A stretch of DNA of 64,000 nt from a virus: positions 1 through 64,000 of IMG/VR virus record IMGVR_UViG_3300017963_007659; one strand, written 5' to 3'. The position numbers were made by a program, and so were the translations under genes. Shown here in pieces: positions 1 to 64,000 of this stretch. How positions within the stretch are numbered: position 1 is the first letter of the stretch; each line of letters opens with the position of its first letter. The notes under the pieces were generated by a model. The model made no database searches, was not told the DNA's origin, and was given only the letters and a program-made list of their open reading frames with translations.

Positions 1-843
1 TCACGCCGCAGATGAAAGACTATCGAATTCGGCCAGTTCCGAGGTCCAGCCGTGGTGCTCGATGGCTTCGCGCATGGTCTGCTTGTCGCGCTCGATGTCC
101 GCGATGATCTTGTTGAGGCGACCGACGAGCTTGGTCATCTCATCCTTGTAGCTCGTCACCCGGATGCTGTCGTAGCGCTCGCCAACTCCCTCGAAGCCTT
201 CAAGAATCTCGACCATGAGGGTGACATTTCCGTAGCGACCCGCTTCCTCATTGGTCACTGTGGAGAGGTCACTGGTGAACGACTTACGCGCCCTGTCTTT
301 GTCCCACTCTCGCACGGAGACCTCGACCTGAAGCGCTGGGTTGGTCGCGTAGACAGCCAACTGAGCTTGGACGCCATCCTTGAAGTTCTCCATGTCTCTG
401 AGCGCCTCAAAGGACCCTTCAGGGCTCTCCTGGAGCGGGAGATAGCGGGTGCCCTTGCAAGGCCCTGTGTGCCAGGAGCCTCCGTACTGACCGCGCCTAC
501 GGTCACCATGGACGTTCCATCCGTGACGGCGCATCTTGCCCGTCTTGTCCATGATGCGGTGCGGCTTGAGGCAGTAGGGACAGGTCTTCTTGAGGGCAGC
601 TTCCAGAGCCTTGACCTCAGCGATGACGACCTTGATTTCTTTCTTGATTTCGTCTTGGCGATCGAAGCCAGCGGACAGCAGCTTCTGCATCTCAGCGGCT
701 TCTTGGTCGGAGACCTTCTCACCGATGTAGAAGCCTCGGTTGATCTTGACCTGCGTGTTCCACTTGCGGATGTTGTACTTCAACTCCTTGGCTTCCGCCT
801 TGAGTTCGGAGTGCTTGGCTTTCTTTTCTTGAAGAGTTGTCAT
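1..843 (-). CDS. hypothetical early protein (CPYC/His-Cys cluster, coiled-coil N-terminus)
   Basis: ORF track 1..879; start moved to ATG 843 (MTTLQEKK) behind GGAGG and a sigma70 promoter at 864-892; TGA stop at 1-3. Confidence 0.7.
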   Translation of the reverse strand: MTTLQEKKAKHSELKAEAKELKYNIRKWNTQVKINRGFYIGEKVSDQEAAEMQKLLSAGFDRQDEIKKEIKVVIAEVKALEAALKKTCPYCLKPHRIMDKTGKMRRHGWNVHGDRRRGQYGGSWHTGPCKGTRYLPLQESPEGSFEALRDMENFKDGVQAQLAVYATNPALQVEVSVREWDKDRARKSFTSDLSTVTNEEAGRYGNVTLMVEILEGFEGVGERYDSIRVTSYKDEMTKLVGRLNKIIADIERDKQTMREAIEHHGWTSELAEFDSLSSAA

Positions 844-863
844 GCTGTCCTCCATCCACAAGA

Positions 864-892
864 ACACTACCAGAATCACCCAACCACGTCAA
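864..892 (-). promoter_or_regulatory. sigma70-type promoter TTGACG-N17-TAGTGT
   Basis: Read on the reverse strand; 17-bp spacer; same layout as promoters at 1743 and 2061. Confidence 0.75.
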
Positions 893-1308
893 CCACTTTC
901 TTCATCTGGATAATCAGGAAGCTCTTTCCAGCAGGGAACGTCCAGCTCCTCTGGGAAGCCTCCAAGCTTGTTAGGAAGACTCATCAGGAAGGAAGACCCC
1001 GCTTCGGTACCAGCGACCATGTAGCCCACCCCACCAGCCTTCAAGAATGCCTTCACCATCGCTGTACCAATGCCCTGGTCCTGCCACTCCTCGTCCACAC
1101 CAATAGCCAGCTCGTCTCCCCCGCTCTCTGTGACACCACCGATGACTGCGCCATGTTCGTTGCGCGCGACCACCACGACGGTCTCTGAGAAGTGCTGGAC
1201 TATGTTCCCTTCCTCATAGATGTCACTCAGTCCATCCAAGTCATCGTCTTCGAGGTCCAGCCCATAGATCTGCACGGTGATTGTGTAGTCATCCGACATG
1301 GTTAGCAC
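889..1308 (-). CDS. GNAT-family acetyltransferase-like protein
   Basis: Acetyl-CoA motif A: LAIGVDEEWQDQGIGTAMV (Q/RxxGxG) preceded by beta strands VVVVAR..GAVIGG. Confidence 0.6.
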   Translation of the reverse strand: MLTMSDDYTITVQIYGLDLEDDDLDGLSDIYEEGNIVQHFSETVVVVARNEHGAVIGGVTESGGDELAIGVDEEWQDQGIGTAMVKAFLKAGGVGYMVAGTEAGSSFLMSLPNKLGGFPEELDVPCWKELPDYPDEESG

Positions 1309-1718
1309 ATCTCCTTCAGGGGAGCTACTCTTTCCTCACCCCAGCGAGAGGACAGGTGGGCGATGACGGTCTCAGCGGTCATCCCGGTCTGAGAGATGAC
1401 TTTCTCGAAGCCGAGGCGTAGTCTACGCTCGGAGCGCTCACCATTCATCAGCACGTTGAGCTTCAAGAAACGGTAGTGCATGGCGTTCATGATGGTGGAC
1501 CATTCGGCGCGCTCGCGCTCTTTGTCCGCCTCGTACTGCACCTCACGCGCCTTGCGGTTGATGTAGGAACTGTCGCGCCCCATCAGTCTTGAAGCACACT
1601 CGGTCCCGACGTAGGTCTCACCCTCGCCGTCAGTCAGAACCACAGTCCTCTTCAGGTTGGTCTTCCCGCAGCGCTCGCAGGTTTCAACTTCGTCTGAGAT
1701 TCCGAGTATTTGCCACAT
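1302..1718 (-). CDS. small Zn-finger-like phage protein
   Basis: CERCGKTNLKRTV...VGTEC; start at MWQ (1718) behind GGAGG. Confidence 0.6.
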   Translation of the reverse strand: MWQILGISDEVETCERCGKTNLKRTVVLTDGEGETYVGTECASRLMGRDSSYINRKAREVQYEADKERERAEWSTIMNAMHYRFLKLNVLMNGERSERRLRLGFEKVISQTGMTAETVIAHLSSRWGEERVAPLKEMC

Positions 1719-1742
1719 GCTGACCTCCAACCTGATAGAACA

Positions 1743-1771
1743 ACACTACAGGAATCCTCACCGATTGTCAA
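1743..1771 (-). promoter_or_regulatory. sigma70-type promoter TTGACA-N17-TAGTGT
   Basis: Consensus -35, 17-bp spacer, upstream of gene 1302-1718. Confidence 0.85.
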
Positions 1772-1779
1772 CCGAAATC

Positions 1780-2040
1780 TTACGCCAAACCAGCAGCTTC
1801 AAGAATCTCCTGAGAGGGCACCCTGTGGTAGAAGCGACCGCCATAGGCGACGACTTTCCGCACGGTCGTCCCGGTCCCATTGCCTCCACCAGAAGGAGGA
1901 CAGTCTGTGATGAGGACAACGCCACCGTTTCGACAGTGGGCTCTCTCGTCAGAGGTAAGACCATAGACATTCTTGTAGGGCATGGAGCCCCAACCGTTGC
2001 TGTAGCCTGTGTCCGATACGAGGATGCTCTCTTCACTCAT
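1780..2040 (-). CDS. hypothetical early protein
   Basis: Start MSEESILV at 2040 behind GGAGG, with its own promoter. Confidence 0.65.
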   Translation of the reverse strand: MSEESILVSDTGYSNGWGSMPYKNVYGLTSDERAHCRNGGVVLITDCPPSGGGNGTGTTVRKVVAYGGRFYHRVPSQEILEAAGLA

Positions 2041-2060
2041 GATTGCCTCCAACACCGACA

Positions 2061-2089
2061 ACACTACAGGAATCCTCACCCCAAGTCAA
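2061..2089 (-). promoter_or_regulatory. sigma70-type promoter TTGACT-N17-TAGTGT
   Basis: Shares GGTGAGGATTCCTGTAGTGTTG with the 1743 promoter. Confidence 0.8.
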
Positions 2090-2108
2090 CAGAAATATTC
2101 CTAGTCAA

Positions 2109-2116
2109 GGTTATCT
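2109..2116 (+). promoter_or_regulatory. candidate late promoter element GGTTATCT (head of kinase cluster 1)
   Basis: Same motif recurs 10-80 bp upstream of about 15 + strand gene starts. Confidence 0.5.
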
Positions 2117-2136
2117 AAGGGGGAGGAGATCCTTAC

Positions 2137-3285
2137 ATGGCGAATCCCGTTGTAACTCTTACCAAAGATGCTCCGAAGAGTACCGTAGCTCCGAAGAGCG
2201 CACCCTCCAATGCTCCTATCCCGAAGAAGGTGATAGACGATCCCGCGATCCGTGAGAGAGTCAACGCTCCCAAAGGGAAACTCCGATTCCTCGGTCACGG
2301 TATGTACGCCAACGTGTACGACCTCGGAGATGGGCGAGTCCTGAAGCTCACGAGAGACAAGAAAGATGCGTTCGCATTCGCCAACGTCCTCCATCGACCC
2401 TCTCCCGCGTTCGCTGTGACTCTGGATGTCTTCCAGCTTCCTGGAAAACCCAGAATATATGGAATCGTATCAGAGAAGCTCAAGCCTTTGGGAGCCAAGG
2501 AAGAAGCTGAGTGGAATGTATTCTCAGCTCTCTTCTTCTATAGGATGATCTATCCTCTGACCTATCAGGCCAATGGGATCAACTCCACATGGGCCAAGTG
2601 GGTCAAGAAGGTCCTCGACATGTGGACCAATCACGTGGTTCAGGTTGGTTGGGAGCAGCAAGACTTCCGGATGTGGCCTTTCGATGAAGGGCTCTGGATG
2701 GAACGCTTCAATCCTGGTGTCATCGACGCTATCAACACAGCCAACCTCATCGATGATTCCAAAGCGAAGTTCTTGGTTCAGGTAGCCAAGGCTTTGGAGC
2801 ACGCTCGCATCAAGTGGTGGGACCTCCACGACCAGAACATCATGCGAAGAGGTGGCGGAAAACGCATCGTCGTCGCAGATCTTGGTCTCAGCATCTCCCC
2901 GAAGGTCAAGATTCCTGTCTTGGGTAAGAGCACAGGACCGCGTGTGTTCGACGTGGCTGCGGCTGCTGAGAAGCTGGAGGGGGAAGACCAGGTGGTCGTA
3001 GCGGGAGACGAGACTCTTGAAGAGCTGGCTGAGAAGGTCCAACTCTACGCCTCGAAGCTCAAGCCGGTCACCCCGAAGCCCATCACTCCGAAACCCATGG
3101 TCAATACGCTGACGGCAAACATGCAGCAAGCTATCCGAGACCATGAGGACCGCACCATCTTCCAGTTCATCGATGATGCGGCGAAGGAAGCTGCCTTCCA
3201 ACGCAAGGTAGTCCAGGGCACTGAGAAGAAGCCTACGAAGGAAGCCATATTCACTTCAGAGACCTTGGTTGTCGTAGAAGACTGA
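2137..3285 (+). CDS. minimal protein-kinase-fold protein K1 with C-terminal extension
   Basis: LGHGMYANVY / VLKLT / WWDLHDQNIM / VADLG motifs. Confidence 0.85.
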   Translation: MANPVVTLTKDAPKSTVAPKSAPSNAPIPKKVIDDPAIRERVNAPKGKLRFLGHGMYANVYDLGDGRVLKLTRDKKDAFAFANVLHRPSPAFAVTLDVFQLPGKPRIYGIVSEKLKPLGAKEEAEWNVFSALFFYRMIYPLTYQANGINSTWAKWVKKVLDMWTNHVVQVGWEQQDFRMWPFDEGLWMERFNPGVIDAINTANLIDDSKAKFLVQVAKALEHARIKWWDLHDQNIMRRGGGKRIVVADLGLSISPKVKIPVLGKSTGPRVFDVAAAAEKLEGEDQVVVAGDETLEELAEKVQLYASKLKPVTPKPITPKPMVNTLTANMQQAIRDHEDRTIFQFIDDAAKEAAFQRKVVQGTEKKPTKEAIFTSETLVVVED

Positions 3286-3310
3286 ACCTCTCATTCTTGA
3301 AGGAGCCGCG

Positions 3311-3958
3311 ATGGCTCGAACTCTCGAACAGGCTATTGAACTGAGGGCCAAGCAAGGTGGGGGTGGGTTCACCCCCTCACAGCTCCGCACTATAGTTGAC
3401 GCTACGCTAAAAGAGGTGGATGCGACAGACGAGTCCCAACTCAAGTTCTTGGGCCAAGGATTCTTCGGGGACGTCTTCTGGTTGGGCGATAAGCGTAAAG
3501 TGCTGAAGCTCACCAACGACTACACCGACGCCTATGCCTCCGAGATTGTTCGCAGGAAGCCAGACAAGAACCTCGTCAAGGTCTATCAGGTGTTCGCTCT
3601 CGCGGACAGCTACCCAGCCGTCATCGGTATCGTCAACGAAAAGCTCTCCCCTCTTGCAAGTCACGAGCGAGCGAAGTTGGACTATCTCCGGAAGCTGTGG
3701 AACAAAGCCATAGGACAGCGTACCTTCCTCACCCGACAGAACCTCGACAAGTTCGTCGACTCCCCTCAGATAGAAGAGGTCGACGATGCGGACTACGGTC
3801 TCCTCTCGACGCTGGTGAGAGTGTTCACCGACCGGCATATCAAATGGCGAGACTTGAGCGGGGACAACATCATGGCGCGGGGACGGGAGAAGGTGGTTTC
3901 CGACCTCGGTTTCTCTGAATCCTTGAAGCAACCGATCCCGGTGCTGGTGAGGTTGTGA
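3311..3958 (+). CDS. minimal protein-kinase-fold protein K2
   Basis: LGQGFFGDVFW / VLKLT / WRDLSGDNIM / VSDLG. Confidence 0.85.
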   Translation: MARTLEQAIELRAKQGGGGFTPSQLRTIVDATLKEVDATDESQLKFLGQGFFGDVFWLGDKRKVLKLTNDYTDAYASEIVRRKPDKNLVKVYQVFALADSYPAVIGIVNEKLSPLASHERAKLDYLRKLWNKAIGQRTFLTRQNLDKFVDSPQIEEVDDADYGLLSTLVRVFTDRHIKWRDLSGDNIMARGREKVVSDLGFSESLKQPIPVLVRL

Positions 3959-4638
3959 TGACGAGCATAGCCGCAGAAAAGCTCCTCCTTCCATACTATG
4001 GGGAAGACTCCCCGAAGGTAGTCCAAACAATTGTTGACCATCTCGGAGAGAAGGACGGCAACTGGAAGTGGTTGGGAGAAGGCTCCTTCGCGAACGTCTA
4101 CTGGCTCCACGACAAAAAGAAGGCGCTGAAAATCACTCGTGACCGCAACGACGCCGATGCTTCTGAAATCATGCGGAATAAACCAGACCGCTCCGTTGTG
4201 AAAGTATACGATGTCTTCGCTCTGCCAAAGCAATACACAGACCTCTGGGGAATCGTCGTCGAGAAGCTCTCTCCGCTCAGCTACAAGGAAGGGGAAGCGA
4301 TAGCTAATCTCTACAATCTCTTATGGGACCTTGGCATAGACCAGACCCCAACCATGAAGCATGTCAAGGAGTTCAAAGAGAGGCTGGAGAACCCAGATCC
4401 CAAGAAGCACCCTATAGACAAATACATACAAGAGTACTACGACAAGAGTGGCGTCACCGAAGAGATGATCGACCGCTGGGAGACATGGGCCAAGGTCCTG
4501 GACTCCAGACACATCTACTGGAAAGACTTCAAACCAGCTAATGTCATGTCGCGCGGTCGAAATATGGTCATCTCAGATTTGGGCTACAGCAAAGTACCAC
4601 ACCAGAAGATCCCCGAGCTTCAAGTATCGGAGACGTAA
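3958..4638 (+). CDS. minimal protein-kinase-fold protein K3
   Basis: LGEGSFANVYW / ALKIT / WKDFKPANVM / ISDLG; TGATG coupling to K2. Confidence 0.85.
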   Translation: MTSIAAEKLLLPYYGEDSPKVVQTIVDHLGEKDGNWKWLGEGSFANVYWLHDKKKALKITRDRNDADASEIMRNKPDRSVVKVYDVFALPKQYTDLWGIVVEKLSPLSYKEGEAIANLYNLLWDLGIDQTPTMKHVKEFKERLENPDPKKHPIDKYIQEYYDKSGVTEEMIDRWETWAKVLDSRHIYWKDFKPANVMSRGRNMVISDLGYSKVPHQKIPELQVSET

Positions 4639-5303
4639 TGTCCATCCCTATCCTCAAAGCTCTCAGTAACAATACAGGTGAAGCAGAGTTAGCCCTGGAA
4701 GCAATAGGGCAGCGCTTGGATATAGACCCTAGAGATTACAAACGCTTCCAATGGATTGGGCACGGAGCGTATGCCGAAGTCTACTGGATTCCGGATCGAA
4801 AGCGTGTACTCAAGATCACACGTGACAATGAGGATGCTAACGTCTCTCGGTTAGTACAGAAGAAACCAGACAAAGCCTTCGTCAAAGTATATGATGTATT
4901 CGAGGTCTTCTCTTATCGTTGGGGTATCGTAGCAGAGAAGCTCACACCGATGAGCAATAGCTTGGAAATGAGCTTTGGCAGGTGTCTAGCCCTGTGTACG
5001 TTTTTGGATATAGAAGTGGTTCCTATCTCCGACATCCTAGAATTCTTCCATGATCCTAAAGTCTTGGACCAACCGGAAGTCATTGACGAGATGAAAGCTG
5101 TGAGGGTATCGCGAGAGGAAGTTGAGAGCTTCTTGAAGACACTCAGAAAATGGGAGCGGGCCTTAGACGCGCGGAATATCTTCTGGAAAGATGTCAAACC
5201 ATCCAATGTCATGATGCGAGGACGGGAACTGGTCATTTCTGACCTCGGCTACAGTGAAGCCCCACACCAGAAGATCCCCGAGCTTCAAGTATCAGGTGTA
5301 TGA
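4638..5303 (+). CDS. minimal protein-kinase-fold protein K4
   Basis: IGHGAYAEVYW / VLKIT / WKDVKPSNVM / ISDLG; TAATG coupling. Confidence 0.85.
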   Translation: MSIPILKALSNNTGEAELALEAIGQRLDIDPRDYKRFQWIGHGAYAEVYWIPDRKRVLKITRDNEDANVSRLVQKKPDKAFVKVYDVFEVFSYRWGIVAEKLTPMSNSLEMSFGRCLALCTFLDIEVVPISDILEFFHDPKVLDQPEVIDEMKAVRVSREEVESFLKTLRKWERALDARNIFWKDVKPSNVMMRGRELVISDLGYSEAPHQKIPELQVSGV

Positions 5304-5968
5304 TGCAGTGGACTTTTCCAAGAGCCTTGAATATGAAGCTCTCTGACGGGGAAGACTCCTCCGAGCTGTCCGAAGACAATCCTATTCTTGAAGCCATCCT
5401 ACAGAGACTAGGAGAGCGACAATCAAACAACTTGAAATTTCTTGGGGTTGGAGGGAATGCCTTTGCTTACTGGATGAGCGACAAACGGAAAGTCTTCAAG
5501 ATTACAGGAGACAAAACAGATGCGTATACTTCTCTGGTAGTCAGCCATAACCCATCGAAATACATAATAAAAGTACACGACGTTTTTGCTATAGATGAAA
5601 AAAAGTACATTTGGGGTATAGTAACAGAAAAGTTGACTCCGCTCACGGCAGAAGCGAAGAAGAGTCTCAAGAGGATCATCAGCATCTGTGAAGCGCAGTC
5701 TCTGACAAGGACAAACCGCCTCCTTGAAGCCCGCATAAAGTATCAAGAGAACCTTTTGTTGTCTGGAGAAAAGGCGCAAGTGACGCAAGAAGATTTGGAC
5801 CTTTTGCAACATTATATCAATGACTTAGATGCCCGTGGTATCCGATGGGGTGCCGACTTTTATCCAGATAACGTTCTCATGCGCCGACAGACCCCTGTCA
5901 TCTCTGATTTAGGAGTCAGCAGCTCCCCACGGATGTCGATGCCTAAGCTTCAAGTATCGGAGACGTAA
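5300..5968 (+). CDS. minimal protein-kinase-fold protein K5
   Basis: LGVGGNAFAYW / VFKIT / WGADFYPDNVL / ISDLG. Confidence 0.8.
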   Translation: MMQWTFPRALNMKLSDGEDSSELSEDNPILEAILQRLGERQSNNLKFLGVGGNAFAYWMSDKRKVFKITGDKTDAYTSLVVSHNPSKYIIKVHDVFAIDEKKYIWGIVTEKLTPLTAEAKKSLKRIISICEAQSLTRTNRLLEARIKYQENLLLSGEKAQVTQEDLDLLQHYINDLDARGIRWGADFYPDNVLMRRQTPVISDLGVSSSPRMSMPKLQVSET

Positions 5969-6660
5969 TGTCTGCCTTTGAATACATTATTAGGCGCAAG
6001 CTAGACGATGTAAACCTCTTACAGAAGGTGGACTTGGACGCGATTCTTGAAGATATCAAGATGCGGCTGGGGGAGAAAGACCTCGCGAGAATTGGGAATT
6101 TAGGCTCTGGAAGCTGGGCTTCCGTTTTCTGGCTATCCAATAGACGCAAAGTCGTCAAGGTCACGCATGACCCACAGGATGCTCAGGCGTCAGCGGTCGT
6201 CCTCAAACGCCCAAGCAAGTACCTCGTCAAAACTTATGATGTCTTCGCTCTCACTCCTGACAAATATACCGTCTACTGCATCGTCAACGAGAAGTTGACT
6301 CCTCTGGGACGCAGAGAAGAGCTACTCATCCCTGTCTTATTGCGTCTCTTGAAACAGAGCGGGCAGAATCACAGCATCACTATGGAAACCTATGATGCGA
6401 TTATAAAGCTGTTGGAGAAATTTCGCGGACGCGACTGGAAGTCCTGGCTGAATTCCTATCTGGCGGCACAACACCTGAACATGGACGCGGACAGTTTCAT
6501 GGACTTCTACAAGAATATGGCGGAAGCCCTCGACTCCCGTGGTATCCGTTGGTGGGATATCAAGAAAGCCAACTTCATGATGCGGGGACATCAGATCGTC
6601 ATCTCCGACCTCGGAGCTGGTACGGTAACAGGAGCCCCGAAGATCCCCTCCCTCACCTGA
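5968..6660 (+). CDS. minimal protein-kinase-fold protein K6
   Basis: LGSGSWASVFW / VVKVT / WWDIKKANFM / ISDLG. Confidence 0.85.
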   Translation: MSAFEYIIRRKLDDVNLLQKVDLDAILEDIKMRLGEKDLARIGNLGSGSWASVFWLSNRRKVVKVTHDPQDAQASAVVLKRPSKYLVKTYDVFALTPDKYTVYCIVNEKLTPLGRREELLIPVLLRLLKQSGQNHSITMETYDAIIKLLEKFRGRDWKSWLNSYLAAQHLNMDADSFMDFYKNMAEALDSRGIRWWDIKKANFMMRGHQIVISDLGAGTVTGAPKIPSLT

Positions 6661-6681
6661 AAACACAAGTTACCTGTCTCC

Positions 6682-7074
6682 ATGACAACGTTACCTCTGA
6701 GCCTCTCTGCCTATCTCCAGCGGAAAGAGACGCCAGACCTACCAGAATCTCTCGCACCTCTCCACGAAGCCCTCTACTCTATCAAAGCCCTCACCATCTC
6801 CGGTGTGTACTTCCTCCTACGAGACGAAGAAGTCGTCTACGTCGGACAGAGTTCCAACGTCGCACAGCGCATCGCGGCTGGCCACCCGGAGAAGGAGTTC
6901 GATGACGCAGTGTGTCTATTGGTACCACAGGAACAGCTTCTTGAAGTGGAGGCAGCTTTCATCTCAGCTCTGAACCCTCTCTATAATAGGACAGCGCTCC
7001 CCAAGGGCAGCTACAAGAATGCCCAAACCCTCCGTATCCTAGACCAATACGGTTGGGACATCGAAGACTTTTGA
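6682..7074 (+). CDS. small GIY-YIG nuclease-domain protein
   Basis: SGVYFLLRDEEVVYVGQSSNVAQRI...E...I...NPLYN. Confidence 0.7.
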   Translation: MTTLPLSLSAYLQRKETPDLPESLAPLHEALYSIKALTISGVYFLLRDEEVVYVGQSSNVAQRIAAGHPEKEFDDAVCLLVPQEQLLEVEAAFISALNPLYNRTALPKGSYKNAQTLRILDQYGWDIEDF

Positions 7075-7114
7075 TAAGTTATCTAGTAGAGAATTCTTGT
7101 ATTTGGAGTTGAGC

Positions 7115-8077
7115 ATGAACACGTCAGACGTCGCGAAGGTAGCTCTCAAGCTTCTTGAAGCTGGAATGAAGGATGAGGCACAGCAGATTCTTGAAGGGGC
7201 TACGAAGGTGGCTTTCGGATGGAAGAAGCTCCCCAAACATTTCCCTCAGTCCGGATTGGAGTGGCAGGAGTTTCTTATCACTCTCAACGATATCCTCGTG
7301 AAAAACAAGCACCAACGAGGACGCATTCCGTATATCAAGAACAGTGTCTACAAGAAAGATGTCATCGACCCCATATTCGAGAACATCATTGCCTACAAGA
7401 AGAAGCAGCCCTGGTTCCGCTTGCAGAAGCACTCCTCTGCGCAACTCATAAAGGACCTTCAAAGGTCTCCGCACTGGAGACTGTTCGAGAAATCAGGGAA
7501 GAGGGTTCTCTTTACCACAAAAAAGGAAGCCAAGGATCGTATCTCCAAGAGGGATGACCTGGTGTTCGTAGCAGACGTGCGCCCCACCAAGGACATTGTT
7601 GCTCTGTATCTTGCGCACCTAGAGGTGCTAGGCACCCCTCTGTTCCCTCTTCTGAACCAATTTGATAGAATACCAACGAAGACTGAAGGGTATCCAGAGG
7701 GAACTGCCTTCCATTGGGTATTCGATGACACCGTAATGGGGAATGACCCAACTCTTGAAAGGGGGCATGACGCTGCGGGCATTGCTGTTTGGATCGTTCA
7801 GAAAGACCCTTCAAGTAGGCAGCAGTACAAAGAGACGGTACAAGAAATGCTGTCACGTGTGCTCGACCACGCACAAGGACAGGCACGTACAGCCTATGAA
7901 CACAGCGACACCCAAGTTCCTTACAAGGAGTGGTTGAAAACCTTCTATTATGATGTCTTCTTTGACCACGAGAGCTACTCGAAGCTTCACCCTTATGACA
8001 AAAAGCTCTTGAAGTCATTTTTCGAGCCTCAAACAAAATATGGTTTCTATATGGGACTAACAATCTCATCCTTGTAG
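7115..8077 (+). CDS. leader-family protein (KLLEAGMKDEA leader), unknown function
   Basis: Start MNTSDVAK at 7115 behind GGAG; leader shared with 8086, 8956, 10180. Confidence 0.7.
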   Translation: MNTSDVAKVALKLLEAGMKDEAQQILEGATKVAFGWKKLPKHFPQSGLEWQEFLITLNDILVKNKHQRGRIPYIKNSVYKKDVIDPIFENIIAYKKKQPWFRLQKHSSAQLIKDLQRSPHWRLFEKSGKRVLFTTKKEAKDRISKRDDLVFVADVRPTKDIVALYLAHLEVLGTPLFPLLNQFDRIPTKTEGYPEGTAFHWVFDDTVMGNDPTLERGHDAAGIAVWIVQKDPSSRQQYKETVQEMLSRVLDHAQGQARTAYEHSDTQVPYKEWLKTFYYDVFFDHESYSKLHPYDKKLLKSFFEPQTKYGFYMGLTISSL

Positions 8078-8085
8078 AGGACACC

Positions 8086-8952
8086 ATGAGACACGCCAGA
8101 GTAGCCAAGACGGTTCTCAAGCTTCTTGAAGCGGGCTACAAGAATGAAGCTCAACAGCTTCTTCTCTCCTCGATTAGGGCTGCGAGCCAAGGCACACAGA
8201 TGTTGAAGGGCCTCCTCTCCTACCTGTCCATGTCAGAACTTGATCGTCACATTGAACTGATATACGGGTCAGAATTCTTTGTGAGAGAGTATTCGTCAGT
8301 CATCCAACAGACTCTTGCAGACCCTAAAGTTTCTCCGAAAGCCAAGCAGGAGCTGTCCTCCCTTTCTGATGACACATATCTGACGGAGCTGTCCCAACAG
8401 ACGATCGAAACGGTAGCGAAGCACATTACTGAGAAGGAACTACAACAAATCCTATCCGCTATTGAGAGATATGAACCCGGTGAAACCCCCCTCTGGGCCG
8501 CCGCCAGTCTCAATTCTAACCGTATTCAAAAAGGATGGCTTCTTCATCGAACAAATAATGCCGACCAGATAGAATCAAACGGATTCCTGTATGGGATTGA
8601 GGACATGCGTCTTCTAGCGCTCACAACTCATATAGGAGACGCCTACAAGAAACAGGGGGGCTACAACTTCGCCTTCACACCCAAGGACTTCAAGCACTAC
8701 GGTAGGCGAGGGCATTATGGGGATGAACTAATTCTGTTCTACGCTCCCTATGTCTACATGCACCATTATGCCGATGACGAGCCTCAAGCCGTCTTCTGGG
8801 GGAAAGATGCTGAACACATCCAGCAGGTCTATGAGGATGATGGGTATTACACTATTCTTGTAGAAGACAAAGATGGGGAAGAAGACGAAGTTGAAGTCTC
8901 TGATATAGCGGACCTCATCGATGTGGTAAGAAAATCAACAGGGAAGCGTTAA
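8086..8952 (+). CDS. leader-family protein with ADP-ribosyltransferase-like C-terminal domain
   Basis: KLLEAGYKNEA leader; WLLHRTNNADQIESNGF...GGYNFAF resembles the H-T..I..G signature of the ART fold. Confidence 0.5.
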   Translation: MRHARVAKTVLKLLEAGYKNEAQQLLLSSIRAASQGTQMLKGLLSYLSMSELDRHIELIYGSEFFVREYSSVIQQTLADPKVSPKAKQELSSLSDDTYLTELSQQTIETVAKHITEKELQQILSAIERYEPGETPLWAAASLNSNRIQKGWLLHRTNNADQIESNGFLYGIEDMRLLALTTHIGDAYKKQGGYNFAFTPKDFKHYGRRGHYGDELILFYAPYVYMHHYADDEPQAVFWGKDAEHIQQVYEDDGYYTILVEDKDGEEDEVEVSDIADLIDVVRKSTGKR

Positions 8953-8955
8953 GTT

Positions 8956-10149
8956 ATGAATATTCATAAACTTGCCAAAGTCAGTCTTCAGATTCTTGAA
9001 GCGGGCTACAAGAATCACGCTCTCCGTCTCCTCCATGCATCCCTTCACACAGCCGTCTTCTACCGTGAGACACCTGTGGACCCCTCTACCGACGTCGTAG
9101 ACCTCTTCACACGGGACTTGAAGCGTCACCATGACACCCGTAGGAGCTTCATAGAGGTCAAGCCCTTCTTCCGCAACCCCAAGATGTGGGCTCCCTTCCA
9201 AGGCAGAATCAAAGGCGCGGACGAGAAGCACCTCGCCTACTGGGTAGACAAGGCTAAGGACCTCGGTATCGCTCTGGAGAAGTCCCACATGTGGGAATAC
9301 CGTCCTTCCATCCCTGGAGGGATAGGACGTCACTACTTCGTCTCGAAGAGGACCATGGGCCACAGGGAGCTGGTCTTCGTTCTGGAGCTGAACATCTCCT
9401 ACAACCGCTTCGTCCTCTCCATCCGTCCTCTGGAGGAGCTGTACGAAACCACCGTGGAAGACGAGGAAGAGGAAGAGGAGATCTGGGAAGAGTTTCTTGA
9501 AGGTGGGGACATCGACCTCGACGTCTTCAAAAAGAAGGCGGAAGAGGATAAGATCTCCTTCGAGGTTATCAAACTTCTCAATGACGATATCGTCTACTTC
9601 TTCAAGATTGGTGACAAGAAGTACATCGCGGATCTCGACAACGCGGGTAAGGTGCTGACGGGTCTCGAAGCTGAGTCCTGGTTGAACAGCAGCCTCGACA
9701 ACGCGGAGGACCTCACTGAAATCGACCCCGACCTGGACCTCACAGACTTCTGGAATAGCCCTTCAACGCTCTACCACGCGACGGACCACGACAACATCGA
9801 ATCCATCATGGAAAGTGGTCTCCAATTGGAGAGCAAGACCCGTGGGATGACGAACCGTTGGATGGGAGCTTCGGTCTTCACCTCCACCAACCCGGAAGCC
9901 ATCCACTCCTACGGTGATACCATCTTGGAGATCGACACCGAAGCCATGAAGCGAGACGGCTACACTCCCCGTGTCGAATTGGAGCCTGGGATTGTAGAGT
10001 ACGAAGCTGCGCGGAGCCTCCTCTCTTGGTTCGACATGGACGAAGGGGACTATCCCCTGGAAGACCCAGCCAATACGGACGGGGTGGATCGCGAGACGAT
10101 CATCCTGAACGGTCCTGTTCCTGCTAAGTACCTGACGGTCATGGACTGA
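8956..10149 (+). CDS. leader-family protein with Tpt1/KptA-like ADP-ribosyltransferase-fold domain
   Basis: QILEAGYKNHA leader; TLYHATDHDNIESIMESGL...SVFTSTNPE...ILEID...VPAKYL. Confidence 0.6.
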   Translation: MNIHKLAKVSLQILEAGYKNHALRLLHASLHTAVFYRETPVDPSTDVVDLFTRDLKRHHDTRRSFIEVKPFFRNPKMWAPFQGRIKGADEKHLAYWVDKAKDLGIALEKSHMWEYRPSIPGGIGRHYFVSKRTMGHRELVFVLELNISYNRFVLSIRPLEELYETTVEDEEEEEEIWEEFLEGGDIDLDVFKKKAEEDKISFEVIKLLNDDIVYFFKIGDKKYIADLDNAGKVLTGLEAESWLNSSLDNAEDLTEIDPDLDLTDFWNSPSTLYHATDHDNIESIMESGLQLESKTRGMTNRWMGASVFTSTNPEAIHSYGDTILEIDTEAMKRDGYTPRVELEPGIVEYEAARSLLSWFDMDEGDYPLEDPANTDGVDRETIILNGPVPAKYLTVMD

Positions 10150-10179
10150 CCTGCCCGCCAAGAGTTATCTATACCCAAG

Positions 10180-11757
10180 ATGACTCTGTATTTCCACAAA
10201 ATTGCGACCATAGCGACCAAGCTTCTTGAAGCGGGCTACAAGAATGAGTCTCTCCGTCTCCTTCGTGCCACACTACGCAAGGAGCAGCTACCGGACCAAT
10301 CCCTAGCAGCTCTCATCATAAAGTCCCTCCAGCGAAACCCCACGCAGCGACACTACGCTAGAGAGGTGAAGCGACTCTTGAAGGATGAGCGCTTCTTGGA
10401 GCCCTTCCAGGGGAAGTTTCACGCTCACTCCCCCATGCAGAACGTGTACTACACCTACGACGTCCTTTCTCTGCTCAAAGAGTTGAAGTCCTCGCAGGTC
10501 TGGCGACCCATCCAACCTGCACCTGGAGCCCAACCTGGTATCCACTACGTGACCACGAAGGTCTTCGGTGGGGACAGCGTGGTTCTTGTAGCTGAGGTCC
10601 TAGGGAAGAGGGAAGCGCCTGTGCGGCTCTTCATGTCTCCTCTCGACCAGATAGAAGCGGCGGAAAACGAGTCAAAGGATCCTGTGGAGCTTCTGGAGGA
10701 GCGCTTCCCTGGGAAGGGGTGGAGCGCTGCCCCACTCCTCGTAGATTATACAGGAGAGCGCATCGTCTGTGGAGGTCGTGATCCGCGCTTCGAGAGGCGA
10801 GGGATGGAAGCCTTCGATATGGATGAGCTTGGATTCCCAGGGCTCTACGGAGTCCATGTAGGAGATGCCAACGAGTGGCTTTGTGTCCTCGAACGAGACG
10901 GTTTCTGTGACGGAGACGCCTACATCTACGAGATTGACTTCGAGTCATGGAACCGCAAGCATCCGGACAAGCCTTTTGTTGCCATCGACGACCCCCATCC
11001 TGTGGACAAAGACTCTGTAGGGTGGTCAGCGATCGTCTTCTCCGAGATGAAGACCATACCCGCTGAGATTGTCAAACTGCGAGAGAAGATCCCCTTCCAG
11101 AAGGTCCTTGAGGAGTGCGACCCCGAAGCTGCCTACGATGAGTATGGCGAGCCTACAGAATGGTATGGGTCTTCCCAACGAGTCCCCGTTTACTCCTCCT
11201 TGGTCTATCTCTCCCGCACCAAGCACAGAGGACTCAACTCCGAGTGTGATAGGGTCCAAGACCTCACCCAGGAGGTCAAGGATGGAGACCGTTCAGCTAT
11301 CCAGCAGGCAGCCTCCATGCTCGCGCACCATCCTGGGTTGAGGGGCTTCAAGGGTTGGGTCGTACCAGCTCCTCGGTCCAAGGCGGGTAGTCCCTCGAAC
11401 ATGGTGCTCGCCAAAACTCTTGTAGACCAAGGGATTGGCGTCAAGGCTGTAGATATGGTCCAGAGGATCAAGGATATCGAGTCTTCAAGAATGAGGCGAA
11501 GAGACAAAGGTGTGGATGGCGGGACGACTCTTGAAGAGCACTTGCAATCGATGGGCTTTGTTGGTAGAGTAGCAGACCAAGGGGTGCTCATCGTGGATGA
11601 CATCTTCACCACCGGAGCTACTCTCAAAGCGGTCGCTCTGACGATGCGTAAAGCGGGCTACAAGAGTCCTATCTCCGCTGCTGCCCTTGGGTACTACAGA
11701 CCAGACGCGCGCAGTGCCGAGGACTGTCCCGTCCACCACAGAACCTTCTACGTGTAA
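10180..11757 (+). CDS. leader-family multidomain protein with C-terminal ComF-like type I phosphoribosyltransferase
   Basis: KLLEAGYKNES leader; PRPP-binding loop VLIVDDIFTTGATL; central domain with YEID..DDP..IP motif like the ART-like domains. Confidence 0.7.
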   Translation: MTLYFHKIATIATKLLEAGYKNESLRLLRATLRKEQLPDQSLAALIIKSLQRNPTQRHYAREVKRLLKDERFLEPFQGKFHAHSPMQNVYYTYDVLSLLKELKSSQVWRPIQPAPGAQPGIHYVTTKVFGGDSVVLVAEVLGKREAPVRLFMSPLDQIEAAENESKDPVELLEERFPGKGWSAAPLLVDYTGERIVCGGRDPRFERRGMEAFDMDELGFPGLYGVHVGDANEWLCVLERDGFCDGDAYIYEIDFESWNRKHPDKPFVAIDDPHPVDKDSVGWSAIVFSEMKTIPAEIVKLREKIPFQKVLEECDPEAAYDEYGEPTEWYGSSQRVPVYSSLVYLSRTKHRGLNSECDRVQDLTQEVKDGDRSAIQQAASMLAHHPGLRGFKGWVVPAPRSKAGSPSNMVLAKTLVDQGIGVKAVDMVQRIKDIESSRMRRRDKGVDGGTTLEEHLQSMGFVGRVADQGVLIVDDIFTTGATLKAVALTMRKAGYKSPISAAALGYYRPDARSAEDCPVHHRTFYV

Positions 11758-11760
11758 ATC

Positions 11761-12447
11761 ATGACTGACTTTCCACGATATCTTCAGCGCGCTCTCGACA
11801 AAGTAGGCGTTCATCTCTATCAAGAGCACTATGGCAAGGAGCCACTGGACTTTGATACCTTCCTCCAAGCTATCGCTACAAGAATCGGCGAAAGGAACAT
11901 CAGGAAGATCAAAGAGATAGGTCACGGGTATTCCGGGACTGTCTTCTGGCTATCTGATAGGAAGAAAGTCCTGAAAGTAACGTCAGCCCAAAGCGATGCC
12001 TATGCCTCCTCCTCAGTCAAGAGGAAGCCGAGTCGAGCCCTCGTCAAGACGTATGATGTCTTCGCGGCGACGGACGACACGACCTTCTACAATCTCTACT
12101 TCATCGTCAACGAAAAACTCACGCCCCTCGCTGGACCTCCTTTCCTCAAAGTGGAGCGGCTCATCAATCTCGTTCGTCGAGCTGATGACTATATCAGCCC
12201 TGTCAACATGGCCAACTACAAGAAACTGCGGGAAGAAGTCGCCAACAGGGAAGACTTGCAAGAGGACTTCGAGGATAGTGACAATCTCTTGGACCTCTAC
12301 AAGAGTTGGGCTGAAGCGCTCGATGCGCACCGCATCATCTTCAATGACCTGAAAACGGAGAATGTGATGCTGCGAGGGCGCGACATTGTCATCGCCGATC
12401 TTGGGGGAACGGCTCCGTCAACCGAAATTCCTTCCATTACTGATTGA
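11761..12447 (+). CDS. minimal protein-kinase-fold protein K7
   Basis: IGHGYSGTVFW / VLKVT / FNDLKTENVM / IADLG. Confidence 0.85.
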   Translation: MTDFPRYLQRALDKVGVHLYQEHYGKEPLDFDTFLQAIATRIGERNIRKIKEIGHGYSGTVFWLSDRKKVLKVTSAQSDAYASSSVKRKPSRALVKTYDVFAATDDTTFYNLYFIVNEKLTPLAGPPFLKVERLINLVRRADDYISPVNMANYKKLREEVANREDLQEDFEDSDNLLDLYKSWAEALDAHRIIFNDLKTENVMLRGRDIVIADLGGTAPSTEIPSITD

Positions 12448-12454
12448 GGGTCCT

Positions 12455-13183
12455 ATGTCATTCAATTCCAAATTCGAGGCTGAACTGGGAAAGCAATGGA
12501 ATGTGCGTCCTAGCGACTTCAATTCAGACAATCCCGACCATAAAGAAGTAGCTGAAGCCTTCCAAGGGTTTCTTGAAGAGATCTATCTGCGGGTAGGGGA
12601 ACCGGACAGCCGTCGCTGGAAGGTTCTCGGGGAAGGGTCCAACGGTGTGGTGTTCTGGATGAACAATCACGCCCGAGTCTTGAAGCTTACCCGAGACATC
12701 CAAGACGCCTACGCCTCGGAGATCGTGAAGAAAAAGCCCGATAAGAATCTGATCAAAGTCTATGATGTCTTCGAGATGGGGCTCCCTTACTTCGGGGAGA
12801 AGTGGTGCATTGTCAACGAGAAGCTGACGCCGCTGTCTTCTTCTGAGGAGAAGGAATGGCAGAACATCATTCTTGTAGCTCGGGGAAGATACTCCAAATA
12901 TGGACTTCCTACCATGCACGAACTCTCCCTCAATTGGGTCCTGGAGGTTCAGGAGTGGTTGGATAGCGAACGGATCTGGGATGCTCCCTACCATATACTG
13001 GAAGCTATCAGGGCGCATATGCCGACACTGAAGACATGGGCCAAGCTTCTTGAAGACCGAGGTATCGAGTGGGGTGACCTCTCGCTGGGCAACATCATGA
13101 AGCGCGGACATCTCACTGTGATTTCGGACTTGGGCTTTGGTCGAACCAGCTCCAGCCCCTCCATCCCTCAGCTTGAGGTATAG
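12455..13183 (+). CDS. minimal protein-kinase-fold protein K8
   Basis: Start MSFNSKF at 12455 behind GAGGG; LGEGSNGVVFW / VLKLT / WGDLSLGNIM / ISDLG. Confidence 0.85.
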   Translation: MSFNSKFEAELGKQWNVRPSDFNSDNPDHKEVAEAFQGFLEEIYLRVGEPDSRRWKVLGEGSNGVVFWMNNHARVLKLTRDIQDAYASEIVKKKPDKNLIKVYDVFEMGLPYFGEKWCIVNEKLTPLSSSEEKEWQNIILVARGRYSKYGLPTMHELSLNWVLEVQEWLDSERIWDAPYHILEAIRAHMPTLKTWAKLLEDRGIEWGDLSLGNIMKRGHLTVISDLGFGRTSSSPSIPQLEV

Positions 13184-13185
13184 GT

Positions 13186-13881
13186 ATGCAATTTGAAACG
13201 GCTCTGGGTAAAGTCCTCATGCTCTATTCTCTCCGCGACCAGGAGGTGCGAGAGGACTTCGAGTTCTACAAGAATGCCATCCTGACCCGCGTTGGAGCCA
13301 AAGAACCCACCGACCTCAAGTTTCTTGGACAGGGCATGAACGGCTATGTGTTCTGGTTGCCAGACAAGAAACGAGTCTTGAAGCTCACGGTGGATGAGGG
13401 GGACGCGAACGCCTCTGAAGTCATTCGGAAAAAGCCAGACCGAAACCTCATAAAGGTCCACGACGTGTTTACCTTCGGTCTTCCTCACTGGCGGCAATCG
13501 TGGGGGATTGTATCGGAGAAACTGCGCCCCTTGTCCAGGAGCGAAGAAGAAAGCTGGCGCTGGATTGTACAGATGAGCACGGGGCAGTACCGTAAGTTCT
13601 GGGCTCCTCGAATGGACGCTCTAGACCAGAAGTGGGTCGATGCGATAGATGCGTGGACCACCAGCGATGACGCAAAATACATCCCTGGGTTGGTCGAAGC
13701 CATAGAGGAGCATCACCACACTCTGGAGACATGGGCGAAGCTCCTCAAGAATCGTGGAATCATCTGGGGTGACCTGAACTTGGGCAACATTATGCACAGA
13801 GGTGCTGTGCCTCTCATCTCCGACGTTGGAGGAGGGTATGCTCCTTCCCAGCATCTACCACAGTTGACACCAGAGGACTGA
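13186..13881 (+). CDS. minimal protein-kinase-fold protein K9
   Basis: LGQGMNGYVFW / VLKLT / WGDLNLGNIM / ISDVG. Confidence 0.85.
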   Translation: MQFETALGKVLMLYSLRDQEVREDFEFYKNAILTRVGAKEPTDLKFLGQGMNGYVFWLPDKKRVLKLTVDEGDANASEVIRKKPDRNLIKVHDVFTFGLPHWRQSWGIVSEKLRPLSRSEEESWRWIVQMSTGQYRKFWAPRMDALDQKWVDAIDAWTTSDDAKYIPGLVEAIEEHHHTLETWAKLLKNRGIIWGDLNLGNIMHRGAVPLISDVGGGYAPSQHLPQLTPED

Positions 13882-13883
13882 AG

Positions 13884-14768
13884 ATGCGTATCGACGAAGA
13901 GGTCTCCGAGATGCTGGCTCCATCCCAGAGAATCCATCCGAAAGCTGACAGCTCCGACAGCGCGAACGAAAAGCGGGACCGTGTGAAGTGGCTTGAGGAG
14001 CAGTACCGTCGGCACGGAGGAGACAAACCGAAGTCCCTCTGGACCCCTTTCGACTACCATCTCCAGAAGCATCAATTCGAGAAGAGAGGGATAGCCTACG
14101 CTATCGGTCCATGCATCGTAGGGAAAGCAACGAGCGCTCCTCTTCGTCCAACCCTTCCCCCAGAAGACCTGGAAGCAGCTCAGAAGTACACGGAAGCTGT
14201 GCTGAGCTGGGCTGGAGAGAAACCAGACAACTACGAGCTGAAGTTCTTGGGAGAAGGCTGGGACGGCTCCGTCTTCTGGCTCTCCGATAAGAAGAAGGTG
14301 CTGAAGATCACGCTTGACCCAGAGGACGCCAAAGCCTCAGCTATCCTCAAGAGGAAACCCGACAGAGACCTCTACAAGATTTACAAAGTAGGAAGGATAC
14401 TAGACGGTTACGCCATCATAGCGGAGAAGCTCTCTCCGCTAGCCAGTTCCGAGCACCGCACCTGGGATCGCGTCTACAACGAGCTGAAAGGTATGCACCT
14501 CCATCCCTCTGGTGCCCAAGGTCCAATGAACGAGAAGTGGCTGGAGAAGGTCAAAGACGAAGCTCTCTCGGAGAAGTGGAACTTCCCAGCGATCAACGAG
14601 AAGCTGACGCAGATTGAGGAGTGGGTCGACCTGTTCACAGACCGAGGCATTCTCCTTCAAGATTTCCACGCGGGCAACATCATGGCTCGTGGACGCACGG
14701 AGATTGTCTCCGATATGGGTAGGTCCAAGATCGTCGGTGGACCGAGCATCCCCGAGATTCAGGTGTAA
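13884..14768 (+). CDS. minimal protein-kinase-fold protein K10 with N-terminal extension
   Basis: LGEGWDGSVFW / VLKIT / LQDFHAGNIM / VSDMG. Confidence 0.85.
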   Translation: MRIDEEVSEMLAPSQRIHPKADSSDSANEKRDRVKWLEEQYRRHGGDKPKSLWTPFDYHLQKHQFEKRGIAYAIGPCIVGKATSAPLRPTLPPEDLEAAQKYTEAVLSWAGEKPDNYELKFLGEGWDGSVFWLSDKKKVLKITLDPEDAKASAILKRKPDRDLYKIYKVGRILDGYAIIAEKLSPLASSEHRTWDRVYNELKGMHLHPSGAQGPMNEKWLEKVKDEALSEKWNFPAINEKLTQIEEWVDLFTDRGILLQDFHAGNIMARGRTEIVSDMGRSKIVGGPSIPEIQV

Positions 14769-14772
14769 CAAT

Positions 14773-15519
14773 ATGGAACACCCTATCGAGAAATATTTGG
14801 ACAAAGATGAGTTCGTCCAACAGGTCTACGACCTCCTGTACAATGCTTTGATCGTCCGAGGTGAATACGACGAAGAGGAGATGAACATCGTCCAAGCCTA
14901 CTGTGATGCGATCCTCAAGTGGGCTGGTGAGAAGCCTGGGAAGTACCATCTCCCGTTCCTTGGTGAAGGGGAAGACGCTGAGGTCTACTGGCTCAATAGC
15001 GACAAGAAGAAAATCTTGAAGCTGACGATGGACAAGAGTGACGCCCACGCATGTCAGATCTTGGCGAAGAAACCGGACAAGTCACTCTTGAAGGTCTACA
15101 AGGTCGTCGATGTCTGCCATGGAGGTTCCGATTGGGGCTACGCCATCCTGGCTGAGAAGCTGACGCCTCTGTCTGGAAGCATGCGGAAATACTTGGAAAA
15201 AGCGCTTCTTGGGCTAAAAATGATGAGTAGTCTTCCCCGGCATGGAGTGACCAAGCCCTGGATCGTGGAAGTCAAACATGCGCTCAACGTCTTCAAGGAT
15301 GACCCAAGAGCCCAGAAGTATGTGGACGATGTTGTAAATGTATTCCCAATCCTAGAAGCATGGGCTAACGCTCTGACGGATAGAGGTATTGCTTGGACAG
15401 ACTTCCATCTCGGAAACATCATGATGCGAAGGCATGATCCAGTCATCGTGGACTTCGGTAGGTCGCGAGTCTACAGAGGTTCCATTCCGAAGCTTCAAGT
15501 ATCCCTACCTGAGAAATAG
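14773..15519 (+). CDS. minimal protein-kinase-fold protein K11
   Basis: Start MEHPIEKY at 14773; LGEGEDAEVYW / ILKLT / WTDFHLGNIM / IVDFG. Confidence 0.85.
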   Translation: MEHPIEKYLDKDEFVQQVYDLLYNALIVRGEYDEEEMNIVQAYCDAILKWAGEKPGKYHLPFLGEGEDAEVYWLNSDKKKILKLTMDKSDAHACQILAKKPDKSLLKVYKVVDVCHGGSDWGYAILAEKLTPLSGSMRKYLEKALLGLKMMSSLPRHGVTKPWIVEVKHALNVFKDDPRAQKYVDDVVNVFPILEAWANALTDRGIAWTDFHLGNIMMRRHDPVIVDFGRSRVYRGSIPKLQVSLPEK

Positions 15520-15527
15520 GTGTAGCC

Positions 15528-16235
15528 ATGTCCGATATCTATGACCTCTACGGAACGAAATTTGGTAAGGAGCTGCTACGCCGCTACCCCTCTCTCCCCC
15601 GTGGAGAAGAGGGGCGTACTCTTCTCATGTCGGTAGCTGATGCTCTTTTGGAGCTGGGTGGGGAGAAGCCTGGAGCCTACAAGAATCTCTCCTTCCTCGG
15701 TTCCGGTGCCTATGCCTACGTGTATTGGTTCAAGGGGAACAGGTCGAAAGTCTTGAAGCTGACGAGCGACGAAGACGACGCCAAAGCGTGCCAGATCTTG
15801 GTGAAGAAGCCAGACAAGGCACTCTTGAAGGTGTATGCTGTAAGGGAGCTGGTCCCTCACTCTCTATGGGCTATCATCACAGAGAAGCTCACGCCGCTGT
15901 CCAGCAGCGAAGACAGGATGTGGGAAGAGGCGCACGGAGCTTGGGAGACGTTGGGGCTCAGCCTCAGGCACATCGGTCTGGACAAGATGTTCATGGGCGA
16001 CCTCGAAGAGGCTATGGAAGACGCGGAGAGGGCTGGTCATGGTGAGTGGAACCGCGCTATCGAGAGGGTGCTTCCGACTCTTGAAGTGTGGATGAAGAAG
16101 CTGACGGAGCGCGGTATCATCTGGAGAGACCTCCACCGGGGGAACATCCTGATGCGGGGGCGTGTACCTATCATCAGCGATCTTGGTCTGTCGTTCGTTC
16201 CCAGAAGCGGGGCTATCCCCATTCTCGACGTGTAG
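15528..16235 (+). CDS. minimal protein-kinase-fold protein K12
   Basis: LGSGAYAYVYW / VLKLT / WRDLHRGNIL / ISDLG. Confidence 0.85.
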   Translation: MSDIYDLYGTKFGKELLRRYPSLPRGEEGRTLLMSVADALLELGGEKPGAYKNLSFLGSGAYAYVYWFKGNRSKVLKLTSDEDDAKACQILVKKPDKALLKVYAVRELVPHSLWAIITEKLTPLSSSEDRMWEEAHGAWETLGLSLRHIGLDKMFMGDLEEAMEDAERAGHGEWNRAIERVLPTLEVWMKKLTERGIIWRDLHRGNILMRGRVPIISDLGLSFVPRSGAIPILDV

Positions 16236-16247
16236 CGGTAAGAATTC

Positions 16248-16293
16248 TTAACGATAGAAATCTCTACCGATACAGATTTTTAACGATAGAAAT
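16248..16293. repeat. 14-bp direct repeat TTAACGATAGAAAT x2 in intergenic gap
   Basis: Copies at 16248-16261 and 16280-16293. Confidence 0.8.
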
Positions 16294-16339
16294 TCCGACC
16301 ATCCAGCGGTTAGTTCTTAGGTGAGGGACTGCACTGCGC

Positions 16340-18553
16340 ATGGCACACGTCAGAAACACAGACATCTTCCGTTGGGTTCATCACTACCTGGAGACGGTAG
16401 CTCATCCTTCCTTCAAGGATTTCGATTCCTACGAAGATCTCGACGATCAAGAAGAGAGCTACGCCGAAGAGGTCGTGGGGAAGATCCTCCGACATGTGGG
16501 GCAACCTGAAGGCACCCCCAGATTCTTCCCGGAGAGGATTGGAGAAGGAGCTGACGCTGAAGTCTACTGGCTCGCCAACAAACGCAAAGTCCTCAAGCTC
16601 ACGGTCTCCGAAGACGACGCCAAAGCCCTAGCATACTTCAAGAAACACCCAGACAAGGGTATCGTGAAGGTCTACGACGTCTTCTCTATCCCAGACACGT
16701 TTCTCTATGGAATCGTCATGGAGAAGCTCACCCCATCTGATAAACACTGGCAGGAGATCGCGGAGCGCATCTCCTTCGCTGGTAGGGGTGGCTTCTTTTT
16801 GAGCATGAAATGGTTCGAGGGGCAGCTCCTACCAGCTATCCAAAAGAGAAGGGAACGAGGAGTCGGTGGTCCTTTCATGGACGCGATGACCCCGGAGAAC
16901 ATCGAAGTCATCCATCATTGGTGTGAGGTGCTGGACAAAGCTGGAATCAAATGGGCTGATATGCACGACGAGAACGTGATGTTCCGGGGACGGCAGCCTG
17001 TCCTCATGGATTTGGGGAGATCGACGGGAGCAACTGGACGCATCCCTCAGATGAAAGCTGCGGCGATTCTTGAAGCTCGCAAGGCTCAACCCATCGATGG
17101 GAAGATCGTCTCCAAGAAGGTGCTGGGGATGATCCTCCGTCACTTCCTCACAGAGAAGATGTACGAGGAGCACGTCCCTACAATGTACCAGGACATGCTC
17201 CCCTACAAGAGATGGAAGCACGAGAACGAGAGAGCCATCGCGGATGGGGTGCACTACGACGAGAATGGTCCTCTGGTCAACGTCTACACCGGCACCTTCT
17301 TCCTGGATGACCTCGACCTCTTCAAGAATTTCCACGCCTTTCTCGAAAAGACAGTCAAAGGATGGGGATGGTATGTGCTGCGCGCCAATCTACCACAGCA
17401 AGAAGGGAAGCCCTACTCCGTGGACTTGGCACCGAACTACGGGACTCTTGTAGAGGACGTCCCTCCCAAGCTCTACCATCTTGCTCTCAAAGAAGATCTC
17501 CCCAGCATCCGACGCAAGGGTCTTATCCCCATGAAGGGGCGTGAGCACGGTGTGACGGTGCGTGGCTATCCAGATAGGGTCTACTTCGCCCGAAGCATGA
17601 ACGTCGTCTACGACCTGCATGAAGGCTTCCTGGGACGCAACTATGAGGAGGAGGGGAAGTACGCGGTCATCACCATCGATACCCACAAGCTGAGAAGGGG
17701 CACGAAGTTCTACGACGACCCGGAAATGCCCCAAGGCTACAGCATGTGGACCTACACGCACGTACCGAAGGAAGCGATTCTTGAAGTGCGTGACATGATG
17801 ACGGAGGAGAGGCTAGCGCAGCTCGTAGAAGCCAGGAAGATTCAACCGCTCTCCAAGGAGTTCGTAGAGAAGAAGCTCTCCGACCTCATCCCGGAATTCC
17901 TCTTCACCCCTGACAACTACAAGACTGTAGAGAGGAAGTACCCAGACCTCTTCGATTACGACACCTGGAGAACCGACGGAATTCAGTATAGTCAGGAAGG
18001 GGTATTCGAGCACAAGAACAAGGTCTCGGCCAATATAGGTACGCATTCGCTCGACCCCTATTTCTTCAAGAATCTCGTCGCTTACCTCGAACCGAAGCTC
18101 AAAGGTTGGGGGTGGTATATTCTCTCCTTACAAATGCCGAAGGACGACTATGACTTCATGAATCTCCAAGTAGCGCCGAACTACGGCACGCAGCTCAAGA
18201 CTCCCCGCTACCTCTACCACATCACCCCGAAGAGTAATATGGAGAGAATCAAGCGCAAGGGGTTCATCCCGAGACCAGCTCGCCAGCACGGAGACGCACA
18301 GCGACGGCAGTATCCAGATAGAGTCTACTTCGGGACTCAATACAGCACTGTCGAGAAGCTCTACAAGGAATTTGTCATCCACGGCGAGAAGGAATCCTAT
18401 GTTCTCTTCATCGTACAGGGAAGCCGCATCCCCAAGAACGTCAAGTTCTACGAGGATCCAGAAATGCCTATGGGTTCGAGCGCATGGACCTACACACACA
18501 TCCCGGCCACCGCTATCGTTGGGATGGAAGATGCTGAGACGGCTTTCAACTAA
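16340..18553 (+). CDS. kinase K13 fused to two tandem ADP-ribosyltransferase-fold (Tpt1/KptA-like) modules
   Basis: IGEGADAEVYW / VLKLT / WADMHDENVM / LMDLG, then 2x (LYH...I.RKG.IP...YPDRVYF...FY.DPEMP.G..WTYTH.P..AI). Confidence 0.75.
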   Translation: MAHVRNTDIFRWVHHYLETVAHPSFKDFDSYEDLDDQEESYAEEVVGKILRHVGQPEGTPRFFPERIGEGADAEVYWLANKRKVLKLTVSEDDAKALAYFKKHPDKGIVKVYDVFSIPDTFLYGIVMEKLTPSDKHWQEIAERISFAGRGGFFLSMKWFEGQLLPAIQKRRERGVGGPFMDAMTPENIEVIHHWCEVLDKAGIKWADMHDENVMFRGRQPVLMDLGRSTGATGRIPQMKAAAILEARKAQPIDGKIVSKKVLGMILRHFLTEKMYEEHVPTMYQDMLPYKRWKHENERAIADGVHYDENGPLVNVYTGTFFLDDLDLFKNFHAFLEKTVKGWGWYVLRANLPQQEGKPYSVDLAPNYGTLVEDVPPKLYHLALKEDLPSIRRKGLIPMKGREHGVTVRGYPDRVYFARSMNVVYDLHEGFLGRNYEEEGKYAVITIDTHKLRRGTKFYDDPEMPQGYSMWTYTHVPKEAILEVRDMMTEERLAQLVEARKIQPLSKEFVEKKLSDLIPEFLFTPDNYKTVERKYPDLFDYDTWRTDGIQYSQEGVFEHKNKVSANIGTHSLDPYFFKNLVAYLEPKLKGWGWYILSLQMPKDDYDFMNLQVAPNYGTQLKTPRYLYHITPKSNMERIKRKGFIPRPARQHGDAQRRQYPDRVYFGTQYSTVEKLYKEFVIHGEKESYVLFIVQGSRIPKNVKFYEDPEMPMGSSAWTYTHIPATAIVGMEDAETAFN

Positions 18554-18561
18554 GGTGGGAT

Positions 18562-19254
18562 GTGATGTCTGAGGTTGAGAAATTCGGCGAGACCATCGGG
18601 TTCATTCTCCGTAAGAACGCCCTCCCTAGAGCAGGTCGGGAGCGCTCCGAGGCGATAGCTGAAGCCATCTTCGAGAGGCTTGGGGAGACCAAGGCTCCTT
18701 CTGACCTTGGACGGGGGAGCTACGCCAACGTCTACTGGCTCAAGGGCAACCGCAAGAGAATCTTGAAAATCACGAGCGACTCCAGCGATGCGTTCGCTCT
18801 GAAGCACCTACAAGAATCCCCCAAGAAGTCCCTCGTCAAGGTCCACGACGTCTTCGAGATCGTTCCGAAGCATCTGTGGGGAGCTGTGACGGAGAAGCTG
18901 TCCCCTCTCTCGTCCACAGAGTACGACAACTGGCAGCAACTTCGTGAGATGCTTGAAGAAGATGAGGCTTTCTATGATGTCGAGAGGACCCTCGGTCGAG
19001 AAGGCGTGACAACGCGGTACTTCTATCTCTTGGAGCAAGCGAAAGAAAAAGCAGGCACCGTCCTCCCTACCGACAAAATGCTTGAGAGCATCTTCAAGTG
19101 GGGGAAGGACCTGTCCTCCCTTGGAATCAAATTCACCGACCTGACGGAAGACAACATCATGAAGAAGGGGGCGAACGACATCCTCATCGATCTCGGCTAC
19201 AGCGATGTCCGTCCTACAAGAATCCCTGCTCTCCAGGGAGAGGGCATACACTAA
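18562..19254 (+). CDS. minimal protein-kinase-fold protein K14
   Basis: LGRGSYANVYW / ILKIT / FTDLTEDNIM / LIDLG. Confidence 0.85.
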   Translation: MMSEVEKFGETIGFILRKNALPRAGRERSEAIAEAIFERLGETKAPSDLGRGSYANVYWLKGNRKRILKITSDSSDAFALKHLQESPKKSLVKVHDVFEIVPKHLWGAVTEKLSPLSSTEYDNWQQLREMLEEDEAFYDVERTLGREGVTTRYFYLLEQAKEKAGTVLPTDKMLESIFKWGKDLSSLGIKFTDLTEDNIMKKGANDILIDLGYSDVRPTRIPALQGEGIH

Positions 19255-19274
19255 CTACAAGAAAGGATACAACT

Positions 19275-19556
19275 ATGCGCATTTCAGCTTATCATTCCGA
19301 CACCCTCTCAGCTCATGTCGTCATCGTCAAAGAGGGCAAGGCTCTCGGACGGGTCCAATGGGCAGACACCAAGAAGAAGACCTGCATGATCGCCATCGAT
19401 CATCTCGACTCCTACGAAGAGACCTATGACCGGACAATCGTGCCTGACGATGTTCGTGGCTTCACGCTGAAGGAGCTTCAAGAATTGGAAGCTGAGGGTA
19501 TCGAGATTCTTCCGAGGGCTGAGGTTGAACTCTTGAAGCAGGCTGCTTTGGAGTAG
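19275..19556 (+). CDS. hypothetical protein
   Basis: Start MRISAYH at 19275 behind AAGGA, within track ORF 19098..19556. Confidence 0.55.
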   Translation: MRISAYHSDTLSAHVVIVKEGKALGRVQWADTKKKTCMIAIDHLDSYEETYDRTIVPDDVRGFTLKELQELEAEGIEILPRAEVELLKQAALE

Positions 19557-19569
19557 AGATGTTGGAGGT

Positions 19570-19821
19570 CTACGAGAGGATGGAGCGCTGCTCGGGGGTG
19601 AAGCTGTCGAGGTAGATGACGTCGCCGATGGCGAGGCAGAGAGCGTCACGAACGGGAGCGGGGGAGTAGGGAGTGACGTCGCCGCAATAGACCCAGCAGT
19701 TCTCTTGGAGGTCGAAGCGATTGAGAGAAAAGTTGCGACCGGATTCGAGGACACGCTCAGCCTCGAAAGTCTCGTTGGTGACGGGGTGCTGAAACTTGAC
19801 GGTGACTGTTGAGTTGCTCAT
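19570..19821 (-). CDS. hypothetical early protein
   Basis: Start MSNSTVTV at 19821 behind GGAGG, with its own sigma70 promoter. Confidence 0.65.
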   Translation of the reverse strand: MSNSTVTVKFQHPVTNETFEAERVLESGRNFSLNRFDLQENCWVYCGDVTPYSPAPVRDALCLAIGDVIYLDSFTPEQRSILS

Positions 19822-19843
19822 GCTGTTTCCTCCAACCAAGAGA

Positions 19844-19872
19844 ACAATACCAAAGATATTCTTGAAGGTCAA
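19844..19872 (-). promoter_or_regulatory. sigma70-type promoter TTGACC-N17-TATTGT
   Basis: 17-bp spacer, AT-rich upstream tract; overlaps an exact ATTCTTGAAG motif at 19858. Confidence 0.75.
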
Positions 19873-19982
19873 GAAAAAGTTTTGAAAGAGGAAAATTGAA
19901 TGACAACTTTTGAAAAACTTTCTCTAGCTAATCCTAAAATAAGCAAAAGGTTCTAAATTATTTAGGAAAGAAGAGTTCTAGC

Positions 19983-20762
19983 ATGACTTTCGACCGAGAC
20001 TTCCAACATCTACTCTCCATGTCCGGAGCTTCCAAAGGACTATCTTCCTCACTTATTCCGGCTATTCTGGAGCGAATAGGAGAGTCCACAGTCCCAACGC
20101 AACAACTAGGGCATGGGAAGTTTGCTGTAGCTTTTTGGCTCAAGCAGAAGCGTAAAAGGGTCCTGAAGATTACGAGAGATGTGGAGGACGCCTACGCTAT
20201 GCAACGGGTCAAAGACCGTCCACAGAAGCATCTCGTCAAAGTATATGACGTATTTGAGATTGTAGAACATCGCCTCTGGGGAATTGTTGCTGAGAAGCTC
20301 ACTCCGATGGACTACGAAGAGAAAGATGCGTGGCAAGAGCTTTGGAATATACTTTCAAGCGAGGAATATGCGTATCTCGGGGATGAGCTAGTACAAAACG
20401 GCTTGACCCCTGGGTTCGCGGATGAGGTAGTAGACGCCATAGAGAATCCCATCGATGACGGTGAAGAGGACGAGGAAGACGAAGACGTCTGGGATCGTCA
20501 CTTCTATGAGGTCCCTGAAGATGATATCCTTGACGCGCTGCGTAATTGGGGGAAAGAGTTGAGTGCGCTCAATATCAAGTTCTATGACTTCCATCCAGGG
20601 AACATCATGATGAGACGGCACGACTACATTCTTGTAGATCTAGGGTATGGAGCAGTTCCACATACAAAGGTCCCAGAATTGGATATTGGGCAAGAAGGAT
20701 ACCAGTATCCCTTGAAGTTCAGCCAGGCGGCAGCTACAAGAATCCCAAAACTGCAAGAATAG
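19983..20762 (+). CDS. minimal protein-kinase-fold protein K15
   Basis: LGHGKFAVAFW / VLKIT / FYDFHPGNIM / LVDLG. Confidence 0.85.
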   Translation: MTFDRDFQHLLSMSGASKGLSSSLIPAILERIGESTVPTQQLGHGKFAVAFWLKQKRKRVLKITRDVEDAYAMQRVKDRPQKHLVKVYDVFEIVEHRLWGIVAEKLTPMDYEEKDAWQELWNILSSEEYAYLGDELVQNGLTPGFADEVVDAIENPIDDGEEDEEDEDVWDRHFYEVPEDDILDALRNWGKELSALNIKFYDFHPGNIMMRRHDYILVDLGYGAVPHTKVPELDIGQEGYQYPLKFSQAAATRIPKLQE

Positions 20763-20772
20763 GAGAACTCAC

Positions 20773-21195
20773 ATGTTCACAGCTTCACAGATAGTAGCTC
20801 ACCTGATAGGAGACTACCTCCTCCAGTCCGATTGGATGGCGGTTGAGAAGACCAAGCGGTTACGTCCTGCTCTCATCCACGGAATCTTCTACACGCTCCC
20901 CTTCATCTTCCTCATGAGCTTCGGCTGGTTCTGGAATGCGGTAGCCTTCCTCCTGATAGCGCTCTCACACGCGCTCATCGACCGCTACAGGTTGGCTCGC
21001 TACGTGGGGTGGGCCAAGAACAACATCGCTCCTCTCTTCTACAACAAGCAGTGGGATGAGTGCAAGGGGACCGGCTACGGACCGGAGAAGCCTGCTTGGA
21101 TGGCGGTATGGTTGCTGATCATCACTGACAACACGATGCACCTGGTGGTCAATGCTGTGGTGTTGGGGGTTTGCGGCTGGGTAGCTGCTGGGTAG
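20773..21195 (+). CDS. DUF3307-like membrane protein
   Basis: AHLIGDYLLQSDWMA..K...H...Y...SH.LID...DNTMH pattern; hydrophobic segments. Confidence 0.7.
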   Translation: MFTASQIVAHLIGDYLLQSDWMAVEKTKRLRPALIHGIFYTLPFIFLMSFGWFWNAVAFLLIALSHALIDRYRLARYVGWAKNNIAPLFYNKQWDECKGTGYGPEKPAWMAVWLLIITDNTMHLVVNAVVLGVCGWVAAG

Positions 21196-21196
21196 G

Positions 21197-21445
21197 CTAG
21201 TCTTCGTCGAGGACGGTCTTCTCGTCTTCAACGACCATCTGGACGTCTCCGTACAGCTCCGCAGCGACCTCACGAACCTCGTGAAGAGTCTCACAATGGA
21301 TGTTTTGTTTGTCATTGGTGCGAAGCTTCCACTCCGTCACCCCACAGATCCGGTACTTCTCAGCGTAGCCGATGGTGACTCCATTGACCACGACGTCGCG
21401 CTGCCCATCGCCATTGGTGTCCATCCTGACTGTGATTGTCGCCAT
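21197..21445 (-). CDS. hypothetical early protein
   Basis: Start MATITVRM at 21445 behind GGAGG, with its own promoter. Confidence 0.6.
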   Translation of the reverse strand: MATITVRMDTNGDGQRDVVVNGVTIGYAEKYRICGVTEWKLRTNDKQNIHCETLHEVREVAAELYGDVQMVVEDEKTVLDED

Positions 21446-21468
21446 GCTTCTGCCCTCCAACTAGGTAC

Positions 21469-21497
21469 ACCCTACAAGAATCCCCCTACGATGTCAA
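21469..21497 (-). promoter_or_regulatory. sigma70-type promoter TTGACA-N17-TAGGGT
   Basis: Consensus -35, 17-bp spacer; overlaps an exact CTACAAGAAT at 21472. Confidence 0.75.
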
Positions 21498-21542
21498 CGA
21501 AAATCGACCTGATAGGTTACATGAGAGGGACAGGAGACACCA

Positions 21543-21947
21543 ATGTGCATTGACTCTAAACGGGTTGCTCACATAGCCGTAAAGCTCGTGAAGGCGGGTT
21601 ACGCTGACGAGGCACTTCTGATTCTTGAAGCCAAGAAGAAGAAGAAAGGTCCTGACTACTACAAGAAACGGGCGAAGAAGCGCATGGATGACGCCTTCGA
21701 CCGAGCAGGGGGTGGGGCTAAGGGAGTGGCTGCTGTCCTGAAGGCAACGAAGCTCCGGATCAAGAAGACAACGCTGCCAATCAAGCTATGGGGTATCGTA
21801 GACGCTCTGGATGACCTCATCATGAAGAGCCGTGACCTCCAGACAGAGTGGGGCGTCAAGGATGCGGATAAGAAGTTCGTGAAGTTGCGAGACCAAGCCA
21901 AAGCCAAAGCCAAGAAGATAGAGAAATCCGCTATTTCTAGAGGTTAG
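21543..21947 (+). CDS. leader-family small basic protein
   Basis: VAHIAVKLVKAGYADEALLILEA leader followed by a Lys-rich body. Confidence 0.7.
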   Translation: MCIDSKRVAHIAVKLVKAGYADEALLILEAKKKKKGPDYYKKRAKKRMDDAFDRAGGGAKGVAAVLKATKLRIKKTTLPIKLWGIVDALDDLIMKSRDLQTEWGVKDADKKFVKLRDQAKAKAKKIEKSAISRG

Positions 21948-21958
21948 TTGTAGACAGC

Positions 21959-23548
21959 ATGCTGATCTCCCCTTTTGAGCAGGTGTACCACAGTGTATAC
22001 CAACGGATGTTGGACGCGGTAAAAGCGTCTACCTTCCTCTTGCGCGCCCCTATCATCATTCCCGCGTCTGCGACGGGGACGGACTTCACAATATCGGAGT
22101 TGACTCCAGGGATTGGGGTTCAGATTAGTGTAGACGGGAAAGAGTATGTGCGCTTCGTCCCGGCACAAGAGACGGAGACGCACACCCTCATCTTGGAGCC
22201 CAGCAAGAGACATCTGGTGGAGGCACGGGATGACGCTGGGAATGTGTCATCGACTCTTGTAGCTTCGGCGTACTACGCGACGATGCTTGGTGGGCTCGCT
22301 CAAGACTGGTTCACGAATGTTCGGCGTGACCTCGAAGACCATGAGAGACAGCTCACCTCTCGCTACTCTTCAAGATTATTGGAGCACCGTCTCACCTTCG
22401 AGAATCTTCTCCCCCGCACCCGTGCGTTCCGTCGACAGCTCGTCCGGATGGGAGCTAAGTCGCTCGTCAACGAGATGACATCCGGACAAGGTGTCCTGGA
22501 CCTGACAGCCGCTGGTACAGCCCAGACGCCCCTCGTTTATCCGGTGGCGTCATCGAAGACGGTGTTCGCTCCACACGTCCATCCTTTGTTCAATGAAGCC
22601 GCTGATTTTGGAGGCTTTGAGTTCCACATCTGGCTCTTCAACACCTGTGTGGCTTCTTGGGCTGCCTTCATCCGTCTCGCGAACAACCTCGACGATGATA
22701 TCATGAAGCTGCTGGAGGTCGGGGAGAGCAAGGTCGTTGTAGACGTTGGCGGCACCATTGAGCAGCATGTCTTCGACTTCTCTCAAATCGGATGTGGGCT
22801 GGAGAGCATTCTCTCTGAGTTCCTGGACTGCATGGCGGCGATTCGTGCTTTCATTCTCACGACCATCAGCAGTGAGTACGTCATTGAAGCCTACGGGTAC
22901 TTCTTGGACACGGAAGTCGAGAACGTTCTTGGAGGACGGTGGCTCGATTCTCCGATCCCTCTTGACTCCGGTGTTGTGCTCGATACTGAGGACGACATCG
23001 ACCCCACAGTGGCTGGAGGAGATGGTTGGGTAGGTACGGGGCTTAGCGACAGAACGGACGCGCACGGCGTCGATACGGTGGTCCAGGGTGTAGCTACTTT
23101 CGCCACCTTCACTCAGTTCTATGAAGGTCCAGCCATCACGCCTCTCCAGACTCAGGGACTATCGGTTGATCTCGACCACGCCATCACGACTACAAGTGAC
23201 GGTGACATCGTTGTCGTGGGTCTCGATACGGTGACTGGCTACATCCAGATCATAAACAACACGTTTGACGCTGGCGATGCGGTAGTCATCGCGGGTCTAC
23301 CTTTCACCTTGGGGATTGGACCTCCTCCTCTTTGGAGTGCAGGTCTTACAGGGAGGTTCACAGCGGTCAACATCGCGGCTGCTATCAATGCAGCTCCTCC
23401 ATGGCCTGGAATCGTGGCGATAGCGTCCACACTTTCCCCCATTGTAGCGCTCTACGTGCCCTATGTGGGTCCTCCTCCTGTCGTGACGCTCGCTGTTATA
23501 GACGCACCAACCAATAACTTCGTGATCTCCGGTCCGCAGTTGGCCTAA
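21959..23548 (+). CDS. putative virion structural protein (baseplate-like)
   Basis: 529-aa ORF in structural context, beta-rich Pro/Gly/Val C-terminus; assignment by context only. Confidence 0.4.
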   Translation: MLISPFEQVYHSVYQRMLDAVKASTFLLRAPIIIPASATGTDFTISELTPGIGVQISVDGKEYVRFVPAQETETHTLILEPSKRHLVEARDDAGNVSSTLVASAYYATMLGGLAQDWFTNVRRDLEDHERQLTSRYSSRLLEHRLTFENLLPRTRAFRRQLVRMGAKSLVNEMTSGQGVLDLTAAGTAQTPLVYPVASSKTVFAPHVHPLFNEAADFGGFEFHIWLFNTCVASWAAFIRLANNLDDDIMKLLEVGESKVVVDVGGTIEQHVFDFSQIGCGLESILSEFLDCMAAIRAFILTTISSEYVIEAYGYFLDTEVENVLGGRWLDSPIPLDSGVVLDTEDDIDPTVAGGDGWVGTGLSDRTDAHGVDTVVQGVATFATFTQFYEGPAITPLQTQGLSVDLDHAITTTSDGDIVVVGLDTVTGYIQIINNTFDAGDAVVIAGLPFTLGIGPPPLWSAGLTGRFTAVNIAAAINAAPPWPGIVAIASTLSPIVALYVPYVGPPPVVTLAVIDAPTNNFVISGPQLA

Positions 23549-23552
23549 TCAC

Positions 23553-23560
23553 GGTTATCT
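23553..23560 (+). promoter_or_regulatory. candidate late promoter element GGTTATCT
   Basis: 22 bp upstream of ATG 23582. Confidence 0.5.
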
Positions 23561-23581
23561 TGAAGGGATAGAGAGGTTACT

Positions 23582-23866
23582 ATGGCTAAAAGATTCAAGC
23601 ACCTTTGCGCTGCTTCAAGAAGCATGATCCCCCTGTGTCAACACCTGAGCTACGAGAAAGGTGCTGTATGCGCCAAGAAAGTCGCTCTGGTTCAGGACAA
23701 CATCGAGTTGGGACCGGCTGACAGGAAAGCCTGTAGGCACTTCCTTTCGGTCGATGCGGTAGAGACCACGGTAGAGACCACGGTAGAGACCACGGAAGAG
23801 AAAAAGACCAAGAGAGGTCGCAAGAAGACCGTCAAGGATAGTTCCTCTCTTGAGGGAGATGAATAA
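23582..23866 (+). CDS. small Cys-containing protein with VETT repeats and basic tail
   Basis: ORF with GAGAGG RBS. Confidence 0.65.
   Translation: MAKRFKHLCAASRSMIPLCQHLSYEKGAVCAKKVALVQDNIELGPADRKACRHFLSVDAVETTVETTVETTEEKKTKRGRKKTVKDSSSLEGDE
23758..23793 (+). repeat. 12-bp tandem repeat GGTAGAGACCAC x3
   Basis: Seen directly; encodes VETT repeats. Confidence 0.9.
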
Positions 23867-23875
23867 GGATCCTGC

Positions 23876-25414
23876 ATGCCTCCATGCTCTTCTAACACAG
23901 ACTACTATGTGTATAGTCTCTGTTATCCTGATCGACGTCTATATGTAGGGGAAGAGACAGAACCTTTGCCTTTTTATATTGGAAAGGGAAAGGGAGAACG
24001 TCTCAACCAACATGTAGTTGAATCCCACAGAAAAAACCAGGATGGGAGTTGGCGCTACAAGGGAAGAAAAGCCAACACGGTGCGCAAACTCGTTCGTGAA
24101 GGCAAACGACCCTTGGTAGTCAAGCTCGAAGACAACCTGACCGAAGAGGAAGCCTACGAACTGGAGTGCATGCTAGTAAAGGCTTTTGGTCGCCGAGATC
24201 TTGGTACAGGCATTCTGTGTAACCATGCGGACGGAGGTATTGGGCCTGTTGGTGTTTCTGAGGAAACTCGAAGACGGATGGGTGATTGGCAAGTAGGGCG
24301 AACAAGGTCTGAGACAACCAAAAGAAGAATACGAGAGACAAAAGCCAAAAACCCTTACGTTTTTACGGACGAAGACCTCCAGAAGATGGCTGAAAACTCC
24401 AGGAACAGGGTTTGGACTGACGAGTCTCGTAAAAAGTTGAGTGAGTCCCTCAAGGGACGAACCTTCACGGAAGATCATCGAGCCAAAATTAGTGCTTCAA
24501 AAAAGAACGCTAATTATCCGCCAGAAACCTATGAAAAGTCTACAGCCACACGTAAAGCCAAGCAGAGGGTTGCGAACGACGTCTTCAAACTCCTGTATTT
24601 GCTAGAAAAAGAGACGAAGTTCTCTCGCAAAGCCCTGTCCCTTCAAGAATTAGAAGCCTGGTGTGCCCAACTCCACCAAGAATTTGAGTCTCTTCCAGAA
24701 GAAAAAAGGGCAACCCTACAAGAATATTGGAAAATACGTCAAGCCTCTCCCAATGGAGGACTCACGGTTGCTCGACGGCGTAAAGAAGAGTTGTTCCAAG
24801 AAGGTGCGCCCTTAGTATGGAAGCTTCAAGTAGCAGCTCCTCAGAAGAACGAATCCTTGAAAACCTGGAAAGCCTTTGTAACAGAGGCACAGAAAATGCT
24901 CTCAGCTCTTCCAAAACAGGAGCAGGACCTTCTTGACGACGCTTGGTTGCAGCATGTCGAGCAGGAGAGTCACCTAGATAGTACCCCACATGAACGAAAT
25001 AGGCGCGCTCAAAAGGAGCAGGCACAGACTAAACGTATTCTTGTAGCGAAGACTCTCGATCTTATCGTTATGCTCCAAGCGCCCCTTCCTACTCTCTCAA
25101 AAAAAGGCCCTCTGAAACAATGGGAAACCCTACATAAAAAGTACAGCCAGCAGTATGAGAGTCTCTCTGCGGTAGAGAAGCACGACGCGGAGTATATTCT
25201 TGAAGAGCACAAGAAAGAGGTTAATTCTCATAAGAGAGGTGCCTCTCCAGCACGGACTGCTGGTGTTCAGAATTATTGGGATCGTAAAAAGTCCTTAATG
25301 AAAAAAGCTGAAGAGTTATCACGTAGGCATCCAACCGTATCTCTCCCGAAGAAACGCGCTTCTGAGAAGGAGTGGAGAGATATAATAAAACATCTGGAAG
25401 CGTTGGGAGAATAG
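23876..25414 (+). CDS. free-standing GIY-YIG homing endonuclease with NUMOD3-like repeats
   Basis: YYVYSL...PFYIGKGKGERL..H...E..A.ELE..L...G......L.N..DGG; SETTKRRI, ESRKKLSESLKG, EDHRAKISASKK repeats. Confidence 0.8.
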   Translation: MPPCSSNTDYYVYSLCYPDRRLYVGEETEPLPFYIGKGKGERLNQHVVESHRKNQDGSWRYKGRKANTVRKLVREGKRPLVVKLEDNLTEEEAYELECMLVKAFGRRDLGTGILCNHADGGIGPVGVSEETRRRMGDWQVGRTRSETTKRRIRETKAKNPYVFTDEDLQKMAENSRNRVWTDESRKKLSESLKGRTFTEDHRAKISASKKNANYPPETYEKSTATRKAKQRVANDVFKLLYLLEKETKFSRKALSLQELEAWCAQLHQEFESLPEEKRATLQEYWKIRQASPNGGLTVARRRKEELFQEGAPLVWKLQVAAPQKNESLKTWKAFVTEAQKMLSALPKQEQDLLDDAWLQHVEQESHLDSTPHERNRRAQKEQAQTKRILVAKTLDLIVMLQAPLPTLSKKGPLKQWETLHKKYSQQYESLSAVEKHDAEYILEEHKKEVNSHKRGASPARTAGVQNYWDRKKSLMKKAEELSRRHPTVSLPKKRASEKEWRDIIKHLEALGE

Positions 25415-25416
25415 CT

Positions 25417-25860
25417 TTGGCATTTTCAGTCCTGGCAGTTGTTCTTACACAAGCTAAAGTAAGAATGGCACAAATGTTGGAAGATGGGAAGTCTTTTAAG
25501 ATTACCCATTTCGCTGTATCGGCTGATGGGCACGATCCGCTGGACCCCACGATAGCGCGGACTCCGGACCCAGCGGAGACGGATTGTGGTTCAACCATCT
25601 TCACGAAGGCTTTCGTGCCTGGAGATGTTACCTACACGAGCCCCACATGTCCTACATGGGCATGCAACATGCTGCCGGGGGATGTGACTGGTCCAGTCTC
25701 TCAGGTGTGTCTGGTTGGTACGGTCGAGTACTGTCCTACGCCTGGAGACCCGGAATGTGTCCCTCCAGCCACGGAGTTCGTGGTCGCTATCGGAACTATG
25801 CCTCTGAAGGTCATCACGATTCATGACACGGTGACCTTCAATGTTTCGATTCAGTTCTAG
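25417..25860 (+). CDS. baseplate/tail-fibre attachment protein (P2 gpH N-terminal-like), paralog of 42932 and 43459
   Basis: TTG start at 25417 behind GGAG; FKITHFAVSADGHDP aligns with FKIVTFAVGTAGYDP. Confidence 0.45.
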   Translation: MAFSVLAVVLTQAKVRMAQMLEDGKSFKITHFAVSADGHDPLDPTIARTPDPAETDCGSTIFTKAFVPGDVTYTSPTCPTWACNMLPGDVTGPVSQVCLVGTVEYCPTPGDPECVPPATEFVVAIGTMPLKVITIHDTVTFNVSIQF

Positions 25861-25868
25861 GAGTCGCT

Positions 25869-26741
25869 ATGCGAAGAATTAGCAAAGGTGCAACGAAACG
25901 GCTCGCGGACAGCGTGGTGAGGTTGACTCTTGAAGGGGCAACCGAAGACGCCAAGCGAGTAGTGAGCGTTCTCGCCACCTTCACCAACGTGCAGCGTCTT
26001 CCTGGAGAAGATGGACAGCCTGGCTTTGGTCGGGGTTGGGGCTTTGGAGATCCTTACGAAGAGTTTGGATACGGCAAGGCGAAACAGAAGAAGACCATCC
26101 CGAACACCGGGGACCTCCCTACCTCCTTTGACCAGGAAGTTGAAGAGGATGAAGAGGAAGAGTCCAAAGAAGCCGCCAAAAAAGAGAAGAAAGAGAAACC
26201 GAAGAAGCTCGACGAGGACGAACACACCGAGGACCATAAGTCCGATACGTTCGACCCCGATGACTTCGATATGACGGTTCATGCTCAGACCGAAGATGAC
26301 GACGAGGAGATCATTGAAGATCCCGAAGACTCCTTCTTCGAGCCGGAAGACTTCGACATGGATGTCGTCTTCGCTTCCGCTGTGCAGAAGGTTTCTTCTG
26401 TCCTGGGTAAGAAAGCTTCTCATGAGTTCGCTGGCTTCTTCGGTGGGCTTGGTGCTGCATCCTTGAAGACGGCTGAAGGGGACGACGACGAGGAGCTGGT
26501 TGAAGTCGACGTTGAGACCATTCCTGAGAAGAGACCGCGCAACCGCCGTGAGGTGATGCGGGTGTGGAAGGAAGACCTCATCCCTGACGTCACCCCGATC
26601 ATCCGACGTGTGCTCAAGCATGTCTCGGTACAGTACAGTCTCCCCTTCTCGACCCTGACGAACGCTCTTCGAGGTCAGGACTCGCAGGTAGCTGACCTGC
26701 TGGCGGACGCTCTGGACGGTATCTCCCGATCCGAAGAGTAG
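25869..26741 (+). CDS. acidic protein with leader-like N-terminus (possible internal head/scaffold protein)
   Basis: RLTLEGATEDAKRVV leader variant; very D/E-rich. Confidence 0.5.
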   Translation: MRRISKGATKRLADSVVRLTLEGATEDAKRVVSVLATFTNVQRLPGEDGQPGFGRGWGFGDPYEEFGYGKAKQKKTIPNTGDLPTSFDQEVEEDEEEESKEAAKKEKKEKPKKLDEDEHTEDHKSDTFDPDDFDMTVHAQTEDDDEEIIEDPEDSFFEPEDFDMDVVFASAVQKVSSVLGKKASHEFAGFFGGLGAASLKTAEGDDDEELVEVDVETIPEKRPRNRREVMRVWKEDLIPDVTPIIRRVLKHVSVQYSLPFSTLTNALRGQDSQVADLLADALDGISRSEE

Positions 26742-26745
26742 CGTT

Positions 26746-27468
26746 ATGGCTACCCCTCTCATCCTCAAACGTGGTCTCGGCAAGTGGTTCAACAACAAGC
26801 TTCTCGCAAGTGGGATGCGCAAGGAAGAGCATCGCATTCGCGTCATGGAGAGCCTCTACGAGCGCATCGGAGAGACAGGAGACAGTCACCTCAAGTTCCT
26901 AGGTGAGGGGATGTATGCTGCTGTAGGATGGCTCCAGCACGACCGCAAGAAGGTCCTCAAGATTACAGCAGACGAAGATGACGCCATGGCGCTAGAGACC
27001 ATCCGGCAACATCCTTCAAAGTTTCTGGTGAAGGTCCATGATGTCTTCCGCATCACACCTCCCAACAAGAAGGGCTACTTCGGGATTGTGGAGGAGAAGC
27101 TCACCCCGCTCGCGCATGATGTAGAAGAGGACTTCTTCCGTGATATGGACTACATGAATGAGGATGTGTGGGGAGTTCCGGCTTCGCTAGGTTCCGTTCC
27201 GGATTTAGACGAAGCATGGGAAAGTCTTGAAGAATTCCTGACGGAGAACAAATACGCCGAAGAATGGCAACGCGGTGTCTATGGTGACATTCTTAAGCAG
27301 TTGGAAGAATGGAATGAAGCTCTCTACAAGAGAGACATCGCCTTCCACGATCTCTCTCCAGGCAACGTTATGATGCGTCGACATGCCTGGGTGCTGATGG
27401 ACTTCGGGCACCACAGCCGCGCTCCCTATCATAGACTTCCCCAGCTCGATATCATTCGATACTCCTAA
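26746..27468 (+). CDS. minimal protein-kinase-fold protein K16
   Basis: LGEGMYAAVGW / VLKIT / FHDLSPGNVM / LMDFG. Confidence 0.85.
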   Translation: MATPLILKRGLGKWFNNKLLASGMRKEEHRIRVMESLYERIGETGDSHLKFLGEGMYAAVGWLQHDRKKVLKITADEDDAMALETIRQHPSKFLVKVHDVFRITPPNKKGYFGIVEEKLTPLAHDVEEDFFRDMDYMNEDVWGVPASLGSVPDLDEAWESLEEFLTENKYAEEWQRGVYGDILKQLEEWNEALYKRDIAFHDLSPGNVMMRRHAWVLMDFGHHSRAPYHRLPQLDIIRYS

Positions 27469-27506
27469 TCCTTCTTCCCTCTGTTATCTATACTTGGAGG
27501 AGACGT

Positions 27507-28193
27507 ATGTCTTCAGGTATGCTTGGTCCCTTCGAGAGATACGCTACAAGAAACGTGATGCACATCTCCGACTCGATTGCTCCAGATGTCTTCGCCAAGA
27601 TCTACGAGCGCATCGGGGAAGACCCCTCCGGCCTCTGGCACCAGGTGTTGGGGAAGGGTTCGACGGCTGTAGCGACGTGGCTCAAGAGCGACAAGACGAA
27701 AGTCCTCAAGATTACAAATGATGAGTCCGACGCCTACGCCATGGAGAAATTCTTGAAGCGCCCGAGTCGTCATGTGGTCAAAGTGTACGACGTCTTCCAG
27801 ATTACGCCTTTCGCTTGGGGCATGGTGGTACAAAAAGTCACACCTTTGGCGTCGAGTGCCTACAAGGATTGGACGAGGACGCGCTCCCTGATCAGTAAGT
27901 TTGTCGGTGTCCCTCCTCTTGGAAATGGAGCCGTCCCTATCTATCAGAAAGATCTTGAAAAGCGATTTGAATACCCAAGCAAGTCTCAGATGGAGCCCTT
28001 GGAGAAGATGAGAGCATTCTTGAAGCAGCTCGCTCTCTTTGACGAGGCTCTAGCAGATCGTGGGATTACATGGTTTCAAGATCTCCATGCTGGCAATGTA
28101 GGCATGAACCGTCGGGACATGGTTCTCTTGGACCTTGGGGGTGTGCGCACTTCTGTTCCTAGTCTCCCGAAGATAGAGGTAGAGGCAGCATGA
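27507..28193 (+). CDS. minimal protein-kinase-fold protein K17
   Basis: LGKGSTAVATW / VLKIT / FQDLHAGNVG / LLDLG. Confidence 0.85.
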   Translation: MSSGMLGPFERYATRNVMHISDSIAPDVFAKIYERIGEDPSGLWHQVLGKGSTAVATWLKSDKTKVLKITNDESDAYAMEKFLKRPSRHVVKVYDVFQITPFAWGMVVQKVTPLASSAYKDWTRTRSLISKFVGVPPLGNGAVPIYQKDLEKRFEYPSKSQMEPLEKMRAFLKQLALFDEALADRGITWFQDLHAGNVGMNRRDMVLLDLGGVRTSVPSLPKIEVEAA

Positions 28194-28933
28194 CGACCGT
28201 TGACCCTCAATTGAAACAAGGTCCTGGCCAACAACTCTATTGGCACATCTACTTGCGTGACGGGAGTGCCCCTCAAGAAGATCAACAGGCGATGGCGTTG
28301 GATATCCTACACGCTCTCTACCGTCGCATCGGGGAAGATGTCAACACAGCCGACCTTCCTCTACTTGGGCACGGAGCAGACGCAGCTATCTACTGGATGA
28401 AGAAAGACAGGAAAAAGGTCCTCAAAATCACGCGTAATGCTCCGGATGCTTGGGCGTTGGAGCTGTTTCGTCGGAAGCCTTCCAAGGATGTCGTCAAGGT
28501 GTATGATGTCTTTCAGATCTTCCCGAAGGAGAAAAGGAATACTCTCTACGGGATCGTAGAACAGAAGCTCACACCTCTCCACAATGTCGTGGACTTCGCG
28601 GCGAGCTACGATTACGTCAAAGACTACGGTGTTCGCTGGTTGGGTGAAGACACGAACTATGGTGATATCGTACAGCTTCTTGAAGAGGACCGTGCCTTCT
28701 ATGAGAAGGAAGGGAACAAAAAGGAAGCAGACTTCATCGAAAAGACTGTTCTCCCGTTTGCTCATCAGATGGAGAGGTGGAACGACGCTCTCCACAAGAG
28801 AGGCATTGTCTTCAAGGATTTGCACGAAGGCAACGTCATGATGAACCGACATCAGATGGTACTGATGGACCTTGGTAGATCTAAAGTTCAAAGTATGAAG
28901 CTTCCTCTCCTTGACGTACCGAGGAGCACGTAA
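28190..28933 (+). CDS. minimal protein-kinase-fold protein K18
   Basis: LGHGADAAIYW / VLKIT / FKDLHEGNVM / LMDLG. Confidence 0.85.
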   Translation: MTTVDPQLKQGPGQQLYWHIYLRDGSAPQEDQQAMALDILHALYRRIGEDVNTADLPLLGHGADAAIYWMKKDRKKVLKITRNAPDAWALELFRRKPSKDVVKVYDVFQIFPKEKRNTLYGIVEQKLTPLHNVVDFAASYDYVKDYGVRWLGEDTNYGDIVQLLEEDRAFYEKEGNKKEADFIEKTVLPFAHQMERWNDALHKRGIVFKDLHEGNVMMNRHQMVLMDLGRSKVQSMKLPLLDVPRST

Positions 28934-28946
28934 AGGGAAGACATAC

Positions 28947-29288
28947 ATGACCCACACCCCACATGTCGCATATATCAAAGACGTTGAAGAATACCTCGCT
29001 GTCATAGAGGAGCGTCTACAAGAAGCGGTGAAGCGCGCGGTCTACGCCCATGACCAGCGAGCGGCGGACGATATCGCCCAAATGCAGGAGCTTGCTACGG
29101 ATCTCCATGTGCTCGTCTTCGCTTTCCTGACCAATCTCCGAACCCTACCCCCTGAGAAACCACCTATAGACCCGTCTCCTTTGGACCACACACCTGTTGG
29201 GTACCTGTGGCATGATATCCGTGATACGGAAGAGGAAATTGACGAAGAGGACGAGAATCGCATCACTTTGATTCCTGATGAGGAGTAA
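28947..29288 (+). CDS. hypothetical helical protein
   Basis: Start MTHTPH at 28947 within track ORF 28911..29288. Confidence 0.55.
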   Translation: MTHTPHVAYIKDVEEYLAVIEERLQEAVKRAVYAHDQRAADDIAQMQELATDLHVLVFAFLTNLRTLPPEKPPIDPSPLDHTPVGYLWHDIRDTEEEIDEEDENRITLIPDEE

Positions 29289-29293
29289 TCTCA

Positions 29294-29301
29294 GGTTACC
29301 T
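29294..29301 (+). promoter_or_regulatory. candidate late promoter element GGTTACCT
   Basis: 20 bp upstream of ATG 29321. Confidence 0.5.
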
Positions 29302-29320
29302 TAAGAATGTAGAGGTTTAC

Positions 29321-30502
29321 ATGAGCGATCAAGAACTTTGGAACACCCTCAAGAACGTCCAAAAGACTCTGAAGAAGTGGGAACACGTCAAGAGTCGTCT
29401 CCCCAAAGCCATCCGTGAAGACGCTGGAGAAGCCTTGTACACGGAGCTGGTGGAGGCAGCGGACAACCTCCAGTCTTGCATCGCGGATGCTCTCTCTCAC
29501 GAGATTCGAGCCGACGCCCAAGACGCACCTCCTTTTAATAGAGAGGAGCTGACGGAGAAGCTGCACACAACCGCGCACAAATTCATCCAGGCGAACCGCA
29601 TGGACTTCGCGAAAGAGATTCTGGAAGCTGAAGCGCAGCTCAAGGGATTCGATGTGGTTGGAACCCAGAGGGATAGCTTGGACACAGCAATCGATGCTCT
29701 TGTAGCGTATGCTTCGGGTCAAAAGACCGCAGCCACCGTCAAGCCATCGATGTGGAACAAGATCGTAGCTAAGATTCCTGGAGTCTGTCGCTTCAACAGC
29801 ATGAGTGTACATCGACTCCAAGAAGCCCTGAAGCGAGCTATCCAAATTCAAAAAGAGATCAAGGCTGCTGAAGCTGCTGGTGACAAATCTAAAGTCAGCC
29901 ACTTGGTCCGTGAGGCCATGGACTTGGCGTACCCAGAGACCGCTAAAGGGCTCGGAGCTGAAATCAACTGGAAGATGTACAAAAAGTCCTACGCGAAGTT
30001 CGTCAAAGCTGGAAAAGCTGTACTAGAGCTTCGTAAGCAAAACAAGAAAGTTGAAGGACTCAAAGCAGCTTGTGACTCCAAGGGAAAGAAGAAAAAGAAG
30101 GGTTGTACCTCCTGCTCAAACTCTATCACAACAGAGCAGGTCCAGGTTATGGCCAAGCTCGTCGAGTTGGGCGAAGAGCAAGCTGCCAAAGATCTCGGCA
30201 CGCAGCTCATAGCCCAGCAGCAATCACAAGACCTTCCCAACCCAGATACCTCCTCAGAGACCATCGACCACAAAACCGCTTTCGAGGCAGCCTTGGAAGA
30301 AGGCAAGAAGGTCGGTCAACGAAAAGAAGCCTCTGGGGTGCAGAAACTCAAGATGATGCTCGACGACGTCATCTATGGCAATCGCTTCCAACATGAGCTA
30401 TCCCGTTGGACGGACGCGAACTTCGATGAGAGCAAAGCACGGGAGCTTCAAGAAGCTCTCAGCGACTCCATTGAGAATCTTCTCTGGACCTACATGAGGT
30501 AG
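29321..30502 (+). CDS. multi-module helical protein with internal leader-like segments
   Basis: MAKLVELGEEQAAKDL leader variant; C-terminal domain duplicated in next gene. Confidence 0.65.
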   Translation: MSDQELWNTLKNVQKTLKKWEHVKSRLPKAIREDAGEALYTELVEAADNLQSCIADALSHEIRADAQDAPPFNREELTEKLHTTAHKFIQANRMDFAKEILEAEAQLKGFDVVGTQRDSLDTAIDALVAYASGQKTAATVKPSMWNKIVAKIPGVCRFNSMSVHRLQEALKRAIQIQKEIKAAEAAGDKSKVSHLVREAMDLAYPETAKGLGAEINWKMYKKSYAKFVKAGKAVLELRKQNKKVEGLKAACDSKGKKKKKGCTSCSNSITTEQVQVMAKLVELGEEQAAKDLGTQLIAQQQSQDLPNPDTSSETIDHKTAFEAALEEGKKVGQRKEASGVQKLKMMLDDVIYGNRFQHELSRWTDANFDESKARELQEALSDSIENLLWTYMR

Positions 30503-30909
30503 TTTAGTATCATACTAGACTAGATTAGAAGGAAGATAAAATGATCACTGATAAGCACATCGAAGCCCTCGCGAAGCTCGTAGACGCTGGCCAATCGGAA
30601 GCCGCCAAGAAGCTAGCTGAGAATCTGGTCGCTCTGAATGTGGAAACCCCGGCTGAAGCTCCTTGTGATTTCTCCCAGATGGGCGAGAAGCGAGCAGCGT
30701 TCGAGAGAGCGCTCCATGCAGGGAAAGAGAAAGAAGCCTCTGGGATTAACAATCTCAAGAGGATGCTAGAAGACGTCATCTACGGCAACCGATTCCAAAA
30801 AGAATTGTCTCGTTGGACCGATGAGAGTTTTGATGAGAGTAAGACGCATGAGCTTCAAGAAGCGCTCACTGACTCCATTGAGAACCTTCTCTGGACATAC
30901 ATGAGATAG
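30323..30909 (+). repeat. about 180-bp diverged direct repeat (30323-30502 and 30730-30909)
   Basis: Both copies encode KEASG...L.DVIYGNRFQ.ELSRWTD..FDESK..ELQEAL.DSIENLLWTYMR. Confidence 0.85.
30541..30909 (+). CDS. leader-family small protein, paralog of the 29321 C-terminus
   Basis: LAKLVDAGQSEAAKKL leader plus duplicated domain. Confidence 0.7.
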   Translation: MITDKHIEALAKLVDAGQSEAAKKLAENLVALNVETPAEAPCDFSQMGEKRAAFERALHAGKEKEASGINNLKRMLEDVIYGNRFQKELSRWTDESFDESKTHELQEALTDSIENLLWTYMR

Positions 30910-30935
30910 TTGACAACTACCCAAAGGATATCGAC

Positions 30936-32519
30936 ATGCCTGACGAAAAGACAGCGAAAGAGCGCACTTGGGTCACGAACGGCTACCTGGAGCTTCTCCC
31001 TGGTAGTGGCTTCTCCAGAGGTCACGCCAAAGCGCTCAAGAAGCATCTCATGCAGATGACCAAGGCTCCTCGCTATTGGCCTCTTCGTCATGGGAAGAAG
31101 TGGACGTGCACTGACGTCGCTATGTCGCGCAGAGCGATTCTTGTAGCTTTCGAGACCGACGCTCCTGCTGACTATGAGATTCTAGACGAGATCGAACAGG
31201 ACCTCATCGGAGATAACGGCTTCGAGGGTCTCATCGCCGACTTCTCACGAAGCACTCACGCTCCAAAGTCCATGGGAGAAGCTCTCTATGAGGTCGATCT
31301 CCTGGATGAAGACCGCGCTGATTCAGCGAAGCCGTTGAAACGCATTGGAGCGGATGTTTCGTGGAACGTGGGGATGGACGCCAAAGGAGCGAACGTCCAA
31401 CAAACTGAAGAGGGAAACATGTCCAAAGTTAGTTCCGACGAAATGGAAATCCTCAGCACTCTGATAGAGAGTGGTCAAAAAGACGCAGCGCGTCAACTTG
31501 CTCATGGTCTCGCTGAGCGTGGGGACACTATCGTCGCTGACGGTGATGAGGAAGAGGTCGCCGAGCCGGTTGAGGCTGAGGTCAAGGAAGCTGCTCTTGA
31601 TATACCCCCCTCTCTTCCTAGGGAGCTTCAAAAGGCGTCTCCTGCTCAGTTGAGAAAAGCAGTGGACTATCTTGCGAAGAAAGCCACACGTGAGCTTCGG
31701 AAGATGCAGGATATTGTCCAAAAACAAATCCCTACTGCCTTCAAGAAACAGGATGACGTCGCGCTGGGTAACCTCCAGATGATGGAGAGACTCCTTGCGG
31801 AAGCTGTTGACAAGAGAGAGTTTGGAGCGAGCACCAAAGAGGCTGGCTACAAGAAACAACGCCTCTCCCCAGCTGAAGCCAAGGTGATGAAGCGGACTCT
31901 TCGTGACCGACGTCGAGACCGAAAAAACCGGAAGCTCATCGACATGCAGCACAAAAAGCTGGGTCTTGAATTCGGGCAGACGGTCTACTTCCAGGATGAG
32001 CCCTACCTCATGTACGATCTGGATGCTGAGGCGTCGGCTCCTCGTGGGGTGCTGGCTGTTTTGGTAGCTCCTGACTTCTCTCATCTCGTGCGCTACGTCA
32101 AGATCCCTGCGATCTCGACGGAAGCTCCTGGTGGTGGATACGACCCGGAGACGGATGAGTATGCCCATTGGGCGTCCAGTGACGAGGACAACGTCGTGAA
32201 GATCGAAGGTCTTCTCAAAGAGGGGAAGGTCGACGAGGCTATCGAGCTGCTCTCCGCTGATGCTGAGCCCAAGGAAGCGACGTCCAAGACAGGAAGCTAC
32301 AAGAGTCTGAAACTCCATGGCGAGATTCACGACCTCCAGACACGCCTCCAGGACAGAATGTCAAAGGAGATTCTTCGTGTTCCCCTTCCGGATGAGACGG
32401 TCATCCTGGACTACCCAGACGGAAAGTTCGACAGGCAGATGAAAAAGGCGCTCGACCTCCTAAAGGCGCTCGAAAAAGCTTACGATGCCTACTCTCGGTA
32501 CAATCCAGACTACAAGTAG
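30936..32519 (+). CDS. charged multi-module protein with leader-like segments (possible head-associated)
   Basis: Internal LSTLIESGQKDAARQL and GLLKEGKVDEAIELL segments. Confidence 0.6.
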   Translation: MPDEKTAKERTWVTNGYLELLPGSGFSRGHAKALKKHLMQMTKAPRYWPLRHGKKWTCTDVAMSRRAILVAFETDAPADYEILDEIEQDLIGDNGFEGLIADFSRSTHAPKSMGEALYEVDLLDEDRADSAKPLKRIGADVSWNVGMDAKGANVQQTEEGNMSKVSSDEMEILSTLIESGQKDAARQLAHGLAERGDTIVADGDEEEVAEPVEAEVKEAALDIPPSLPRELQKASPAQLRKAVDYLAKKATRELRKMQDIVQKQIPTAFKKQDDVALGNLQMMERLLAEAVDKREFGASTKEAGYKKQRLSPAEAKVMKRTLRDRRRDRKNRKLIDMQHKKLGLEFGQTVYFQDEPYLMYDLDAEASAPRGVLAVLVAPDFSHLVRYVKIPAISTEAPGGGYDPETDEYAHWASSDEDNVVKIEGLLKEGKVDEAIELLSADAEPKEATSKTGSYKSLKLHGEIHDLQTRLQDRMSKEILRVPLPDETVILDYPDGKFDRQMKKALDLLKALEKAYDAYSRYNPDYK

Positions 32520-32552
32520 CTCTTCCTGATCCCTCCTCTCCGCACATCTTCA

Positions 32553-32560
32553 GGTTATCT
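32553..32560 (+). promoter_or_regulatory. candidate late promoter element GGTTATCT
   Basis: Follows a C/T-rich tract in the intergenic gap upstream of 32620. Confidence 0.5.
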
Positions 32561-32619
32561 CTCCCTAGGTGAGATATTCCGCCTAGTTAATCTGGTGTCA
32601 TGACCAAAGAGGCGTCTTA

Positions 32620-35600
32620 ATGACCATTAAAGCCTATTTTCAGTACCGTGAACAGGATGCCACCCGCTATTGGAACCTGACCAATGCGAACATTCGGCTC
32701 AAAGGTATTCTTGAGGGAACTGGTGTAGTTTCATCCGTAGCTGGCCAGCTTCGGGTAGAGATCGCCCCCTTCACCGTCCAAACCTTCGATGGGATGACTG
32801 TCGTCTCCGATGCGATTGAGACGTTGAACGTCACGGACGACGAAGTCTACTACATCGTCCTCTACGCCAAGTACCAGACCCTCGGTACGCCGACCTTGGT
32901 ACTTCAGGCAATCACTGCGGCGACCTACGCTGCACATCCTGAGAAAGACTACCTCGTCACCTTCGTTCGCTTGGACATTCCCCCGGCTGCGGTTCAGGTC
33001 AACCCAGCCGACTACGACGGGTCTGTTCGAGACGGTCTGTCTCCTCTTCGTCGTGCCTACTGGAAAGAGGCTGTAGCTGACTTCGCTTCGTTGCCTACCG
33101 ATGAGCAAGAGGTTCAGAACGGCGATATCCGGTTGACGCTGGATACCCACACAGCTTGGGTCTACAATTCTGGAACCACGACCTGGGATGCTCTCTCAGT
33201 CACGACGACTCTGGAAAATGTAGGTGGTCGTCAGGTGGAGTACTTCGCGGACTGGAACCGAGCGGCTAACGGTGACGGTATCGTTGGTGGTAACGATCGC
33301 TACGGAACCTTCAACACCGCGTTCACTACAGACCCCAAGCTCTCTATCCACGAGCACGCTGGCGTAGTGGACATGATTGGAATCGGTCAGATCCACGCAG
33401 CTATCAATGGACACCGTGTCGATACGATTCACACCGACTATACGATGACAACCGCACAGCCTGCTCCTGCTGCGCCTGACCGTTATGACTTGGTGTGGTT
33501 GGAGGTTTGGAGAGAGACCACGCTGAGCCCCGAGACTGAGGTGCATGAGACCTACGGTGGTGGCACAGCAGCGTTCTCTGTAGTCAGAGACGCCTTGGAA
33601 GACCTCAATATCAACTCCAATGAGGTTGCTGGAGCGAACTACGACGTAAACCAGATCACCACGACCGACGACAATCAGTTTGTAGTCACCAAGTGGCGCG
33701 TTTGGGATATGCCCAACGTCGATCCCTTGAACGTCAACCAGCCCCACTACCAGGTGGACTCTGGTGGTATCAAGCCACAGAACATCGACGGCAATAACTT
33801 CGAGCGTCCTCTCTATGGTGTCTACAAGGGCAATGTATGGCGAGCGCTCTCTCCGACAGCCTATGATGACTACTCTTGGGCGATCCCACTCTTGGTCATT
33901 CGACGTACTGAGTTCGAGACCATCGTCGGCAACAACGCTATCAAAATCATTCGCTCGAATGGTGAGCGCTACGTCTGGGAAGTCTACCCAACCGCTGAGG
34001 TAGACAACGGATCTCGCATCACGGGCATGAGTCATATCAATACCGAGACTCAAAAGAAAGAGGATACCCAGCAGCTCGGAGCGTCTGGTTGCCTCAATTA
34101 CCCAGACCTTCAATTGGGAGTGGATACCTTGACGGTTCCCCAAGGGTCTACATTCCACATCGATGGGTACACACACACTCTTCAATCGGACCTGACTATC
34201 ACTCTTCCGGATGCTCCTCTTCTCGCAACGAGGCACGACTTCGTTTATTTGGAGATGACAAGAGCCACGAACCCTGACGAAAGAGTACCCACTGAGACCA
34301 ATGATCTACTCTTCACAGGCTACGATATTTATCGCGGATTCGTCACATACAACTACCAGCTCAATCTTGCGGTCGTTGACGCAGGCGTGGACACTATTAT
34401 TGAAGATGCTATGGCAACGGCTGGATTTGCCAATATCAGCCCTGGTCTCTACCGAGACATCTCCACAACAGACGCGCGTAGTCCTATTGATTACGCCATT
34501 TGGGCCATTCCTGTAGCCATCGTTCACCGCTTGAACCAAGCTGGGTGGGACCGTGCGATACAACCGAATGGTGGTGCTGCGGGTACCCGTCCCGACAACC
34601 GAGACTGGCATGACATCGATGTCGATGATGTGTTGGACCTCCGTCACAAAGTAGTGCTCCCTGGAGAGGACCTGAAGGGTCTTCTGGACGAGTCGCAAGA
34701 GCGACTGTTGAGTGGGAAGCTGCGAACCCGTATGGTACAGCATCCTACATGGGCGAATAACTATGGTACGGGTCTGATGGAACAGACCAGCCTCTCGGTA
34801 GGCGGAACCGCTGGAACGAACAAACTTCCGGCTGACCCTGACACTCTACGCTACATCTGGTCAGATGCAGCCGAACAGGTGGTGTTTGGGGAGACATTCC
34901 CTGCGAATGCTCCTTATGCTGGAACGTATGTCACCTGGAATGGACCGGCCAACCCGGCTACCTTGACGATTGCAGCCCCTCCTGGAGCGTACATCGTCAT
35001 CGGGTCTGGAGACCTCAACCCCATTTTCGGCATTCAACGACATACTGCCTCACCGCAGAACGGCAACGGTCCTGGGATCAGTGACTCAGATAACGGAGAC
35101 AACTTCACCGTCATGTTCCCCAACATCGGTGACTTGCCGTGGACGCAGACGTCATTTGATGCAAACGGTAACGCCATTGCGTGTTCAATAACTACAAACT
35201 GGGTGTCAACAATCAACCCCGCTGATGCTGATGCTGTCATGCACGTCTACTACTGGATTTGCTATGACCGTTCGACGCAGCTCGACGGACAGGGCAATAT
35301 CTACAACGACTTGAACCAAGGCTTTCAGCACGTGCCCGACGAGGTCATTCTCGCGGAGAACTTTGCCGGGGGTAATGACCCAGCCATTGGTCCGCTAGCT
35401 CGGGAAATGACCTACGTGAACTACACAGGAGCTTCGCTGACCATCACAGCAGCTCAGATTACCGCAGCGTACCCTGAGTTCGCTGGACCACCGAAGATCT
35501 ATGGTGTGCCTGTAGTCCATACAGAGGGACGTTCTATTATGCACGCCAACGCGACAAATCCATCCAGTGAGATTTCTATCTCTCTCGACGACGCGTTTAC

Positions 35601-37098
35601 AGACATCACCATCACGCCAACAGTAGCTTGGGTCAATGAGAATATAAAAGTTCTCGTTATCTTTGACGACGTTGGCTATGAGGGGTGGTTCGACTTCCGC
35701 CAACACACCAAGAGCCTCATGGGACCATGCTTCTGGTCAGTGCAGGGACCATGGACTCCTGGAGCGGTGGAAAGTGGCGTTCTCATAGAGCTAGCTGCGG
35801 GGCAATACAGCCTTCCTATGGATGAAGTGATTAAGGAAGGTATGGTAGCAGGTGGTATCCAAGAAGATGCATGGGGCAATCCTGGACGTATGAACATCCA
35901 TGGGCTTGTCTACTGGAGAGCCGCTGGTTCTCCTCCAGGCACTCCTTGGGAGATGACCACATGGGCTGGAGACCCCTTTGAGCCCTTCATGCGCTTCGGA
36001 GCACTCAACTCCCATGTATTCACATTCATGTTCGAGACGGTACCCGCTGTACCTCTTGCCTATGAATTCATGTTCGTGATCCCGGTCACAAACCCTGCTG
36101 GACCAGCCGCCGATTACATCTTCACGACGAAGTATACGCCCTATCAAGGGAAAAACACCGCATCCTCCGCTGACATTGACGAAGACCTCCATGGAGTTTG
36201 CGTGGCTAGTGGAGACCCGGCTTGGACGACAAGAGGATCGAACGATCCCCGTATCCAAGCCCTCGACCAACCCACCGGTTACATTGACCGCACGGATATC
36301 GTCTCAAGTGACCCCAGCAGATGTCTGACAACACACCAACAGAACGATACCTACTGTCTCGTTCAAAGCTGGCGAGACGACTACAAGAATGAGAGGCATG
36401 TAGCAGGGAACGCCTCCGCGCGTCTTCCTCTAGTTGACCCCACGAACAACATCTTCGCCCTCTCCAGTCCGGAGTTTGGATTAGATTCCTCGCTTCGTTA
36501 TGAAATCCTTGTGATAGGTGGTTTTACCGAGCGCGAAGCGACGGACTTTGCGTCTTCGGGGTCTATGCCGTCAGCTTCTCCGTACACCCTTGGGACCATT
36601 GAGGAGCCAGTGATTGGGTCATTGCTGAAACCCGGCTCCATTATTCGTTGGCCTCTTGGTATGTCAGTTATCACGAAGTCCGCTCTTCGGGATGCTGGAA
36701 TAGTACAGGGACAGCGTGGATGGTCGATAGCTCACGAATATCTCCAGTCGACATTCCTACCTCCTGGATATTACTTCCCGACCTGTACGGCTTCATACCT
36801 GCCAGGAGGAAGTGGTCATAACTGGAATCTGCTTCTTCGGGAGCTTGGTGTCTCGTATCTGGAAGCGCCCGAATTCTTCAGCATGGGGACTTCCCTGACA
36901 CTCACGATAACGGCAGCAGCACTTGGCTACCACTGTGCCCTCATTTCTCCGGACCAGGACCCAGGGGTACTACGCATGCAGGTCACAACAGCACAGCTTC
37001 CTGCCACCGTCAGCGGTACGACGGTCAATGCTGTCGGAAACACGTTCGATGCATTCTTGCCACACCGCAATCTGATCTTGAGTTGGAATGCTGGGTAG
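32620..37098 (+). CDS. large virion structural protein (baseplate/tail-associated)
   Basis: 1492 aa; beta-rich, T/D/G/P-rich; internally repeated D.VxLE...T...E segment; structural context. Confidence 0.55.
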   Translation: MTIKAYFQYREQDATRYWNLTNANIRLKGILEGTGVVSSVAGQLRVEIAPFTVQTFDGMTVVSDAIETLNVTDDEVYYIVLYAKYQTLGTPTLVLQAITAATYAAHPEKDYLVTFVRLDIPPAAVQVNPADYDGSVRDGLSPLRRAYWKEAVADFASLPTDEQEVQNGDIRLTLDTHTAWVYNSGTTTWDALSVTTTLENVGGRQVEYFADWNRAANGDGIVGGNDRYGTFNTAFTTDPKLSIHEHAGVVDMIGIGQIHAAINGHRVDTIHTDYTMTTAQPAPAAPDRYDLVWLEVWRETTLSPETEVHETYGGGTAAFSVVRDALEDLNINSNEVAGANYDVNQITTTDDNQFVVTKWRVWDMPNVDPLNVNQPHYQVDSGGIKPQNIDGNNFERPLYGVYKGNVWRALSPTAYDDYSWAIPLLVIRRTEFETIVGNNAIKIIRSNGERYVWEVYPTAEVDNGSRITGMSHINTETQKKEDTQQLGASGCLNYPDLQLGVDTLTVPQGSTFHIDGYTHTLQSDLTITLPDAPLLATRHDFVYLEMTRATNPDERVPTETNDLLFTGYDIYRGFVTYNYQLNLAVVDAGVDTIIEDAMATAGFANISPGLYRDISTTDARSPIDYAIWAIPVAIVHRLNQAGWDRAIQPNGGAAGTRPDNRDWHDIDVDDVLDLRHKVVLPGEDLKGLLDESQERLLSGKLRTRMVQHPTWANNYGTGLMEQTSLSVGGTAGTNKLPADPDTLRYIWSDAAEQVVFGETFPANAPYAGTYVTWNGPANPATLTIAAPPGAYIVIGSGDLNPIFGIQRHTASPQNGNGPGISDSDNGDNFTVMFPNIGDLPWTQTSFDANGNAIACSITTNWVSTINPADADAVMHVYYWICYDRSTQLDGQGNIYNDLNQGFQHVPDEVILAENFAGGNDPAIGPLAREMTYVNYTGASLTITAAQITAAYPEFAGPPKIYGVPVVHTEGRSIMHANATNPSSEISISLDDAFTDITITPTVAWVNENIKVLVIFDDVGYEGWFDFRQHTKSLMGPCFWSVQGPWTPGAVESGVLIELAAGQYSLPMDEVIKEGMVAGGIQEDAWGNPGRMNIHGLVYWRAAGSPPGTPWEMTTWAGDPFEPFMRFGALNSHVFTFMFETVPAVPLAYEFMFVIPVTNPAGPAADYIFTTKYTPYQGKNTASSADIDEDLHGVCVASGDPAWTTRGSNDPRIQALDQPTGYIDRTDIVSSDPSRCLTTHQQNDTYCLVQSWRDDYKNERHVAGNASARLPLVDPTNNIFALSSPEFGLDSSLRYEILVIGGFTEREATDFASSGSMPSASPYTLGTIEEPVIGSLLKPGSIIRWPLGMSVITKSALRDAGIVQGQRGWSIAHEYLQSTFLPPGYYFPTCTASYLPGGSGHNWNLLLRELGVSYLEAPEFFSMGTSLTLTITAAALGYHCALISPDQDPGVLRMQVTTAQLPATVSGTTVNAVGNTFDAFLPHRNLILSWNAG

Positions 37099-37109
37099 GA
37101 GGTAACTTT

Positions 37110-37772
37110 ATGAGTTCCGTAGCATTTTTCGTCAAAAAAGGGGTGGTGGTCCGAAAGTCTACTACCGACTTTACTCCAAAAGAGGGAGAAAAGCTAGTAG
37201 TTCTGGATGAGGAAACGGCAAAAGGGATGACGGTCACCCCATGGATCCCAGGGTCTTCTCTCTATGACAAGCCAGAGGACTTTCCCTTCTGCAAGATCTC
37301 TGCGGATGATATCCAAACGGAGTACACGCCTCCGACAGTGGACAGGCAGGCGAAGAAAGTAGAAGCGCTTCTTAGCTCCATTCTTGTAGTCTTGGGGAAG
37401 TCTCTTCCAACGGAGCTTCAAGAATCCCTTAGCCTCCTCCAGTCCCAACTCGCTGTCCATGCGGAGATGGAAGAGTATTGGGGACGTGTGGTCTATACAG
37501 AGGGAGCAGCTACTCTCACGGACGGTGACGGAATTACCGTAGAGGTCGTTCAAGACGGTGAGCTGAAAGTGACCTTCGAGAGTGCTTTCGCTGAGACCGC
37601 TTCCTTTGGGGTCTGGGTCACCTTCGAGACCGATGGCGTGCGCTATGTCACGTCACACAGTGTAGGTGGAACAGACTGTACGATCTCCCTTAAAGCCATC
37701 TCAGATGGGGCTGCTGTCACTGAAGCCACCTTCTCCGTTCTCGCCAAGGGTCGTCTCGGCTCCGCAGAATAA
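37110..37772 (+). CDS. hypothetical structural-cluster protein
   Basis: Start MSSVAFF at 37110 behind GGAGG. Confidence 0.6.
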   Translation: MSSVAFFVKKGVVVRKSTTDFTPKEGEKLVVLDEETAKGMTVTPWIPGSSLYDKPEDFPFCKISADDIQTEYTPPTVDRQAKKVEALLSSILVVLGKSLPTELQESLSLLQSQLAVHAEMEEYWGRVVYTEGAATLTDGDGITVEVVQDGELKVTFESAFAETASFGVWVTFETDGVRYVTSHSVGGTDCTISLKAISDGAAVTEATFSVLAKGRLGSAE

Positions 37773-37846
37773 CGCACTTTTTCTTCAAGAATGACCGTAT
37801 CTGTCACTGGAAGATAAAAATTCCAGTCAAAGGTATGTAGGGAGAT

Positions 37847-39236
37847 ATGACGATGGAGAAAACTATCTACAGCCTGATTTCAACCATTCTTGTAGGATTA
37901 CTTGTAGTTGCTGGCTGCGGAGCTGAACCACGCTCCCAGGACGACCCCTTCGATGCCGATGTGGAAGAAGACGGAGATGTGGAGTCTGACGCCTCAGATG
38001 GAGATGCGGACGGAGACTCTGACGGCGATGCGGACGGCGAAGGAGGCCCAGACTACGAGGGGGATGAACCTGGAGAGTGTGACGACGGAGCTGACAACGA
38101 CCGTGACGGTCTCTTCGATTGTGATGACGATGGCTGTGCTGGTAGCCCCGTCTGCGATCAAACAGATGGAGATGCGGATGCTGACTCTGATGGCGACAGC
38201 GATGGCGATGGCGACGGGGATTCAGATAGTGACTCCGACGCTGATGAAGATGAGGACGTTGACGAGGAGGAGGAAGACGCAGACATCGACGAAGATGTAG
38301 GAGGACGAAGAGGAGGAGCCGTGCGGAGGCTGTTCCACAGGCTTCACCTGCTGCGATGATCGCTGTGTAGCTCTAGATGTCGATGAGATGAACTGCGGAG
38401 GTTGTGGCCTCCAGTGTGGCTCCGGAACGGACTGTGTCTCAGGGGAGTGTCTCTGTAGCTGGACTCTTCATGGAACGGACCTCTCCATCGTCTGTGACCC
38501 CGGAGCCGGTTGCTGCGTCAGCGATACCACGGGCATGGGGGAATGTGTGAACCTACGAATCGGAGCCCTCGACGACGACAATTGGGAAGAGACTACCCAC
38601 TGTGGTACCTGCAACAATAGCTGTAATGGCTGGTCCTGTCGGGAAGGGGAATGCTGCTTCGAGTATGACCCCGCGACTTGGGAGACCTGGGATGAGTGTC
38701 CTACCCCTGAGCACATGTTGACTCCAGACTGTGGTGGCGACTGTGGTCCAGACGGTACCTGCTGCGGAGACCGCTGCGTGGATACGGAACAGGACGAGAT
38801 GAACTGTGGTGGTTGCGGTCGAGAGTGCGGGGATGGAGCTACCTGTGTTGAAGGCGTGTGCCGCTGTCTACAATCGAGCGGCTATGAGGAAGGTGTCGAC
38901 TGTCGGTCATGGGGAGCGTGCTGCCGAGAAGGCTGGATAGGGGAACCCCGCTGTGTGGATATCATCGATGGGGTGAGCAGCGGTGGTGGAGATGTCACAC
39001 ATTGTGGTGGATGCGGAACCGTCTGCTACTACATCGATGAACCCCCTTACGATAGCGCGCAAGAGTGCGTTGACGCAATGTGTTATGTTGAGACGGATGC
39101 TGGCTATTGTACTCGTGACACGGACTGTCCTGATCCTCCTGCCTGGTTGTTTGACACCTCGACTCCTACTGTAGAATGCAGAGCAACGCGCTGCGTCGTG
39201 ACCTATCCTCCCTACGGTGCTCCTTTCGGCGGCTGA
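37847..39236 (+). pseudogene. Cys-rich lipoprotein (MopE-like and Stig1-like repeats) split by a single-base frameshift at about 38300
   Basis: Lipobox LVVAGC; ...DEDV then one extra G, after which the other frame reads EDEEEEPCGGCSTGFTCCDDRCVALDVDEMNCGGCG into ORF 38388..39236. Confidence 0.75.
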
Positions 39237-39267
39237 CCTCTTTGAACTGAAGCAGTCAAAGAGTGGT

Positions 39268-39528
39268 ATGCACATCAGTAGAGCGCATCCATCTTTCGGT
39301 CTATATGTTCACGCGGTGCAGGAGGGACAACGCATTCCCTGTCTCCATACCGTCAGCACTGATAACAAACAGTATCTGACAAACGACCTGATTGGTGGTG
39401 TCTACGACTACCTCTACGTCAAACTGTCGGATCTCCCCCGCATGCCTCTTCAAACCCTCCGAGACTTCTACGATACCAAAGAGGAGCATGAGATCAGGAT
39501 TATTGAGAAGGATCCCTACCGTGAATGA
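39268..39528 (+). CDS. hypothetical protein
   Basis: Start MHISRAH at 39268 within track ORF 39217..39528. Confidence 0.5.
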   Translation: MHISRAHPSFGLYVHAVQEGQRIPCLHTVSTDNKQYLTNDLIGGVYDYLYVKLSDLPRMPLQTLRDFYDTKEEHEIRIIEKDPYRE

Positions 39529-39937
39529 GGGAGGATGCAAGCTCGCAGAATTTCAGGAGCTTCCTCTTCTGGACGCCCTCTTCCATGTTGGTGCGTTCTT
39601 TGAGACGCTCATAGCTTCAACACACAGTTTGGCCCAACGCCTCATCATAAAGAGCCCTTTGGGGTGCGCACTGAAGGTCTTCTGCCATGATGCGGAGAAC
39701 CGAGCGCTTCTTGTAGAAGCTGTGGAAAAGGCTCTTGAAGTTCCCATTCAGGAAGGCTGCGTACACAACAATGACCATGGCTTCTTCGGGATCATGGTGA
39801 TTCTTGAAGCCGAAGATCATCAGCAGACACTATGCCAGATTGCGGATATGATTGCTACAAGAATCCCTCTCGGGTGTATGGGGTGCTATCTTCGCGCGTT
39901 CGTTCGGAAGTACGCCGATCCTGACCTCCTCTGGTAG
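39521..39937 (+). CDS. hypothetical protein
   Basis: Probable GTG start at 39521 within track ORF 39392..39937. Confidence 0.5.
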   Translation: MNEGGCKLAEFQELPLLDALFHVGAFFETLIASTHSLAQRLIIKSPLGCALKVFCHDAENRALLVEAVEKALEVPIQEGCVHNNDHGFFGIMVILEAEDHQQTLCQIADMIATRIPLGCMGCYLRAFVRKYADPDLLW

Positions 39938-39956
39938 CCCAAAGGCCCCTCCATCA

Positions 39957-39964
39957 GGTTACCT
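39957..39964 (+). promoter_or_regulatory. candidate late promoter element GGTTACCT
   Basis: 10 bp upstream of ATG 39974. Confidence 0.5.
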
Positions 39965-39973
39965 TATGTAAGG

Positions 39974-41044
39974 ATGACGTACCATTTCCTTAAAAGACGA
40001 GTCCATTCAGCTTTTGAGATGCACACTATCCTCCGTGAGTGGATGATTGGACCTCTTGGCTGGACAGACATAGACAACGACCCTGGTGGTGGTTCCTTCG
40101 GCTTGGTCGCTTCAAGTACCGATGGTATCCTGACGACCAGCTTCCCTCGACGCATCTCTTCTGGGTCCAGCCTCTTCACCCCTGCGATGGTAGGGCAATG
40201 GCTCGTGACCTACGGCACAACTCTCGACCAGAACAAAGGCGTCTTCAAGATTGGGCGCTACATCGACCCTCAGAACATCGAATGTGTCGATGGGCTCTTC
40301 GGACCGAACTTCACCACAGAGTCTCCTGTGAACTGGAGAGTGGTCGATCCTACTCTGAACATCGGAAACTCCTGGTTCGTGGCTCAAGCCTACAACGGTT
40401 GGGAAGTCCGCGTCTATACAACAGGTGTAGCTACCGAGATTCATTATGAAACTGGACCTTTCGGTGGGTGGGACTCCGTGGGTGACGCTTGGACGCAACC
40501 TGTGACGAGCAGTGCCTACATCACAGAAGGAACAAACCAGAGTTGGACATGGTTCGGTCCTGATTCTCCAGGAAACACTCACATTGTAGGTGTGAGTGAT
40601 GACGACTACGACACTGTGCGCGAGATCGCCTACATAGGGGAAATCAATGCATTTTATCCTGCATCAGACCCCTCTCCTGTGATTTGTTTGGGAGGGGCTC
40701 CGGATTTGACTCCTGCTGGCTTCTTGGGAGGGGCACGTGGAGGTCAGATAGCTGCGGATGACGTCACACCTGTCGACGTTGTATCTCTAGAGTTCGGTGA
40801 CGGAGGGGTTGCCTTCGAGTTTTTCCAAGACTTGGAGCCGAACGCATGGGATGGCTTTTGGGATGAAGCTGATATTGAGGTGAGTGCGCTAGCAGGGGTC
40901 AACTCTGAGAACCGAGGCGTTCTATACGACGTTCGGTTGTGTAGTACCTTGCTAAGACGGAGGGAATCTCTCAATAATGGTCGGACACGCCTTTCGTTGG
41001 GAACGGGAGTCAGCGTGCTGTCGGATGGAGGTTCTCTCGGATAA
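39974..41044 (+). CDS. putative tail/structural protein, paralog of 41375
   Basis: Shared F...VG..L.......N.G.F.I....DP..I segment with 41375..42922. Confidence 0.5.
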   Translation: MTYHFLKRRVHSAFEMHTILREWMIGPLGWTDIDNDPGGGSFGLVASSTDGILTTSFPRRISSGSSLFTPAMVGQWLVTYGTTLDQNKGVFKIGRYIDPQNIECVDGLFGPNFTTESPVNWRVVDPTLNIGNSWFVAQAYNGWEVRVYTTGVATEIHYETGPFGGWDSVGDAWTQPVTSSAYITEGTNQSWTWFGPDSPGNTHIVGVSDDDYDTVREIAYIGEINAFYPASDPSPVICLGGAPDLTPAGFLGGARGGQIAADDVTPVDVVSLEFGDGGVAFEFFQDLEPNAWDGFWDEADIEVSALAGVNSENRGVLYDVRLCSTLLRRRESLNNGRTRLSLGTGVSVLSDGGSLG

Positions 41045-41059
41045 CCAGAGAGGACTGAT

Positions 41060-41365
41060 TTGATCCTACAGAAGACTGCCATACTCGGGGCATTGTTGGT
41101 TGCGGTTCGTAAAGGAAAGAAAGTACAGAATGTAACGAAGATCGATACCGACGCAAAGACGGTACGAGATGTTACAGGAAAAACATATCAGGTCGACTTC
41201 TTCGTTGCCCTCAAGCCTCCTGTCTTTCTACATAGCAAGCTGGAGGCTCTTGGTATCGAATGGACGGGAGATGTCGCTGCTTACATTAAAAGGAAGAAGC
41301 GACAGTTGAACCAAGAGAAACGCCGCTCGAAGCGGAAGATCAAAGACGAGCAAGCGGCTGCATAG
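41060..41365 (+). CDS. small basic hypothetical protein
   Basis: TTG start behind GAGGA. Confidence 0.55.
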   Translation: MILQKTAILGALLVAVRKGKKVQNVTKIDTDAKTVRDVTGKTYQVDFFVALKPPVFLHSKLEALGIEWTGDVAAYIKRKKRQLNQEKRRSKRKIKDEQAAA

Positions 41366-41374
41366 GATCAAACG

Positions 41375-42922
41375 ATGGCGAAACAATGGCTTAAGAACTG
41401 TCCTACAGCGAACCCGCAAGTGCAGGCATTTTCTGCCTTTTGGTTCCTACGGCACTGTCTTCGCTACGATGAGGTGCTGACCTCTGGAGCATGGCCTTCT
41501 GAAGATGCTGCGGACGCTGATGGGGTCGTTGTGACAGCAGCTCCGCAAGAGTTCACGACGACCAATGCACACTTCGCTGTTGGAGATGTAGGAAAGCTCC
41601 TCGCTGTCTACGACCCAGCGGAAGTACGCAACACAGGTATCTTCCCCATCGCTGCCTTTACCGACCCTTCAACCATCACTCTTGGCGGCGCGTGTGACTG
41701 GCAGTCAGACGCTGTAGACCTAGAATGGGTCATGTTCGACCCGGCTTTGGCTCCTGCTCTCGACGAATGGGCTGTAGTCACACCTTCTGTCTCTGGCTAT
41801 GACTTCGAGGTCTGGCTGTCTCCTCGCTCTGCTCCGCATGCTGGCTTGGCCTTCCAAGTTGGCCCAACAGGCGGTTGGGTCGATACCGTCACTGGTCCTA
41901 TACCTGGCGGCATACCTGATGGCGACATGGAATTGGGAGGGACGGCAAACTGGACCCCAGGGGGCGCTGCTGCTGTCGCAAAATCCGTGGTTCAAGTCCA
42001 ATCTGGTGTTCGGAGCCTCATGATTCAGTCTTTCGGTCTTGGCTCGGTCGATAGCGCTCCCTTCAATGGAACAATTGACGGTCAGAACTATGACGTCACG
42101 CTCTGGGTCTACAACGCCTCTGGTCAGCCGCTCAACGTCACCCTCTGGGATGGGGCTGGTTGGCAGGTCTATCCTCCTATGCCGGGTCCACCCGCTTGGA
42201 CTCCATACACGTTGAACTTCACGAAGTTGGCAGGCACTCCAGCCTACCTCCAGTTTGTGACAGCACCCTTTGTTCCGATCAACACCTTGTTCTTGGATAC
42301 CGTCGAATTGGTCTCAACCACACCCGCCCACTTCTCGGAACCAGCTACGAACTATGTCAACCTCGACCCAGCATCGACCACGCTGTTTGCGTGCGGAGAT
42401 GACGATCACTGCTTCTTCTGGGATGAAGGTGGAGCTTCAAGAGCCGGTGCCTACGTAGGAAACTTCGAGCCCCTTCACCCGCCTCCGTCTGTCACCTCTG
42501 AGGGGGACTCGCATCCAAGCTGTGTGCTGGGGGTAGACAATGCGGCTCCTGTACTCAACAGGGCCACCGCTCCCGTGACATCGTTTGCACAAGGAGGCTC
42601 AGCTCTTTTCTCCGACAACACTACTGTCGTCACCTGTTACTTGAATGAGTGGCAGACTTCAGACGCTACCGCGACAGATGTCTTCGGAGATGTGAACTAC
42701 TTGACGAACCCGAGAACAACAACAGGAACAGCTTGGGGGACCATGATCATCCATAGGGAAGACCTCACACTAGGACCACGGTCCAAGGCTGTTCGAGGTG
42801 CTCCGAAGAGCATCTATCTCGTGAATGACAACAACTTGAACCGTGCGCTTCTTGAAGGAGACACGGTCTATGTAATACAGAATGGAATGGCTGTCGCTTG
42901 GGACGGCAGTGTTCCTATCTAA
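41375..42922 (+). CDS. putative tail protein with carbohydrate-binding-module-like insert
   Basis: DGDMELGGTANW...SGVRSL...GQNYDVTLWV...WTPYTLNF...LFLDTVEL resembles CBM4/9-type sandwich. Confidence 0.5.
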   Translation: MAKQWLKNCPTANPQVQAFSAFWFLRHCLRYDEVLTSGAWPSEDAADADGVVVTAAPQEFTTTNAHFAVGDVGKLLAVYDPAEVRNTGIFPIAAFTDPSTITLGGACDWQSDAVDLEWVMFDPALAPALDEWAVVTPSVSGYDFEVWLSPRSAPHAGLAFQVGPTGGWVDTVTGPIPGGIPDGDMELGGTANWTPGGAAAVAKSVVQVQSGVRSLMIQSFGLGSVDSAPFNGTIDGQNYDVTLWVYNASGQPLNVTLWDGAGWQVYPPMPGPPAWTPYTLNFTKLAGTPAYLQFVTAPFVPINTLFLDTVELVSTTPAHFSEPATNYVNLDPASTTLFACGDDDHCFFWDEGGASRAGAYVGNFEPLHPPPSVTSEGDSHPSCVLGVDNAAPVLNRATAPVTSFAQGGSALFSDNTTVVTCYLNEWQTSDATATDVFGDVNYLTNPRTTTGTAWGTMIIHREDLTLGPRSKAVRGAPKSIYLVNDNNLNRALLEGDTVYVIQNGMAVAWDGSVPI

Positions 42923-42931
42923 GGACTACGG

Positions 42932-43450
42932 ATGGCGAGCATAACGCTGGTACCTGGAGTTGTCTTCGGCGCGCTTTCCCCAACGTCACCATCGACGTCC
43001 GGACCCGCTAGTGGTGCGCCCATTCTTTGTGGCGATACGCATGCCCTAGCTACCATCACAGGACGGACCCTGCTTGCTCGGAGCCTCGCTGAGGGGCTCG
43101 CCTTCAAGATTGTGACCTTCGCAGTTGGAACAGCGGGTTACGACCCCACAGACCTGACGAAGGCACTTCCTGTGGACAACACCTTGACTACTCTTCCGGG
43201 AGAGATCTTCTCGGATGCAGTGGATTTGGTAGAGACGCCAAACGATACTGGAAGGAGCTTCTACTGTAGATTGCAGCCATCCGAGGCAAACTATGGGCTG
43301 GGAGACATCGGGATTTGGGGACAGATCGTCCACTCTCCAGAGAACCCAGCGGAAGTAGGGACAACGTTCCTGTTCGCTATCGTCAATCAGCCCTTCCAAG
43401 GCAACAACGAGGACTACACCTACATTTACCGTGTAGTTGTGCAGTTTTAG
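42932..43450 (+). CDS. baseplate/tail-fibre attachment protein (gpH N-terminal-like)
   Basis: TITGRTLLARSL...FKIVTFAVGTAG...ANYGLGDIGIW pattern. Confidence 0.5.
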   Translation: MASITLVPGVVFGALSPTSPSTSGPASGAPILCGDTHALATITGRTLLARSLAEGLAFKIVTFAVGTAGYDPTDLTKALPVDNTLTTLPGEIFSDAVDLVETPNDTGRSFYCRLQPSEANYGLGDIGIWGQIVHSPENPAEVGTTFLFAIVNQPFQGNNEDYTYIYRVVVQF

Positions 43451-43458
43451 GAGCTATC

Positions 43459-43959
43459 GTGGCGATTCCAACCATCTCACTCTTCACCGGATGGCCAATC
43501 CTTGGAGCCGTGGGGTCTGGACTATCTGGACCCTCTTCGTCCAGCTACTACGACCTAACAGACGGTGGACGCGAGCTGATGGCTAGAGCGTTGGTGGAGG
43601 GGTTGGCTTTTCAGATTCTTGAAGTGGCTTATGGTGGAGGTGGATACAACTTGTCTGACCCTACGAAAGCTCTTCCAGTGATTACCTCTTCTACAGCTCT
43701 TGACGATGAGAAGCTACGGGAACCCGTGACCTTTGTCAATGTCATCCCAGGCGGTACCTCTGAATACTACTACAGACTCGACAGGGATGAATTGAACGGA
43801 GAGCGTATCGGTGAGGTCGGGCTGTATGCTCAAATCACACGCTCCCCCCTGTTCCCGGCTGAAGTAGGAACTTGGGTCCTTTATGCGCTTATTCATACAC
43901 CCCTTCAAGTAAAGGGGAGCAAGAGAGTGTTGACGGGAAGAATTTCCCTGTCCCTCTAA
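43459..43959 (+). CDS. baseplate/tail-fibre attachment protein (gpH N-terminal-like)
   Basis: GTG start at 43459; LTDGGRELMARAL...ILEVAYGGGG...IGEVGLY; paralog of 42932. Confidence 0.5.
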   Translation: MAIPTISLFTGWPILGAVGSGLSGPSSSSYYDLTDGGRELMARALVEGLAFQILEVAYGGGGYNLSDPTKALPVITSSTALDDEKLREPVTFVNVIPGGTSEYYYRLDRDELNGERIGEVGLYAQITRSPLFPAEVGTWVLYALIHTPLQVKGSKRVLTGRISLSL

Positions 43960-43977
43960 GACTAGGAAGAAGCACTC

Positions 43978-46900
43978 ATGGCAAGTAAACGAGCACTCTC
44001 CCTCCTGACTGGAGTGAATGAACAAATAACGGACTCCGATGTTCTCGTCACAGGGCGAGTACAGACCGTAGACGGCACAGAAGCTGACCCTGCTCTCAGA
44101 TTTCAGAGTGAAGCAACAGGACTTCTTCTCTCTGCGGCTGGAACCTTGGGATTTAGTGTGGCAGGAACACAGTATCTATCTCTGTCTTCGACAGAGCTTA
44201 CGCTGTCTGCTGGGAACCTGAAGCTTCCGGATACTCCAGGTGGAGGAGCGTCAGGAGTTCTAGAATTCAATAATGCTCCTACGATGCATGTATATGGAAC
44301 TACTTCTATATTCGTAGGTAGTAATGCCGGAAACTTCACGGCAGGTGCTGCCACAAATGTGGTGGTTGTTGGGGACGGAGCCCTAGCAGCACTAACAAAT
44401 GGCAACAATACAATCGCTATAGGAGCTGGGGCACTAGTAAATGCAACCAATGGAGCCCTCAATACAATTGCAATCGGTTCAAATGCCGGATCAGGAATAA
44501 CTTCAAGCTCTCAAACTAACATCGTCATCGGTCATGATGCCATGACCGCTGCGGCGAACTTGCAAGAAAATACAATTGTAGGCAATTCAGCCTATCAAGA
44601 TGGAACGAATGGTAGCAATGTTGTTGTAGGCTACAGGGCAGCCTACAACGCAACAAGCTCAAGTCAAAACGTTATAGCCGGAAGTGAGGCAGTAGAAACT
44701 GGAATTTTGACTGGAGATCGTAACGTAATCTTGGGATTTTCAGCCGCTAGAAATGCCACATCAGCAGGCGATAGTGTCTTTATTGGCAATGAATCTGGGG
44801 AAGGAACTACGACAGGACAGCGCTCTGTAGCCGTTGGGGGAGACTCCTTGATGGCAAACAATACAGGGGATGACAACATAGCTATTGGCTATCGTGCCAT
44901 GGCAGATGATGCTATTGTTGCTATTGGGGCGATGTCAAATAACGTTGCCATTGGCACGGAAGCCCTACGCTACATTGAGGCTGCTACAGCAGGAAACGTA
45001 GCTATCGGCTTCAATGCTCTTCGATTAGTCCAAGGGTCTGGAGCAACTACAAATAACGTAGCTATTGGCTATCAAGCAGGATCTACCGCAGATGGAGCTA
45101 ATAGCTGTGTCTACATCGGCTATCAATCTGGGCTAAACAATGCTACAAGTAACAGACTTATCATTGAAAATAGCAATGATATCACTACTCCTCTTATTGA
45201 TGGAGACTTTTCCGGGAAGGTACTAACTCTCAACGCCAAAGTTACTCCAGCAGACGATGCTGCGCGTTCTCCTCTCAATATTACAGAGAGAAGTGCTGCT
45301 CCCACCTCTCCAGCCACGCATGATGTATACATAGACGATGGAACAAATACAGGGACTGGATCACCAGGATTTAGGAGATATACCGGGGCTGGCTGGGAAG
45401 ACATGGGGTCTCTGGCGGCCAGTGGTGCTCTTCCTGGAATCGAACAGATCCTTTTCGTAAACAAAACTTCGGACGGATACACAGCGGACGGGACTATCGC
45501 CAAACCATACAAGACAATTGGAGCTGCGGTGACCGCTGCCACCGCTCTCACTCCAGCCATCGGCAACAGGATTGCAATCTTCATCTATCCAGGTATTTAT
45601 GACGAGACAGTGTCTACCGCTGATGCTTATGTAGAGTTCATTGGCTTAGACAAAGCCTCCACGATTGTTAATCCTACAACGGGACGAGCACTCAACGTTG
45701 GAGATAGCAACATACGCTTCACTAACTTGACCTTTGAAACGACAGACACCAACAGTGTTGTTTACTTTACGGCAGGGAGCCTCTCGGGTATTGAATTTGA
45801 CAATTGTCACTTCTTTGTGAATAATGCTGCTGGAGGAGCTTTCCAGGTCCCACAAAGCGATGTGAGCATAATCTTTAGAGACTGTCATCTACAGCACGTA
45901 GATACGACAGATGACATATACATCGATAATGCTCCAGCCTACGGCGGTAAGGTAGAGTTCTATACCTGCAAGATTGAGGGTCAGGTGCAGTCTTATGACA
46001 AAGACCTCTACATGTATGGATGTCATCTAGAGTGTCTAGCCTCAAGAAACCTCTATGTGCTAGGCGATGCGAGTAAAATAATCCGTATCGTTGGCTGCAC
46101 AATCGAAACACTGGCAGCACATGGTACTCCTGTCTATATTGATACGGCTTGTGACTGGTCTCTGCTTGGCTGCTCTCTTAAGGCGGCGGGTACTGGAAAC
46201 GAGGTCCAAAGTGGAGGAGACTACCCAGGGACAGTGAAAAATTGTGCCATGGAAATTGGCATGGCATCCTCTGTTCGCCTTCTATCTCCAATCCGAAATA
46301 TTGGTGGTTCGGTAGACTTTTATGAGGACTTCCAACAAGCGATTGATTCCATCGATTCTGGAGACCAAGGAATTGTCGTACTACACGAGAATATAACAGC
46401 CACAGAACAAGCAGTAGACTCTGGAGCTACCGTTACCATTAAGGGAAATGGCTACACCCTTACGGCAAGCTCAACATACTGCTTCCGATCAACAGCTTCA
46501 AGCACCTTGATTGTAGACGACCTAAATCTCTCCGGAGGAGGAATAGCTCTCTCCACAACAAGTTCTACAATGAAGCTCAAGAATGTAAATATAGATCAAG
46601 GGAGAATCTCTATTCAAGCGGGTGCAGATGGGAACTCAAAGCTCATCATGGATAGAGTCATCTGTGACAACCCAGAGGCAACCTATCCAGCCCTTGAATT
46701 CGATGACGCAGATGCTTTCGTATATGTATTTGACAGCTATTTGCAGGGGGCCTCTGGTCAGCCTGCAATCCGTTATGATACTGATAACGATAACTTGTCT
46801 ATGGCGAATACCGCCGCGTTCCATGGTGATGGTGGGGCGAATAATCCAATCAGTAACCCAACAGCAGCTACGACCTACAAGAGTCATCACTGTACTTTCG

Positions 46901-47001
46901 GAGTAGCTCCTGAAGACAATGCGAACTTGAGTAATGATATTGATTCTGGACAGCGTTACAACACAATCGATCCGGATGCTGACTACAGTTGGGCATTGTA
47001 G
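43978..47001 (+). CDS. tail fibre/spike with GxxN.A.G beta-roll repeats and C-terminal beta-helix
   Basis: Many N.AIG..A / N..VG repeats (YadA-head-like); TADGTIAKPYKTIGAAV followed by pectin-lyase-like repeats. Confidence 0.7.
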   Translation: MASKRALSLLTGVNEQITDSDVLVTGRVQTVDGTEADPALRFQSEATGLLLSAAGTLGFSVAGTQYLSLSSTELTLSAGNLKLPDTPGGGASGVLEFNNAPTMHVYGTTSIFVGSNAGNFTAGAATNVVVVGDGALAALTNGNNTIAIGAGALVNATNGALNTIAIGSNAGSGITSSSQTNIVIGHDAMTAAANLQENTIVGNSAYQDGTNGSNVVVGYRAAYNATSSSQNVIAGSEAVETGILTGDRNVILGFSAARNATSAGDSVFIGNESGEGTTTGQRSVAVGGDSLMANNTGDDNIAIGYRAMADDAIVAIGAMSNNVAIGTEALRYIEAATAGNVAIGFNALRLVQGSGATTNNVAIGYQAGSTADGANSCVYIGYQSGLNNATSNRLIIENSNDITTPLIDGDFSGKVLTLNAKVTPADDAARSPLNITERSAAPTSPATHDVYIDDGTNTGTGSPGFRRYTGAGWEDMGSLAASGALPGIEQILFVNKTSDGYTADGTIAKPYKTIGAAVTAATALTPAIGNRIAIFIYPGIYDETVSTADAYVEFIGLDKASTIVNPTTGRALNVGDSNIRFTNLTFETTDTNSVVYFTAGSLSGIEFDNCHFFVNNAAGGAFQVPQSDVSIIFRDCHLQHVDTTDDIYIDNAPAYGGKVEFYTCKIEGQVQSYDKDLYMYGCHLECLASRNLYVLGDASKIIRIVGCTIETLAAHGTPVYIDTACDWSLLGCSLKAAGTGNEVQSGGDYPGTVKNCAMEIGMASSVRLLSPIRNIGGSVDFYEDFQQAIDSIDSGDQGIVVLHENITATEQAVDSGATVTIKGNGYTLTASSTYCFRSTASSTLIVDDLNLSGGGIALSTTSSTMKLKNVNIDQGRISIQAGADGNSKLIMDRVICDNPEATYPALEFDDADAFVYVFDSYLQGASGQPAIRYDTDNDNLSMANTAAFHGDGGANNPISNPTAATTYKSHHCTFGVAPEDNANLSNDIDSGQRYNTIDPDADYSWAL

Positions 47002-47010
47002 GAGTAAGAC

Positions 47011-50000
47011 ATGGCAGGTGGTGGACAACTAGGGCATTTCATAGGTTCATTTGCGAACCATACTGAGGCTACCAACTCATTATCTGGGCAAACGGAGGCG
47101 TATGGTCTCATCTATTATAACACCACAAACAGTGCCTTGTATGTTTTAGGCGCTAGTGGTGGGTGGGCTCCTATGGAGAGCCCTTGGGCTCAAGATTCTG
47201 GCTTCATCTATCTTAATACAACGACAGATGATGTAGTTATTGGTGCCTCGTCTCAAGACCCTGATGGTCAGCGCTTTTATATTGAGGACACCTCCTCTCT
47301 TCTCACCTATACGAGCGCTATCAAACTGAAGCATAACAGCGCTGGGAATAAAGCCGGATGGATGGGGCTAAATGTAGAGTCGTACTATGATGGAACAGGA
47401 GGAGGAGGAGATGATTACGTCATTCAATCGAAAGCGGGCTTGCATCCGACCGCTGCTGCTAACTATTCCAGTGTACGCTGCCTCACTGCCGACTGCAATG
47501 TTGGAGCAAATGCTACATTAACCACCTATTATGGCCTTCATATCCCTGGCAATACAATAAGTGGAACCCTCACTACAGGATATGGAATCTTCCTTGGAGA
47601 TGTAGGCGCGTCTACCAGTTGGGGGCTATACCAACAATCCGCGACAGATAACAACTACCTTGCCGGTCCTGTTGGTCTCAACACGACAACTATCGACGGT
47701 GCTGCGCGACTTGACATCGTAGACACGGACGAGACAGCATCTACGTGGGGTGCTCGTATCCGTTTGGATAAGGACGGAGCTGGAACAAAGTCGGTCTTCC
47801 GAGGTGTGGAAGTTCAAATAGACCACGGAGCTTCGGAAGATGCAGGAACCTATATCGGCTACGATAGCGATATCAACTTCGTTGGTGGAGGCACGGAGAC
47901 ACTGACGACAGGATACGGCTTGCGGAGCAGTATGGCTGTGAACACAGCCGGTGACATCGTACAGGATTATCGTGGCATATACCTCGCGGCATCAGGAGGT
48001 TCCGGAGAAATTACAACCTCTCATGGCATCTATATCGACACTCAGGACCTAAACTCCACCTCGTCTTACGGAATTTACCAAGTCTCTTCCTCTGACGGAA
48101 ACTACTTTGGCGGAAACTTCGGGTTGAGTACTCCACCTACAACCGATACTAAAATTGGTATGGTAGACACGGACGAGACGGCTGCTACATACGGAATTCG
48201 CATTTTACTGGACAAGGATGGGGCGGGGAAGAAGACATCCTGGGTCGGGGTAGAATCAGGAGTTGACCACTCCGGAGCAGCAGCAGGTGGAAACTATTAC
48301 GGTTTCGAGTCTGACCTCGATTTTATTCCTGGAGCAGCACAAACTCTAGACCTCGGTGTCGGATTCCGCAGTCTCCTTAGTACTGGAGCAACTGACACAG
48401 TCACGCAGTATATGGGTCTATTTGTGGAGGAGCCCACAGGAACAGGAACAATTACAACGGCTTTTGGTGTACGTATTGGAGACCTAGGAGCCACAACGAG
48501 TTACGGTATTTACCAATCCGGAGCTAGTATGATCAACTTCTTCCAGGGAGTCATGGCGCTAGGCACCACGACAATCTCTGGGAAGAAAGCACTAATCCAC
48601 GTCAAAGATGAAGAAAACATTGGAACTGGACTCAGTGTCAACTTCCAGAAGAGCGGCACAGACCAATCAGAATGGACAGGCATTAGCAGCGGCTGCACCT
48701 ATACCGGCGCTGAAGGGGCAGGATCTTTGGTGGCGTATACTGCTCCACTTCAAGTCAATACAGCAGCAGGGGAAGCTTTCACCCGTCTCGTCGGGTATCG
48801 AACGGAATTCGAGGTTGGAGGAAATGGAGAAACCATCTCTGAAATCATCGACTTCCATGCCGCCTATAGCGAAATAGATGGTACCATCACATCTTACTAT
48901 GGCTTGAAGGTTGAGGATCCTTCGCCTCTAACAACCATCACGAATAGCTACGGTGTGCATATCGAGAGCATGAGTGGCACGACGACGAGCTATGGAATCT
49001 ATCAAGATGGTACTTCAGATGACAACTACTTCGCTGGAGACATCGGACTTGCTGTAGCGAGTCCTTCTGCGAAGATTGATATTCTTGAAGAGAACTCTCC
49101 TACACATACCTATGGGCTCCGGGAGAGATACAATGTCTCCTCTGGGACAGGTGCTCTCTATTATGGAGCCTACCTTTCGCATGTTTACAACAGTGGCTCT
49201 ACTATCTCTACGACTCAACGCGGTGCGTACATCTACTTCGAGTCGGGAAACGCGAGTACTCAAGTCAACAATGCGAGAGGTGTTTCTGTTCACTTCATAG
49301 CGAATGCTGGGAGCACAATCTCCGATTTCCGCTGCTTCGAGGCTGGTTTAGGTGTTGGAAGCACAGGCACGGTCACCGACGCTTATGGGCTCTATATCAA
49401 CGACATGGGCGAAAACACCACCACCACTACAGCGTATGGGATCTACATCGAAGACCAGACGGGCACGACCAATTATGCGCTCTACTCCGCTGGTACAGCC
49501 GACAGAAGCTTTTTCGCAGGAGACCTTCAAGTAGATGGAAATATTGGAATTGATACGACTCCAACAGCAGGAACTCGTGTCTACATTGAAGAGGACGCCC
49601 TCAGTGGCACAACCAATGGAGTCTATACTTCAGTAGCCCCGGGAGGTGTCACAACGAACAAGCTTCACTATGGCTACCGAAACTACATCCTTCAAGGCAC
49701 AGGAGGCTCTATCACAGACTACACCTCCTACAAGAGTGATATCAACATCACAGGAAATCCAACTGCCTCGTCCTTGAAGATTCTCGATGGCGTCATCACG
49801 TTGAATGGTACGTCCATGTCCGCAACGACAGTGACAGGCATCGACGTGCTTCTTGAAGCTTCTGGTGGAGATGCTACGACCATGTATGGGGTGCGGTCTG
49901 AGATTCAAGTAGAAGATGCCTCGTCTTCAGTGTCTACTGCCTATGCTGGGTACTTCGACATTGACGTCACTTCTGGCTCACTGACCACAGGCTATGGGGT

Positions 50001-50271
50001 CTATATTGCGTCTATTACCGCAGCCTCGAATAACTGGGGCATCTATCAGCTTGGTGCCTCAGATAGCAACTACTTCGCTGGACCAACAGGCTTTGGAACC
50101 TCTTCTATCGACGCGTGTGCCGTTGTAGAATTCAGTTCTACATCAAAGGGAGTGCTTCTTCCTCGCGGGACCTCAGATCCTGCATCTCCTGTAGATGGCT
50201 TGATCTACTACAATACTTCTACTGACAAACTTCGTTTGAGAGCAAATGGTGCTTGGGTCAGCTTGAACTAA
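47011..50271 (+). CDS. long tail fibre with tandem ~145-aa modules
   Basis: Repeated ...YGIYQ....NYFAG.(V/I)G blocks; C-terminal STSKGVLLPR...GLIYYNT..KL typical of phage fibres. Confidence 0.7.
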   Translation: MAGGGQLGHFIGSFANHTEATNSLSGQTEAYGLIYYNTTNSALYVLGASGGWAPMESPWAQDSGFIYLNTTTDDVVIGASSQDPDGQRFYIEDTSSLLTYTSAIKLKHNSAGNKAGWMGLNVESYYDGTGGGGDDYVIQSKAGLHPTAAANYSSVRCLTADCNVGANATLTTYYGLHIPGNTISGTLTTGYGIFLGDVGASTSWGLYQQSATDNNYLAGPVGLNTTTIDGAARLDIVDTDETASTWGARIRLDKDGAGTKSVFRGVEVQIDHGASEDAGTYIGYDSDINFVGGGTETLTTGYGLRSSMAVNTAGDIVQDYRGIYLAASGGSGEITTSHGIYIDTQDLNSTSSYGIYQVSSSDGNYFGGNFGLSTPPTTDTKIGMVDTDETAATYGIRILLDKDGAGKKTSWVGVESGVDHSGAAAGGNYYGFESDLDFIPGAAQTLDLGVGFRSLLSTGATDTVTQYMGLFVEEPTGTGTITTAFGVRIGDLGATTSYGIYQSGASMINFFQGVMALGTTTISGKKALIHVKDEENIGTGLSVNFQKSGTDQSEWTGISSGCTYTGAEGAGSLVAYTAPLQVNTAAGEAFTRLVGYRTEFEVGGNGETISEIIDFHAAYSEIDGTITSYYGLKVEDPSPLTTITNSYGVHIESMSGTTTSYGIYQDGTSDDNYFAGDIGLAVASPSAKIDILEENSPTHTYGLRERYNVSSGTGALYYGAYLSHVYNSGSTISTTQRGAYIYFESGNASTQVNNARGVSVHFIANAGSTISDFRCFEAGLGVGSTGTVTDAYGLYINDMGENTTTTTAYGIYIEDQTGTTNYALYSAGTADRSFFAGDLQVDGNIGIDTTPTAGTRVYIEEDALSGTTNGVYTSVAPGGVTTNKLHYGYRNYILQGTGGSITDYTSYKSDINITGNPTASSLKILDGVITLNGTSMSATTVTGIDVLLEASGGDATTMYGVRSEIQVEDASSSVSTAYAGYFDIDVTSGSLTTGYGVYIASITAASNNWGIYQLGASDSNYFAGPTGFGTSSIDACAVVEFSSTSKGVLLPRGTSDPASPVDGLIYYNTSTDKLRLRANGAWVSLN

Positions 50272-50291
50272 AGTTCAGATAAAGGAAAGTT

Positions 50292-50531
50292 ATGGCACAA
50301 CAAAAAAGTACATGGGTTACCCATGACGGCAAGAAATTCGATTCAGAACAAGATGCAAGCACTTGGGAAAACAATCAGGTCACAGCACTGGAAACCTGGA
50401 TCACGGAGAATCTCTCCGATATTCCAGTAGGGATACGGAACATAGTAGCAAAAGCTCTAGCAGAGAATATTACCAATATCTCTGAGATCATGAGGACAGC
50501 CAACCGAAGCAGTGGGCATACTCACGATTAG
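50292..50531 (+). CDS. hypothetical protein
   Basis: AAGGA RBS; W.T.DGK.F motif. Confidence 0.6.
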   Translation: MAQQKSTWVTHDGKKFDSEQDASTWENNQVTALETWITENLSDIPVGIRNIVAKALAENITNISEIMRTANRSSGHTHD

Positions 50532-50592
50532 GGCTATTTCTTTCAAGATAAACTAGTCAAAGTACATAGCTAGAGAAAAGGAGCTTGATCGT

Positions 50593-50922
50593 ATGAGTGA
50601 TTCTAAAGCCAGAAAGCAACCAGAAGCCCCTAACTACACCTTGTCCCCAGAAGACGCACAGGTCCTCAACGACGTTCTTACACGTCAGCTTCATGTCTCC
50701 GCAGAACACAGTCAGGTACGTTTGCGCTTTCTTGCCCTCACAAAGGAGTACGAGAAAAGTGCAGCCTCCTTGAAGGAACAAGAGGAGCAGCTGACTGAAG
50801 TCCTGAAAGGGCTCAACCATGAGCAGACAACAACCTTGAAGCAGTTGGCTGCCCGCATGCAGGTCCCCGAGGGATACCATCTGAACATTGACACCATGAC
50901 TTGGGAAGCCCAGCAACAGTAG
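50593..50922 (+). CDS. coiled-coil hypothetical protein
   Basis: AAGGAG RBS; similar layout to 60825..61211. Confidence 0.6.
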   Translation: MSDSKARKQPEAPNYTLSPEDAQVLNDVLTRQLHVSAEHSQVRLRFLALTKEYEKSAASLKEQEEQLTEVLKGLNHEQTTTLKQLAARMQVPEGYHLNIDTMTWEAQQQ

Positions 50923-50950
50923 CCCTACCCTCTACCTACCGACGGGGAAC

Positions 50951-50958
50951 GGTTATCT
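50951..50958 (+). promoter_or_regulatory. candidate late promoter element GGTTATCT
   Basis: After a C/T-rich tract, 10 bp upstream of ATG 50968. Confidence 0.5.
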
Positions 50959-50967
50959 GAAAGTGTA

Positions 50968-51825
50968 ATGATTCCCCAAACCAATACACCAGAACGCCTT
51001 CAGAAAGTGGCTCTCCTTCTCGCAGAGGAAGGCTATCATGAAGAAGCTGCTGAAATTCTCGCACTTAGAATGCCTCTTCGCGGTCGAGATCCACTAGAGC
51101 TACTCAAGTCGAAGTTCAAGTACTGGACGCAACAACGAAAGCGCCGGCAGTATCTAGACAATCTATGGCCAGCTTTCGAGACCGTCTACAATAGGATTGA
51201 AGCAGTACCCCTTCGTACAAAAATCCCCGGATTCTATGTAGACGACCCTAACGCGTTATACAAAGAGCTGAAGTCAATGCCAAAGAGGTGGCGCGAGCTT
51301 CCAGCCGGGGGTGCTCGACGTCTTTTCGTCACGAAGAAACGTCAGATGGACACCAAGGGGCTCTATCCCCGGGGAGACCTCGTCTTGGCTCTCCTCCTGG
51401 AGAGGAAGTTCGCTTGGATTTTCTTCGCTCATAGAGCAGCCCTAACGGCTCTCAAAAACCCGAAGCTCAAGGCTAAGGCCAAGAACCTAACGAACCTCTT
51501 CGTCATTCCTGGACGTACTGAGTTCACACAGGAGGGGGAGAGCAACTACATCTGGCACGCTGGAGACGGAGCGTCTCCCTACCATACCGTAGTCTCTCTT
51601 AAAGAGAAGACGCCTGGCTACAAGTATCACCTCGAACTGGACATGGACATCGACGACTTCATTCGTTGGTACGACTACCAGTATTCGAGGGGACGTGTTG
51701 GAGACGTTCAGATTTATGGGACCTCACAGCTCCACGAAGACGACCGAAACAAGCTTGAACTGTGGCTCAAGAAGAATGGCGTCCACTATATGATGCGTCC
51801 GGATACACAGCGAGTGGACGGTTAG
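50968..51825 (+). CDS. leader-family protein, homolog of 7115/8956/10180 N-terminal domain
   Basis: KVALLLAEEGYHEEAAEILA leader; KRWRELPAGGARRLFVTKK...DLVL segment. Confidence 0.65.
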   Translation: MIPQTNTPERLQKVALLLAEEGYHEEAAEILALRMPLRGRDPLELLKSKFKYWTQQRKRRQYLDNLWPAFETVYNRIEAVPLRTKIPGFYVDDPNALYKELKSMPKRWRELPAGGARRLFVTKKRQMDTKGLYPRGDLVLALLLERKFAWIFFAHRAALTALKNPKLKAKAKNLTNLFVIPGRTEFTQEGESNYIWHAGDGASPYHTVVSLKEKTPGYKYHLELDMDIDDFIRWYDYQYSRGRVGDVQIYGTSQLHEDDRNKLELWLKKNGVHYMMRPDTQRVDG

Positions 51826-51864
51826 CTTATAGAGAGCCTAGACCATTGACAAAAGAGTGAGATC

Positions 51865-53382
51865 ATGGGCGATATCCAATTTGAGCACTTCAAGCGAACC
51901 CTTCAAGACGCCATCGCAGATGTCGACTTCGTTCGTAAGAATACGGTTTTCCAAGACACCACCTTCGCAACGCAGGTCTCGGAACGTATCACAAGTCTGA
52001 CGATGGATCAGAACGTCAAGGAGGATTGGCGCATTGAGTCAAACCAAGGTCTCCTGGATGCTGACATCCCGAACCGACGCCTTGCGTTCGACCCCAAGGG
52101 CTTCTCCATCGCGCTGAGTCGCTTCCGAGAGGGCACTGTAGACGAACCGGGACCAATCTGGCGTCGACCAGACCCTGTGACGGACGACATCTACTACCTT
52201 CTGTCAGACTTGAATCGTGGCGTCCTGATGCTTGGGCAGAATCTTGAAGTCATTCGCCTTTTCCCTGGCTATGGTCCTGACCTAGCTGGAAACCAAGAGT
52301 ATGAAGAGGTATCGTCAGCCATTGCGTTCACGATTGGCGCGCAAGAGTACGTCGCCATCGCCATGGTTGGGCACCACGTCATCAGTATCTACGAGTATCC
52401 TACAGGAACCTACGTCTCGACTATTGGAACGATCGACACTCCTGGGACACCTGACGGAGGCAACTTACTCGACAGCCCCGTCGACTTGGCATTCAATTCC
52501 GCGACGAACGAGCTTTGGGTTGCCTGTCGTGCTGGACAGCCGGTAGGGGCTACAGCTCCGAATGGTTTCCTAGCCACCTATGACCTGTCTATTCCTGCTG
52601 CGCCTGCTTGGTTGAACATCCCCTCTTACTACGAGACGGACGGCTCCCTACTTCACAGAGAGGTCAATCAGCCCTCTGGTCTTCTCATGGATGCGACTCT
52701 TAATGCTGTATGGGTCTCAAACGGAGGCTCCTCAGAGTTTGGAGCTATCGACAACACAAATGGTGTTCTGGTCAAGTTTTTCGAGGGACGCACTCTCAAC
52801 TATACTCTCTCCGGTCCAGGTTCACTGCGAATTCGAGACCTCGGAGCAGGCACTCGTTGGGTCTACGTCGCGAACACCAACTACGGTACCATCGAAGTCT
52901 TCGATATCATGTCACAGAAGCACCTTCACACCTATGGCTTCCGATCCACGGAGGACACCGCTGTTAGTCAGACGGAGTTCATCTTCGGATCCATCGGACA
53001 AGCTACCGGTGTTCAGCCAGACACCGTGACCATCGATGGTGTGACGACGGAAGTCATCGTCGTCTCTGACGCTCTGAATGGACGTGTCCAGAGAATCAAC
53101 GAAGAAGCCTACGACACCGACAACTACGTGAACTACGAGCCCCGCACCTTCACCGTTCCGCTTCATCTCATCGGTTGGGCAATCAGCGGGGATGTGCCAA
53201 CCGATCTTTGTACTGTCTACTACCGCAAGTCTTTAACGGAAGAATTCAGGGTACTTGACCCTGTGACCCATGTCCCTTACGGAGACTGGTTCCAATTTCG
53301 TCTTGCGGTACATTTAGACCGAGGTCGAGTAGTACGCCCTTGGTATATAAAAGAACTGGTAATTATTGGAGAACAGGTCTAA
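51865..53382 (+). CDS. NHL-repeat/beta-propeller structural protein
   Basis: SPVDLAFN, NQPSGLLMD, SGPGSLRI, VYVANT, IVVSDALNGRVQ repeats. Confidence 0.65.
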   Translation: MGDIQFEHFKRTLQDAIADVDFVRKNTVFQDTTFATQVSERITSLTMDQNVKEDWRIESNQGLLDADIPNRRLAFDPKGFSIALSRFREGTVDEPGPIWRRPDPVTDDIYYLLSDLNRGVLMLGQNLEVIRLFPGYGPDLAGNQEYEEVSSAIAFTIGAQEYVAIAMVGHHVISIYEYPTGTYVSTIGTIDTPGTPDGGNLLDSPVDLAFNSATNELWVACRAGQPVGATAPNGFLATYDLSIPAAPAWLNIPSYYETDGSLLHREVNQPSGLLMDATLNAVWVSNGGSSEFGAIDNTNGVLVKFFEGRTLNYTLSGPGSLRIRDLGAGTRWVYVANTNYGTIEVFDIMSQKHLHTYGFRSTEDTAVSQTEFIFGSIGQATGVQPDTVTIDGVTTEVIVVSDALNGRVQRINEEAYDTDNYVNYEPRTFTVPLHLIGWAISGDVPTDLCTVYYRKSLTEEFRVLDPVTHVPYGDWFQFRLAVHLDRGRVVRPWYIKELVIIGEQV

Positions 53383-53387
53383 GACCG

Positions 53388-53633
53388 ATGGCTCTAGTAC
53401 ACCTCAGACAAGCTACAGTCCAGACCTCTGTGACTGTCAATACCCTTCAAGTTGTGTATGAAACCTATGATGTTCTAACGGATCCCTGCGTATTTGCCCA
53501 AGCTGACCAAACCAAGATTCTCGCCGATGCAGGGCTACCAGAAACACTGTCATGGGACTCATGTACAGTAGTTTCTCACTCCATCGTCGGGCGTACCAAC
53601 AGGTATGTGCTCGACGTTGTTGTGTCGGGTTAA
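53388..53633 (+). CDS. hypothetical protein
   Basis: Start MALVHLRQ at 53388 within track ORF 53340..53633. Confidence 0.5.
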   Translation: MALVHLRQATVQTSVTVNTLQVVYETYDVLTDPCVFAQADQTKILADAGLPETLSWDSCTVVSHSIVGRTNRYVLDVVVSG

Positions 53634-53636
53634 TAA

Positions 53637-54188
53637 ATGGCACCTGATACGCTTCAAGGCGGATTCACCGCTGCTGCTCCAGATTCCTCTCAGTTTGAGG
53701 AAGATGACGACCGCGAAGTCACCGCCATCACAGCTCTAGAAATCGAAACGACCAAGACAAAAGAGACGTTGGCTCGAATGCGGGACTCGAATATCGCACA
53801 TCCAATCGCCTCTGCAGCAGGGAGGATGCCAACACCACCCCCCTCCTCGCTGACACCTGATGGCTCCTGGAACACCAGAGCCATCTACAACAACCATATC
53901 TTTGACATTGGAATGGCCCGAACTCTCTTCAAGGACCAGCCGCTACGCCTTGACCGAGCTATCGAACAGATAGTAAAGAGGATCGATGTTGTAACAAAGG
54001 TTAATATAACATTAATTGAGGGGGAACTCACAATCGTGTCGGACTCTTCTCGGCACCGTTCTTTGGAGGCTCCTGGTTTGGTGGTGGCATTCTCTCGCTA
54101 CACTACTGATTTCAGTACTGTAGAGCTGACGGCTACAAGCGAACGAACACGCCTCCTGATTATTGTCTGGAGAGAAGATGACGTCTAG
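53637..54188 (+). CDS. hypothetical protein
   Basis: ORF in operon. Confidence 0.6.
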   Translation: MAPDTLQGGFTAAAPDSSQFEEDDDREVTAITALEIETTKTKETLARMRDSNIAHPIASAAGRMPTPPPSSLTPDGSWNTRAIYNNHIFDIGMARTLFKDQPLRLDRAIEQIVKRIDVVTKVNITLIEGELTIVSDSSRHRSLEAPGLVVAFSRYTTDFSTVELTATSERTRLLIIVWREDDV

Positions 54189-54807
54189 GTCGCGAAAACG
54201 CGACCAAAAACAGTCTGCTGGCAATAATTTAGGGAATTCCGATATGTCCGATATGGAGAAGTTTGCCCTACTGCTAGAGCAGCGTGACAAAATACAAGCG
54301 GAAGCTCGTAAGGCAAACGAAGCAGCACAACAAGAGGCGCAGAAACGTCTCATTCAGGTTCAGACGGACAGCACGCAGAATCTTGCTGACGTGGCGAACT
54401 CGCTCGCGAAGGTTCATGGGGCGCAGCAAGACGCGCACGACGTTCTAGGAGCTGTTGAGAAAGCTATCGTAGAACATGACAACGCGCTGAGACGCCATAT
54501 TGACGCTATGAAGCAACGAAACAAAGAACAAGACCGCGAGCGAGACAGACTCGAAACAACAGTCGTAGCAGGCTGCACAGGCTGCCAAGATACGCAGAAG
54601 ACAAGCTCTCTGGCAATCATCGAAGTCATGGGGAAGGTCGAAAGCGCGATCAAAGACCAAACCGCAGCGACCAATAAACTTGTAGAGAAGCAGGTCAGTC
54701 TAGGTAAGATTCTGGGCTCCATCATCACGGTATCTGGAGCTTTGGCGGTACTAATCGGGGCTATTCTGGCAATGATTAAGCTCTTCAGCAGCACACCTCC
54801 TTCCTGA
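54178..54807 (+). CDS. coiled-coil protein with C-terminal transmembrane helix (holin/antiholin-like)
   Basis: C-terminal ILGSIITVSGALAVLIGAILAMIKLF; adjacent to holin. Confidence 0.45.
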   Translation: MTSRSRKRDQKQSAGNNLGNSDMSDMEKFALLLEQRDKIQAEARKANEAAQQEAQKRLIQVQTDSTQNLADVANSLAKVHGAQQDAHDVLGAVEKAIVEHDNALRRHIDAMKQRNKEQDRERDRLETTVVAGCTGCQDTQKTSSLAIIEVMGKVESAIKDQTAATNKLVEKQVSLGKILGSIITVSGALAVLIGAILAMIKLFSSTPPS

Positions 54808-54813
54808 TAGACA

Positions 54814-54821
54814 GGTTACCT
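54814..54821 (+). promoter_or_regulatory. candidate late promoter element GGTTACCT
   Basis: 25 bp upstream of ATG 54846. Confidence 0.5.
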
Positions 54822-54845
54822 TTCTGTGAAAAGGAGTCCTGTCAC

Positions 54846-55454
54846 ATGTCTAGAAACTTCCCCAAGATTCTCGGTCTCTTGACCTTCCCGGTCATCTTCC
54901 TGTTCTCCATGGTCGCATTTGGACAGCCTTGTCCAGATGTCGACGTTCAAGTAGTCAATGAAGCCGTTGCGCAGCAAGAATGGTGGATGGTGCTTCTCGA
55001 CGCGCTGCTCCAACTCGTAGCGCCCATCGTCATCGGTGTTTTGGGAACCTTGGCGAGCATCGCGATTCGTAAATGGGGGAAGAAGCTCGACGTAGACACG
55101 CAGGACCGCTTCATCGGTCTCACCCAAAACCTCATCTCTTCCGGCGTAGCTTTCGCGGAAGAGCAGGGACGCAAAGCGCTGAAGGTAGGGGAAGCGCAGA
55201 CAGATGGTGCACGGAAGCTCCAACACGCTGTGGACTACATCCAAGAGCAGCTTGAAGAGTCTCGACTCCCTCAGATGGGAACGGAGAAGCTCGAACGTCT
55301 CATTGAGTCCAGACTCCATGCAGAACGTGCGAATCCAACAGGCTCTGTCCCAAGCGACCCTTCAGACCCAGAAAACGTCTATACTATTGAACTTCCAGTT
55401 GAATCCACCACAGCGGAGACAACACCAGAACCAGAACAAACAGACGAGGAGTAA
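54846..55454 (+). CDS. LL-H family-like phage holin
   Basis: TM helix then SGVAFAEEQ...G.RKLQHAVDYI...L...IES pattern. Confidence 0.6.
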   Translation: MSRNFPKILGLLTFPVIFLFSMVAFGQPCPDVDVQVVNEAVAQQEWWMVLLDALLQLVAPIVIGVLGTLASIAIRKWGKKLDVDTQDRFIGLTQNLISSGVAFAEEQGRKALKVGEAQTDGARKLQHAVDYIQEQLEESRLPQMGTEKLERLIESRLHAERANPTGSVPSDPSDPENVYTIELPVESTTAETTPEPEQTDEE

Positions 55455-55460
55455 TCGTCA

Positions 55461-56024
55461 ATGTCTACAAGAATGACATCAGCCAAGGACGAGCTTCTGC
55501 TTGACCTCACTATGGAAACCGCTACTGTGCTAAGAGAAGTCCGTGAGTCTCTAGAGCAGGAGTATGATGGCAAAGTAGCGTCAGTGAACGCACAGATTCT
55601 TGAAGCGGAAAAGACCGCTGCTTCGTCAGCCATCGAGAAGCTGATCAAGAAGCATCCAGGGGCATGCAAAGTCTTCTCTGGAGGAGGAGGAGGAATAAAG
55701 GGGCTGGCGAAGAAAGCCAAGAAGCTCAAGAATGCCGTCCAGAAGATGGACTCCAAGACGGAGAAAGAACGAAAGACAGCAGGAGCAGTCGTACTGACAA
55801 CCATACTTTTTTTCGCTGGTTATCCCTTAGCGGGGTTTACTGGACCATGGCTCGCGGACGCGAATTGGAAAATCCTCAAGTGGCAAGGCAAGCAAGTCTA
55901 CAAAGCTATGGACTGGCTGCTCAAGAATGCAGAGGATGTGGGCAGTGGGATCAAAGACCTGTGCAAGGATGTCAAACCCGCGCTTCCAGACAAGATGGAG
56001 AAGGTCATGAAAGAGTCCAAGTAG
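55461..56024 (+). CDS. hypothetical protein with one hydrophobic segment
   Basis: ORF; AVVLTTILFFAGYPLAG. Confidence 0.55.
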   Translation: MSTRMTSAKDELLLDLTMETATVLREVRESLEQEYDGKVASVNAQILEAEKTAASSAIEKLIKKHPGACKVFSGGGGGIKGLAKKAKKLKNAVQKMDSKTEKERKTAGAVVLTTILFFAGYPLAGFTGPWLADANWKILKWQGKQVYKAMDWLLKNAEDVGSGIKDLCKDVKPALPDKMEKVMKESK

Positions 56025-56043
56025 GATGCCACTTATTGAGTGT

Positions 56044-56051
56044 GGTTATCT
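56044..56051 (+). promoter_or_regulatory. candidate late promoter element GGTTATCT
   Basis: 23 bp upstream of ATG 56074. Confidence 0.5.
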
Positions 56052-56073
56052 TTGTGTGTAGTGAGATAATGAT

Positions 56074-56394
56074 ATGATAGCCCTACTCATTTGGACGAAG
56101 ATCAAACTTGTTCTAAAGAAGTATTGGATCTTCTTTGTATCCGGACTTCTTGCAGTTCTATCAGTTCTAGCTTGGGTCTTCATGCGCCCCTCAAAGAAAC
56201 CCATCCACATCGTAGTGAAGGATAAACGAGAGGAAACACACCGAAAACTCGCAGAAGCTGAAGCAAAAGCTGCTATCGAGATTGGACGGGCACAGGGTAG
56301 AGAAGAAGCGGTTCAAATAGAGGTTGAGAACATCAGGCAGGAACCGGATAGCCGGAAACGGCGTGAGCGTCTTGCAGCTCTTTTAGCGAGGTAG
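56074..56394 (+). CDS. N-terminal TM + coiled-coil protein (i-spanin-like)
   Basis: YWIFFVSGLLAVLSVLAWVF followed by a charged coiled coil; near holin. Confidence 0.4.
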   Translation: MIALLIWTKIKLVLKKYWIFFVSGLLAVLSVLAWVFMRPSKKPIHIVVKDKREETHRKLAEAEAKAAIEIGRAQGREEAVQIEVENIRQEPDSRKRRERLAALLAR

Positions 56395-56399
56395 TCATC

Positions 56400-56672
56400 A
56401 TGACAGATACACAACGAAGAGACGCAGGACTATGGGAAGACCTTGGAGGTAAGGGGTCTACCTCCGTTGCTGCTCCTGTCAAAGCTCAGCCAAACGGGAA
56501 TGCCGACGACCTAGCTCCTGTGCGCCCCTTTGAGGGCAATGATACCCCCAATCTCATGCGACTCTATCGTGCTCTGATGACAGTGAGTCGACATGGTCCT
56601 TTGACATCGCAACCAGCTCGTCTGCTCGTCAAGCTCATCCAAGAGCTACTGCAACGAGGCGAAAAGATATGA
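56400..56672 (+). CDS. hypothetical protein
   Basis: ORF with GAGG RBS. Confidence 0.55.
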   Translation: MTDTQRRDAGLWEDLGGKGSTSVAAPVKAQPNGNADDLAPVRPFEGNDTPNLMRLYRALMTVSRHGPLTSQPARLLVKLIQELLQRGEKI

Positions 56673-57148
56673 AACTGCTACAGTGGACAACCATCATCGG
56701 GGTCCTCATTCTCCTCCCTACCATCTGTAGGGCAGAAGAGGACACGAGTACTGTCAGTGCATCTCCCTATGAGGAGGCACCGCAGTTCAACCCGATTCCT
56801 CTGGATGAAGGAGAAGCCGCTCCCTTAGATGGGCTACTGATTGACGAGCGTACAGGAATGGAGCTAGCTCTCCTACGAGCGAGCGACCTTCGCCTGAGAA
56901 CGGAACTTGAAGTACGTCTGGACCTTTGGGAAGAGCAGGAGACCATTTACGAAAATGCTCTTGCAAGCCTTCAGAGCCAAGTAGAGACGTTGACGACGGA
57001 GCTGGCAGGGAGAGAGCCTTCGTGGTGGAATCGCTACGGAGGAGTGGTCCTAGGCACCATAGGATTTGTGGTGGGGGCTGCTGTAACGATTCTTGTAGCA
57101 TGGGCTGTAGCTGAAGCAGTTACCCCTGATACTGTAACAGCAGAGTGA
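56669..57148 (+). CDS. exported protein with coiled coil and C-terminal TM (spanin-like)
   Basis: Signal-like N-terminus, heptads, GVVLGTIGFVVGAAVTILVAWAV. Confidence 0.4.
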   Translation: MKLLQWTTIIGVLILLPTICRAEEDTSTVSASPYEEAPQFNPIPLDEGEAAPLDGLLIDERTGMELALLRASDLRLRTELEVRLDLWEEQETIYENALASLQSQVETLTTELAGREPSWWNRYGGVVLGTIGFVVGAAVTILVAWAVAEAVTPDTVTAE

Positions 57149-57158
57149 AGGACCACTA

Positions 57159-57959
57159 ATGGCAACTACAGTCGAACTCACGATCTTGACGAGAGGGTGG
57201 CTATATATAGGGAGTTCCTACAAGATTGCCCCTCAGAAGTCCCTTGTCCTCGTGATGACAAAGGTGCTTCGTGATGAGGAATTGGCATACCTTGTCTACA
57301 GGTTCGCAGAAGAAGGAAAGCTCTTTGGACGTTTGGATGGCGCGCTCGTACCTCCCTTGGATTTGCTCCTCGAATTCACGGACCCCATGTCCACTTCGAG
57401 GGGTACAGAGTTTCCTCCAGATGCTCCGATTGGGAAGTTTTTCTTCAGGACAGACCTCGGTCCTGCTGGCGAGATGTATCTTCGGAACAATACTGGATGG
57501 CTGAACCTGACGCCTACACCTATCGCGCACGGAGCTACACACCTTCCCATCGCTTTTGGCGGGACGGATCCTATTCCTGGTTTGGAGAGGCTCCAAGACA
57601 CCTACGCCTGTACGCTAGCCGAAACGGTACTCGACCTTGTCTACCAATCGGCTGGAAATACCGTTGAGCGTGCCGACGCTTCGGGCCTAGCAACTATGCC
57701 CTCTATAGGATTCATTGAGAGCAAAGGGACACCAACATCGTGTCTTGTGACTACGAGTGGTATCCTTTCTGGCTTCTTGGTTAAATATGCAGGAGGGGGT
57801 GGTTTGTCTCCGGATACAACGTACTATGCAGACCCATTGAATCCGGGGTTAATTACGAATGTACCCCCTGTAGTACCGGGACAAGTTTTCCAGCGTATTG
57901 GCTACGCTAAGAACACTGATGAGCTGTTGGTTGAGATCGACGCTCACATTCTCTTGTAG
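57159..57959 (+). CDS. virion protein with C-terminal decoration/cement-like domain
   Basis: LVYQS...ERADA...IGF...G...YY..PG.IT..PP..G...QRIG; homologous to the C-terminus of 58566. Confidence 0.45.
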   Translation: MATTVELTILTRGWLYIGSSYKIAPQKSLVLVMTKVLRDEELAYLVYRFAEEGKLFGRLDGALVPPLDLLLEFTDPMSTSRGTEFPPDAPIGKFFFRTDLGPAGEMYLRNNTGWLNLTPTPIAHGATHLPIAFGGTDPIPGLERLQDTYACTLAETVLDLVYQSAGNTVERADASGLATMPSIGFIESKGTPTSCLVTTSGILSGFLVKYAGGGGLSPDTTYYADPLNPGLITNVPPVVPGQVFQRIGYAKNTDELLVEIDAHILL

Positions 57960-57970
57960 AGGAGAGAGAC

Positions 57971-58240
57971 ATGCCACGACCTTTTCCAGTTCTTTCGTCC
58001 GCTGATAAAGCTGCCCATGCCGCTGAGACCTTCACAGCGACGTTCAGATACATTGGAACGAATCCTCCCATTGCAGCAACCGGGAAATACATCATGAAGT
58101 GTACGGGTTATGACGGGACACTACATGAGATTGAGCATGGAACTGAGAACTTTGAGGTCACAGACCCAAGAGTCGCTCGCTGCTTGGAGCTGCACATCGA
58201 CTACTTCACCAAAGAGCTAGACTACGAGCGCGTGGTCTAA
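57971..58240 (+). CDS. hypothetical protein
   Basis: GAGGAG RBS. Confidence 0.6.
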   Translation: MPRPFPVLSSADKAAHAAETFTATFRYIGTNPPIAATGKYIMKCTGYDGTLHEIEHGTENFEVTDPRVARCLELHIDYFTKELDYERVV

Positions 58241-58249
58241 GAGGCTATC

Positions 58250-58552
58250 ATGACGAAAGTGAAGATGGAGTATAGAGGAGAATCAAAAAGGGTGAAACTC
58301 CCTTCTGGCTTGCACACCGCAGATCGAACCGAGATGTTCATGGTAGCCGACGTAAAAACCGGCGACATAGCAGAATTTGAGGACGAACGAACCCTTCAGT
58401 TCGTCAAACTTGCTCGCTGTCAAGATGGATCCAGTGCTTGGGTCAATATCGCTAGTGCAGCGGATGTAACTGTCACATTTACACCCATTCAACCGAAAGC
58501 CCCAAGTCGGCGCACGTCCTGGAAATCACGTGGCGGACGGGCGAAGAAGTAA
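58250..58552 (+). CDS. hypothetical protein with basic tail
   Basis: GAGG RBS. Confidence 0.6.
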   Translation: MTKVKMEYRGESKRVKLPSGLHTADRTEMFMVADVKTGDIAEFEDERTLQFVKLARCQDGSSAWVNIASAADVTVTFTPIQPKAPSRRTSWKSRGGRAKK

Positions 58553-58565
58553 AGGAGACTGACCC

Positions 58566-60695
58566 GTGGCAGATTATCCCCCCCTGGTACTCGTCGCTGG
58601 TGTCCGACAGCAACTCCAAGCTGCCGACACGGTGCTGGCGAATGGAATCACTGCGAGAACAGGTACAAACCTGGCTCTTACTGCGGATGGTGGACAACTC
58701 GTTACCATCCCCGCTAACGTTGACCTCCAGTTTGGTGCTGTAGATAGTCAGATTGGTAGTGCTGGTGCGCTGATCGAAGTTCAGAACCTTCTGGACAAGA
58801 CCGATGCCGAGACTATCACAGGTGCATGGACCTACAACAACAACATCGCGTTTGACAATGGTACCCGTACTATTGCTGGTATCCAGAATCAGAACCTCGT
58901 CGACAAGACGGCTGCTGAAACCATTACCCAGGGAGTGGGTGACTCATGGAACTTCATCTCCTCTGGAGATAATACGAGTCCCAACCTCTCCGTGCAGGCG
59001 ACAGCAGCACAGGAAGCCTCAACCAACCGCGTCCTCTTCCAGGTTCTCGCGAGTGGTGGTGGCAACCTCTTCTCCGTCGACTCCGAAGGTGACGTGCAGG
59101 TTGCTGGTTCCGAGACCGTCTCCGGTGCGAGCACGGTTGTTGGTACAGCCAACTTCCAAGGCGACGTCAACCTCGGTAACGGTGGTGACGCCATCGCTAT
59201 CGGTTCCGGTCCAACGGATACCGTAACTTTCGGTGGCCCGATCACCATCACGATTCCGGATACCGAGAACTGGACCGCGATCACCATCGACAACAACGAC
59301 TCGACCAATGAGCCGGATGCTTTCCGTGTTCATGGTGCGAACACCGACACCATCCGCGTCGATTACGACGAGGTTGAGGTCAACACCACGGCGGGTGACT
59401 TCGATGTCAACTCCGGTGGTGCCATCACGATGGACGCAGCGAGTGCCTCAAACCTGACGGTCACAGGTGCCACGCTGACTCTCGCAAATACTGGCGCAAA
59501 TGAACTGGACATCACCTCTGGTGGTCTCTTGGACATTAACGCTGGAGCGAACCTCGACGTGGACGCCACTGGAACCATGGCGTTCAACTCGACAGACACC
59601 ACGAACCTCACCATGCTAGCGTCAGATGCTGCCACGAAGACTTTGACCATCGCAGCAAACAACGCCATTGGTGACGCGGTCCTAGCCCTCTCGTCCAACG
59701 CGGGTGCAGGCTCTGCTATTACCTTGGACACAGGCGCAGCCGACATCGATATCACAGCGGCTTCTGGTACTGTGGACATCGACGCTGGAGTAAGTGTTCA
59801 GATCGACTCGACGGGGGGTCTGGTAGACATTGGTGGTGGTAACATCACTCTCGACGCCACCGTCGGAATCTCCCTCGACGCAGGCGGTGCCTCGAACTTC
59901 ACCGTCACCGGTAACACGCTGACCCTCTCCAACACAGGTGCCAATGAGTTGGACATCACCTCTGGTGGTCTCCTGGATATCAATGCGGGTGCAAACCTCG
60001 ACATCGACGTCACTGGCTCCTTCGATATGCTCGCTTCAACCACCTTCGCCATCTCCGGTACTGGCGCTTCTTCGGTGAACGCTACCTCGGGTACACTCAC
60101 TCTGTCAAGCACCACGTCTGGAGACGTCGCTGTTGACTCGGCAGCCGAGATCCTGTTTGACGATACGAACCGCTCTGGTTCTACGTGGGCAGCCACTTCG
60201 GTGAAGCTCACAGAGACCACTGGTGAGTGGGATACCTACGAGTCGAACTTCGGAGAGGTCTCCATCTTCAACGCTCTCAACCAGGCGTACTCCGCTGCTG
60301 GTGGAGCGGTGCAAGAGGTTCTGCTTCAGTCTCTCACGACGGCGGGTATGGCTGCTGGCGATATCGCCTATCTGTCTGCCAATGACACTGTTCTGCAAGC
60401 TGACGCTGACAGCACTTTGGGCGTAGCGAGAGCGATGGGTGTCTACAATGGAACCGCTCGAGAGGTCGTAATTCAGGGGCGCGTTGACGTGACTTTGAAT
60501 GACGGGGTTACTCCCAGCGCGGGTGCCCCCATCTACGTGTCCACTGTAGCTGGACGCGGTACGGCTACGGCTCCTTCTGGGTCTGGTGAGTATGTCACCT
60601 GCATCGGTTATGTCGTCGACAACACCGGCTACGCTGCTACCCCTGGTAACACCGTAGAGATTCTCCTTGGAATCGAGCGACCTGTCCTCGTCTAA
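58566..60695 (+). CDS. fibre-like virion protein with internal repeats and decoration-like C-terminal domain
   Basis: GTG start behind AAGGAG; duplicated ASN.TVTG.TLTL.NTGANELDITSGGLLDINAGANLD; C-terminal GDIAYL...ADAD...GAPIYVST..G..T.TAPSG. Confidence 0.6.
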   Translation: MADYPPLVLVAGVRQQLQAADTVLANGITARTGTNLALTADGGQLVTIPANVDLQFGAVDSQIGSAGALIEVQNLLDKTDAETITGAWTYNNNIAFDNGTRTIAGIQNQNLVDKTAAETITQGVGDSWNFISSGDNTSPNLSVQATAAQEASTNRVLFQVLASGGGNLFSVDSEGDVQVAGSETVSGASTVVGTANFQGDVNLGNGGDAIAIGSGPTDTVTFGGPITITIPDTENWTAITIDNNDSTNEPDAFRVHGANTDTIRVDYDEVEVNTTAGDFDVNSGGAITMDAASASNLTVTGATLTLANTGANELDITSGGLLDINAGANLDVDATGTMAFNSTDTTNLTMLASDAATKTLTIAANNAIGDAVLALSSNAGAGSAITLDTGAADIDITAASGTVDIDAGVSVQIDSTGGLVDIGGGNITLDATVGISLDAGGASNFTVTGNTLTLSNTGANELDITSGGLLDINAGANLDIDVTGSFDMLASTTFAISGTGASSVNATSGTLTLSSTTSGDVAVDSAAEILFDDTNRSGSTWAATSVKLTETTGEWDTYESNFGEVSIFNALNQAYSAAGGAVQEVLLQSLTTAGMAAGDIAYLSANDTVLQADADSTLGVARAMGVYNGTAREVVIQGRVDVTLNDGVTPSAGAPIYVSTVAGRGTATAPSGSGEYVTCIGYVVDNTGYAATPGNTVEILLGIERPVLV

Positions 60696-60824
60696 ACCAA
60701 CCCAGCCCTTACCTCCCAACACTTCAAGAATATTGGTTATCCTTTCTACAAGAGACTGATACCTCTGTCTCAAACTGGATTAGTCAATGTATGTTGACTG
60801 GTAGAAACTCAGGAAAGGAAGCCT

Positions 60825-61211
60825 ATGTCCAGCAAAAGTTCTAAGAATTCCCGTACAGCCTCCAAGAAGTCGGCAACTGCCACCCCCAAGGTAGGCTTCC
60901 CGAAGAGAATCGACCTCAAAGCGGACCATCTCAAACTTCTCCGCGAGATCAATGGCAAGGAAAAGCAAGCGCTAGATATGGTAGCTCAAGCCTACTTGCG
61001 CATCCGTCAACTCAACCAACAGATAGAAAAGCTGGAACGAGACATCATCTCCCCTCAAGAGCAAGAAGTCTACCGCAAGAGGAATCGACTGATCGAAATT
61101 GGCCAATCTTTCATGGACTTCTACGAGCTTCCCCAGAAGGACGGATTCACATGGCAGCTCACAATCGATGAAGGTGCCTGGATTCTCGTTCCCCTCGATC
61201 AAAATCAGTAA
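60825..61211 (+). CDS. coiled-coil hypothetical protein
   Basis: AAGGA RBS. Confidence 0.6.
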   Translation: MSSKSSKNSRTASKKSATATPKVGFPKRIDLKADHLKLLREINGKEKQALDMVAQAYLRIRQLNQQIEKLERDIISPQEQEVYRKRNRLIEIGQSFMDFYELPQKDGFTWQLTIDEGAWILVPLDQNQ

Positions 61212-61241
61212 AATTCTGGTCAAAGTATAAGGAGAGTAGCC

Positions 61242-61430
61242 ATGCAGGCACAGGAGACAGACTTCTTCGATTGGTTCGATGCCCTTGAAGAAGAGCTTGG
61301 GAAGTTCAATGGTTCTGATGAGAAGCGCGGAGAGACAGCAGGTCTCCTCCTTATCGATGAAGCGAACTTCATGAGCAGAAACAAAAAAAGTCGAGGAGAT
61401 CTCCTCTTAAACCGATCGGGGTTACTTTAA
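61242..61430 (+). CDS. small hypothetical protein
   Basis: AAGGAG RBS; 62 aa. Confidence 0.45.
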   Translation: MQAQETDFFDWFDALEEELGKFNGSDEKRGETAGLLLIDEANFMSRNKKSRGDLLLNRSGLL

Positions 61431-61470
61431 TAACAGGTTGGGACACTTGTCTCAACTATGGAGATAGAGG

Positions 61471-62082
61471 ATGCACTTTACTCATGACATTGCTGATCAG
61501 TTGGAGGCACAGTTCCCGGTACGTGTTACACAGTGGGGTACACAGGCTGCTCCTGCTGTCGCTGTGAACAAAGAAGTCCCAGAGGACCAAGAGTCGGATA
61601 TCATTCACAAAGCGGCTTCTTGGCTACGAGAGCAAGGCTTCGTCGACATTCGTTTCGACACTGGGCATGATGACGCTGAAGGCCAACCGGTCATCGTTAT
61701 CCGTCATCCCTGGGATGAAAACGGTGCCGAACAAGACGACGGTCAGATCGATGTCGATCAGGTCGTCGCGCTTGTCCAGGAAGGCAAGATAGCCGAGGCA
61801 CTTCAGAAGCTACCTACCAAGAGTCCGAAGAAGAATGCTCAGGTTGAGATTCCTCTGGAAGACCTGGACGACAAGCTCGAAGAAGCCATGGACGATGTTA
61901 GCAGCGCTCTATCTCACCTCGACGAGCTTGTCTTCTCTCTTGGGGCGCACGACGCCAACAAAGAGTTGGACGAGGCTACCAGCGATCTCGCGCATACATT
62001 GACTGAAAAAGTCGACGACTTGTCCACCTTGGCTCTTGAGGTCAAGGGACTCATCGACCGAATCGACGAAAATCTCCCCTAG
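61471..62082 (+). CDS. acidic protein with internal leader-like segment
   Basis: VVALVQEGKIAEALQKL segment. Confidence 0.6.
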   Translation: MHFTHDIADQLEAQFPVRVTQWGTQAAPAVAVNKEVPEDQESDIIHKAASWLREQGFVDIRFDTGHDDAEGQPVIVIRHPWDENGAEQDDGQIDVDQVVALVQEGKIAEALQKLPTKSPKKNAQVEIPLEDLDDKLEEAMDDVSSALSHLDELVFSLGAHDANKELDEATSDLAHTLTEKVDDLSTLALEVKGLIDRIDENLP

Positions 62083-62122
62083 TCTCAATAAAATCTAGTC
62101 AAAGCCACTAGAGGGATCAAAC

Positions 62123-62683
62123 ATGACCATACTTGCGTTCGTCATCACCCTACTGGTGTCGTATACCTTGGTGTTTGCGCTACAAGAAGGGAAGCTCCCT
62201 GGCTTCATTGACTCCCGTATAGAGAAACTCCGTGGGAAGTACGCCTTCTTCGAGAATCTCTTTGGCTGCTCTTTCTGTCTAGGGTTCTGGACGGGGCTTC
62301 TATCCTATGCCTTGGTCCATCTGGCAACACAAGGACTCACGTACACCTGGAGCACCTTTGCTCTATGGCCTCTGGTAGGACTGGCTTCGTCTGCTACCTG
62401 CTACCTTCTGAGTCAAGTCTCGCTGCTCATGGACTACATCTCAATGCGTGGCATGGAAGAGGAGCTTCCGCCCGAGTTGGAAAACATCTTAGAGCAGCGA
62501 CGACTGATGCAAGACCCTGAATTTCTACAAGATTTGGGCTTCGTTCATGACCAGGAGAATAGGATCTTCGTCGACACCGTAGAAGACAAAGACTACTTCT
62601 GTTCCGACTGCGGAGGTTGCCAAGAAGTGGACGATGAAGACGAGGAAGAGGATCAGGAGGACGGTCCAGACTACCGTCACTAG
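62123..62683 (+). CDS. DUF1360-like membrane protein
   Basis: LFGCSFCLGFWTG motif, 3 TM segments, acidic tail. Confidence 0.6.
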   Translation: MTILAFVITLLVSYTLVFALQEGKLPGFIDSRIEKLRGKYAFFENLFGCSFCLGFWTGLLSYALVHLATQGLTYTWSTFALWPLVGLASSATCYLLSQVSLLMDYISMRGMEEELPPELENILEQRRLMQDPEFLQDLGFVHDQENRIFVDTVEDKDYFCSDCGGCQEVDDEDEEEDQEDGPDYRH

Positions 62684-62690
62684 CTCCAGC

Positions 62691-62698
62691 GGTTATCT
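62691..62698 (+). promoter_or_regulatory. candidate late promoter element GGTTATCT
   Basis: 13 bp upstream of ATG 62711. Confidence 0.5.
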
Positions 62699-62710
62699 GA
62701 ACATGACACC

Positions 62711-64000
62711 ATGGGTATTCTGGAGCAGATTCATAATCTTACAAATTCCGCGCTTCCTTCCTCACATGTAGGATATCACAAGTGGCGTGGAATTACTCTC
62801 CCAACCGACCTTTTCATGAGCGGAAGCGTGCGCTTCGCCCGAAAGACGGGGAATATTCTTCCTACCCTTCTTCCTTACAACTTCTCCAGGCTCTCGCAAG
62901 ATGTCAAACTGAATGACCAGATCATCTTCCTGGAGAGCTTTCCTACGCCAAGCATCACGCTGGGGACGAGGATTCGGATCAATCGACGGGAAGTCAAGAT
63001 TGTTGAAGACTTCAACGTAGATAACAACGAGCTTCTCCTCTCCACGGGCGTACAGGCAGCCTATCCCTCCTACACTCCTGTAGAGGTCTATGGGCAACCA
63101 ATTGAATCGGATGGAAGCTACATCGCGGGTCCTGGAGCGAATGTCATAAACGTCGACTCCACATGGAAGATTTATCCAGGGGATGTCCTCGTCTTCACGG
63201 CTGCTGAGATTGGGGTCACCGCAGCTACCCTCACAGCGTCCGTAGGAGGCGTCTATAGTTATCAGGTCACTCTTGAAGAGGACATCCCCTACGACCTCTC
63301 CGATCGCGCCCTCATCCTCCTGAGAGCCTACCCAGCGTATGAATCAGAGACACGGGTACTCCCCACTACCCCTGGCGTCTTCACCTCCTCTGGAGTAGGT
63401 CCCTTCGTTGTAGATTGGGTGTCTGGTCCGCTGCTCACCAGCGCTCGACCAGAAGAGTTCATGTACATCTATCTACAGACAGCAGCCGGAACCGTTATCC
63501 AAGAGAAGCTATTCGATAAGAATGACCTTATCCTCCGTGCTCCAATCAAAGCGGACTATCCTCTCTTCTGGAATGTAGAGAGAGGGAAGATCAATTGGGA
63601 TGGAACACGGCTGCACGCCACCACGGATGACCGAGGAAAGTTCCACCTCTTCAAGAAACTTGTCCCCAACTTCCCCACGGACCAAGTCAACCAGTGGAAC
63701 ATTCAGGTTGAGCCCGATAATGACGTCAACCTCTTCGTGGAGCTGGAGCCAAACACAAGGCAATCATACGCTCTTACAGGAGGAGTTGTCACCACAATCA
63801 ACATACTCTTGGATCCAACAGACCAACCGGTTGAGAGAGTACACCTACGTATAGACTCAGGATCGAATCCTGAGACGCGGGTGCGTCTAAATGACTGGAA
63901 CTTGGTAACTTCCCGTGTTGAGACCCTTCGGTACCATGTCGTCTCTCGCGTTACAGGGGACTACAACTACGCACTTTCTGGACTGTTCATTAAGCCGATG
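62711..64000 (+). CDS. putative structural protein, partial (runs off the window; absent from the ORF track)
   Basis: Translated by hand: MGILEQIHNLTNSALPSSHVGYHKWRG...SGLFIKPM, 430 codons without a stop. Confidence 0.75.
   Translation, partial: MGILEQIHNLTNSALPSSHVGYHKWRGITLPTDLFMSGSVRFARKTGNILPTLLPYNFSRLSQDVKLNDQIIFLESFPTPSITLGTRIRINRREVKIVEDFNVDNNELLLSTGVQAAYPSYTPVEVYGQPIESDGSYIAGPGANVINVDSTWKIYPGDVLVFTAAEIGVTAATLTASVGGVYSYQVTLEEDIPYDLSDRALILLRAYPAYESETRVLPTTPGVFTSSGVGPFVVDWVSGPLLTSARPEEFMYIYLQTAAGTVIQEKLFDKNDLILRAPIKADYPLFWNVERGKINWDGTRLHATTDDRGKFHLFKKLVPNFPTDQVNQWNIQVEPDNDVNLFVELEPNTRQSYALTGGVVTTINILLDPTDQPVERVHLRIDSGSNPETRVRLNDWNLVTSRVETLRYHVVSRVTGDYNYALSGLFIKPM

Follow-up and report, generated by a model that had tools for sequence, protein, structure and literature searches.

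The 64-kb stretch of phage DNA analysed here (the window) is strewn with copies of the 10-bp word ATTCTTGWAG, which raises the question of what this word is selected for and which protein may read it. A preliminary description had listed 48 copies and had noted that they lie on both strands and in various frames, that 34 of them fall into the first 25.3 kb and that the long structural genes are poor in them. All 48 coordinates are exact copies; with four more, at 11483, 11876, 27749 and 28016, the full count is 52, 36 of which lie within the first 25.3 kb, and the contrast between gene blocks holds as well:

198..60731, both strands: ATTCTTGWAG, dispersed, 52 exact copies by exact-match count (25 +, 27 −), mostly intragenic
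2137..30909, plus strand: block richest in the motif (1.15 ten-mers per kb coding DNA), with kinase paralogues and leader-bearing proteins
32620..60695, plus strand: motif-poor tail/baseplate genes, 0.29 copies per kb (value for the entire block, which extends past the window)
8992..9015: two copies in inverted orientation, separated by 4 bp, encoding ILEAGYKN in an N-terminal leader common to paralogous proteins
near 8122-8145 and 10222-10245: inverted pairs like that at 8992..9015

Selection on the word at the DNA level

The source is a large marine jumbo phage, PaBG/RSL1-like, whose record is about 50% complete. In this 186-kb record the word occurs 134 times (68 +/66 −), i.e. once per ~1.4 kb on average, compared with 1.8 copies expected from an order-2 Markov model; the dispersed copies are ~75-fold enriched, and the reversed control word is found on neither strand (0/0). 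Coding DNA holds 117 copies as opposed to 5.4 ± 2.4 in protein-preserving synonymous shuffles (maximum 11, n = 40), 12.8 if the following base is preserved too and 1.0 if codon order is shuffled. The proposed excess far above chance thus persists in codon-preserving shuffles, as does the claim that selection acts on DNA rather than on protein. Although the codons in question are ordinary, codon-pair bias or an assembly artefact as the source of the excess is already refuted by the synonymous shuffles (22-fold), and the word is also present in five frames, in non-coding DNA and in independent contigs and absent from a close relative; as contigs from two public runs differ from positions 1-20000 of the window at only two places, it does not stem from assembly.

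Copies occupy five of the six frame/strand classes, the sixth being empty since the word would contain a stop there. About 87% are intragenic, with no bias as to gene direction (sense/antisense counts of 119/125 and 27/24) or position within the gene. No helical phasing was found, spacing is irregular (CV 1.0-1.2; same-strand gaps of up to 6 kb) and there is no genome-scale strand skew (68/66; 20-kb bins). According to the mismatch profile of the copies the CTTGWAG core is strict, whereas the 5' ATT is graded. The word is commoner in genes of low conservation (rho −0.48, p 0.03) and inflates the tripeptides FKN/YKN six-fold, i.e. it is selected strongly enough to reshape the phage's proteins. 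A literature search for the exact words found no paper, and wider searches on such motifs brought up nothing that concerns this system.

Turnover of the word among relatives

Five relatives, all partial, were compared. Three share ATTCTTGWAG (capsid 77-81% identical), one (contig L131) seems, from its sequence, to use the variant TACTTGWAG, and one lacks ATTCTTGWAG (the motif-minus phage). Individual sites turn over, with only 5 shared among 26 and 23 aligned 8-mer sites, whereas word density is similar in diverged relatives, so that the conservation looked for among related genomes exists for density and mostly not for sites. This similar density, together with the excess that outlasts synonymous shuffling, supports a genome-wide recognition signal at the DNA level. 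Such a signal had been proposed, and this part stands; modification or self-marking and DUS/HIP1-type signals, also proposed, fit poorly, and replication was not among the options listed. Sharing of the word, likewise raised, extends to the three relatives; in ~500 bacterial genomes sampled from two candidate phyla the word is not enriched. A capsid tree is compatible with a single gain of the word as well as with other histories.

In 35 kb of the motif-minus relative no replacement word was found, the hint of CTACGAG being weak. Querying IMG/VR with capsid, terminase and Prim-Pol as well as with the origin pattern yielded no further relatives, and promoter-pattern matches proved to be chance matches. 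A putative TerS, a sigma-4-like gene and their neighbour are conserved to the same degree in motif-plus phages as in motif-minus ones and thus do not discriminate between them. Both groups avoid the same restriction sites, which suggests similar hosts.

A focal cluster at a Prim-Pol-like gene

Outside the window, at ~103.4 kb of the record, copies are concentrated at the 3' end of a gene for a Prim-Pol-like protein (P0031). The densest CTTGTAG window in 194 kb lies here (103,250; 6 per 600 bp, next best 3), and between 102,224 and 104,502 six T-form copies on the minus strand are followed by seven on the plus strand (13/0), a strand switch that is the genome's top at all three window sizes. 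Three AAAGTC-N4-GACTTT palindromes, spaced 32 + 17 bp, are found at the locus and at no other place in the genome as perfect copies; they are kept in a relative, where the equivalent place also holds 5 T-form copies within 600 bp (p 3e-5). At the end of its Prim-Pol-like gene, the putative variant-word phage has two copies of its own word in inverted orientation. As in iteron origins, a repeat cluster lies at a candidate initiator gene and is conserved in relatives, and this layout suggests that the locus may be an origin; by the orientation of the word, forks that move away from the switch point would carry it on their lagging template.

Focal cluster, strand switch, conserved palindromes and the inverted pair of the variant phage all argue for a role in replication. 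This role is weakened by the polarity being local only (far field 210/173), by a genome-wide maximum test of polarity that is not significant alone (p 0.06-0.6), by the switch point having been picked by eye and by part of the right-hand cluster coding for ILV in a small membrane protein. GC content around the switch is 42-51%, an AT-rich unwinding element is not seen there, and GC skew changes sign near 100 kb, but tracks gene direction.

Same-strand repulsion

Among copies separated by 30-600 bp, same-strand pairs are under-represented both in this phage (z −2.5/−2.6) and in a relative (z −2.3 to −2.9), the two phages together giving z −3.1 (p ~0.001), with no clear effect beyond 600 bp, whereas 69 control words gave a mean z of +1.2 and a minimum of −2.4 in the same test. 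Leaving out the Prim-Pol locus does not abolish the depletion (z −3.1 to −3.35). It was predicted from a model in which the word serves replication and thus argues for this role; on the other hand, the repulsion is carried by the A-form (z −2.7) and not by the T-form (−0.1), whereas the polarity at the locus resides in the T-form, and this discrepancy and the irregular spacing weaken it. Opposite-strand neighbours are in excess rather than avoided, which by inference rules out nicking sites.

The candidate reader

P0031 belongs to the PF09250 family (profile match, E 8e-13), with the pRN1 ORF904 primase as top fold match (E 0.016). The domain following the Prim-Pol part is modelled as all-helical (pLDDT 78.6) and resembles the pRN1 bundle weakly (Z 5.7, rmsd 3.3, 87 aligned), tied with unrelated bundles. 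Motif I (hhhDhD/E) is essential for AEP catalysis (PMC4538821). In P0031-P0033 its first Asp is replaced by Gly, whereas 59/59 aligned wider homologues have D/E at this position; motifs II and III are intact. Because of this missing Asp the protein is probably not the priming enzyme, and an initiator or loader is more likely than an active primase. In the record, which covers about half of the genome, searches for DnaG and RecA-like genes gave no match. A DnaB-like helicase is encoded by the phage. Identity of the protein to its relatives tracks the word (48% for the same word, 42% for the variant, 35% for none). The presence of a PF09250 protein at the locus and this tracking speak for replication, the missing Asp, the lack of a DnaG or RecA-like gene in this half of the genome and the Prim-Pol-like gene that the motif-minus phage also encodes against it. 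Judged from sequence, P0031 is the top candidate reader of the word.

A possible signal for replication initiation

Based on these findings we speculate that ATTCTTGWAG is a strand-specific signal for replication initiation or re-priming, with a probability of roughly 0.45. The word would be a polar signal for phage-encoded replication machinery, the focal copies at the 3' end of the Prim-Pol-like gene forming an origin-like array. The Prim-Pol-like protein, a putative ColE2-Rep-like primase derivative with a predicted helix bundle, would attach to the site, loading or directing helicase/primase. Dispersed copies may then be used as secondary initiation or re-priming sites, every ~0.8-1 kb per strand, and both strands would be served, as later replication would start at many places.

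DnaA boxes and lambda-type iterons form opposed arrays within the initiator gene. The phage word shares with them opposed focal arrays, dispersed copies and promoter overlap, but no AT-rich element is seen at the switch and its dispersed copies are ~75-fold enriched. AEP/Prim-Pol initiators, including phage NrS-1 polymerase (TTTGGTTA, GTG), likewise recognize an asymmetric word with a strict 3' part, with opposed sites in a candidate origin that adjoins the rep gene. However, their known sites are few and origin-confined, or too short for enrichment, whereas here hundreds are spread over both strands of a jumbo genome, and the phage protein, for which word binding is a prediction, lacks one catalytic Asp. 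The predicted order of Prim-Pol followed by a helical bundle would also match these initiators, which further comprise ColE2 Rep, RSF1010 RepB' (ssiA/ssiB) and pRN1 ORF904 (PMC4538821, PMC5862659, PMC8718748). At primase sites the bases that template the primer lie 5' of the recognized word (PMC8718748, PMC6163395), and the strict 3' core and graded pyrimidine-rich 5' flank of the phage word resemble such sites, which lends further support to replication.

The series of relatives with the same, a variant or no word and the conserved locus narrow the search to one candidate protein and one 400-bp segment (103.3-103.7 kb of the record). To our knowledge, proteomes reshaped by a dispersed word have been described for bacterial uptake sequences but not for phages, and we know of no phage reader. 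If true, replication would be licensed by a phage-encoded, self-specific system across the whole chromosome, and an orthogonal origin and priming system would be on offer. A further reading, which we regard as somewhat unlikely, is that in one clade of jumbo phages a catalytically dead Prim-Pol serves as a private, sequence-specific replication licence. It would read a word of 7-10 bp both at the origin and at hundreds of sites that alternate between strands, with the effect that only phage DNA is primed or restarted, site selection rewriting the proteome and word and reader co-diverging between lineages.

Alternative readers

The main rival is an operator or nucleoid-type site, at which a putative phage dsDNA-binding protein would shut off early promoters and coat or organize the chromosome in the manner of stoperators or P1 C1; we regard this as unlikely. 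It draws on copies at early promoters:

21472..21481, minus strand: perfect copy, overlaps a sigma70-type early-promoter −10 (TTGACA at 21497-21492)
19858..19867, plus strand: perfect copy in the spacer, adjacent to the −35 (TTGACC at 19872-19867) of an early promoter on the minus strand, opposite orientation
867..876, minus strand: one-mismatch copy ATTCTGGTAG, in register with an early-promoter −10
1746..1755, minus strand: one-mismatch copy ATTCCTGTAG, in register with an early-promoter −10
2064..2073, minus strand: one-mismatch copy ATTCCTGTAG, in register with an early-promoter −10

A copy within one mismatch occurs in 14/16 early-promoter candidates (12.8% of random 70-bp windows) and a perfect one in 6/16 (4.4%), but the promoters are near-copies of one cassette and hence not independent, most of their copies are mismatched in the otherwise strict core and a similar promoter-like spacer exists in the motif-minus relative. 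The word takes other positions in two promoters and is reversed in the relative's orthologous promoter, and its graded profile is typical of a binding protein; a non-polar binder, however, does not predict same-strand repulsion, and the largely intragenic location of the word, indifferent to gene direction and position, also speaks against this rival. Neither an HU or SprT-like gene nor, by Pfam sweeps, a cognate repressor gene was found in the ~50% complete record. L5/Bxb1 stoperators number ~30, are oriented with transcription and are mostly intergenic. Like these and P1 C1 operators, the phage word is asymmetric, genome-wide and overlaps early promoters, but unlike stoperators it is intragenic and random to gene orientation.

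Less probable still is a Chi/KOPS-like polar signal for a helicase-nuclease or translocase of host or phage that protects phage DNA ends. The word is short, asymmetric, over-represented and apparently strand-acting, as Chi and KOPS are, polar action would likewise give diminishing returns on one strand, and host differences could explain the differing relatives. Nevertheless, the phage encodes its own SbcC-like nuclease, and the word is not G-rich, has no genome-scale skew and is not enriched in the 502 + 5 bacterial genomes sampled: the 502 from two candidate phyla reach at most ~41/Mb as opposed to 719/Mb, and no enriched genome is among the 120 GTDB and ~90 viral pair matches listed. Peptidase M3, used for host placement, has its best matches in Planctomycetota, at no more than 31-34%. 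Moreover, the common restriction-site avoidance suggests similar hosts for motif-plus and motif-minus phages, and the cluster at the Prim-Pol gene is not explained. The DNA uptake sequences of Pasteurellaceae and Neisseria are graded 9-10-bp words on both strands and intragenic, and like the phage word they favour poorly conserved genes and inflate matching tripeptides (PMC2817400). However, this inflation is two-fold rather than ~six-fold (PMC2817400), and the phage has no known uptake step, no terminator inverted pairs and no enriched counterpart among the bacterial genomes sampled; a host signal of the DUS/HIP1 type fits poorly.

A target of a phage methyltransferase or another DNA-modifying self-mark is quite improbable: three N6/N4 methyltransferases and ArdC are encoded and restriction-site avoidance is strong, but the avoided palindromes would be the natural methyltransferase targets, the word, asymmetric and graded, is not of the all-or-none kind, and neither repulsion nor focal cluster is explained. 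Hardly credible is a seed target of the phage's nuclease-dead TnpB (TldR-like). Its gene ends in one copy, and the strict and decaying sides of the word resemble TAM plus seed, but the likely guide, located ~80 nt upstream of that copy behind the TTCAA right end, has no second match in the record, and the substitution expected to give an rU-dG wobble is the least tolerated (2 copies, background).

A genome-wide word under selection at the DNA level

The dispersed word ATTCTTGWAG (reverse complement CTWCAAGAAT) is a real and strong feature of this phage. Every one of the 48 copies claimed in the preliminary description is exact, the window holds four more, and the whole record (186,314 bp, starting with the 64 kb of the window) contains 134 (68+/66-), versus 1.8 expected from an order-2 Markov model; the reversed control word is absent from the record. 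The proposal that selection acts on DNA is supported by the suggested enrichment check, i.e. 117 coding copies versus 5.4 in synonymous shuffles preserving every protein. CTTGWAG (488 copies) constitutes the strict core, in which single substitutions reduce the copy number to near background, and the 5' ATT is graded, changes at these positions being still 9-24-fold enriched, except those to G (1-5-fold). Copies show neither helical phasing, nor an orientation bias relative to gene direction, nor a preferred position in genes. No earlier description of the word was found in the library searched.

The phage was found in metagenomes of sediment and seawater, and the record is ~50% complete (CheckV). 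Its capsid, terminase and portal fall into PHROG families common to PaBG, phiRSL1 and Yoloswag-type jumbo phages (capsid identity 31-34%). Beyond the record end, phage sequence runs on in a further contig (L348:1-7621; metallophosphoesterase, DUF5662 and a split peptide-release-factor-like gene), and as motif density is still high there (7 copies), the 'provirus' label of the record is probably an effect of trimming rather than host DNA.

The word shapes the phage proteome: FKN/YKN occurs 41 times (7 expected) and is motif-spelled in 40 cases, and IL[EV][ADEGV] occurs 62 times (14.5 expected), motif-spelled in 49. Conserved genes have a lower motif density (rho -0.48), as do tail genes, and active tnpB has zero density. 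Paralogous proteins (window 7097-11757 and others to ~51000) have a common KLLEAGYKNEA-like N-terminal leader, possibly a capsid-targeting signal, and its DNA contains an inverted motif pair. Numerous short protein-kinase-like paralogues, four passing Pfam Pkinase, lie at window 3311-28933; a 26-kb contig present in two public runs has short kinase-gene pieces in common with the window, in different order, which points to additional paralogues or to a related phage co-occurring with this one.

Window 4119, 13351-13388, 14271-14312, 15415-15458: kinase-gene pieces common to the 26-kb contig

Conservation in relatives

Six close capsid relatives (77-85%) were found. The 92.6-kb relative (42% G+C) carries 23 copies in 30 kb, with 17 versus 1.4 in shuffles for the A-form (W = A), and two short relative contigs carry 3 and 5 copies in 2.6 and 3 kb, respectively. 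Of the eight-mer sites in aligned genes, 26 in this phage and 23 in the 92.6-kb relative, only 5 are common to both; thus, of the conservation expected among related genomes, density is kept and individual positions turn over. In 28.6 kb of the motif-minus relative (59.5% G+C) there is a single copy, and no other word was found to take its place. In one further sample, two contigs, assigned to one putative variant phage by sample, G+C and site avoidance alone, contain TACTTGWAG 6 times versus 0.39 expected (post hoc). All relatives compared, motif-plus and motif-minus, avoid GAGCTC and TTCGAA, which suggests similar hosts. Among ~500 bacterial genomes of two candidate host phyla, none exceeds ~41 copies per Mb, versus 719 in the phage.

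Across the record GAGCTC, TTCGAA, CTCGAG, CCGCGG, CGTACG, CTGCAG and CAGCTG are avoided almost totally, as is non-palindromic CATCAA (15 vs 100), and the phage encodes three N6/N4 methyltransferases and ArdC.

A possible replication signal and its candidate reader

We tentatively regard the word as a sequence-specific replication signal spread genome-wide (probability about 0.45). If each strand needed a site at intervals, a nearby second same-strand site would add little. In a spacing test made after this hypothesis was formed, same-strand pairs were rarer at 30-600 bp (z -2.5 in this phage, -2.7 in the relative; pooled z -3.1, lower than all 69 control words); at longer distances neither phage shows a clear effect. 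The depletion is modest (42-45% same-strand), is carried by the A-form and persists with the focal locus removed; the test cannot separate same-strand repulsion from inverted-pair preference.

The candidate reader is a Prim-Pol-like protein composed of PF09250 and an all-helical domain weakly resembling the pRN1 helix bundle, its family occurring in these phages and otherwise in a few distant relatives only. In NrS-1 a helix bundle recognises the priming word, with synthesis beginning just 5' of it (PMC8718748), and ColE2 Rep, related in layout to the phage protein, uses PriCT-1 and HTH domains to bind its origin and unwind it (PMC5862659, PMC4538821). The phage protein lacks the first motif I Asp, which sets it apart from active Prim-Pol systems, and we therefore read it as a putative site-recognising initiator or loader rather than a priming enzyme. 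A search of the available half of the genome found no DnaG. As the motif-minus phage also has the gene, more diverged (35%), possession of the gene is not enough to account for the word.

Record 101,826-103,619: Prim-Pol-like gene, with the genome's densest T-form (CTTGTAG) cluster at its 3' end
Record 103,570, 103,602, 103,619: AAAGTC-N4-GACTTT palindromes

At this locus six minus copies precede seven plus copies, a polarity that fades past 1.3 kb, with a switch point picked by eye. The relative has the same T-form cluster and the same palindromes at identical spacing (32+17), a few left-hand focal sites probably being common to both phages by descent. Where the Prim-Pol-like gene of the putative variant phage ends, two copies of that phage's own word stand in inverted orientation. 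The locus is a putative origin, its layout resembling one within an initiator gene. The three conserved 16-bp palindromes overlap the Prim-Pol stop codon (contigs L003:3569-3634 and L358:3312-3376), and each half resembles the middle-promoter element.

Promoters and alternative roles

The main rival, which we consider unlikely, is that the word is an operator or organiser site. An operator role is supported by early sigma70-type promoters, where the word or a one-mismatch form ends in the first three -10 bases: 14 of 16 have a copy within one mismatch and six a perfect one, two have the word at another place, and in the relative the orthologous promoter carries it in reversed orientation. As early promoters are near-copies of one another and a similar promoter spacer occurs in the motif-minus phage, part of this overlap may be promoter consensus. 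Middle and late promoters, of which 4/21 and 4/29 have a copy within one mismatch, show no clear excess over background (12.8%). By analogy with DnaA, a single protein with both replication-initiation and operator roles, one protein could serve both functions here. Stoperators differ from the word in orientation. The proposed likeness to DNA uptake sequences holds for statistics only, and that to Chi or KOPS fails on strand skew (68+/66- in the record).

Window 37823, 50553, 62095, with about 18 others elsewhere in the record: YYAGTCAAAG middle-promoter-like element
Window 2109, 6668, 7077, 10163, 23553, 29294, 32553, 39957, 50951, 54814, 56044, 62691: GTTAYCT late-promoter-like element

The middle element is preceded by an A-rich tract, often lies 4 nt upstream of a start codon and in two cases follows directly on a near-copy of the motif. 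Immediately behind a middle promoter lies an apparently nuclease-dead TnpB (contig L004:8562-9743), the likely guide of which is matched nowhere else in the available sequence. In relatives of both kinds, motif-plus and motif-minus, the late element also precedes structural genes. A Cys-rich protein with a sigma-70 region-4-like HTH (contig L006:4304-5185), likewise kept in both kinds of relative, is, as a lead only, a candidate middle or late transcription factor.

Follow-up and report, generated by a model that had tools for sequence, protein, structure and literature searches.

A genomic array of diverged, C-lobe-less kinase-like genes in an uncultured marine phage

The 64,000-nt window analyzed here, the first part of a 186,314-bp virus record, comes from an uncultured marine phage of which at least 186 kb are known, and it carries eighteen genes (K1–K18) for small kinase-like proteins. 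All eighteen open reading frames were found on the plus strand at the positions given by the first-pass annotation, with refined starts for K3 (3958), K8 (12455), K11 (14773) and K14 (18565) that agree with the recorded lengths of these protein products. They have the look of real, expressed genes; no RNA run contains the phage. Searching the entire record with K4 recovered all of them together with a nineteenth copy, K19, on the minus strand at 147251–148018. The E-values of the paralogues in this search (1e-22 to 1e-47) exclude chance resemblance among the copies, and the 19 mini-kinase genes occupy ~8% of the known genome. The features of the window are:

889..1308, minus strand: small GNAT acetyltransferase, just upstream of the array and adjoining the ART-PolyVal gene
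2137..3285, plus strand: K1, 382 aa, kinase core (about residues 9–265) and C-terminal extension of ~115 aa
3311..3958, plus strand: K2, 215-aa minimal kinase (alignment, family HMM, motifs; orthologue P0066)
3958..4638, plus strand: K3, 226-aa minimal kinase, DFKPAN catalytic loop (alignment, family HMM, motifs)
4638..5303, plus strand: K4, 221-aa minimal kinase, the copy modelled (AF2, kinase-fold matches)
5300..5968, plus strand: K5, 222-aa minimal kinase (family HMM, motifs; orthologues P0089 and L005:12746-13405)
5968..6660, plus strand: K6, 230-aa minimal kinase (family HMM, motifs; orthologue P0061)
7097..11757, plus strand: four genes that separate kinase blocks 1 and 2, all with an N-terminal 'KLLEAGYKNEA'-type leader
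11761..12447, plus strand: K7, 228-aa minimal kinase (alignment, family HMM, motifs)
12455..13183, plus strand: K8, 242-aa minimal kinase (identical to P0038, 242 aa)
13186..13881, plus strand: K9, 231-aa minimal kinase, DVG (alignment, family HMM, motifs)
13884..14768, plus strand: K10, 294 aa, N-terminal extension of ~85 aa and kinase, DMG (same as P0055; orthologue P0155)
14773..15519, plus strand: K11, 248-aa minimal kinase, DFG (same as P0043, 248 aa, precomputed Pfam APH)
15528..16235, plus strand: K12, 235-aa minimal kinase (alignment, family HMM)
16340..17062, plus strand: K13 kinase domain, residues 1–240 of a 737-aa protein (family HMM E 2e-68)
17063..18553, plus strand: K13 C-terminal part, two ~245-aa repeats, each with an LYH..(R/K)KG(L/F)IP motif
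18565..19254, plus strand: K14, 229-aa minimal kinase (same as P0059; alignment, motifs)
19983..20762, plus strand: K15, 259-aa minimal kinase, acidic insert, duplicated C-terminal (I/V)PxL (same as P0151)
26746..27468, plus strand: K16, 240-aa minimal kinase, DFG (same as P0045; alignment, motifs)
27507..28193, plus strand: K17, 228-aa minimal kinase (same as P0060; alignment, motifs)
28190..28933, plus strand: K18, 247-aa minimal kinase (family HMM; orthologue P0053, 80–89% identity per region)

K1–K18 fall in four co-directional, tightly packed blocks. The proposed joining of K2–K6 is borne out by stop/start overlaps of 1–4 nt (TGATG, TAATG, ATGA), and K17 and K18 are joined likewise; the K3 start codon shares sequence with the stop of K2, and both the JGI and the ENA contig carry a 226-aa gene call there. 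Genes for leader-bearing proteins lie between the kinase blocks. The last of the four leader genes at 7097–11757 encodes a phosphoribosyltransferase domain (Pribosyltran, 28.5 bits), the only match that the four gave in Pfam and PHROG. As a longer contig of this phage shows, the region 4 kb before K1 encodes a 1340-aa protein that matches ART-PolyVal with 46 bits (cut-off 31), and the small GNAT gene, identical to one in L014, scores 20.8 bits with Acetyltransf_1 (cut-off 20.7) and 26.7 bits with Acetyltransf_7 (cut-off 27). These upstream neighbors place the array in a polyvalent-type effector island.

Among the 18 aligned copies, paralogues are 29–42% identical and mean column identity is 33%, with G41, G43, K59, T61, D66, A67, P77, V87, K101, P104, I181, D185, N190, D202, G204 and P214 (K4 numbering) invariant. 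Retention of the Gly loop, the β3 Lys, the catalytic D-x4-N and the D-x-G, as first described, holds for all 18 and also for K19; the αC acid is kept as well, so that G-x-G, K59, D/E66, D185, N190 and D202 do not vary in any of the 19. The catalytic loop of most copies is of the D-x-H-x-G-N type, and a Ser/Thr-kinase-like Lys at D+2 occurs only in K3, K4, K6 and K7. Everything beyond the DFG equivalent is absent, including the activation segment and αF–αI, in agreement with the truncation originally noted. The early stop itself applies to 16 of the 19 copies, which end 16–22 residues past the D of D-x-G; K1 (+135), K15 (+41; its IPxL motif is duplicated) and K13 (+514, with two extra domains) are longer. 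A conserved P-x-(L/I)-(E/Q/D) motif closes each kinase domain. The two extra domains of K13, which are 37% identical to each other (E 5e-54) and give sub-threshold matches to PTS_2-RNA (22 bits, cut-off 26) and PHROG 5470 as well as a poor AF2 model, are possibly of the Tpt1/ADP-ribosyltransferase type, judging from these profiles.

Structure searches place the family in the kinase fold. The AF2 model of K4 (pLDDT 93.7, pTM 0.89) was compared with the PDB, and the best 50 of 500 Foldseek matches at E<=1e-3 are all kinase-fold proteins, mostly protein kinases together with APH(2''). With VIA-align, the best 50 of 48,161 chains are likewise all kinase-fold (Z 7.6–9.8), in alignments that reach residue ~209. 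Hanks kinases form the best rows, and APH(2''), RIO and the 216-aa tRNA 2'-kinase TkArkI rank among the top matches (Z 8.2–8.8), but the Z-scores draw no line between APH or RIO and Hanks kinases. When the 18 copies were searched as a profile, 694 kinase sequences in the PDB matched, and the alignments cover both the Gly loop and the catalytic loop/DFG. Matching to curated profiles gave a divided answer: Pkinase (7 of 18 copies, at most 21 bits where the cut-off is 31.7) and APH (PF01636; 6 of 18) match about equally weakly, and above-threshold support is absent save for the precomputed APH assignment of K11. Pkinase, Kinase-PolyVal and T7-kinase models gave no above-threshold match in the mini-kinase family. 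No relative was detectable in 50,697 isolate phage genomes or found by a pattern scan of the genomes of 185,579 species, and the Atlas clusters nearest to K4 are 100% viral. The family is an unnamed, phage-only one that no curated model captures. Taken alone, its kinase fold and predicted catalytic competence are, in our judgment, very probable.

An assembly origin for the array was considered from the outset. Three assemblies (JGI, ENA and Logan) have the same arrangement, which excludes such an artefact: the JGI contig is 100% identical over 4.7 kb and the ENA contig 99.985% over 13.3 kb, and the Logan contigs, of even depth (~10), break only at a 32-nt repeat common to the 3' ends of K3 and K4. 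The IMG/VR flag 'provirus', a CheckV completeness of 50% and the trimming of the IMG/VR record 7.9 kb short of the longer contig could still suggest misassembly, misbinning or host DNA misjoined to a phage. We consider this vanishingly improbable, given also that the array is free of joints, that collapse or chimerism is impossible at the identity of these paralogues, that the nearest clusters and the species-wide scan gave nothing outside viruses, and that the scanned genes (seven large ones in the last 16 kb of the record and two at its start) contain no bacterial marker.

Related metagenomic phages have smaller arrays, of two to at least seven genes, with the order partly kept: L005 has at least seven (partly in the order seen here), L012 five or six, L006 three and L013 two. 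In a phylogenetic tree, the 19 copies lie inside a 79-member clade and almost all of them are matched by an orthologue of their own elsewhere among the phages, these calls coming from one FastTree tree with weak nodes at K3, K8 and K15 (supports 0.13–0.17). For example, orthologues in L005 are 69% identical for K1 (family HMM E 1e-61, catalytic motifs present) and 53% for K8 (L005:16718-17548), and K11 has as orthologues P0154 and a copy in L005 at 17.6 kb. On this sequence evidence, the family is diversified, as the first-pass annotation had supposed, and old rather than the product of a recent burst. The accompanying claim of catalytic selection also stands, all 19 copies of this phage and 298 of the 306 domains of the wider family having kept the K/D/N/D set despite ~33% identity; against the L005 orthologues, pN (0.21–0.41) lies far below pS (0.81–0.95), which indicates purifying selection. 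Other relatives are fused, with 2–5 kinase domains in giant phage proteins of 1000–2500 aa that sit within phage contigs and also contain CTP_transf_like, InPase (PF18823) and RNA-ligase-like domains. In these proteins, the P-x-(L/I)-(E/Q/D) motif falls exactly at the domain junctions.

What differs most among the paralogues is a helical insert of 56–101 aa between the hinge and the catalytic loop, of which each has its own. Insert identity is 17% among paralogues versus 41% among orthologues (up to 83%), compared with 37% versus 54% for the N-lobe and 40% versus 65% for the C-core. From this pattern, the insert is probably a specificity module.

C-lobe-less kinases were predicted earlier in phage and plasmid polyvalent proteins (Iyer, Burroughs, Anand, de Souza and Aravind, 2017; PMC5512222), a study that also described stand-alone versions and cassette-like neighbors and whose text speaks of kinase domains occurring singly and of clustered loci, with no mention of arrays. 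Like the present family, Kinase-PolyVal (PF18762), the Pfam family of these Ser/Thr/Tyr-type domains, has entirely lost the C-terminal subdomain with the ATP-binding and phosphotransfer residues intact, occurs in phages either within giant multi-enzyme proteins or encoded by stand-alone genes, and has ART and GNAT neighbors and small cassette-like genes near a large polyvalent gene. By contrast, none of the 19 copies reaches its Pfam cut-off (best 18.3 bits, for K13, versus 27), nor do the fused relatives tested; the copies here have no His and no insert before the catalytic Asp, with the long helical insert between hinge and catalytic loop instead; they are 19 separate genes; and they come from marine sediment or seawater rather than from Verrucomicrobia and Bacteroidetes prophages. 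T7 gp0.7 (T7K; PHROG 15752, PF27024) is also a small phage kinase-fold enzyme; it modifies host proteins and disarms defenses through phosphorylation (PMC13645617), and T7-like kinases are among the BFVD structural matches and Atlas neighbors of K4. The sequence link is weak, however (2 of 18 copies at E ~5e-4), T7K has DPV where the copies have D-[LFMV]-G, the copies lack its C-terminal shut-off or DNA-binding domain, and T7-like phages have one promiscuous kinase whereas 19 diverged ones occur here. RIO1/RIO2, Bud32, archaeal ArkI and APH(2'') share the compact fold, the lack of a classical activation loop and the D-x4-N and D-x-G core, with structural Z of 8.1–8.8, and Bud32 and APH models match the copies weakly, but these enzymes keep the post-DFG helices (a substrate- or ribosome-binding subdomain) before which most copies stop. 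Given the earlier stand-alone kinases and the multi-kinase giant proteins among the relatives, the initial claim of novelty was overstated. No gene array of comparable size was found in the literature searched, and the novelty that is left lies in the scale, with 19 separate genes, and in a family outside every curated model.

On whether the targets are proteins, the evidence points both ways. The copies could instead be small-molecule, nucleotide or RNA kinases, with the variable insert as a ligand pocket and with sugars or metabolites for nucleotide activation, NAD-related compounds, immune signaling nucleotides, antibiotics or RNA 2'-OH groups as candidate substrates. Pkinase scores no better than APH, APH(2''), RIO and TkArkI stand among the top structural matches, and the peptide-substrate-binding parts of a Hanks kinase are missing. 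Catalytic loops of the D-x-H-x-G-N type, predominant among the copies, are common in APH, ChoK, ABC1 and RIO-type kinases. Moreover, the fused relatives place kinases beside a HIGH-type nucleotidyltransferase and an inorganic pyrophosphatase, a combination that resembles kinase-to-NDP-activation pathways and also fits small-molecule activation; the fused K13 domains are weakly similar to the RNA 2'-phosphotransferase Tpt1, and the island includes a phosphoribosyltransferase-domain gene. We nevertheless think this reading unlikely. Nineteen different such kinases in one phage would have no precedent and meet no obvious need, neither the C-terminal helical substrate subdomain nor the H-x-D His of APH/ChoK is present, the best structural rows are Hanks kinases, and the identifiable neighbors (ART-PolyVal and GNAT) belong to classes predicted to act on proteins (PMC5512222). 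Polyvalent proteins also mix unrelated effectors, so fusion need not mean a common pathway. Still less probable, to our minds, is that the copies are for the most part redundant, or inactive as enzymes (serving as dosage duplicates, scaffolds, ATP sponges or decoys), and have no distinct targets. Unequal recombination can grow arrays, the K3 and K4 3' ends are 81% identical over 116 nt with an identical 32-mer, and L005 also holds truncated or frameshifted kinase copies; against this stand the invariant catalytic residues, the age of the paralogues with an orthologue for each, the low pN relative to pS, and inserts that are paralogue-specific yet kept between orthologues.

A separate question is delivery. 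The kinases could be packed in the capsid and injected with the DNA instead of being produced early on from the genome once it has entered the cell, an idea compatible with either substrate class that we regard as possible but doubtful. Their relatives are domains of giant polyvalent proteins, predicted to be delivered with DNA (PMC5512222); genes with virion or tail-spike similarity follow directly after the array on the same strand (44–47 kb); and the P-x-(L/I)-(E/Q/D) motif at domain ends and fused junctions could be a candidate processing site. A decamer that lies 27 nt before the K1 start, CTAGTCAAGG, is similar to CTAGTCAAAG/CCAGTCAAAG, which precede three genes of the 37–62 kb region, but this candidate promoter motif has four matches in the window versus 1.3 expected, a count reached by 4 of 100 shuffles. 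The kinases also do without the leader common to neighboring proteins.

To the reading that best explains these observations as a whole, namely competent kinase-like enzymes in an effector island that are targeted by their inserts and phosphorylate host proteins during takeover, we give even credence. The genes and their paralogy, the fold, the conserved residues, the age of the expansion, the genomic context and the fused relatives are shown by the analysis; we infer from them that the proteins are active enzymes, that their substrates are proteins, that the insert sets specificity and that the array has a part in host takeover or counter-defense. In this model, each paralogue would combine a common ATP-binding and phosphotransfer core with its own insert, which would stand in for the absent C-lobe as a substrate-recognition surface. 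The targets would differ from kinase to kinase, host proteins of defense, transcription/translation or signaling being the likeliest, and their phosphorylation would serve takeover of the cell by analogy with T7 gp0.7, but through many specialized enzymes instead of one promiscuous one. The array is probably a toolkit with which the phage would chemically modify many different host targets.

ORF listing and translation of the window reveal 18 co-directional genes with plainly paralogous products, in the places given by the first-pass annotation, and a whole-record search with one of them, K4, recovers all 18 (E 1e-22 to 1e-47 for full-length matches) and adds a nineteenth copy, K19. Intergenic gaps are 0–8 nt, or else neighboring genes overlap by 1–4 nt (TGATG, TAATG, ATGA). 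Together the 19 kinase genes occupy 15.6 kb, or 8.4% of a source record of 186,314 bp that has a CheckV completeness of 50% and the IMG/VR flag 'provirus', its first 64 kb being the window.

Kinase genes of the phage (K1–K18 in the window, K19 elsewhere in the record)
2137-6660, plus strand: block 1, K1–K6
11761-19254, plus strand: block 2, K7–K14
19983-20762, plus strand: block 3, K15
26746-28933, plus strand: block 4, K16–K18
147251-148018, minus strand: K19, from the whole-record search with K4

An assembly artifact, which the first-pass annotation had named as a way in which the array might prove illusory, is excluded. Gene order and sizes are identical in a JGI contig (100% identity over 4.7 kb), in an ENA contig (99.985% identity over 13.3 kb) and in Logan contigs from a sediment run and a seawater run, where depth is even (7.4–10.9) and the sole break point is a 32-nt repeat common to the K3 and K4 3′ ends. 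The two Logan runs resemble one data set filed twice and were therefore counted once. The largest records carrying the phage are 198 and 220 kb, and none of the runs listed as carrying it is RNA. The 3′ ends of K3 (4513-4628) and K4 (5178-5293), which include the shared 32-mer, are 81% identical over 116 nt, and outside these ends the two genes are about 42% identical at the protein level; the likeness may reflect gene conversion or a constraint at the DNA level. A tRNA search of the window found none, a scan for sigma-70 promoters and terminators gave counts near the shuffled expectation and was uninformative, and a Pfam scan of genes at the record ends for host clues returned no useful matches.

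Alignment of the 18 copies (A1; mean column identity 33%) confirms that all of them keep the catalytic residues. In K4 numbering, the invariant positions are G41 and G43 of the Gly loop, the β3 Lys K59 (VLK[IL]T), the acid D66 that starts the next helix, a hinge E-K-L-x-P, the catalytic D185-x4-N190 and D202-x-G204. K19 agrees with this set, such that G41, G43, K59, D66, D185, N190 and D202 are found in 19/19 copies, as are the Gly loop, β3 Lys/αC acid pair, D-x4-N and metal-binding Asp of the PKL fold superfamily. The catalytic loop reads (W/F/L)-x-D without His-Arg, and there is no HRD. In 16 of the 19 copies the protein ends 16–22 residues past D202, just after a conserved (I/L/V)P-x-L; the exceptions are K1 (a 115-aa tail), K15 (a duplicated motif) and K13 (two 245-aa repeats). 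An activation segment ending in APE and an alphaF–alphaI C-lobe are absent.

An AlphaFold2 model of K4 built on A1 (pLDDT 93.7, pTM 0.89) shows a normal N-lobe; some 70 residues of helical structure separate the hinge from the catalytic loop, and the catalytic and metal-binding strands are followed only by a short, confidently placed tail, with no helix past residue 178. Foldseek returned 500 PDB matches at E≤1e-3; of the 50 listed, nearly all are protein kinases (CK2, ERK2, ULK1, CDK-type and CHK2 among them), the remainder being APH(2''). VIA-align, run exhaustively over 48,161 chains, ranked only kinase-fold proteins in its top 50 (Z 7.6–9.8, 120–152 residues aligned), and the alignments always extend to model residue about 209, just past D-x-G. 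Moreover, a profile of the 18 copies matched 694 kinase sequences in the PDB across the Gly loop and the catalytic loop/DFG. The predicted structure thus has the elements of the PKL fold: two lobes, an N-lobe sheet with alphaC, a hinge, and catalytic and metal strands. Because the model and its structural matches show it, the earlier description of a kinase fold cut off after the DFG equivalent is correct.

Family assignment, for which the first-pass annotation had proposed HMM and structure searches, was less straightforward. For Pkinase (PF00069) no copy exceeds the threshold (best 21.1 bits versus 31.7), and matches at E≤0.1 occur in 7/18 copies, solely over the catalytic loop to DFG. APH (PF01636) matches six of 18 copies at E≤0.1 (best 4.3e-6), with a recorded assignment for K11 only; APH/choline-kinase enzymes have H-x-D-x4-N and a C-terminal helical substrate subdomain, whereas the window kinases have neither the His nor the subdomain. 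Bud32 models match one of 18 copies (E 1e-3), and RIO1/RIO2 appear as structural matches only (Z about 8); RIO and Bud32 kinases have helices after the DFG equivalent, but the window kinases end after D-x-G. The T7 gp0.7 kinase family (PHROG 15752; PF27024) matches two of 18 copies (best E 5e-4). The T7 enzyme has DPV in place of DFG and a C-terminal shut-off domain (PMC13645617), in contrast to the D-[LFMV]-G and missing C-terminal domain of the window kinases.

Among the closest described systems is Kinase-PolyVal (PF18762), the C-lobe-less kinase domain of phage polyvalent proteins, whose hallmark, loss of the C-terminal subdomain with a retained active site, is present in the window kinases. 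Giant multi-domain polyvalent proteins are seen for relatives of the window kinases, not for the window genes themselves. No copy scores over its 27-bit cut-off (best 18.3, K13; 2/18 at E≤0.1), and a six-frame search of the record peaked at 12.6 bits with none over the cut-off. In Kinase-PolyVal, as described, the conserved His and Asp of the phosphotransfer motif are separated by an insert, the last N-lobe strand contains a Gln and a Glu precedes strand 2 (PMC5512222). The window kinases have no His before the catalytic Asp; x-E-K-L is the sequence of their last N-lobe strand, where a Q occurs in K17 and K18 alone; and 6/18 copies have a Glu between the two loop Gly residues, the match of these positions to those of Kinase-PolyVal being tentative. 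Lanthionine-synthetase kinase domains, Bud32 and PHROG kinase families, that of T7 gp0.7 included, give marginal matches only, and in the ESM-Atlas the closest clusters are viral without exception, most of them having no name. Because these models are sub-threshold or marginal, the Atlas clusters are viral and isolate phages contain no detectable relative, we treat the window kinases as an unnamed sister family of Kinase-PolyVal in the kinase-like superfamily.

This family is large. A profile search of 1.84 billion cluster representatives gave 2754 matches at E≤1e-3, 857 at E≤1e-10 and 154 at E≤1e-30. Among 160 proteins examined (the best 150 of that search plus ten from a word-index search), 78 contain between two and five full kinase domains, with chain lengths reaching 2500 aa, and such multi-kinase giants make up about half of the best 150. 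One of them, P0001 (1439 aa, six matched stretches), has DNA polymerase A and RecA genes as its neighbors on a phage contig. The giants also bear CTP_transf_like nucleotidyltransferase, 'polyvalent' inorganic pyrophosphatase (InPase, PF18823) and RNA-ligase-like domains, and qualify as polyvalent proteins as Iyer et al. 2017 use the term (PMC5512222). Every kinase in the fused forms ends with P-x-(L/I)-(E/Q), the same motif as in the separate window genes, and thus gene boundaries here coincide with domain boundaries elsewhere. The motif at these junctions, P-x-(L/I)-(E/Q/D), does not agree with a T4-type prohead-protease site, (L/I)-x-E, at the domain ends. Across the wider family, 298 of 306 domains retain the full K/D/N/D set. 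No match was found in 50,697 isolate phage records (array megablast and K3 tblastn), nor any relative in a scan of genome contigs with a closer alignment (A3), which is limited to its pattern and is not proof of absence. Uncaptured by Pfam, PHROGs and NCBIfam and missing from the isolate genomes, the family is invisible to routine annotation and is exposed here.

FastTree analysis of the 306 domains groups the 19 copies within one clade of 79 members, most of them single-domain proteins, from which the fused domains stand apart; almost all copies are each paired with a sister of their own from a different metagenomic phage. Because tree neighbors also tend to be genomic neighbors (K2–K7, K8–K12, K14–K15 and K16–K18), the tree fits array growth by tandem duplication. 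Smaller arrays, sought as the copy-number variation that the first-pass annotation had suggested looking for, occur in related phage loci; L002 is the one related locus searched over its whole record, and copy totals for relatives, L005, L006, L008 and L012 among them, are lower bounds.

Kinase arrays in related metagenomic phage loci
L005: at least seven copies in 10 kb; K1-, K5-, K8- and K11-like copies in the same order, plus two decayed copies
L012: five to six copies in 8 kb
L006: three copies
L013: two copies in 1.8 kb

One decayed L005 copy (10876-11367) lacks the N-terminal third and the other (14885-15420) is split by a frameshift, and thus arrays also lose copies. In L006, a dual-specificity-phosphatase-like gene (5762-6286; weak DSPc match) lies among the three kinase genes, and could be their antagonist or partner. 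Against the L005 orthologues, pN is 0.21–0.41 and pS 0.81–0.95. Because dS is saturated for all pairs, the conclusion is limited to strong constraint, with pN well below pS, in place of the dN/dS that the first-pass annotation had proposed.

Paralogues and orthologues were also compared region by region, each domain being split at the hinge and again at the helix that precedes the catalytic loop.

Sequence identity by region
N-lobe: 37% between paralogues, 54% between orthologues
Helical insert (56–101 aa): 17% between paralogues, 41% and up to 83% between orthologues
C-terminal core: 40% between paralogues, 65% between orthologues

The insert is paralogue-specific yet conserved within orthologue lines. 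As this is the pattern expected of a specificity-determining module, we infer that the insert probably serves as one.

A longer ENA contig of the same phage (L014) supplies 7.9 kb before the first base of the window, lost from the record by IMG/VR 'provirus' trimming.

Other genes and domains at the kinase blocks
L014:1993-6015: protein of 1340 aa encoded 4 kb upstream of K1, its C-terminal domain matching ART-PolyVal (46.2 bits, cut-off 31.2)
Window 889-1308, minus strand: small GNAT
Window 6682-7074 and 23876-25414: two GIY-YIG endonuclease-like genes inside the island
Window 17063-18553: K13 residues 241–737, two 245-aa repeats (37% identical) fused to the kinase

In L005, the protein at the syntenic position (1179 aa) has no Pfam match. 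Polyvalent proteins have been described with ARTs, kinases, GNATs and Pol-β nucleotidyltransferases as their protein-modifying domains, and with small cassette-like genes adjoining a large polyvalent gene (PMC5512222); the island fits such a neighborhood with its kinase component expanded to 18 genes. One GIY-YIG gene combines a LEM-3-type GIY-YIG domain with NUMOD3 and matches a PHROG homing endonuclease family, the other is a weak match, and both are possible drivers of cassette mobility. Four genes that lie between kinase blocks share an N-terminal leader of the 'KLLEAGYKNEA' type, and the last of them also encodes a phosphoribosyltransferase domain. This helical leader, (V)AK(V)xLKLLEAGYKNEA, stands on unrelated proteins at window 7097-11757, 21543-21947, 30541-30909 and 50968-51825; the kinases lack it, and Pfam and PHROGs return nothing for most proteins that bear it.

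Two short DNA words also mark the region. The first, the decamer ATTCTTGWAG, is present in 52 copies, both strands counted (window 198-60731; 0.25 expected); 38 of them fall within the first 28 kb, for the most part in coding regions, and no 10-mers are commoner in the whole record than words related to it (134 copies). Some of these overlap the C-terminal (I/V)PxLQ codons (K14, K15), and a variant, CTTCAAGTAT, lies at the ends of K3, K4, K5 and K11; recombination, homing or modification sites are possibilities. The second word, CTAGTCAAGG, at window 2101-2110, 27 nt upstream of the K1 start, resembles CTAGTCAAAG/CCAGTCAAAG at 37823, 50553 and 62095, positions that all lie shortly upstream of a gene. 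It may be a phage-specific promoter common to K1 and the structural region, a hint bearing on whether the kinases are made early or travel in the virion, although only four matches occur in the window against 1.3 expected.

With the ATP-binding and phosphotransfer core intact and strongly constrained, the kinases are probably catalytically active, with the helical insert selecting the substrate. We favor protein substrates, given the effector-island context, the best structural matches, the T7 precedent and the Lys of Ser/Thr type that K3, K4, K6 and K7 have in the catalytic loop. Substrates may instead be small molecules or RNA, as the D-x-H-x-G-N flavor of most catalytic loops, the APH matches and the nucleotidyltransferase and pyrophosphatase partners of the fused relatives would suggest. 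The repeats of K13 bear on the same alternative. Both carry LYH...(R/K)KG(L/F)IP and have sub-threshold similarity to the Tpt1/KptA RNA 2′-phosphotransferase, an ART-fold enzyme (22 bits versus a cut-off of 26); they have no PDB sequence match, no homologue of 137–438 aa and no paralogue in the genome, and their AlphaFold2 model (pLDDT 54.8) is too poor for structural search. The archaeal ArkI/KptA tRNA system pairs a kinase with a 2′-phosphotransferase, and the K13 fusion may recall it, which we offer only as a lead. Ser/Thr/Tyr depletion, reported for T7-like early proteins, does not discriminate (14.4–14.7% in the first 30 kb versus 18–20% in the structural region and 13–16% elsewhere).

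One tentative reading, to which we give rather less than even weight, is that the phage carries a private 'kinome' of 19 specialized kinases, each aimed by its insert at a different host defense or control protein or immune signal. The set would be kept as orthologous lines across a marine phage clade and be evolutionarily interchangeable with single injected poly-kinase proteins, making phosphorylation a modular, expandable counter-defense rather than the one-enzyme trick of T7. The single kinase of T7 is reported to disarm many bacterial defenses through mass phosphorylation, and the study describing it reports single homologues per genome (PMC13645617); by contrast, this phage has many kinases that combine one invariant catalytic core with a variable, orthologue-conserved insert.

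The suggestion that no phage system of this size had been described holds for scale, as a full-text literature search turned up no phage described as having many kinase genes, but not for kind, since C-lobe-less phage kinases, fused or stand-alone, were predicted in 2017 (PMC5512222). What is new is the scale (19 separate genes), the orthologue-conserved variable insert and a large family missed by curated models. Were each kinase to have a target of its own, the array would be a ready-made panel for identifying bacterial proteins that phages need switched off, as well as a natural experiment on substrate recognition by a kinase without a C-lobe.
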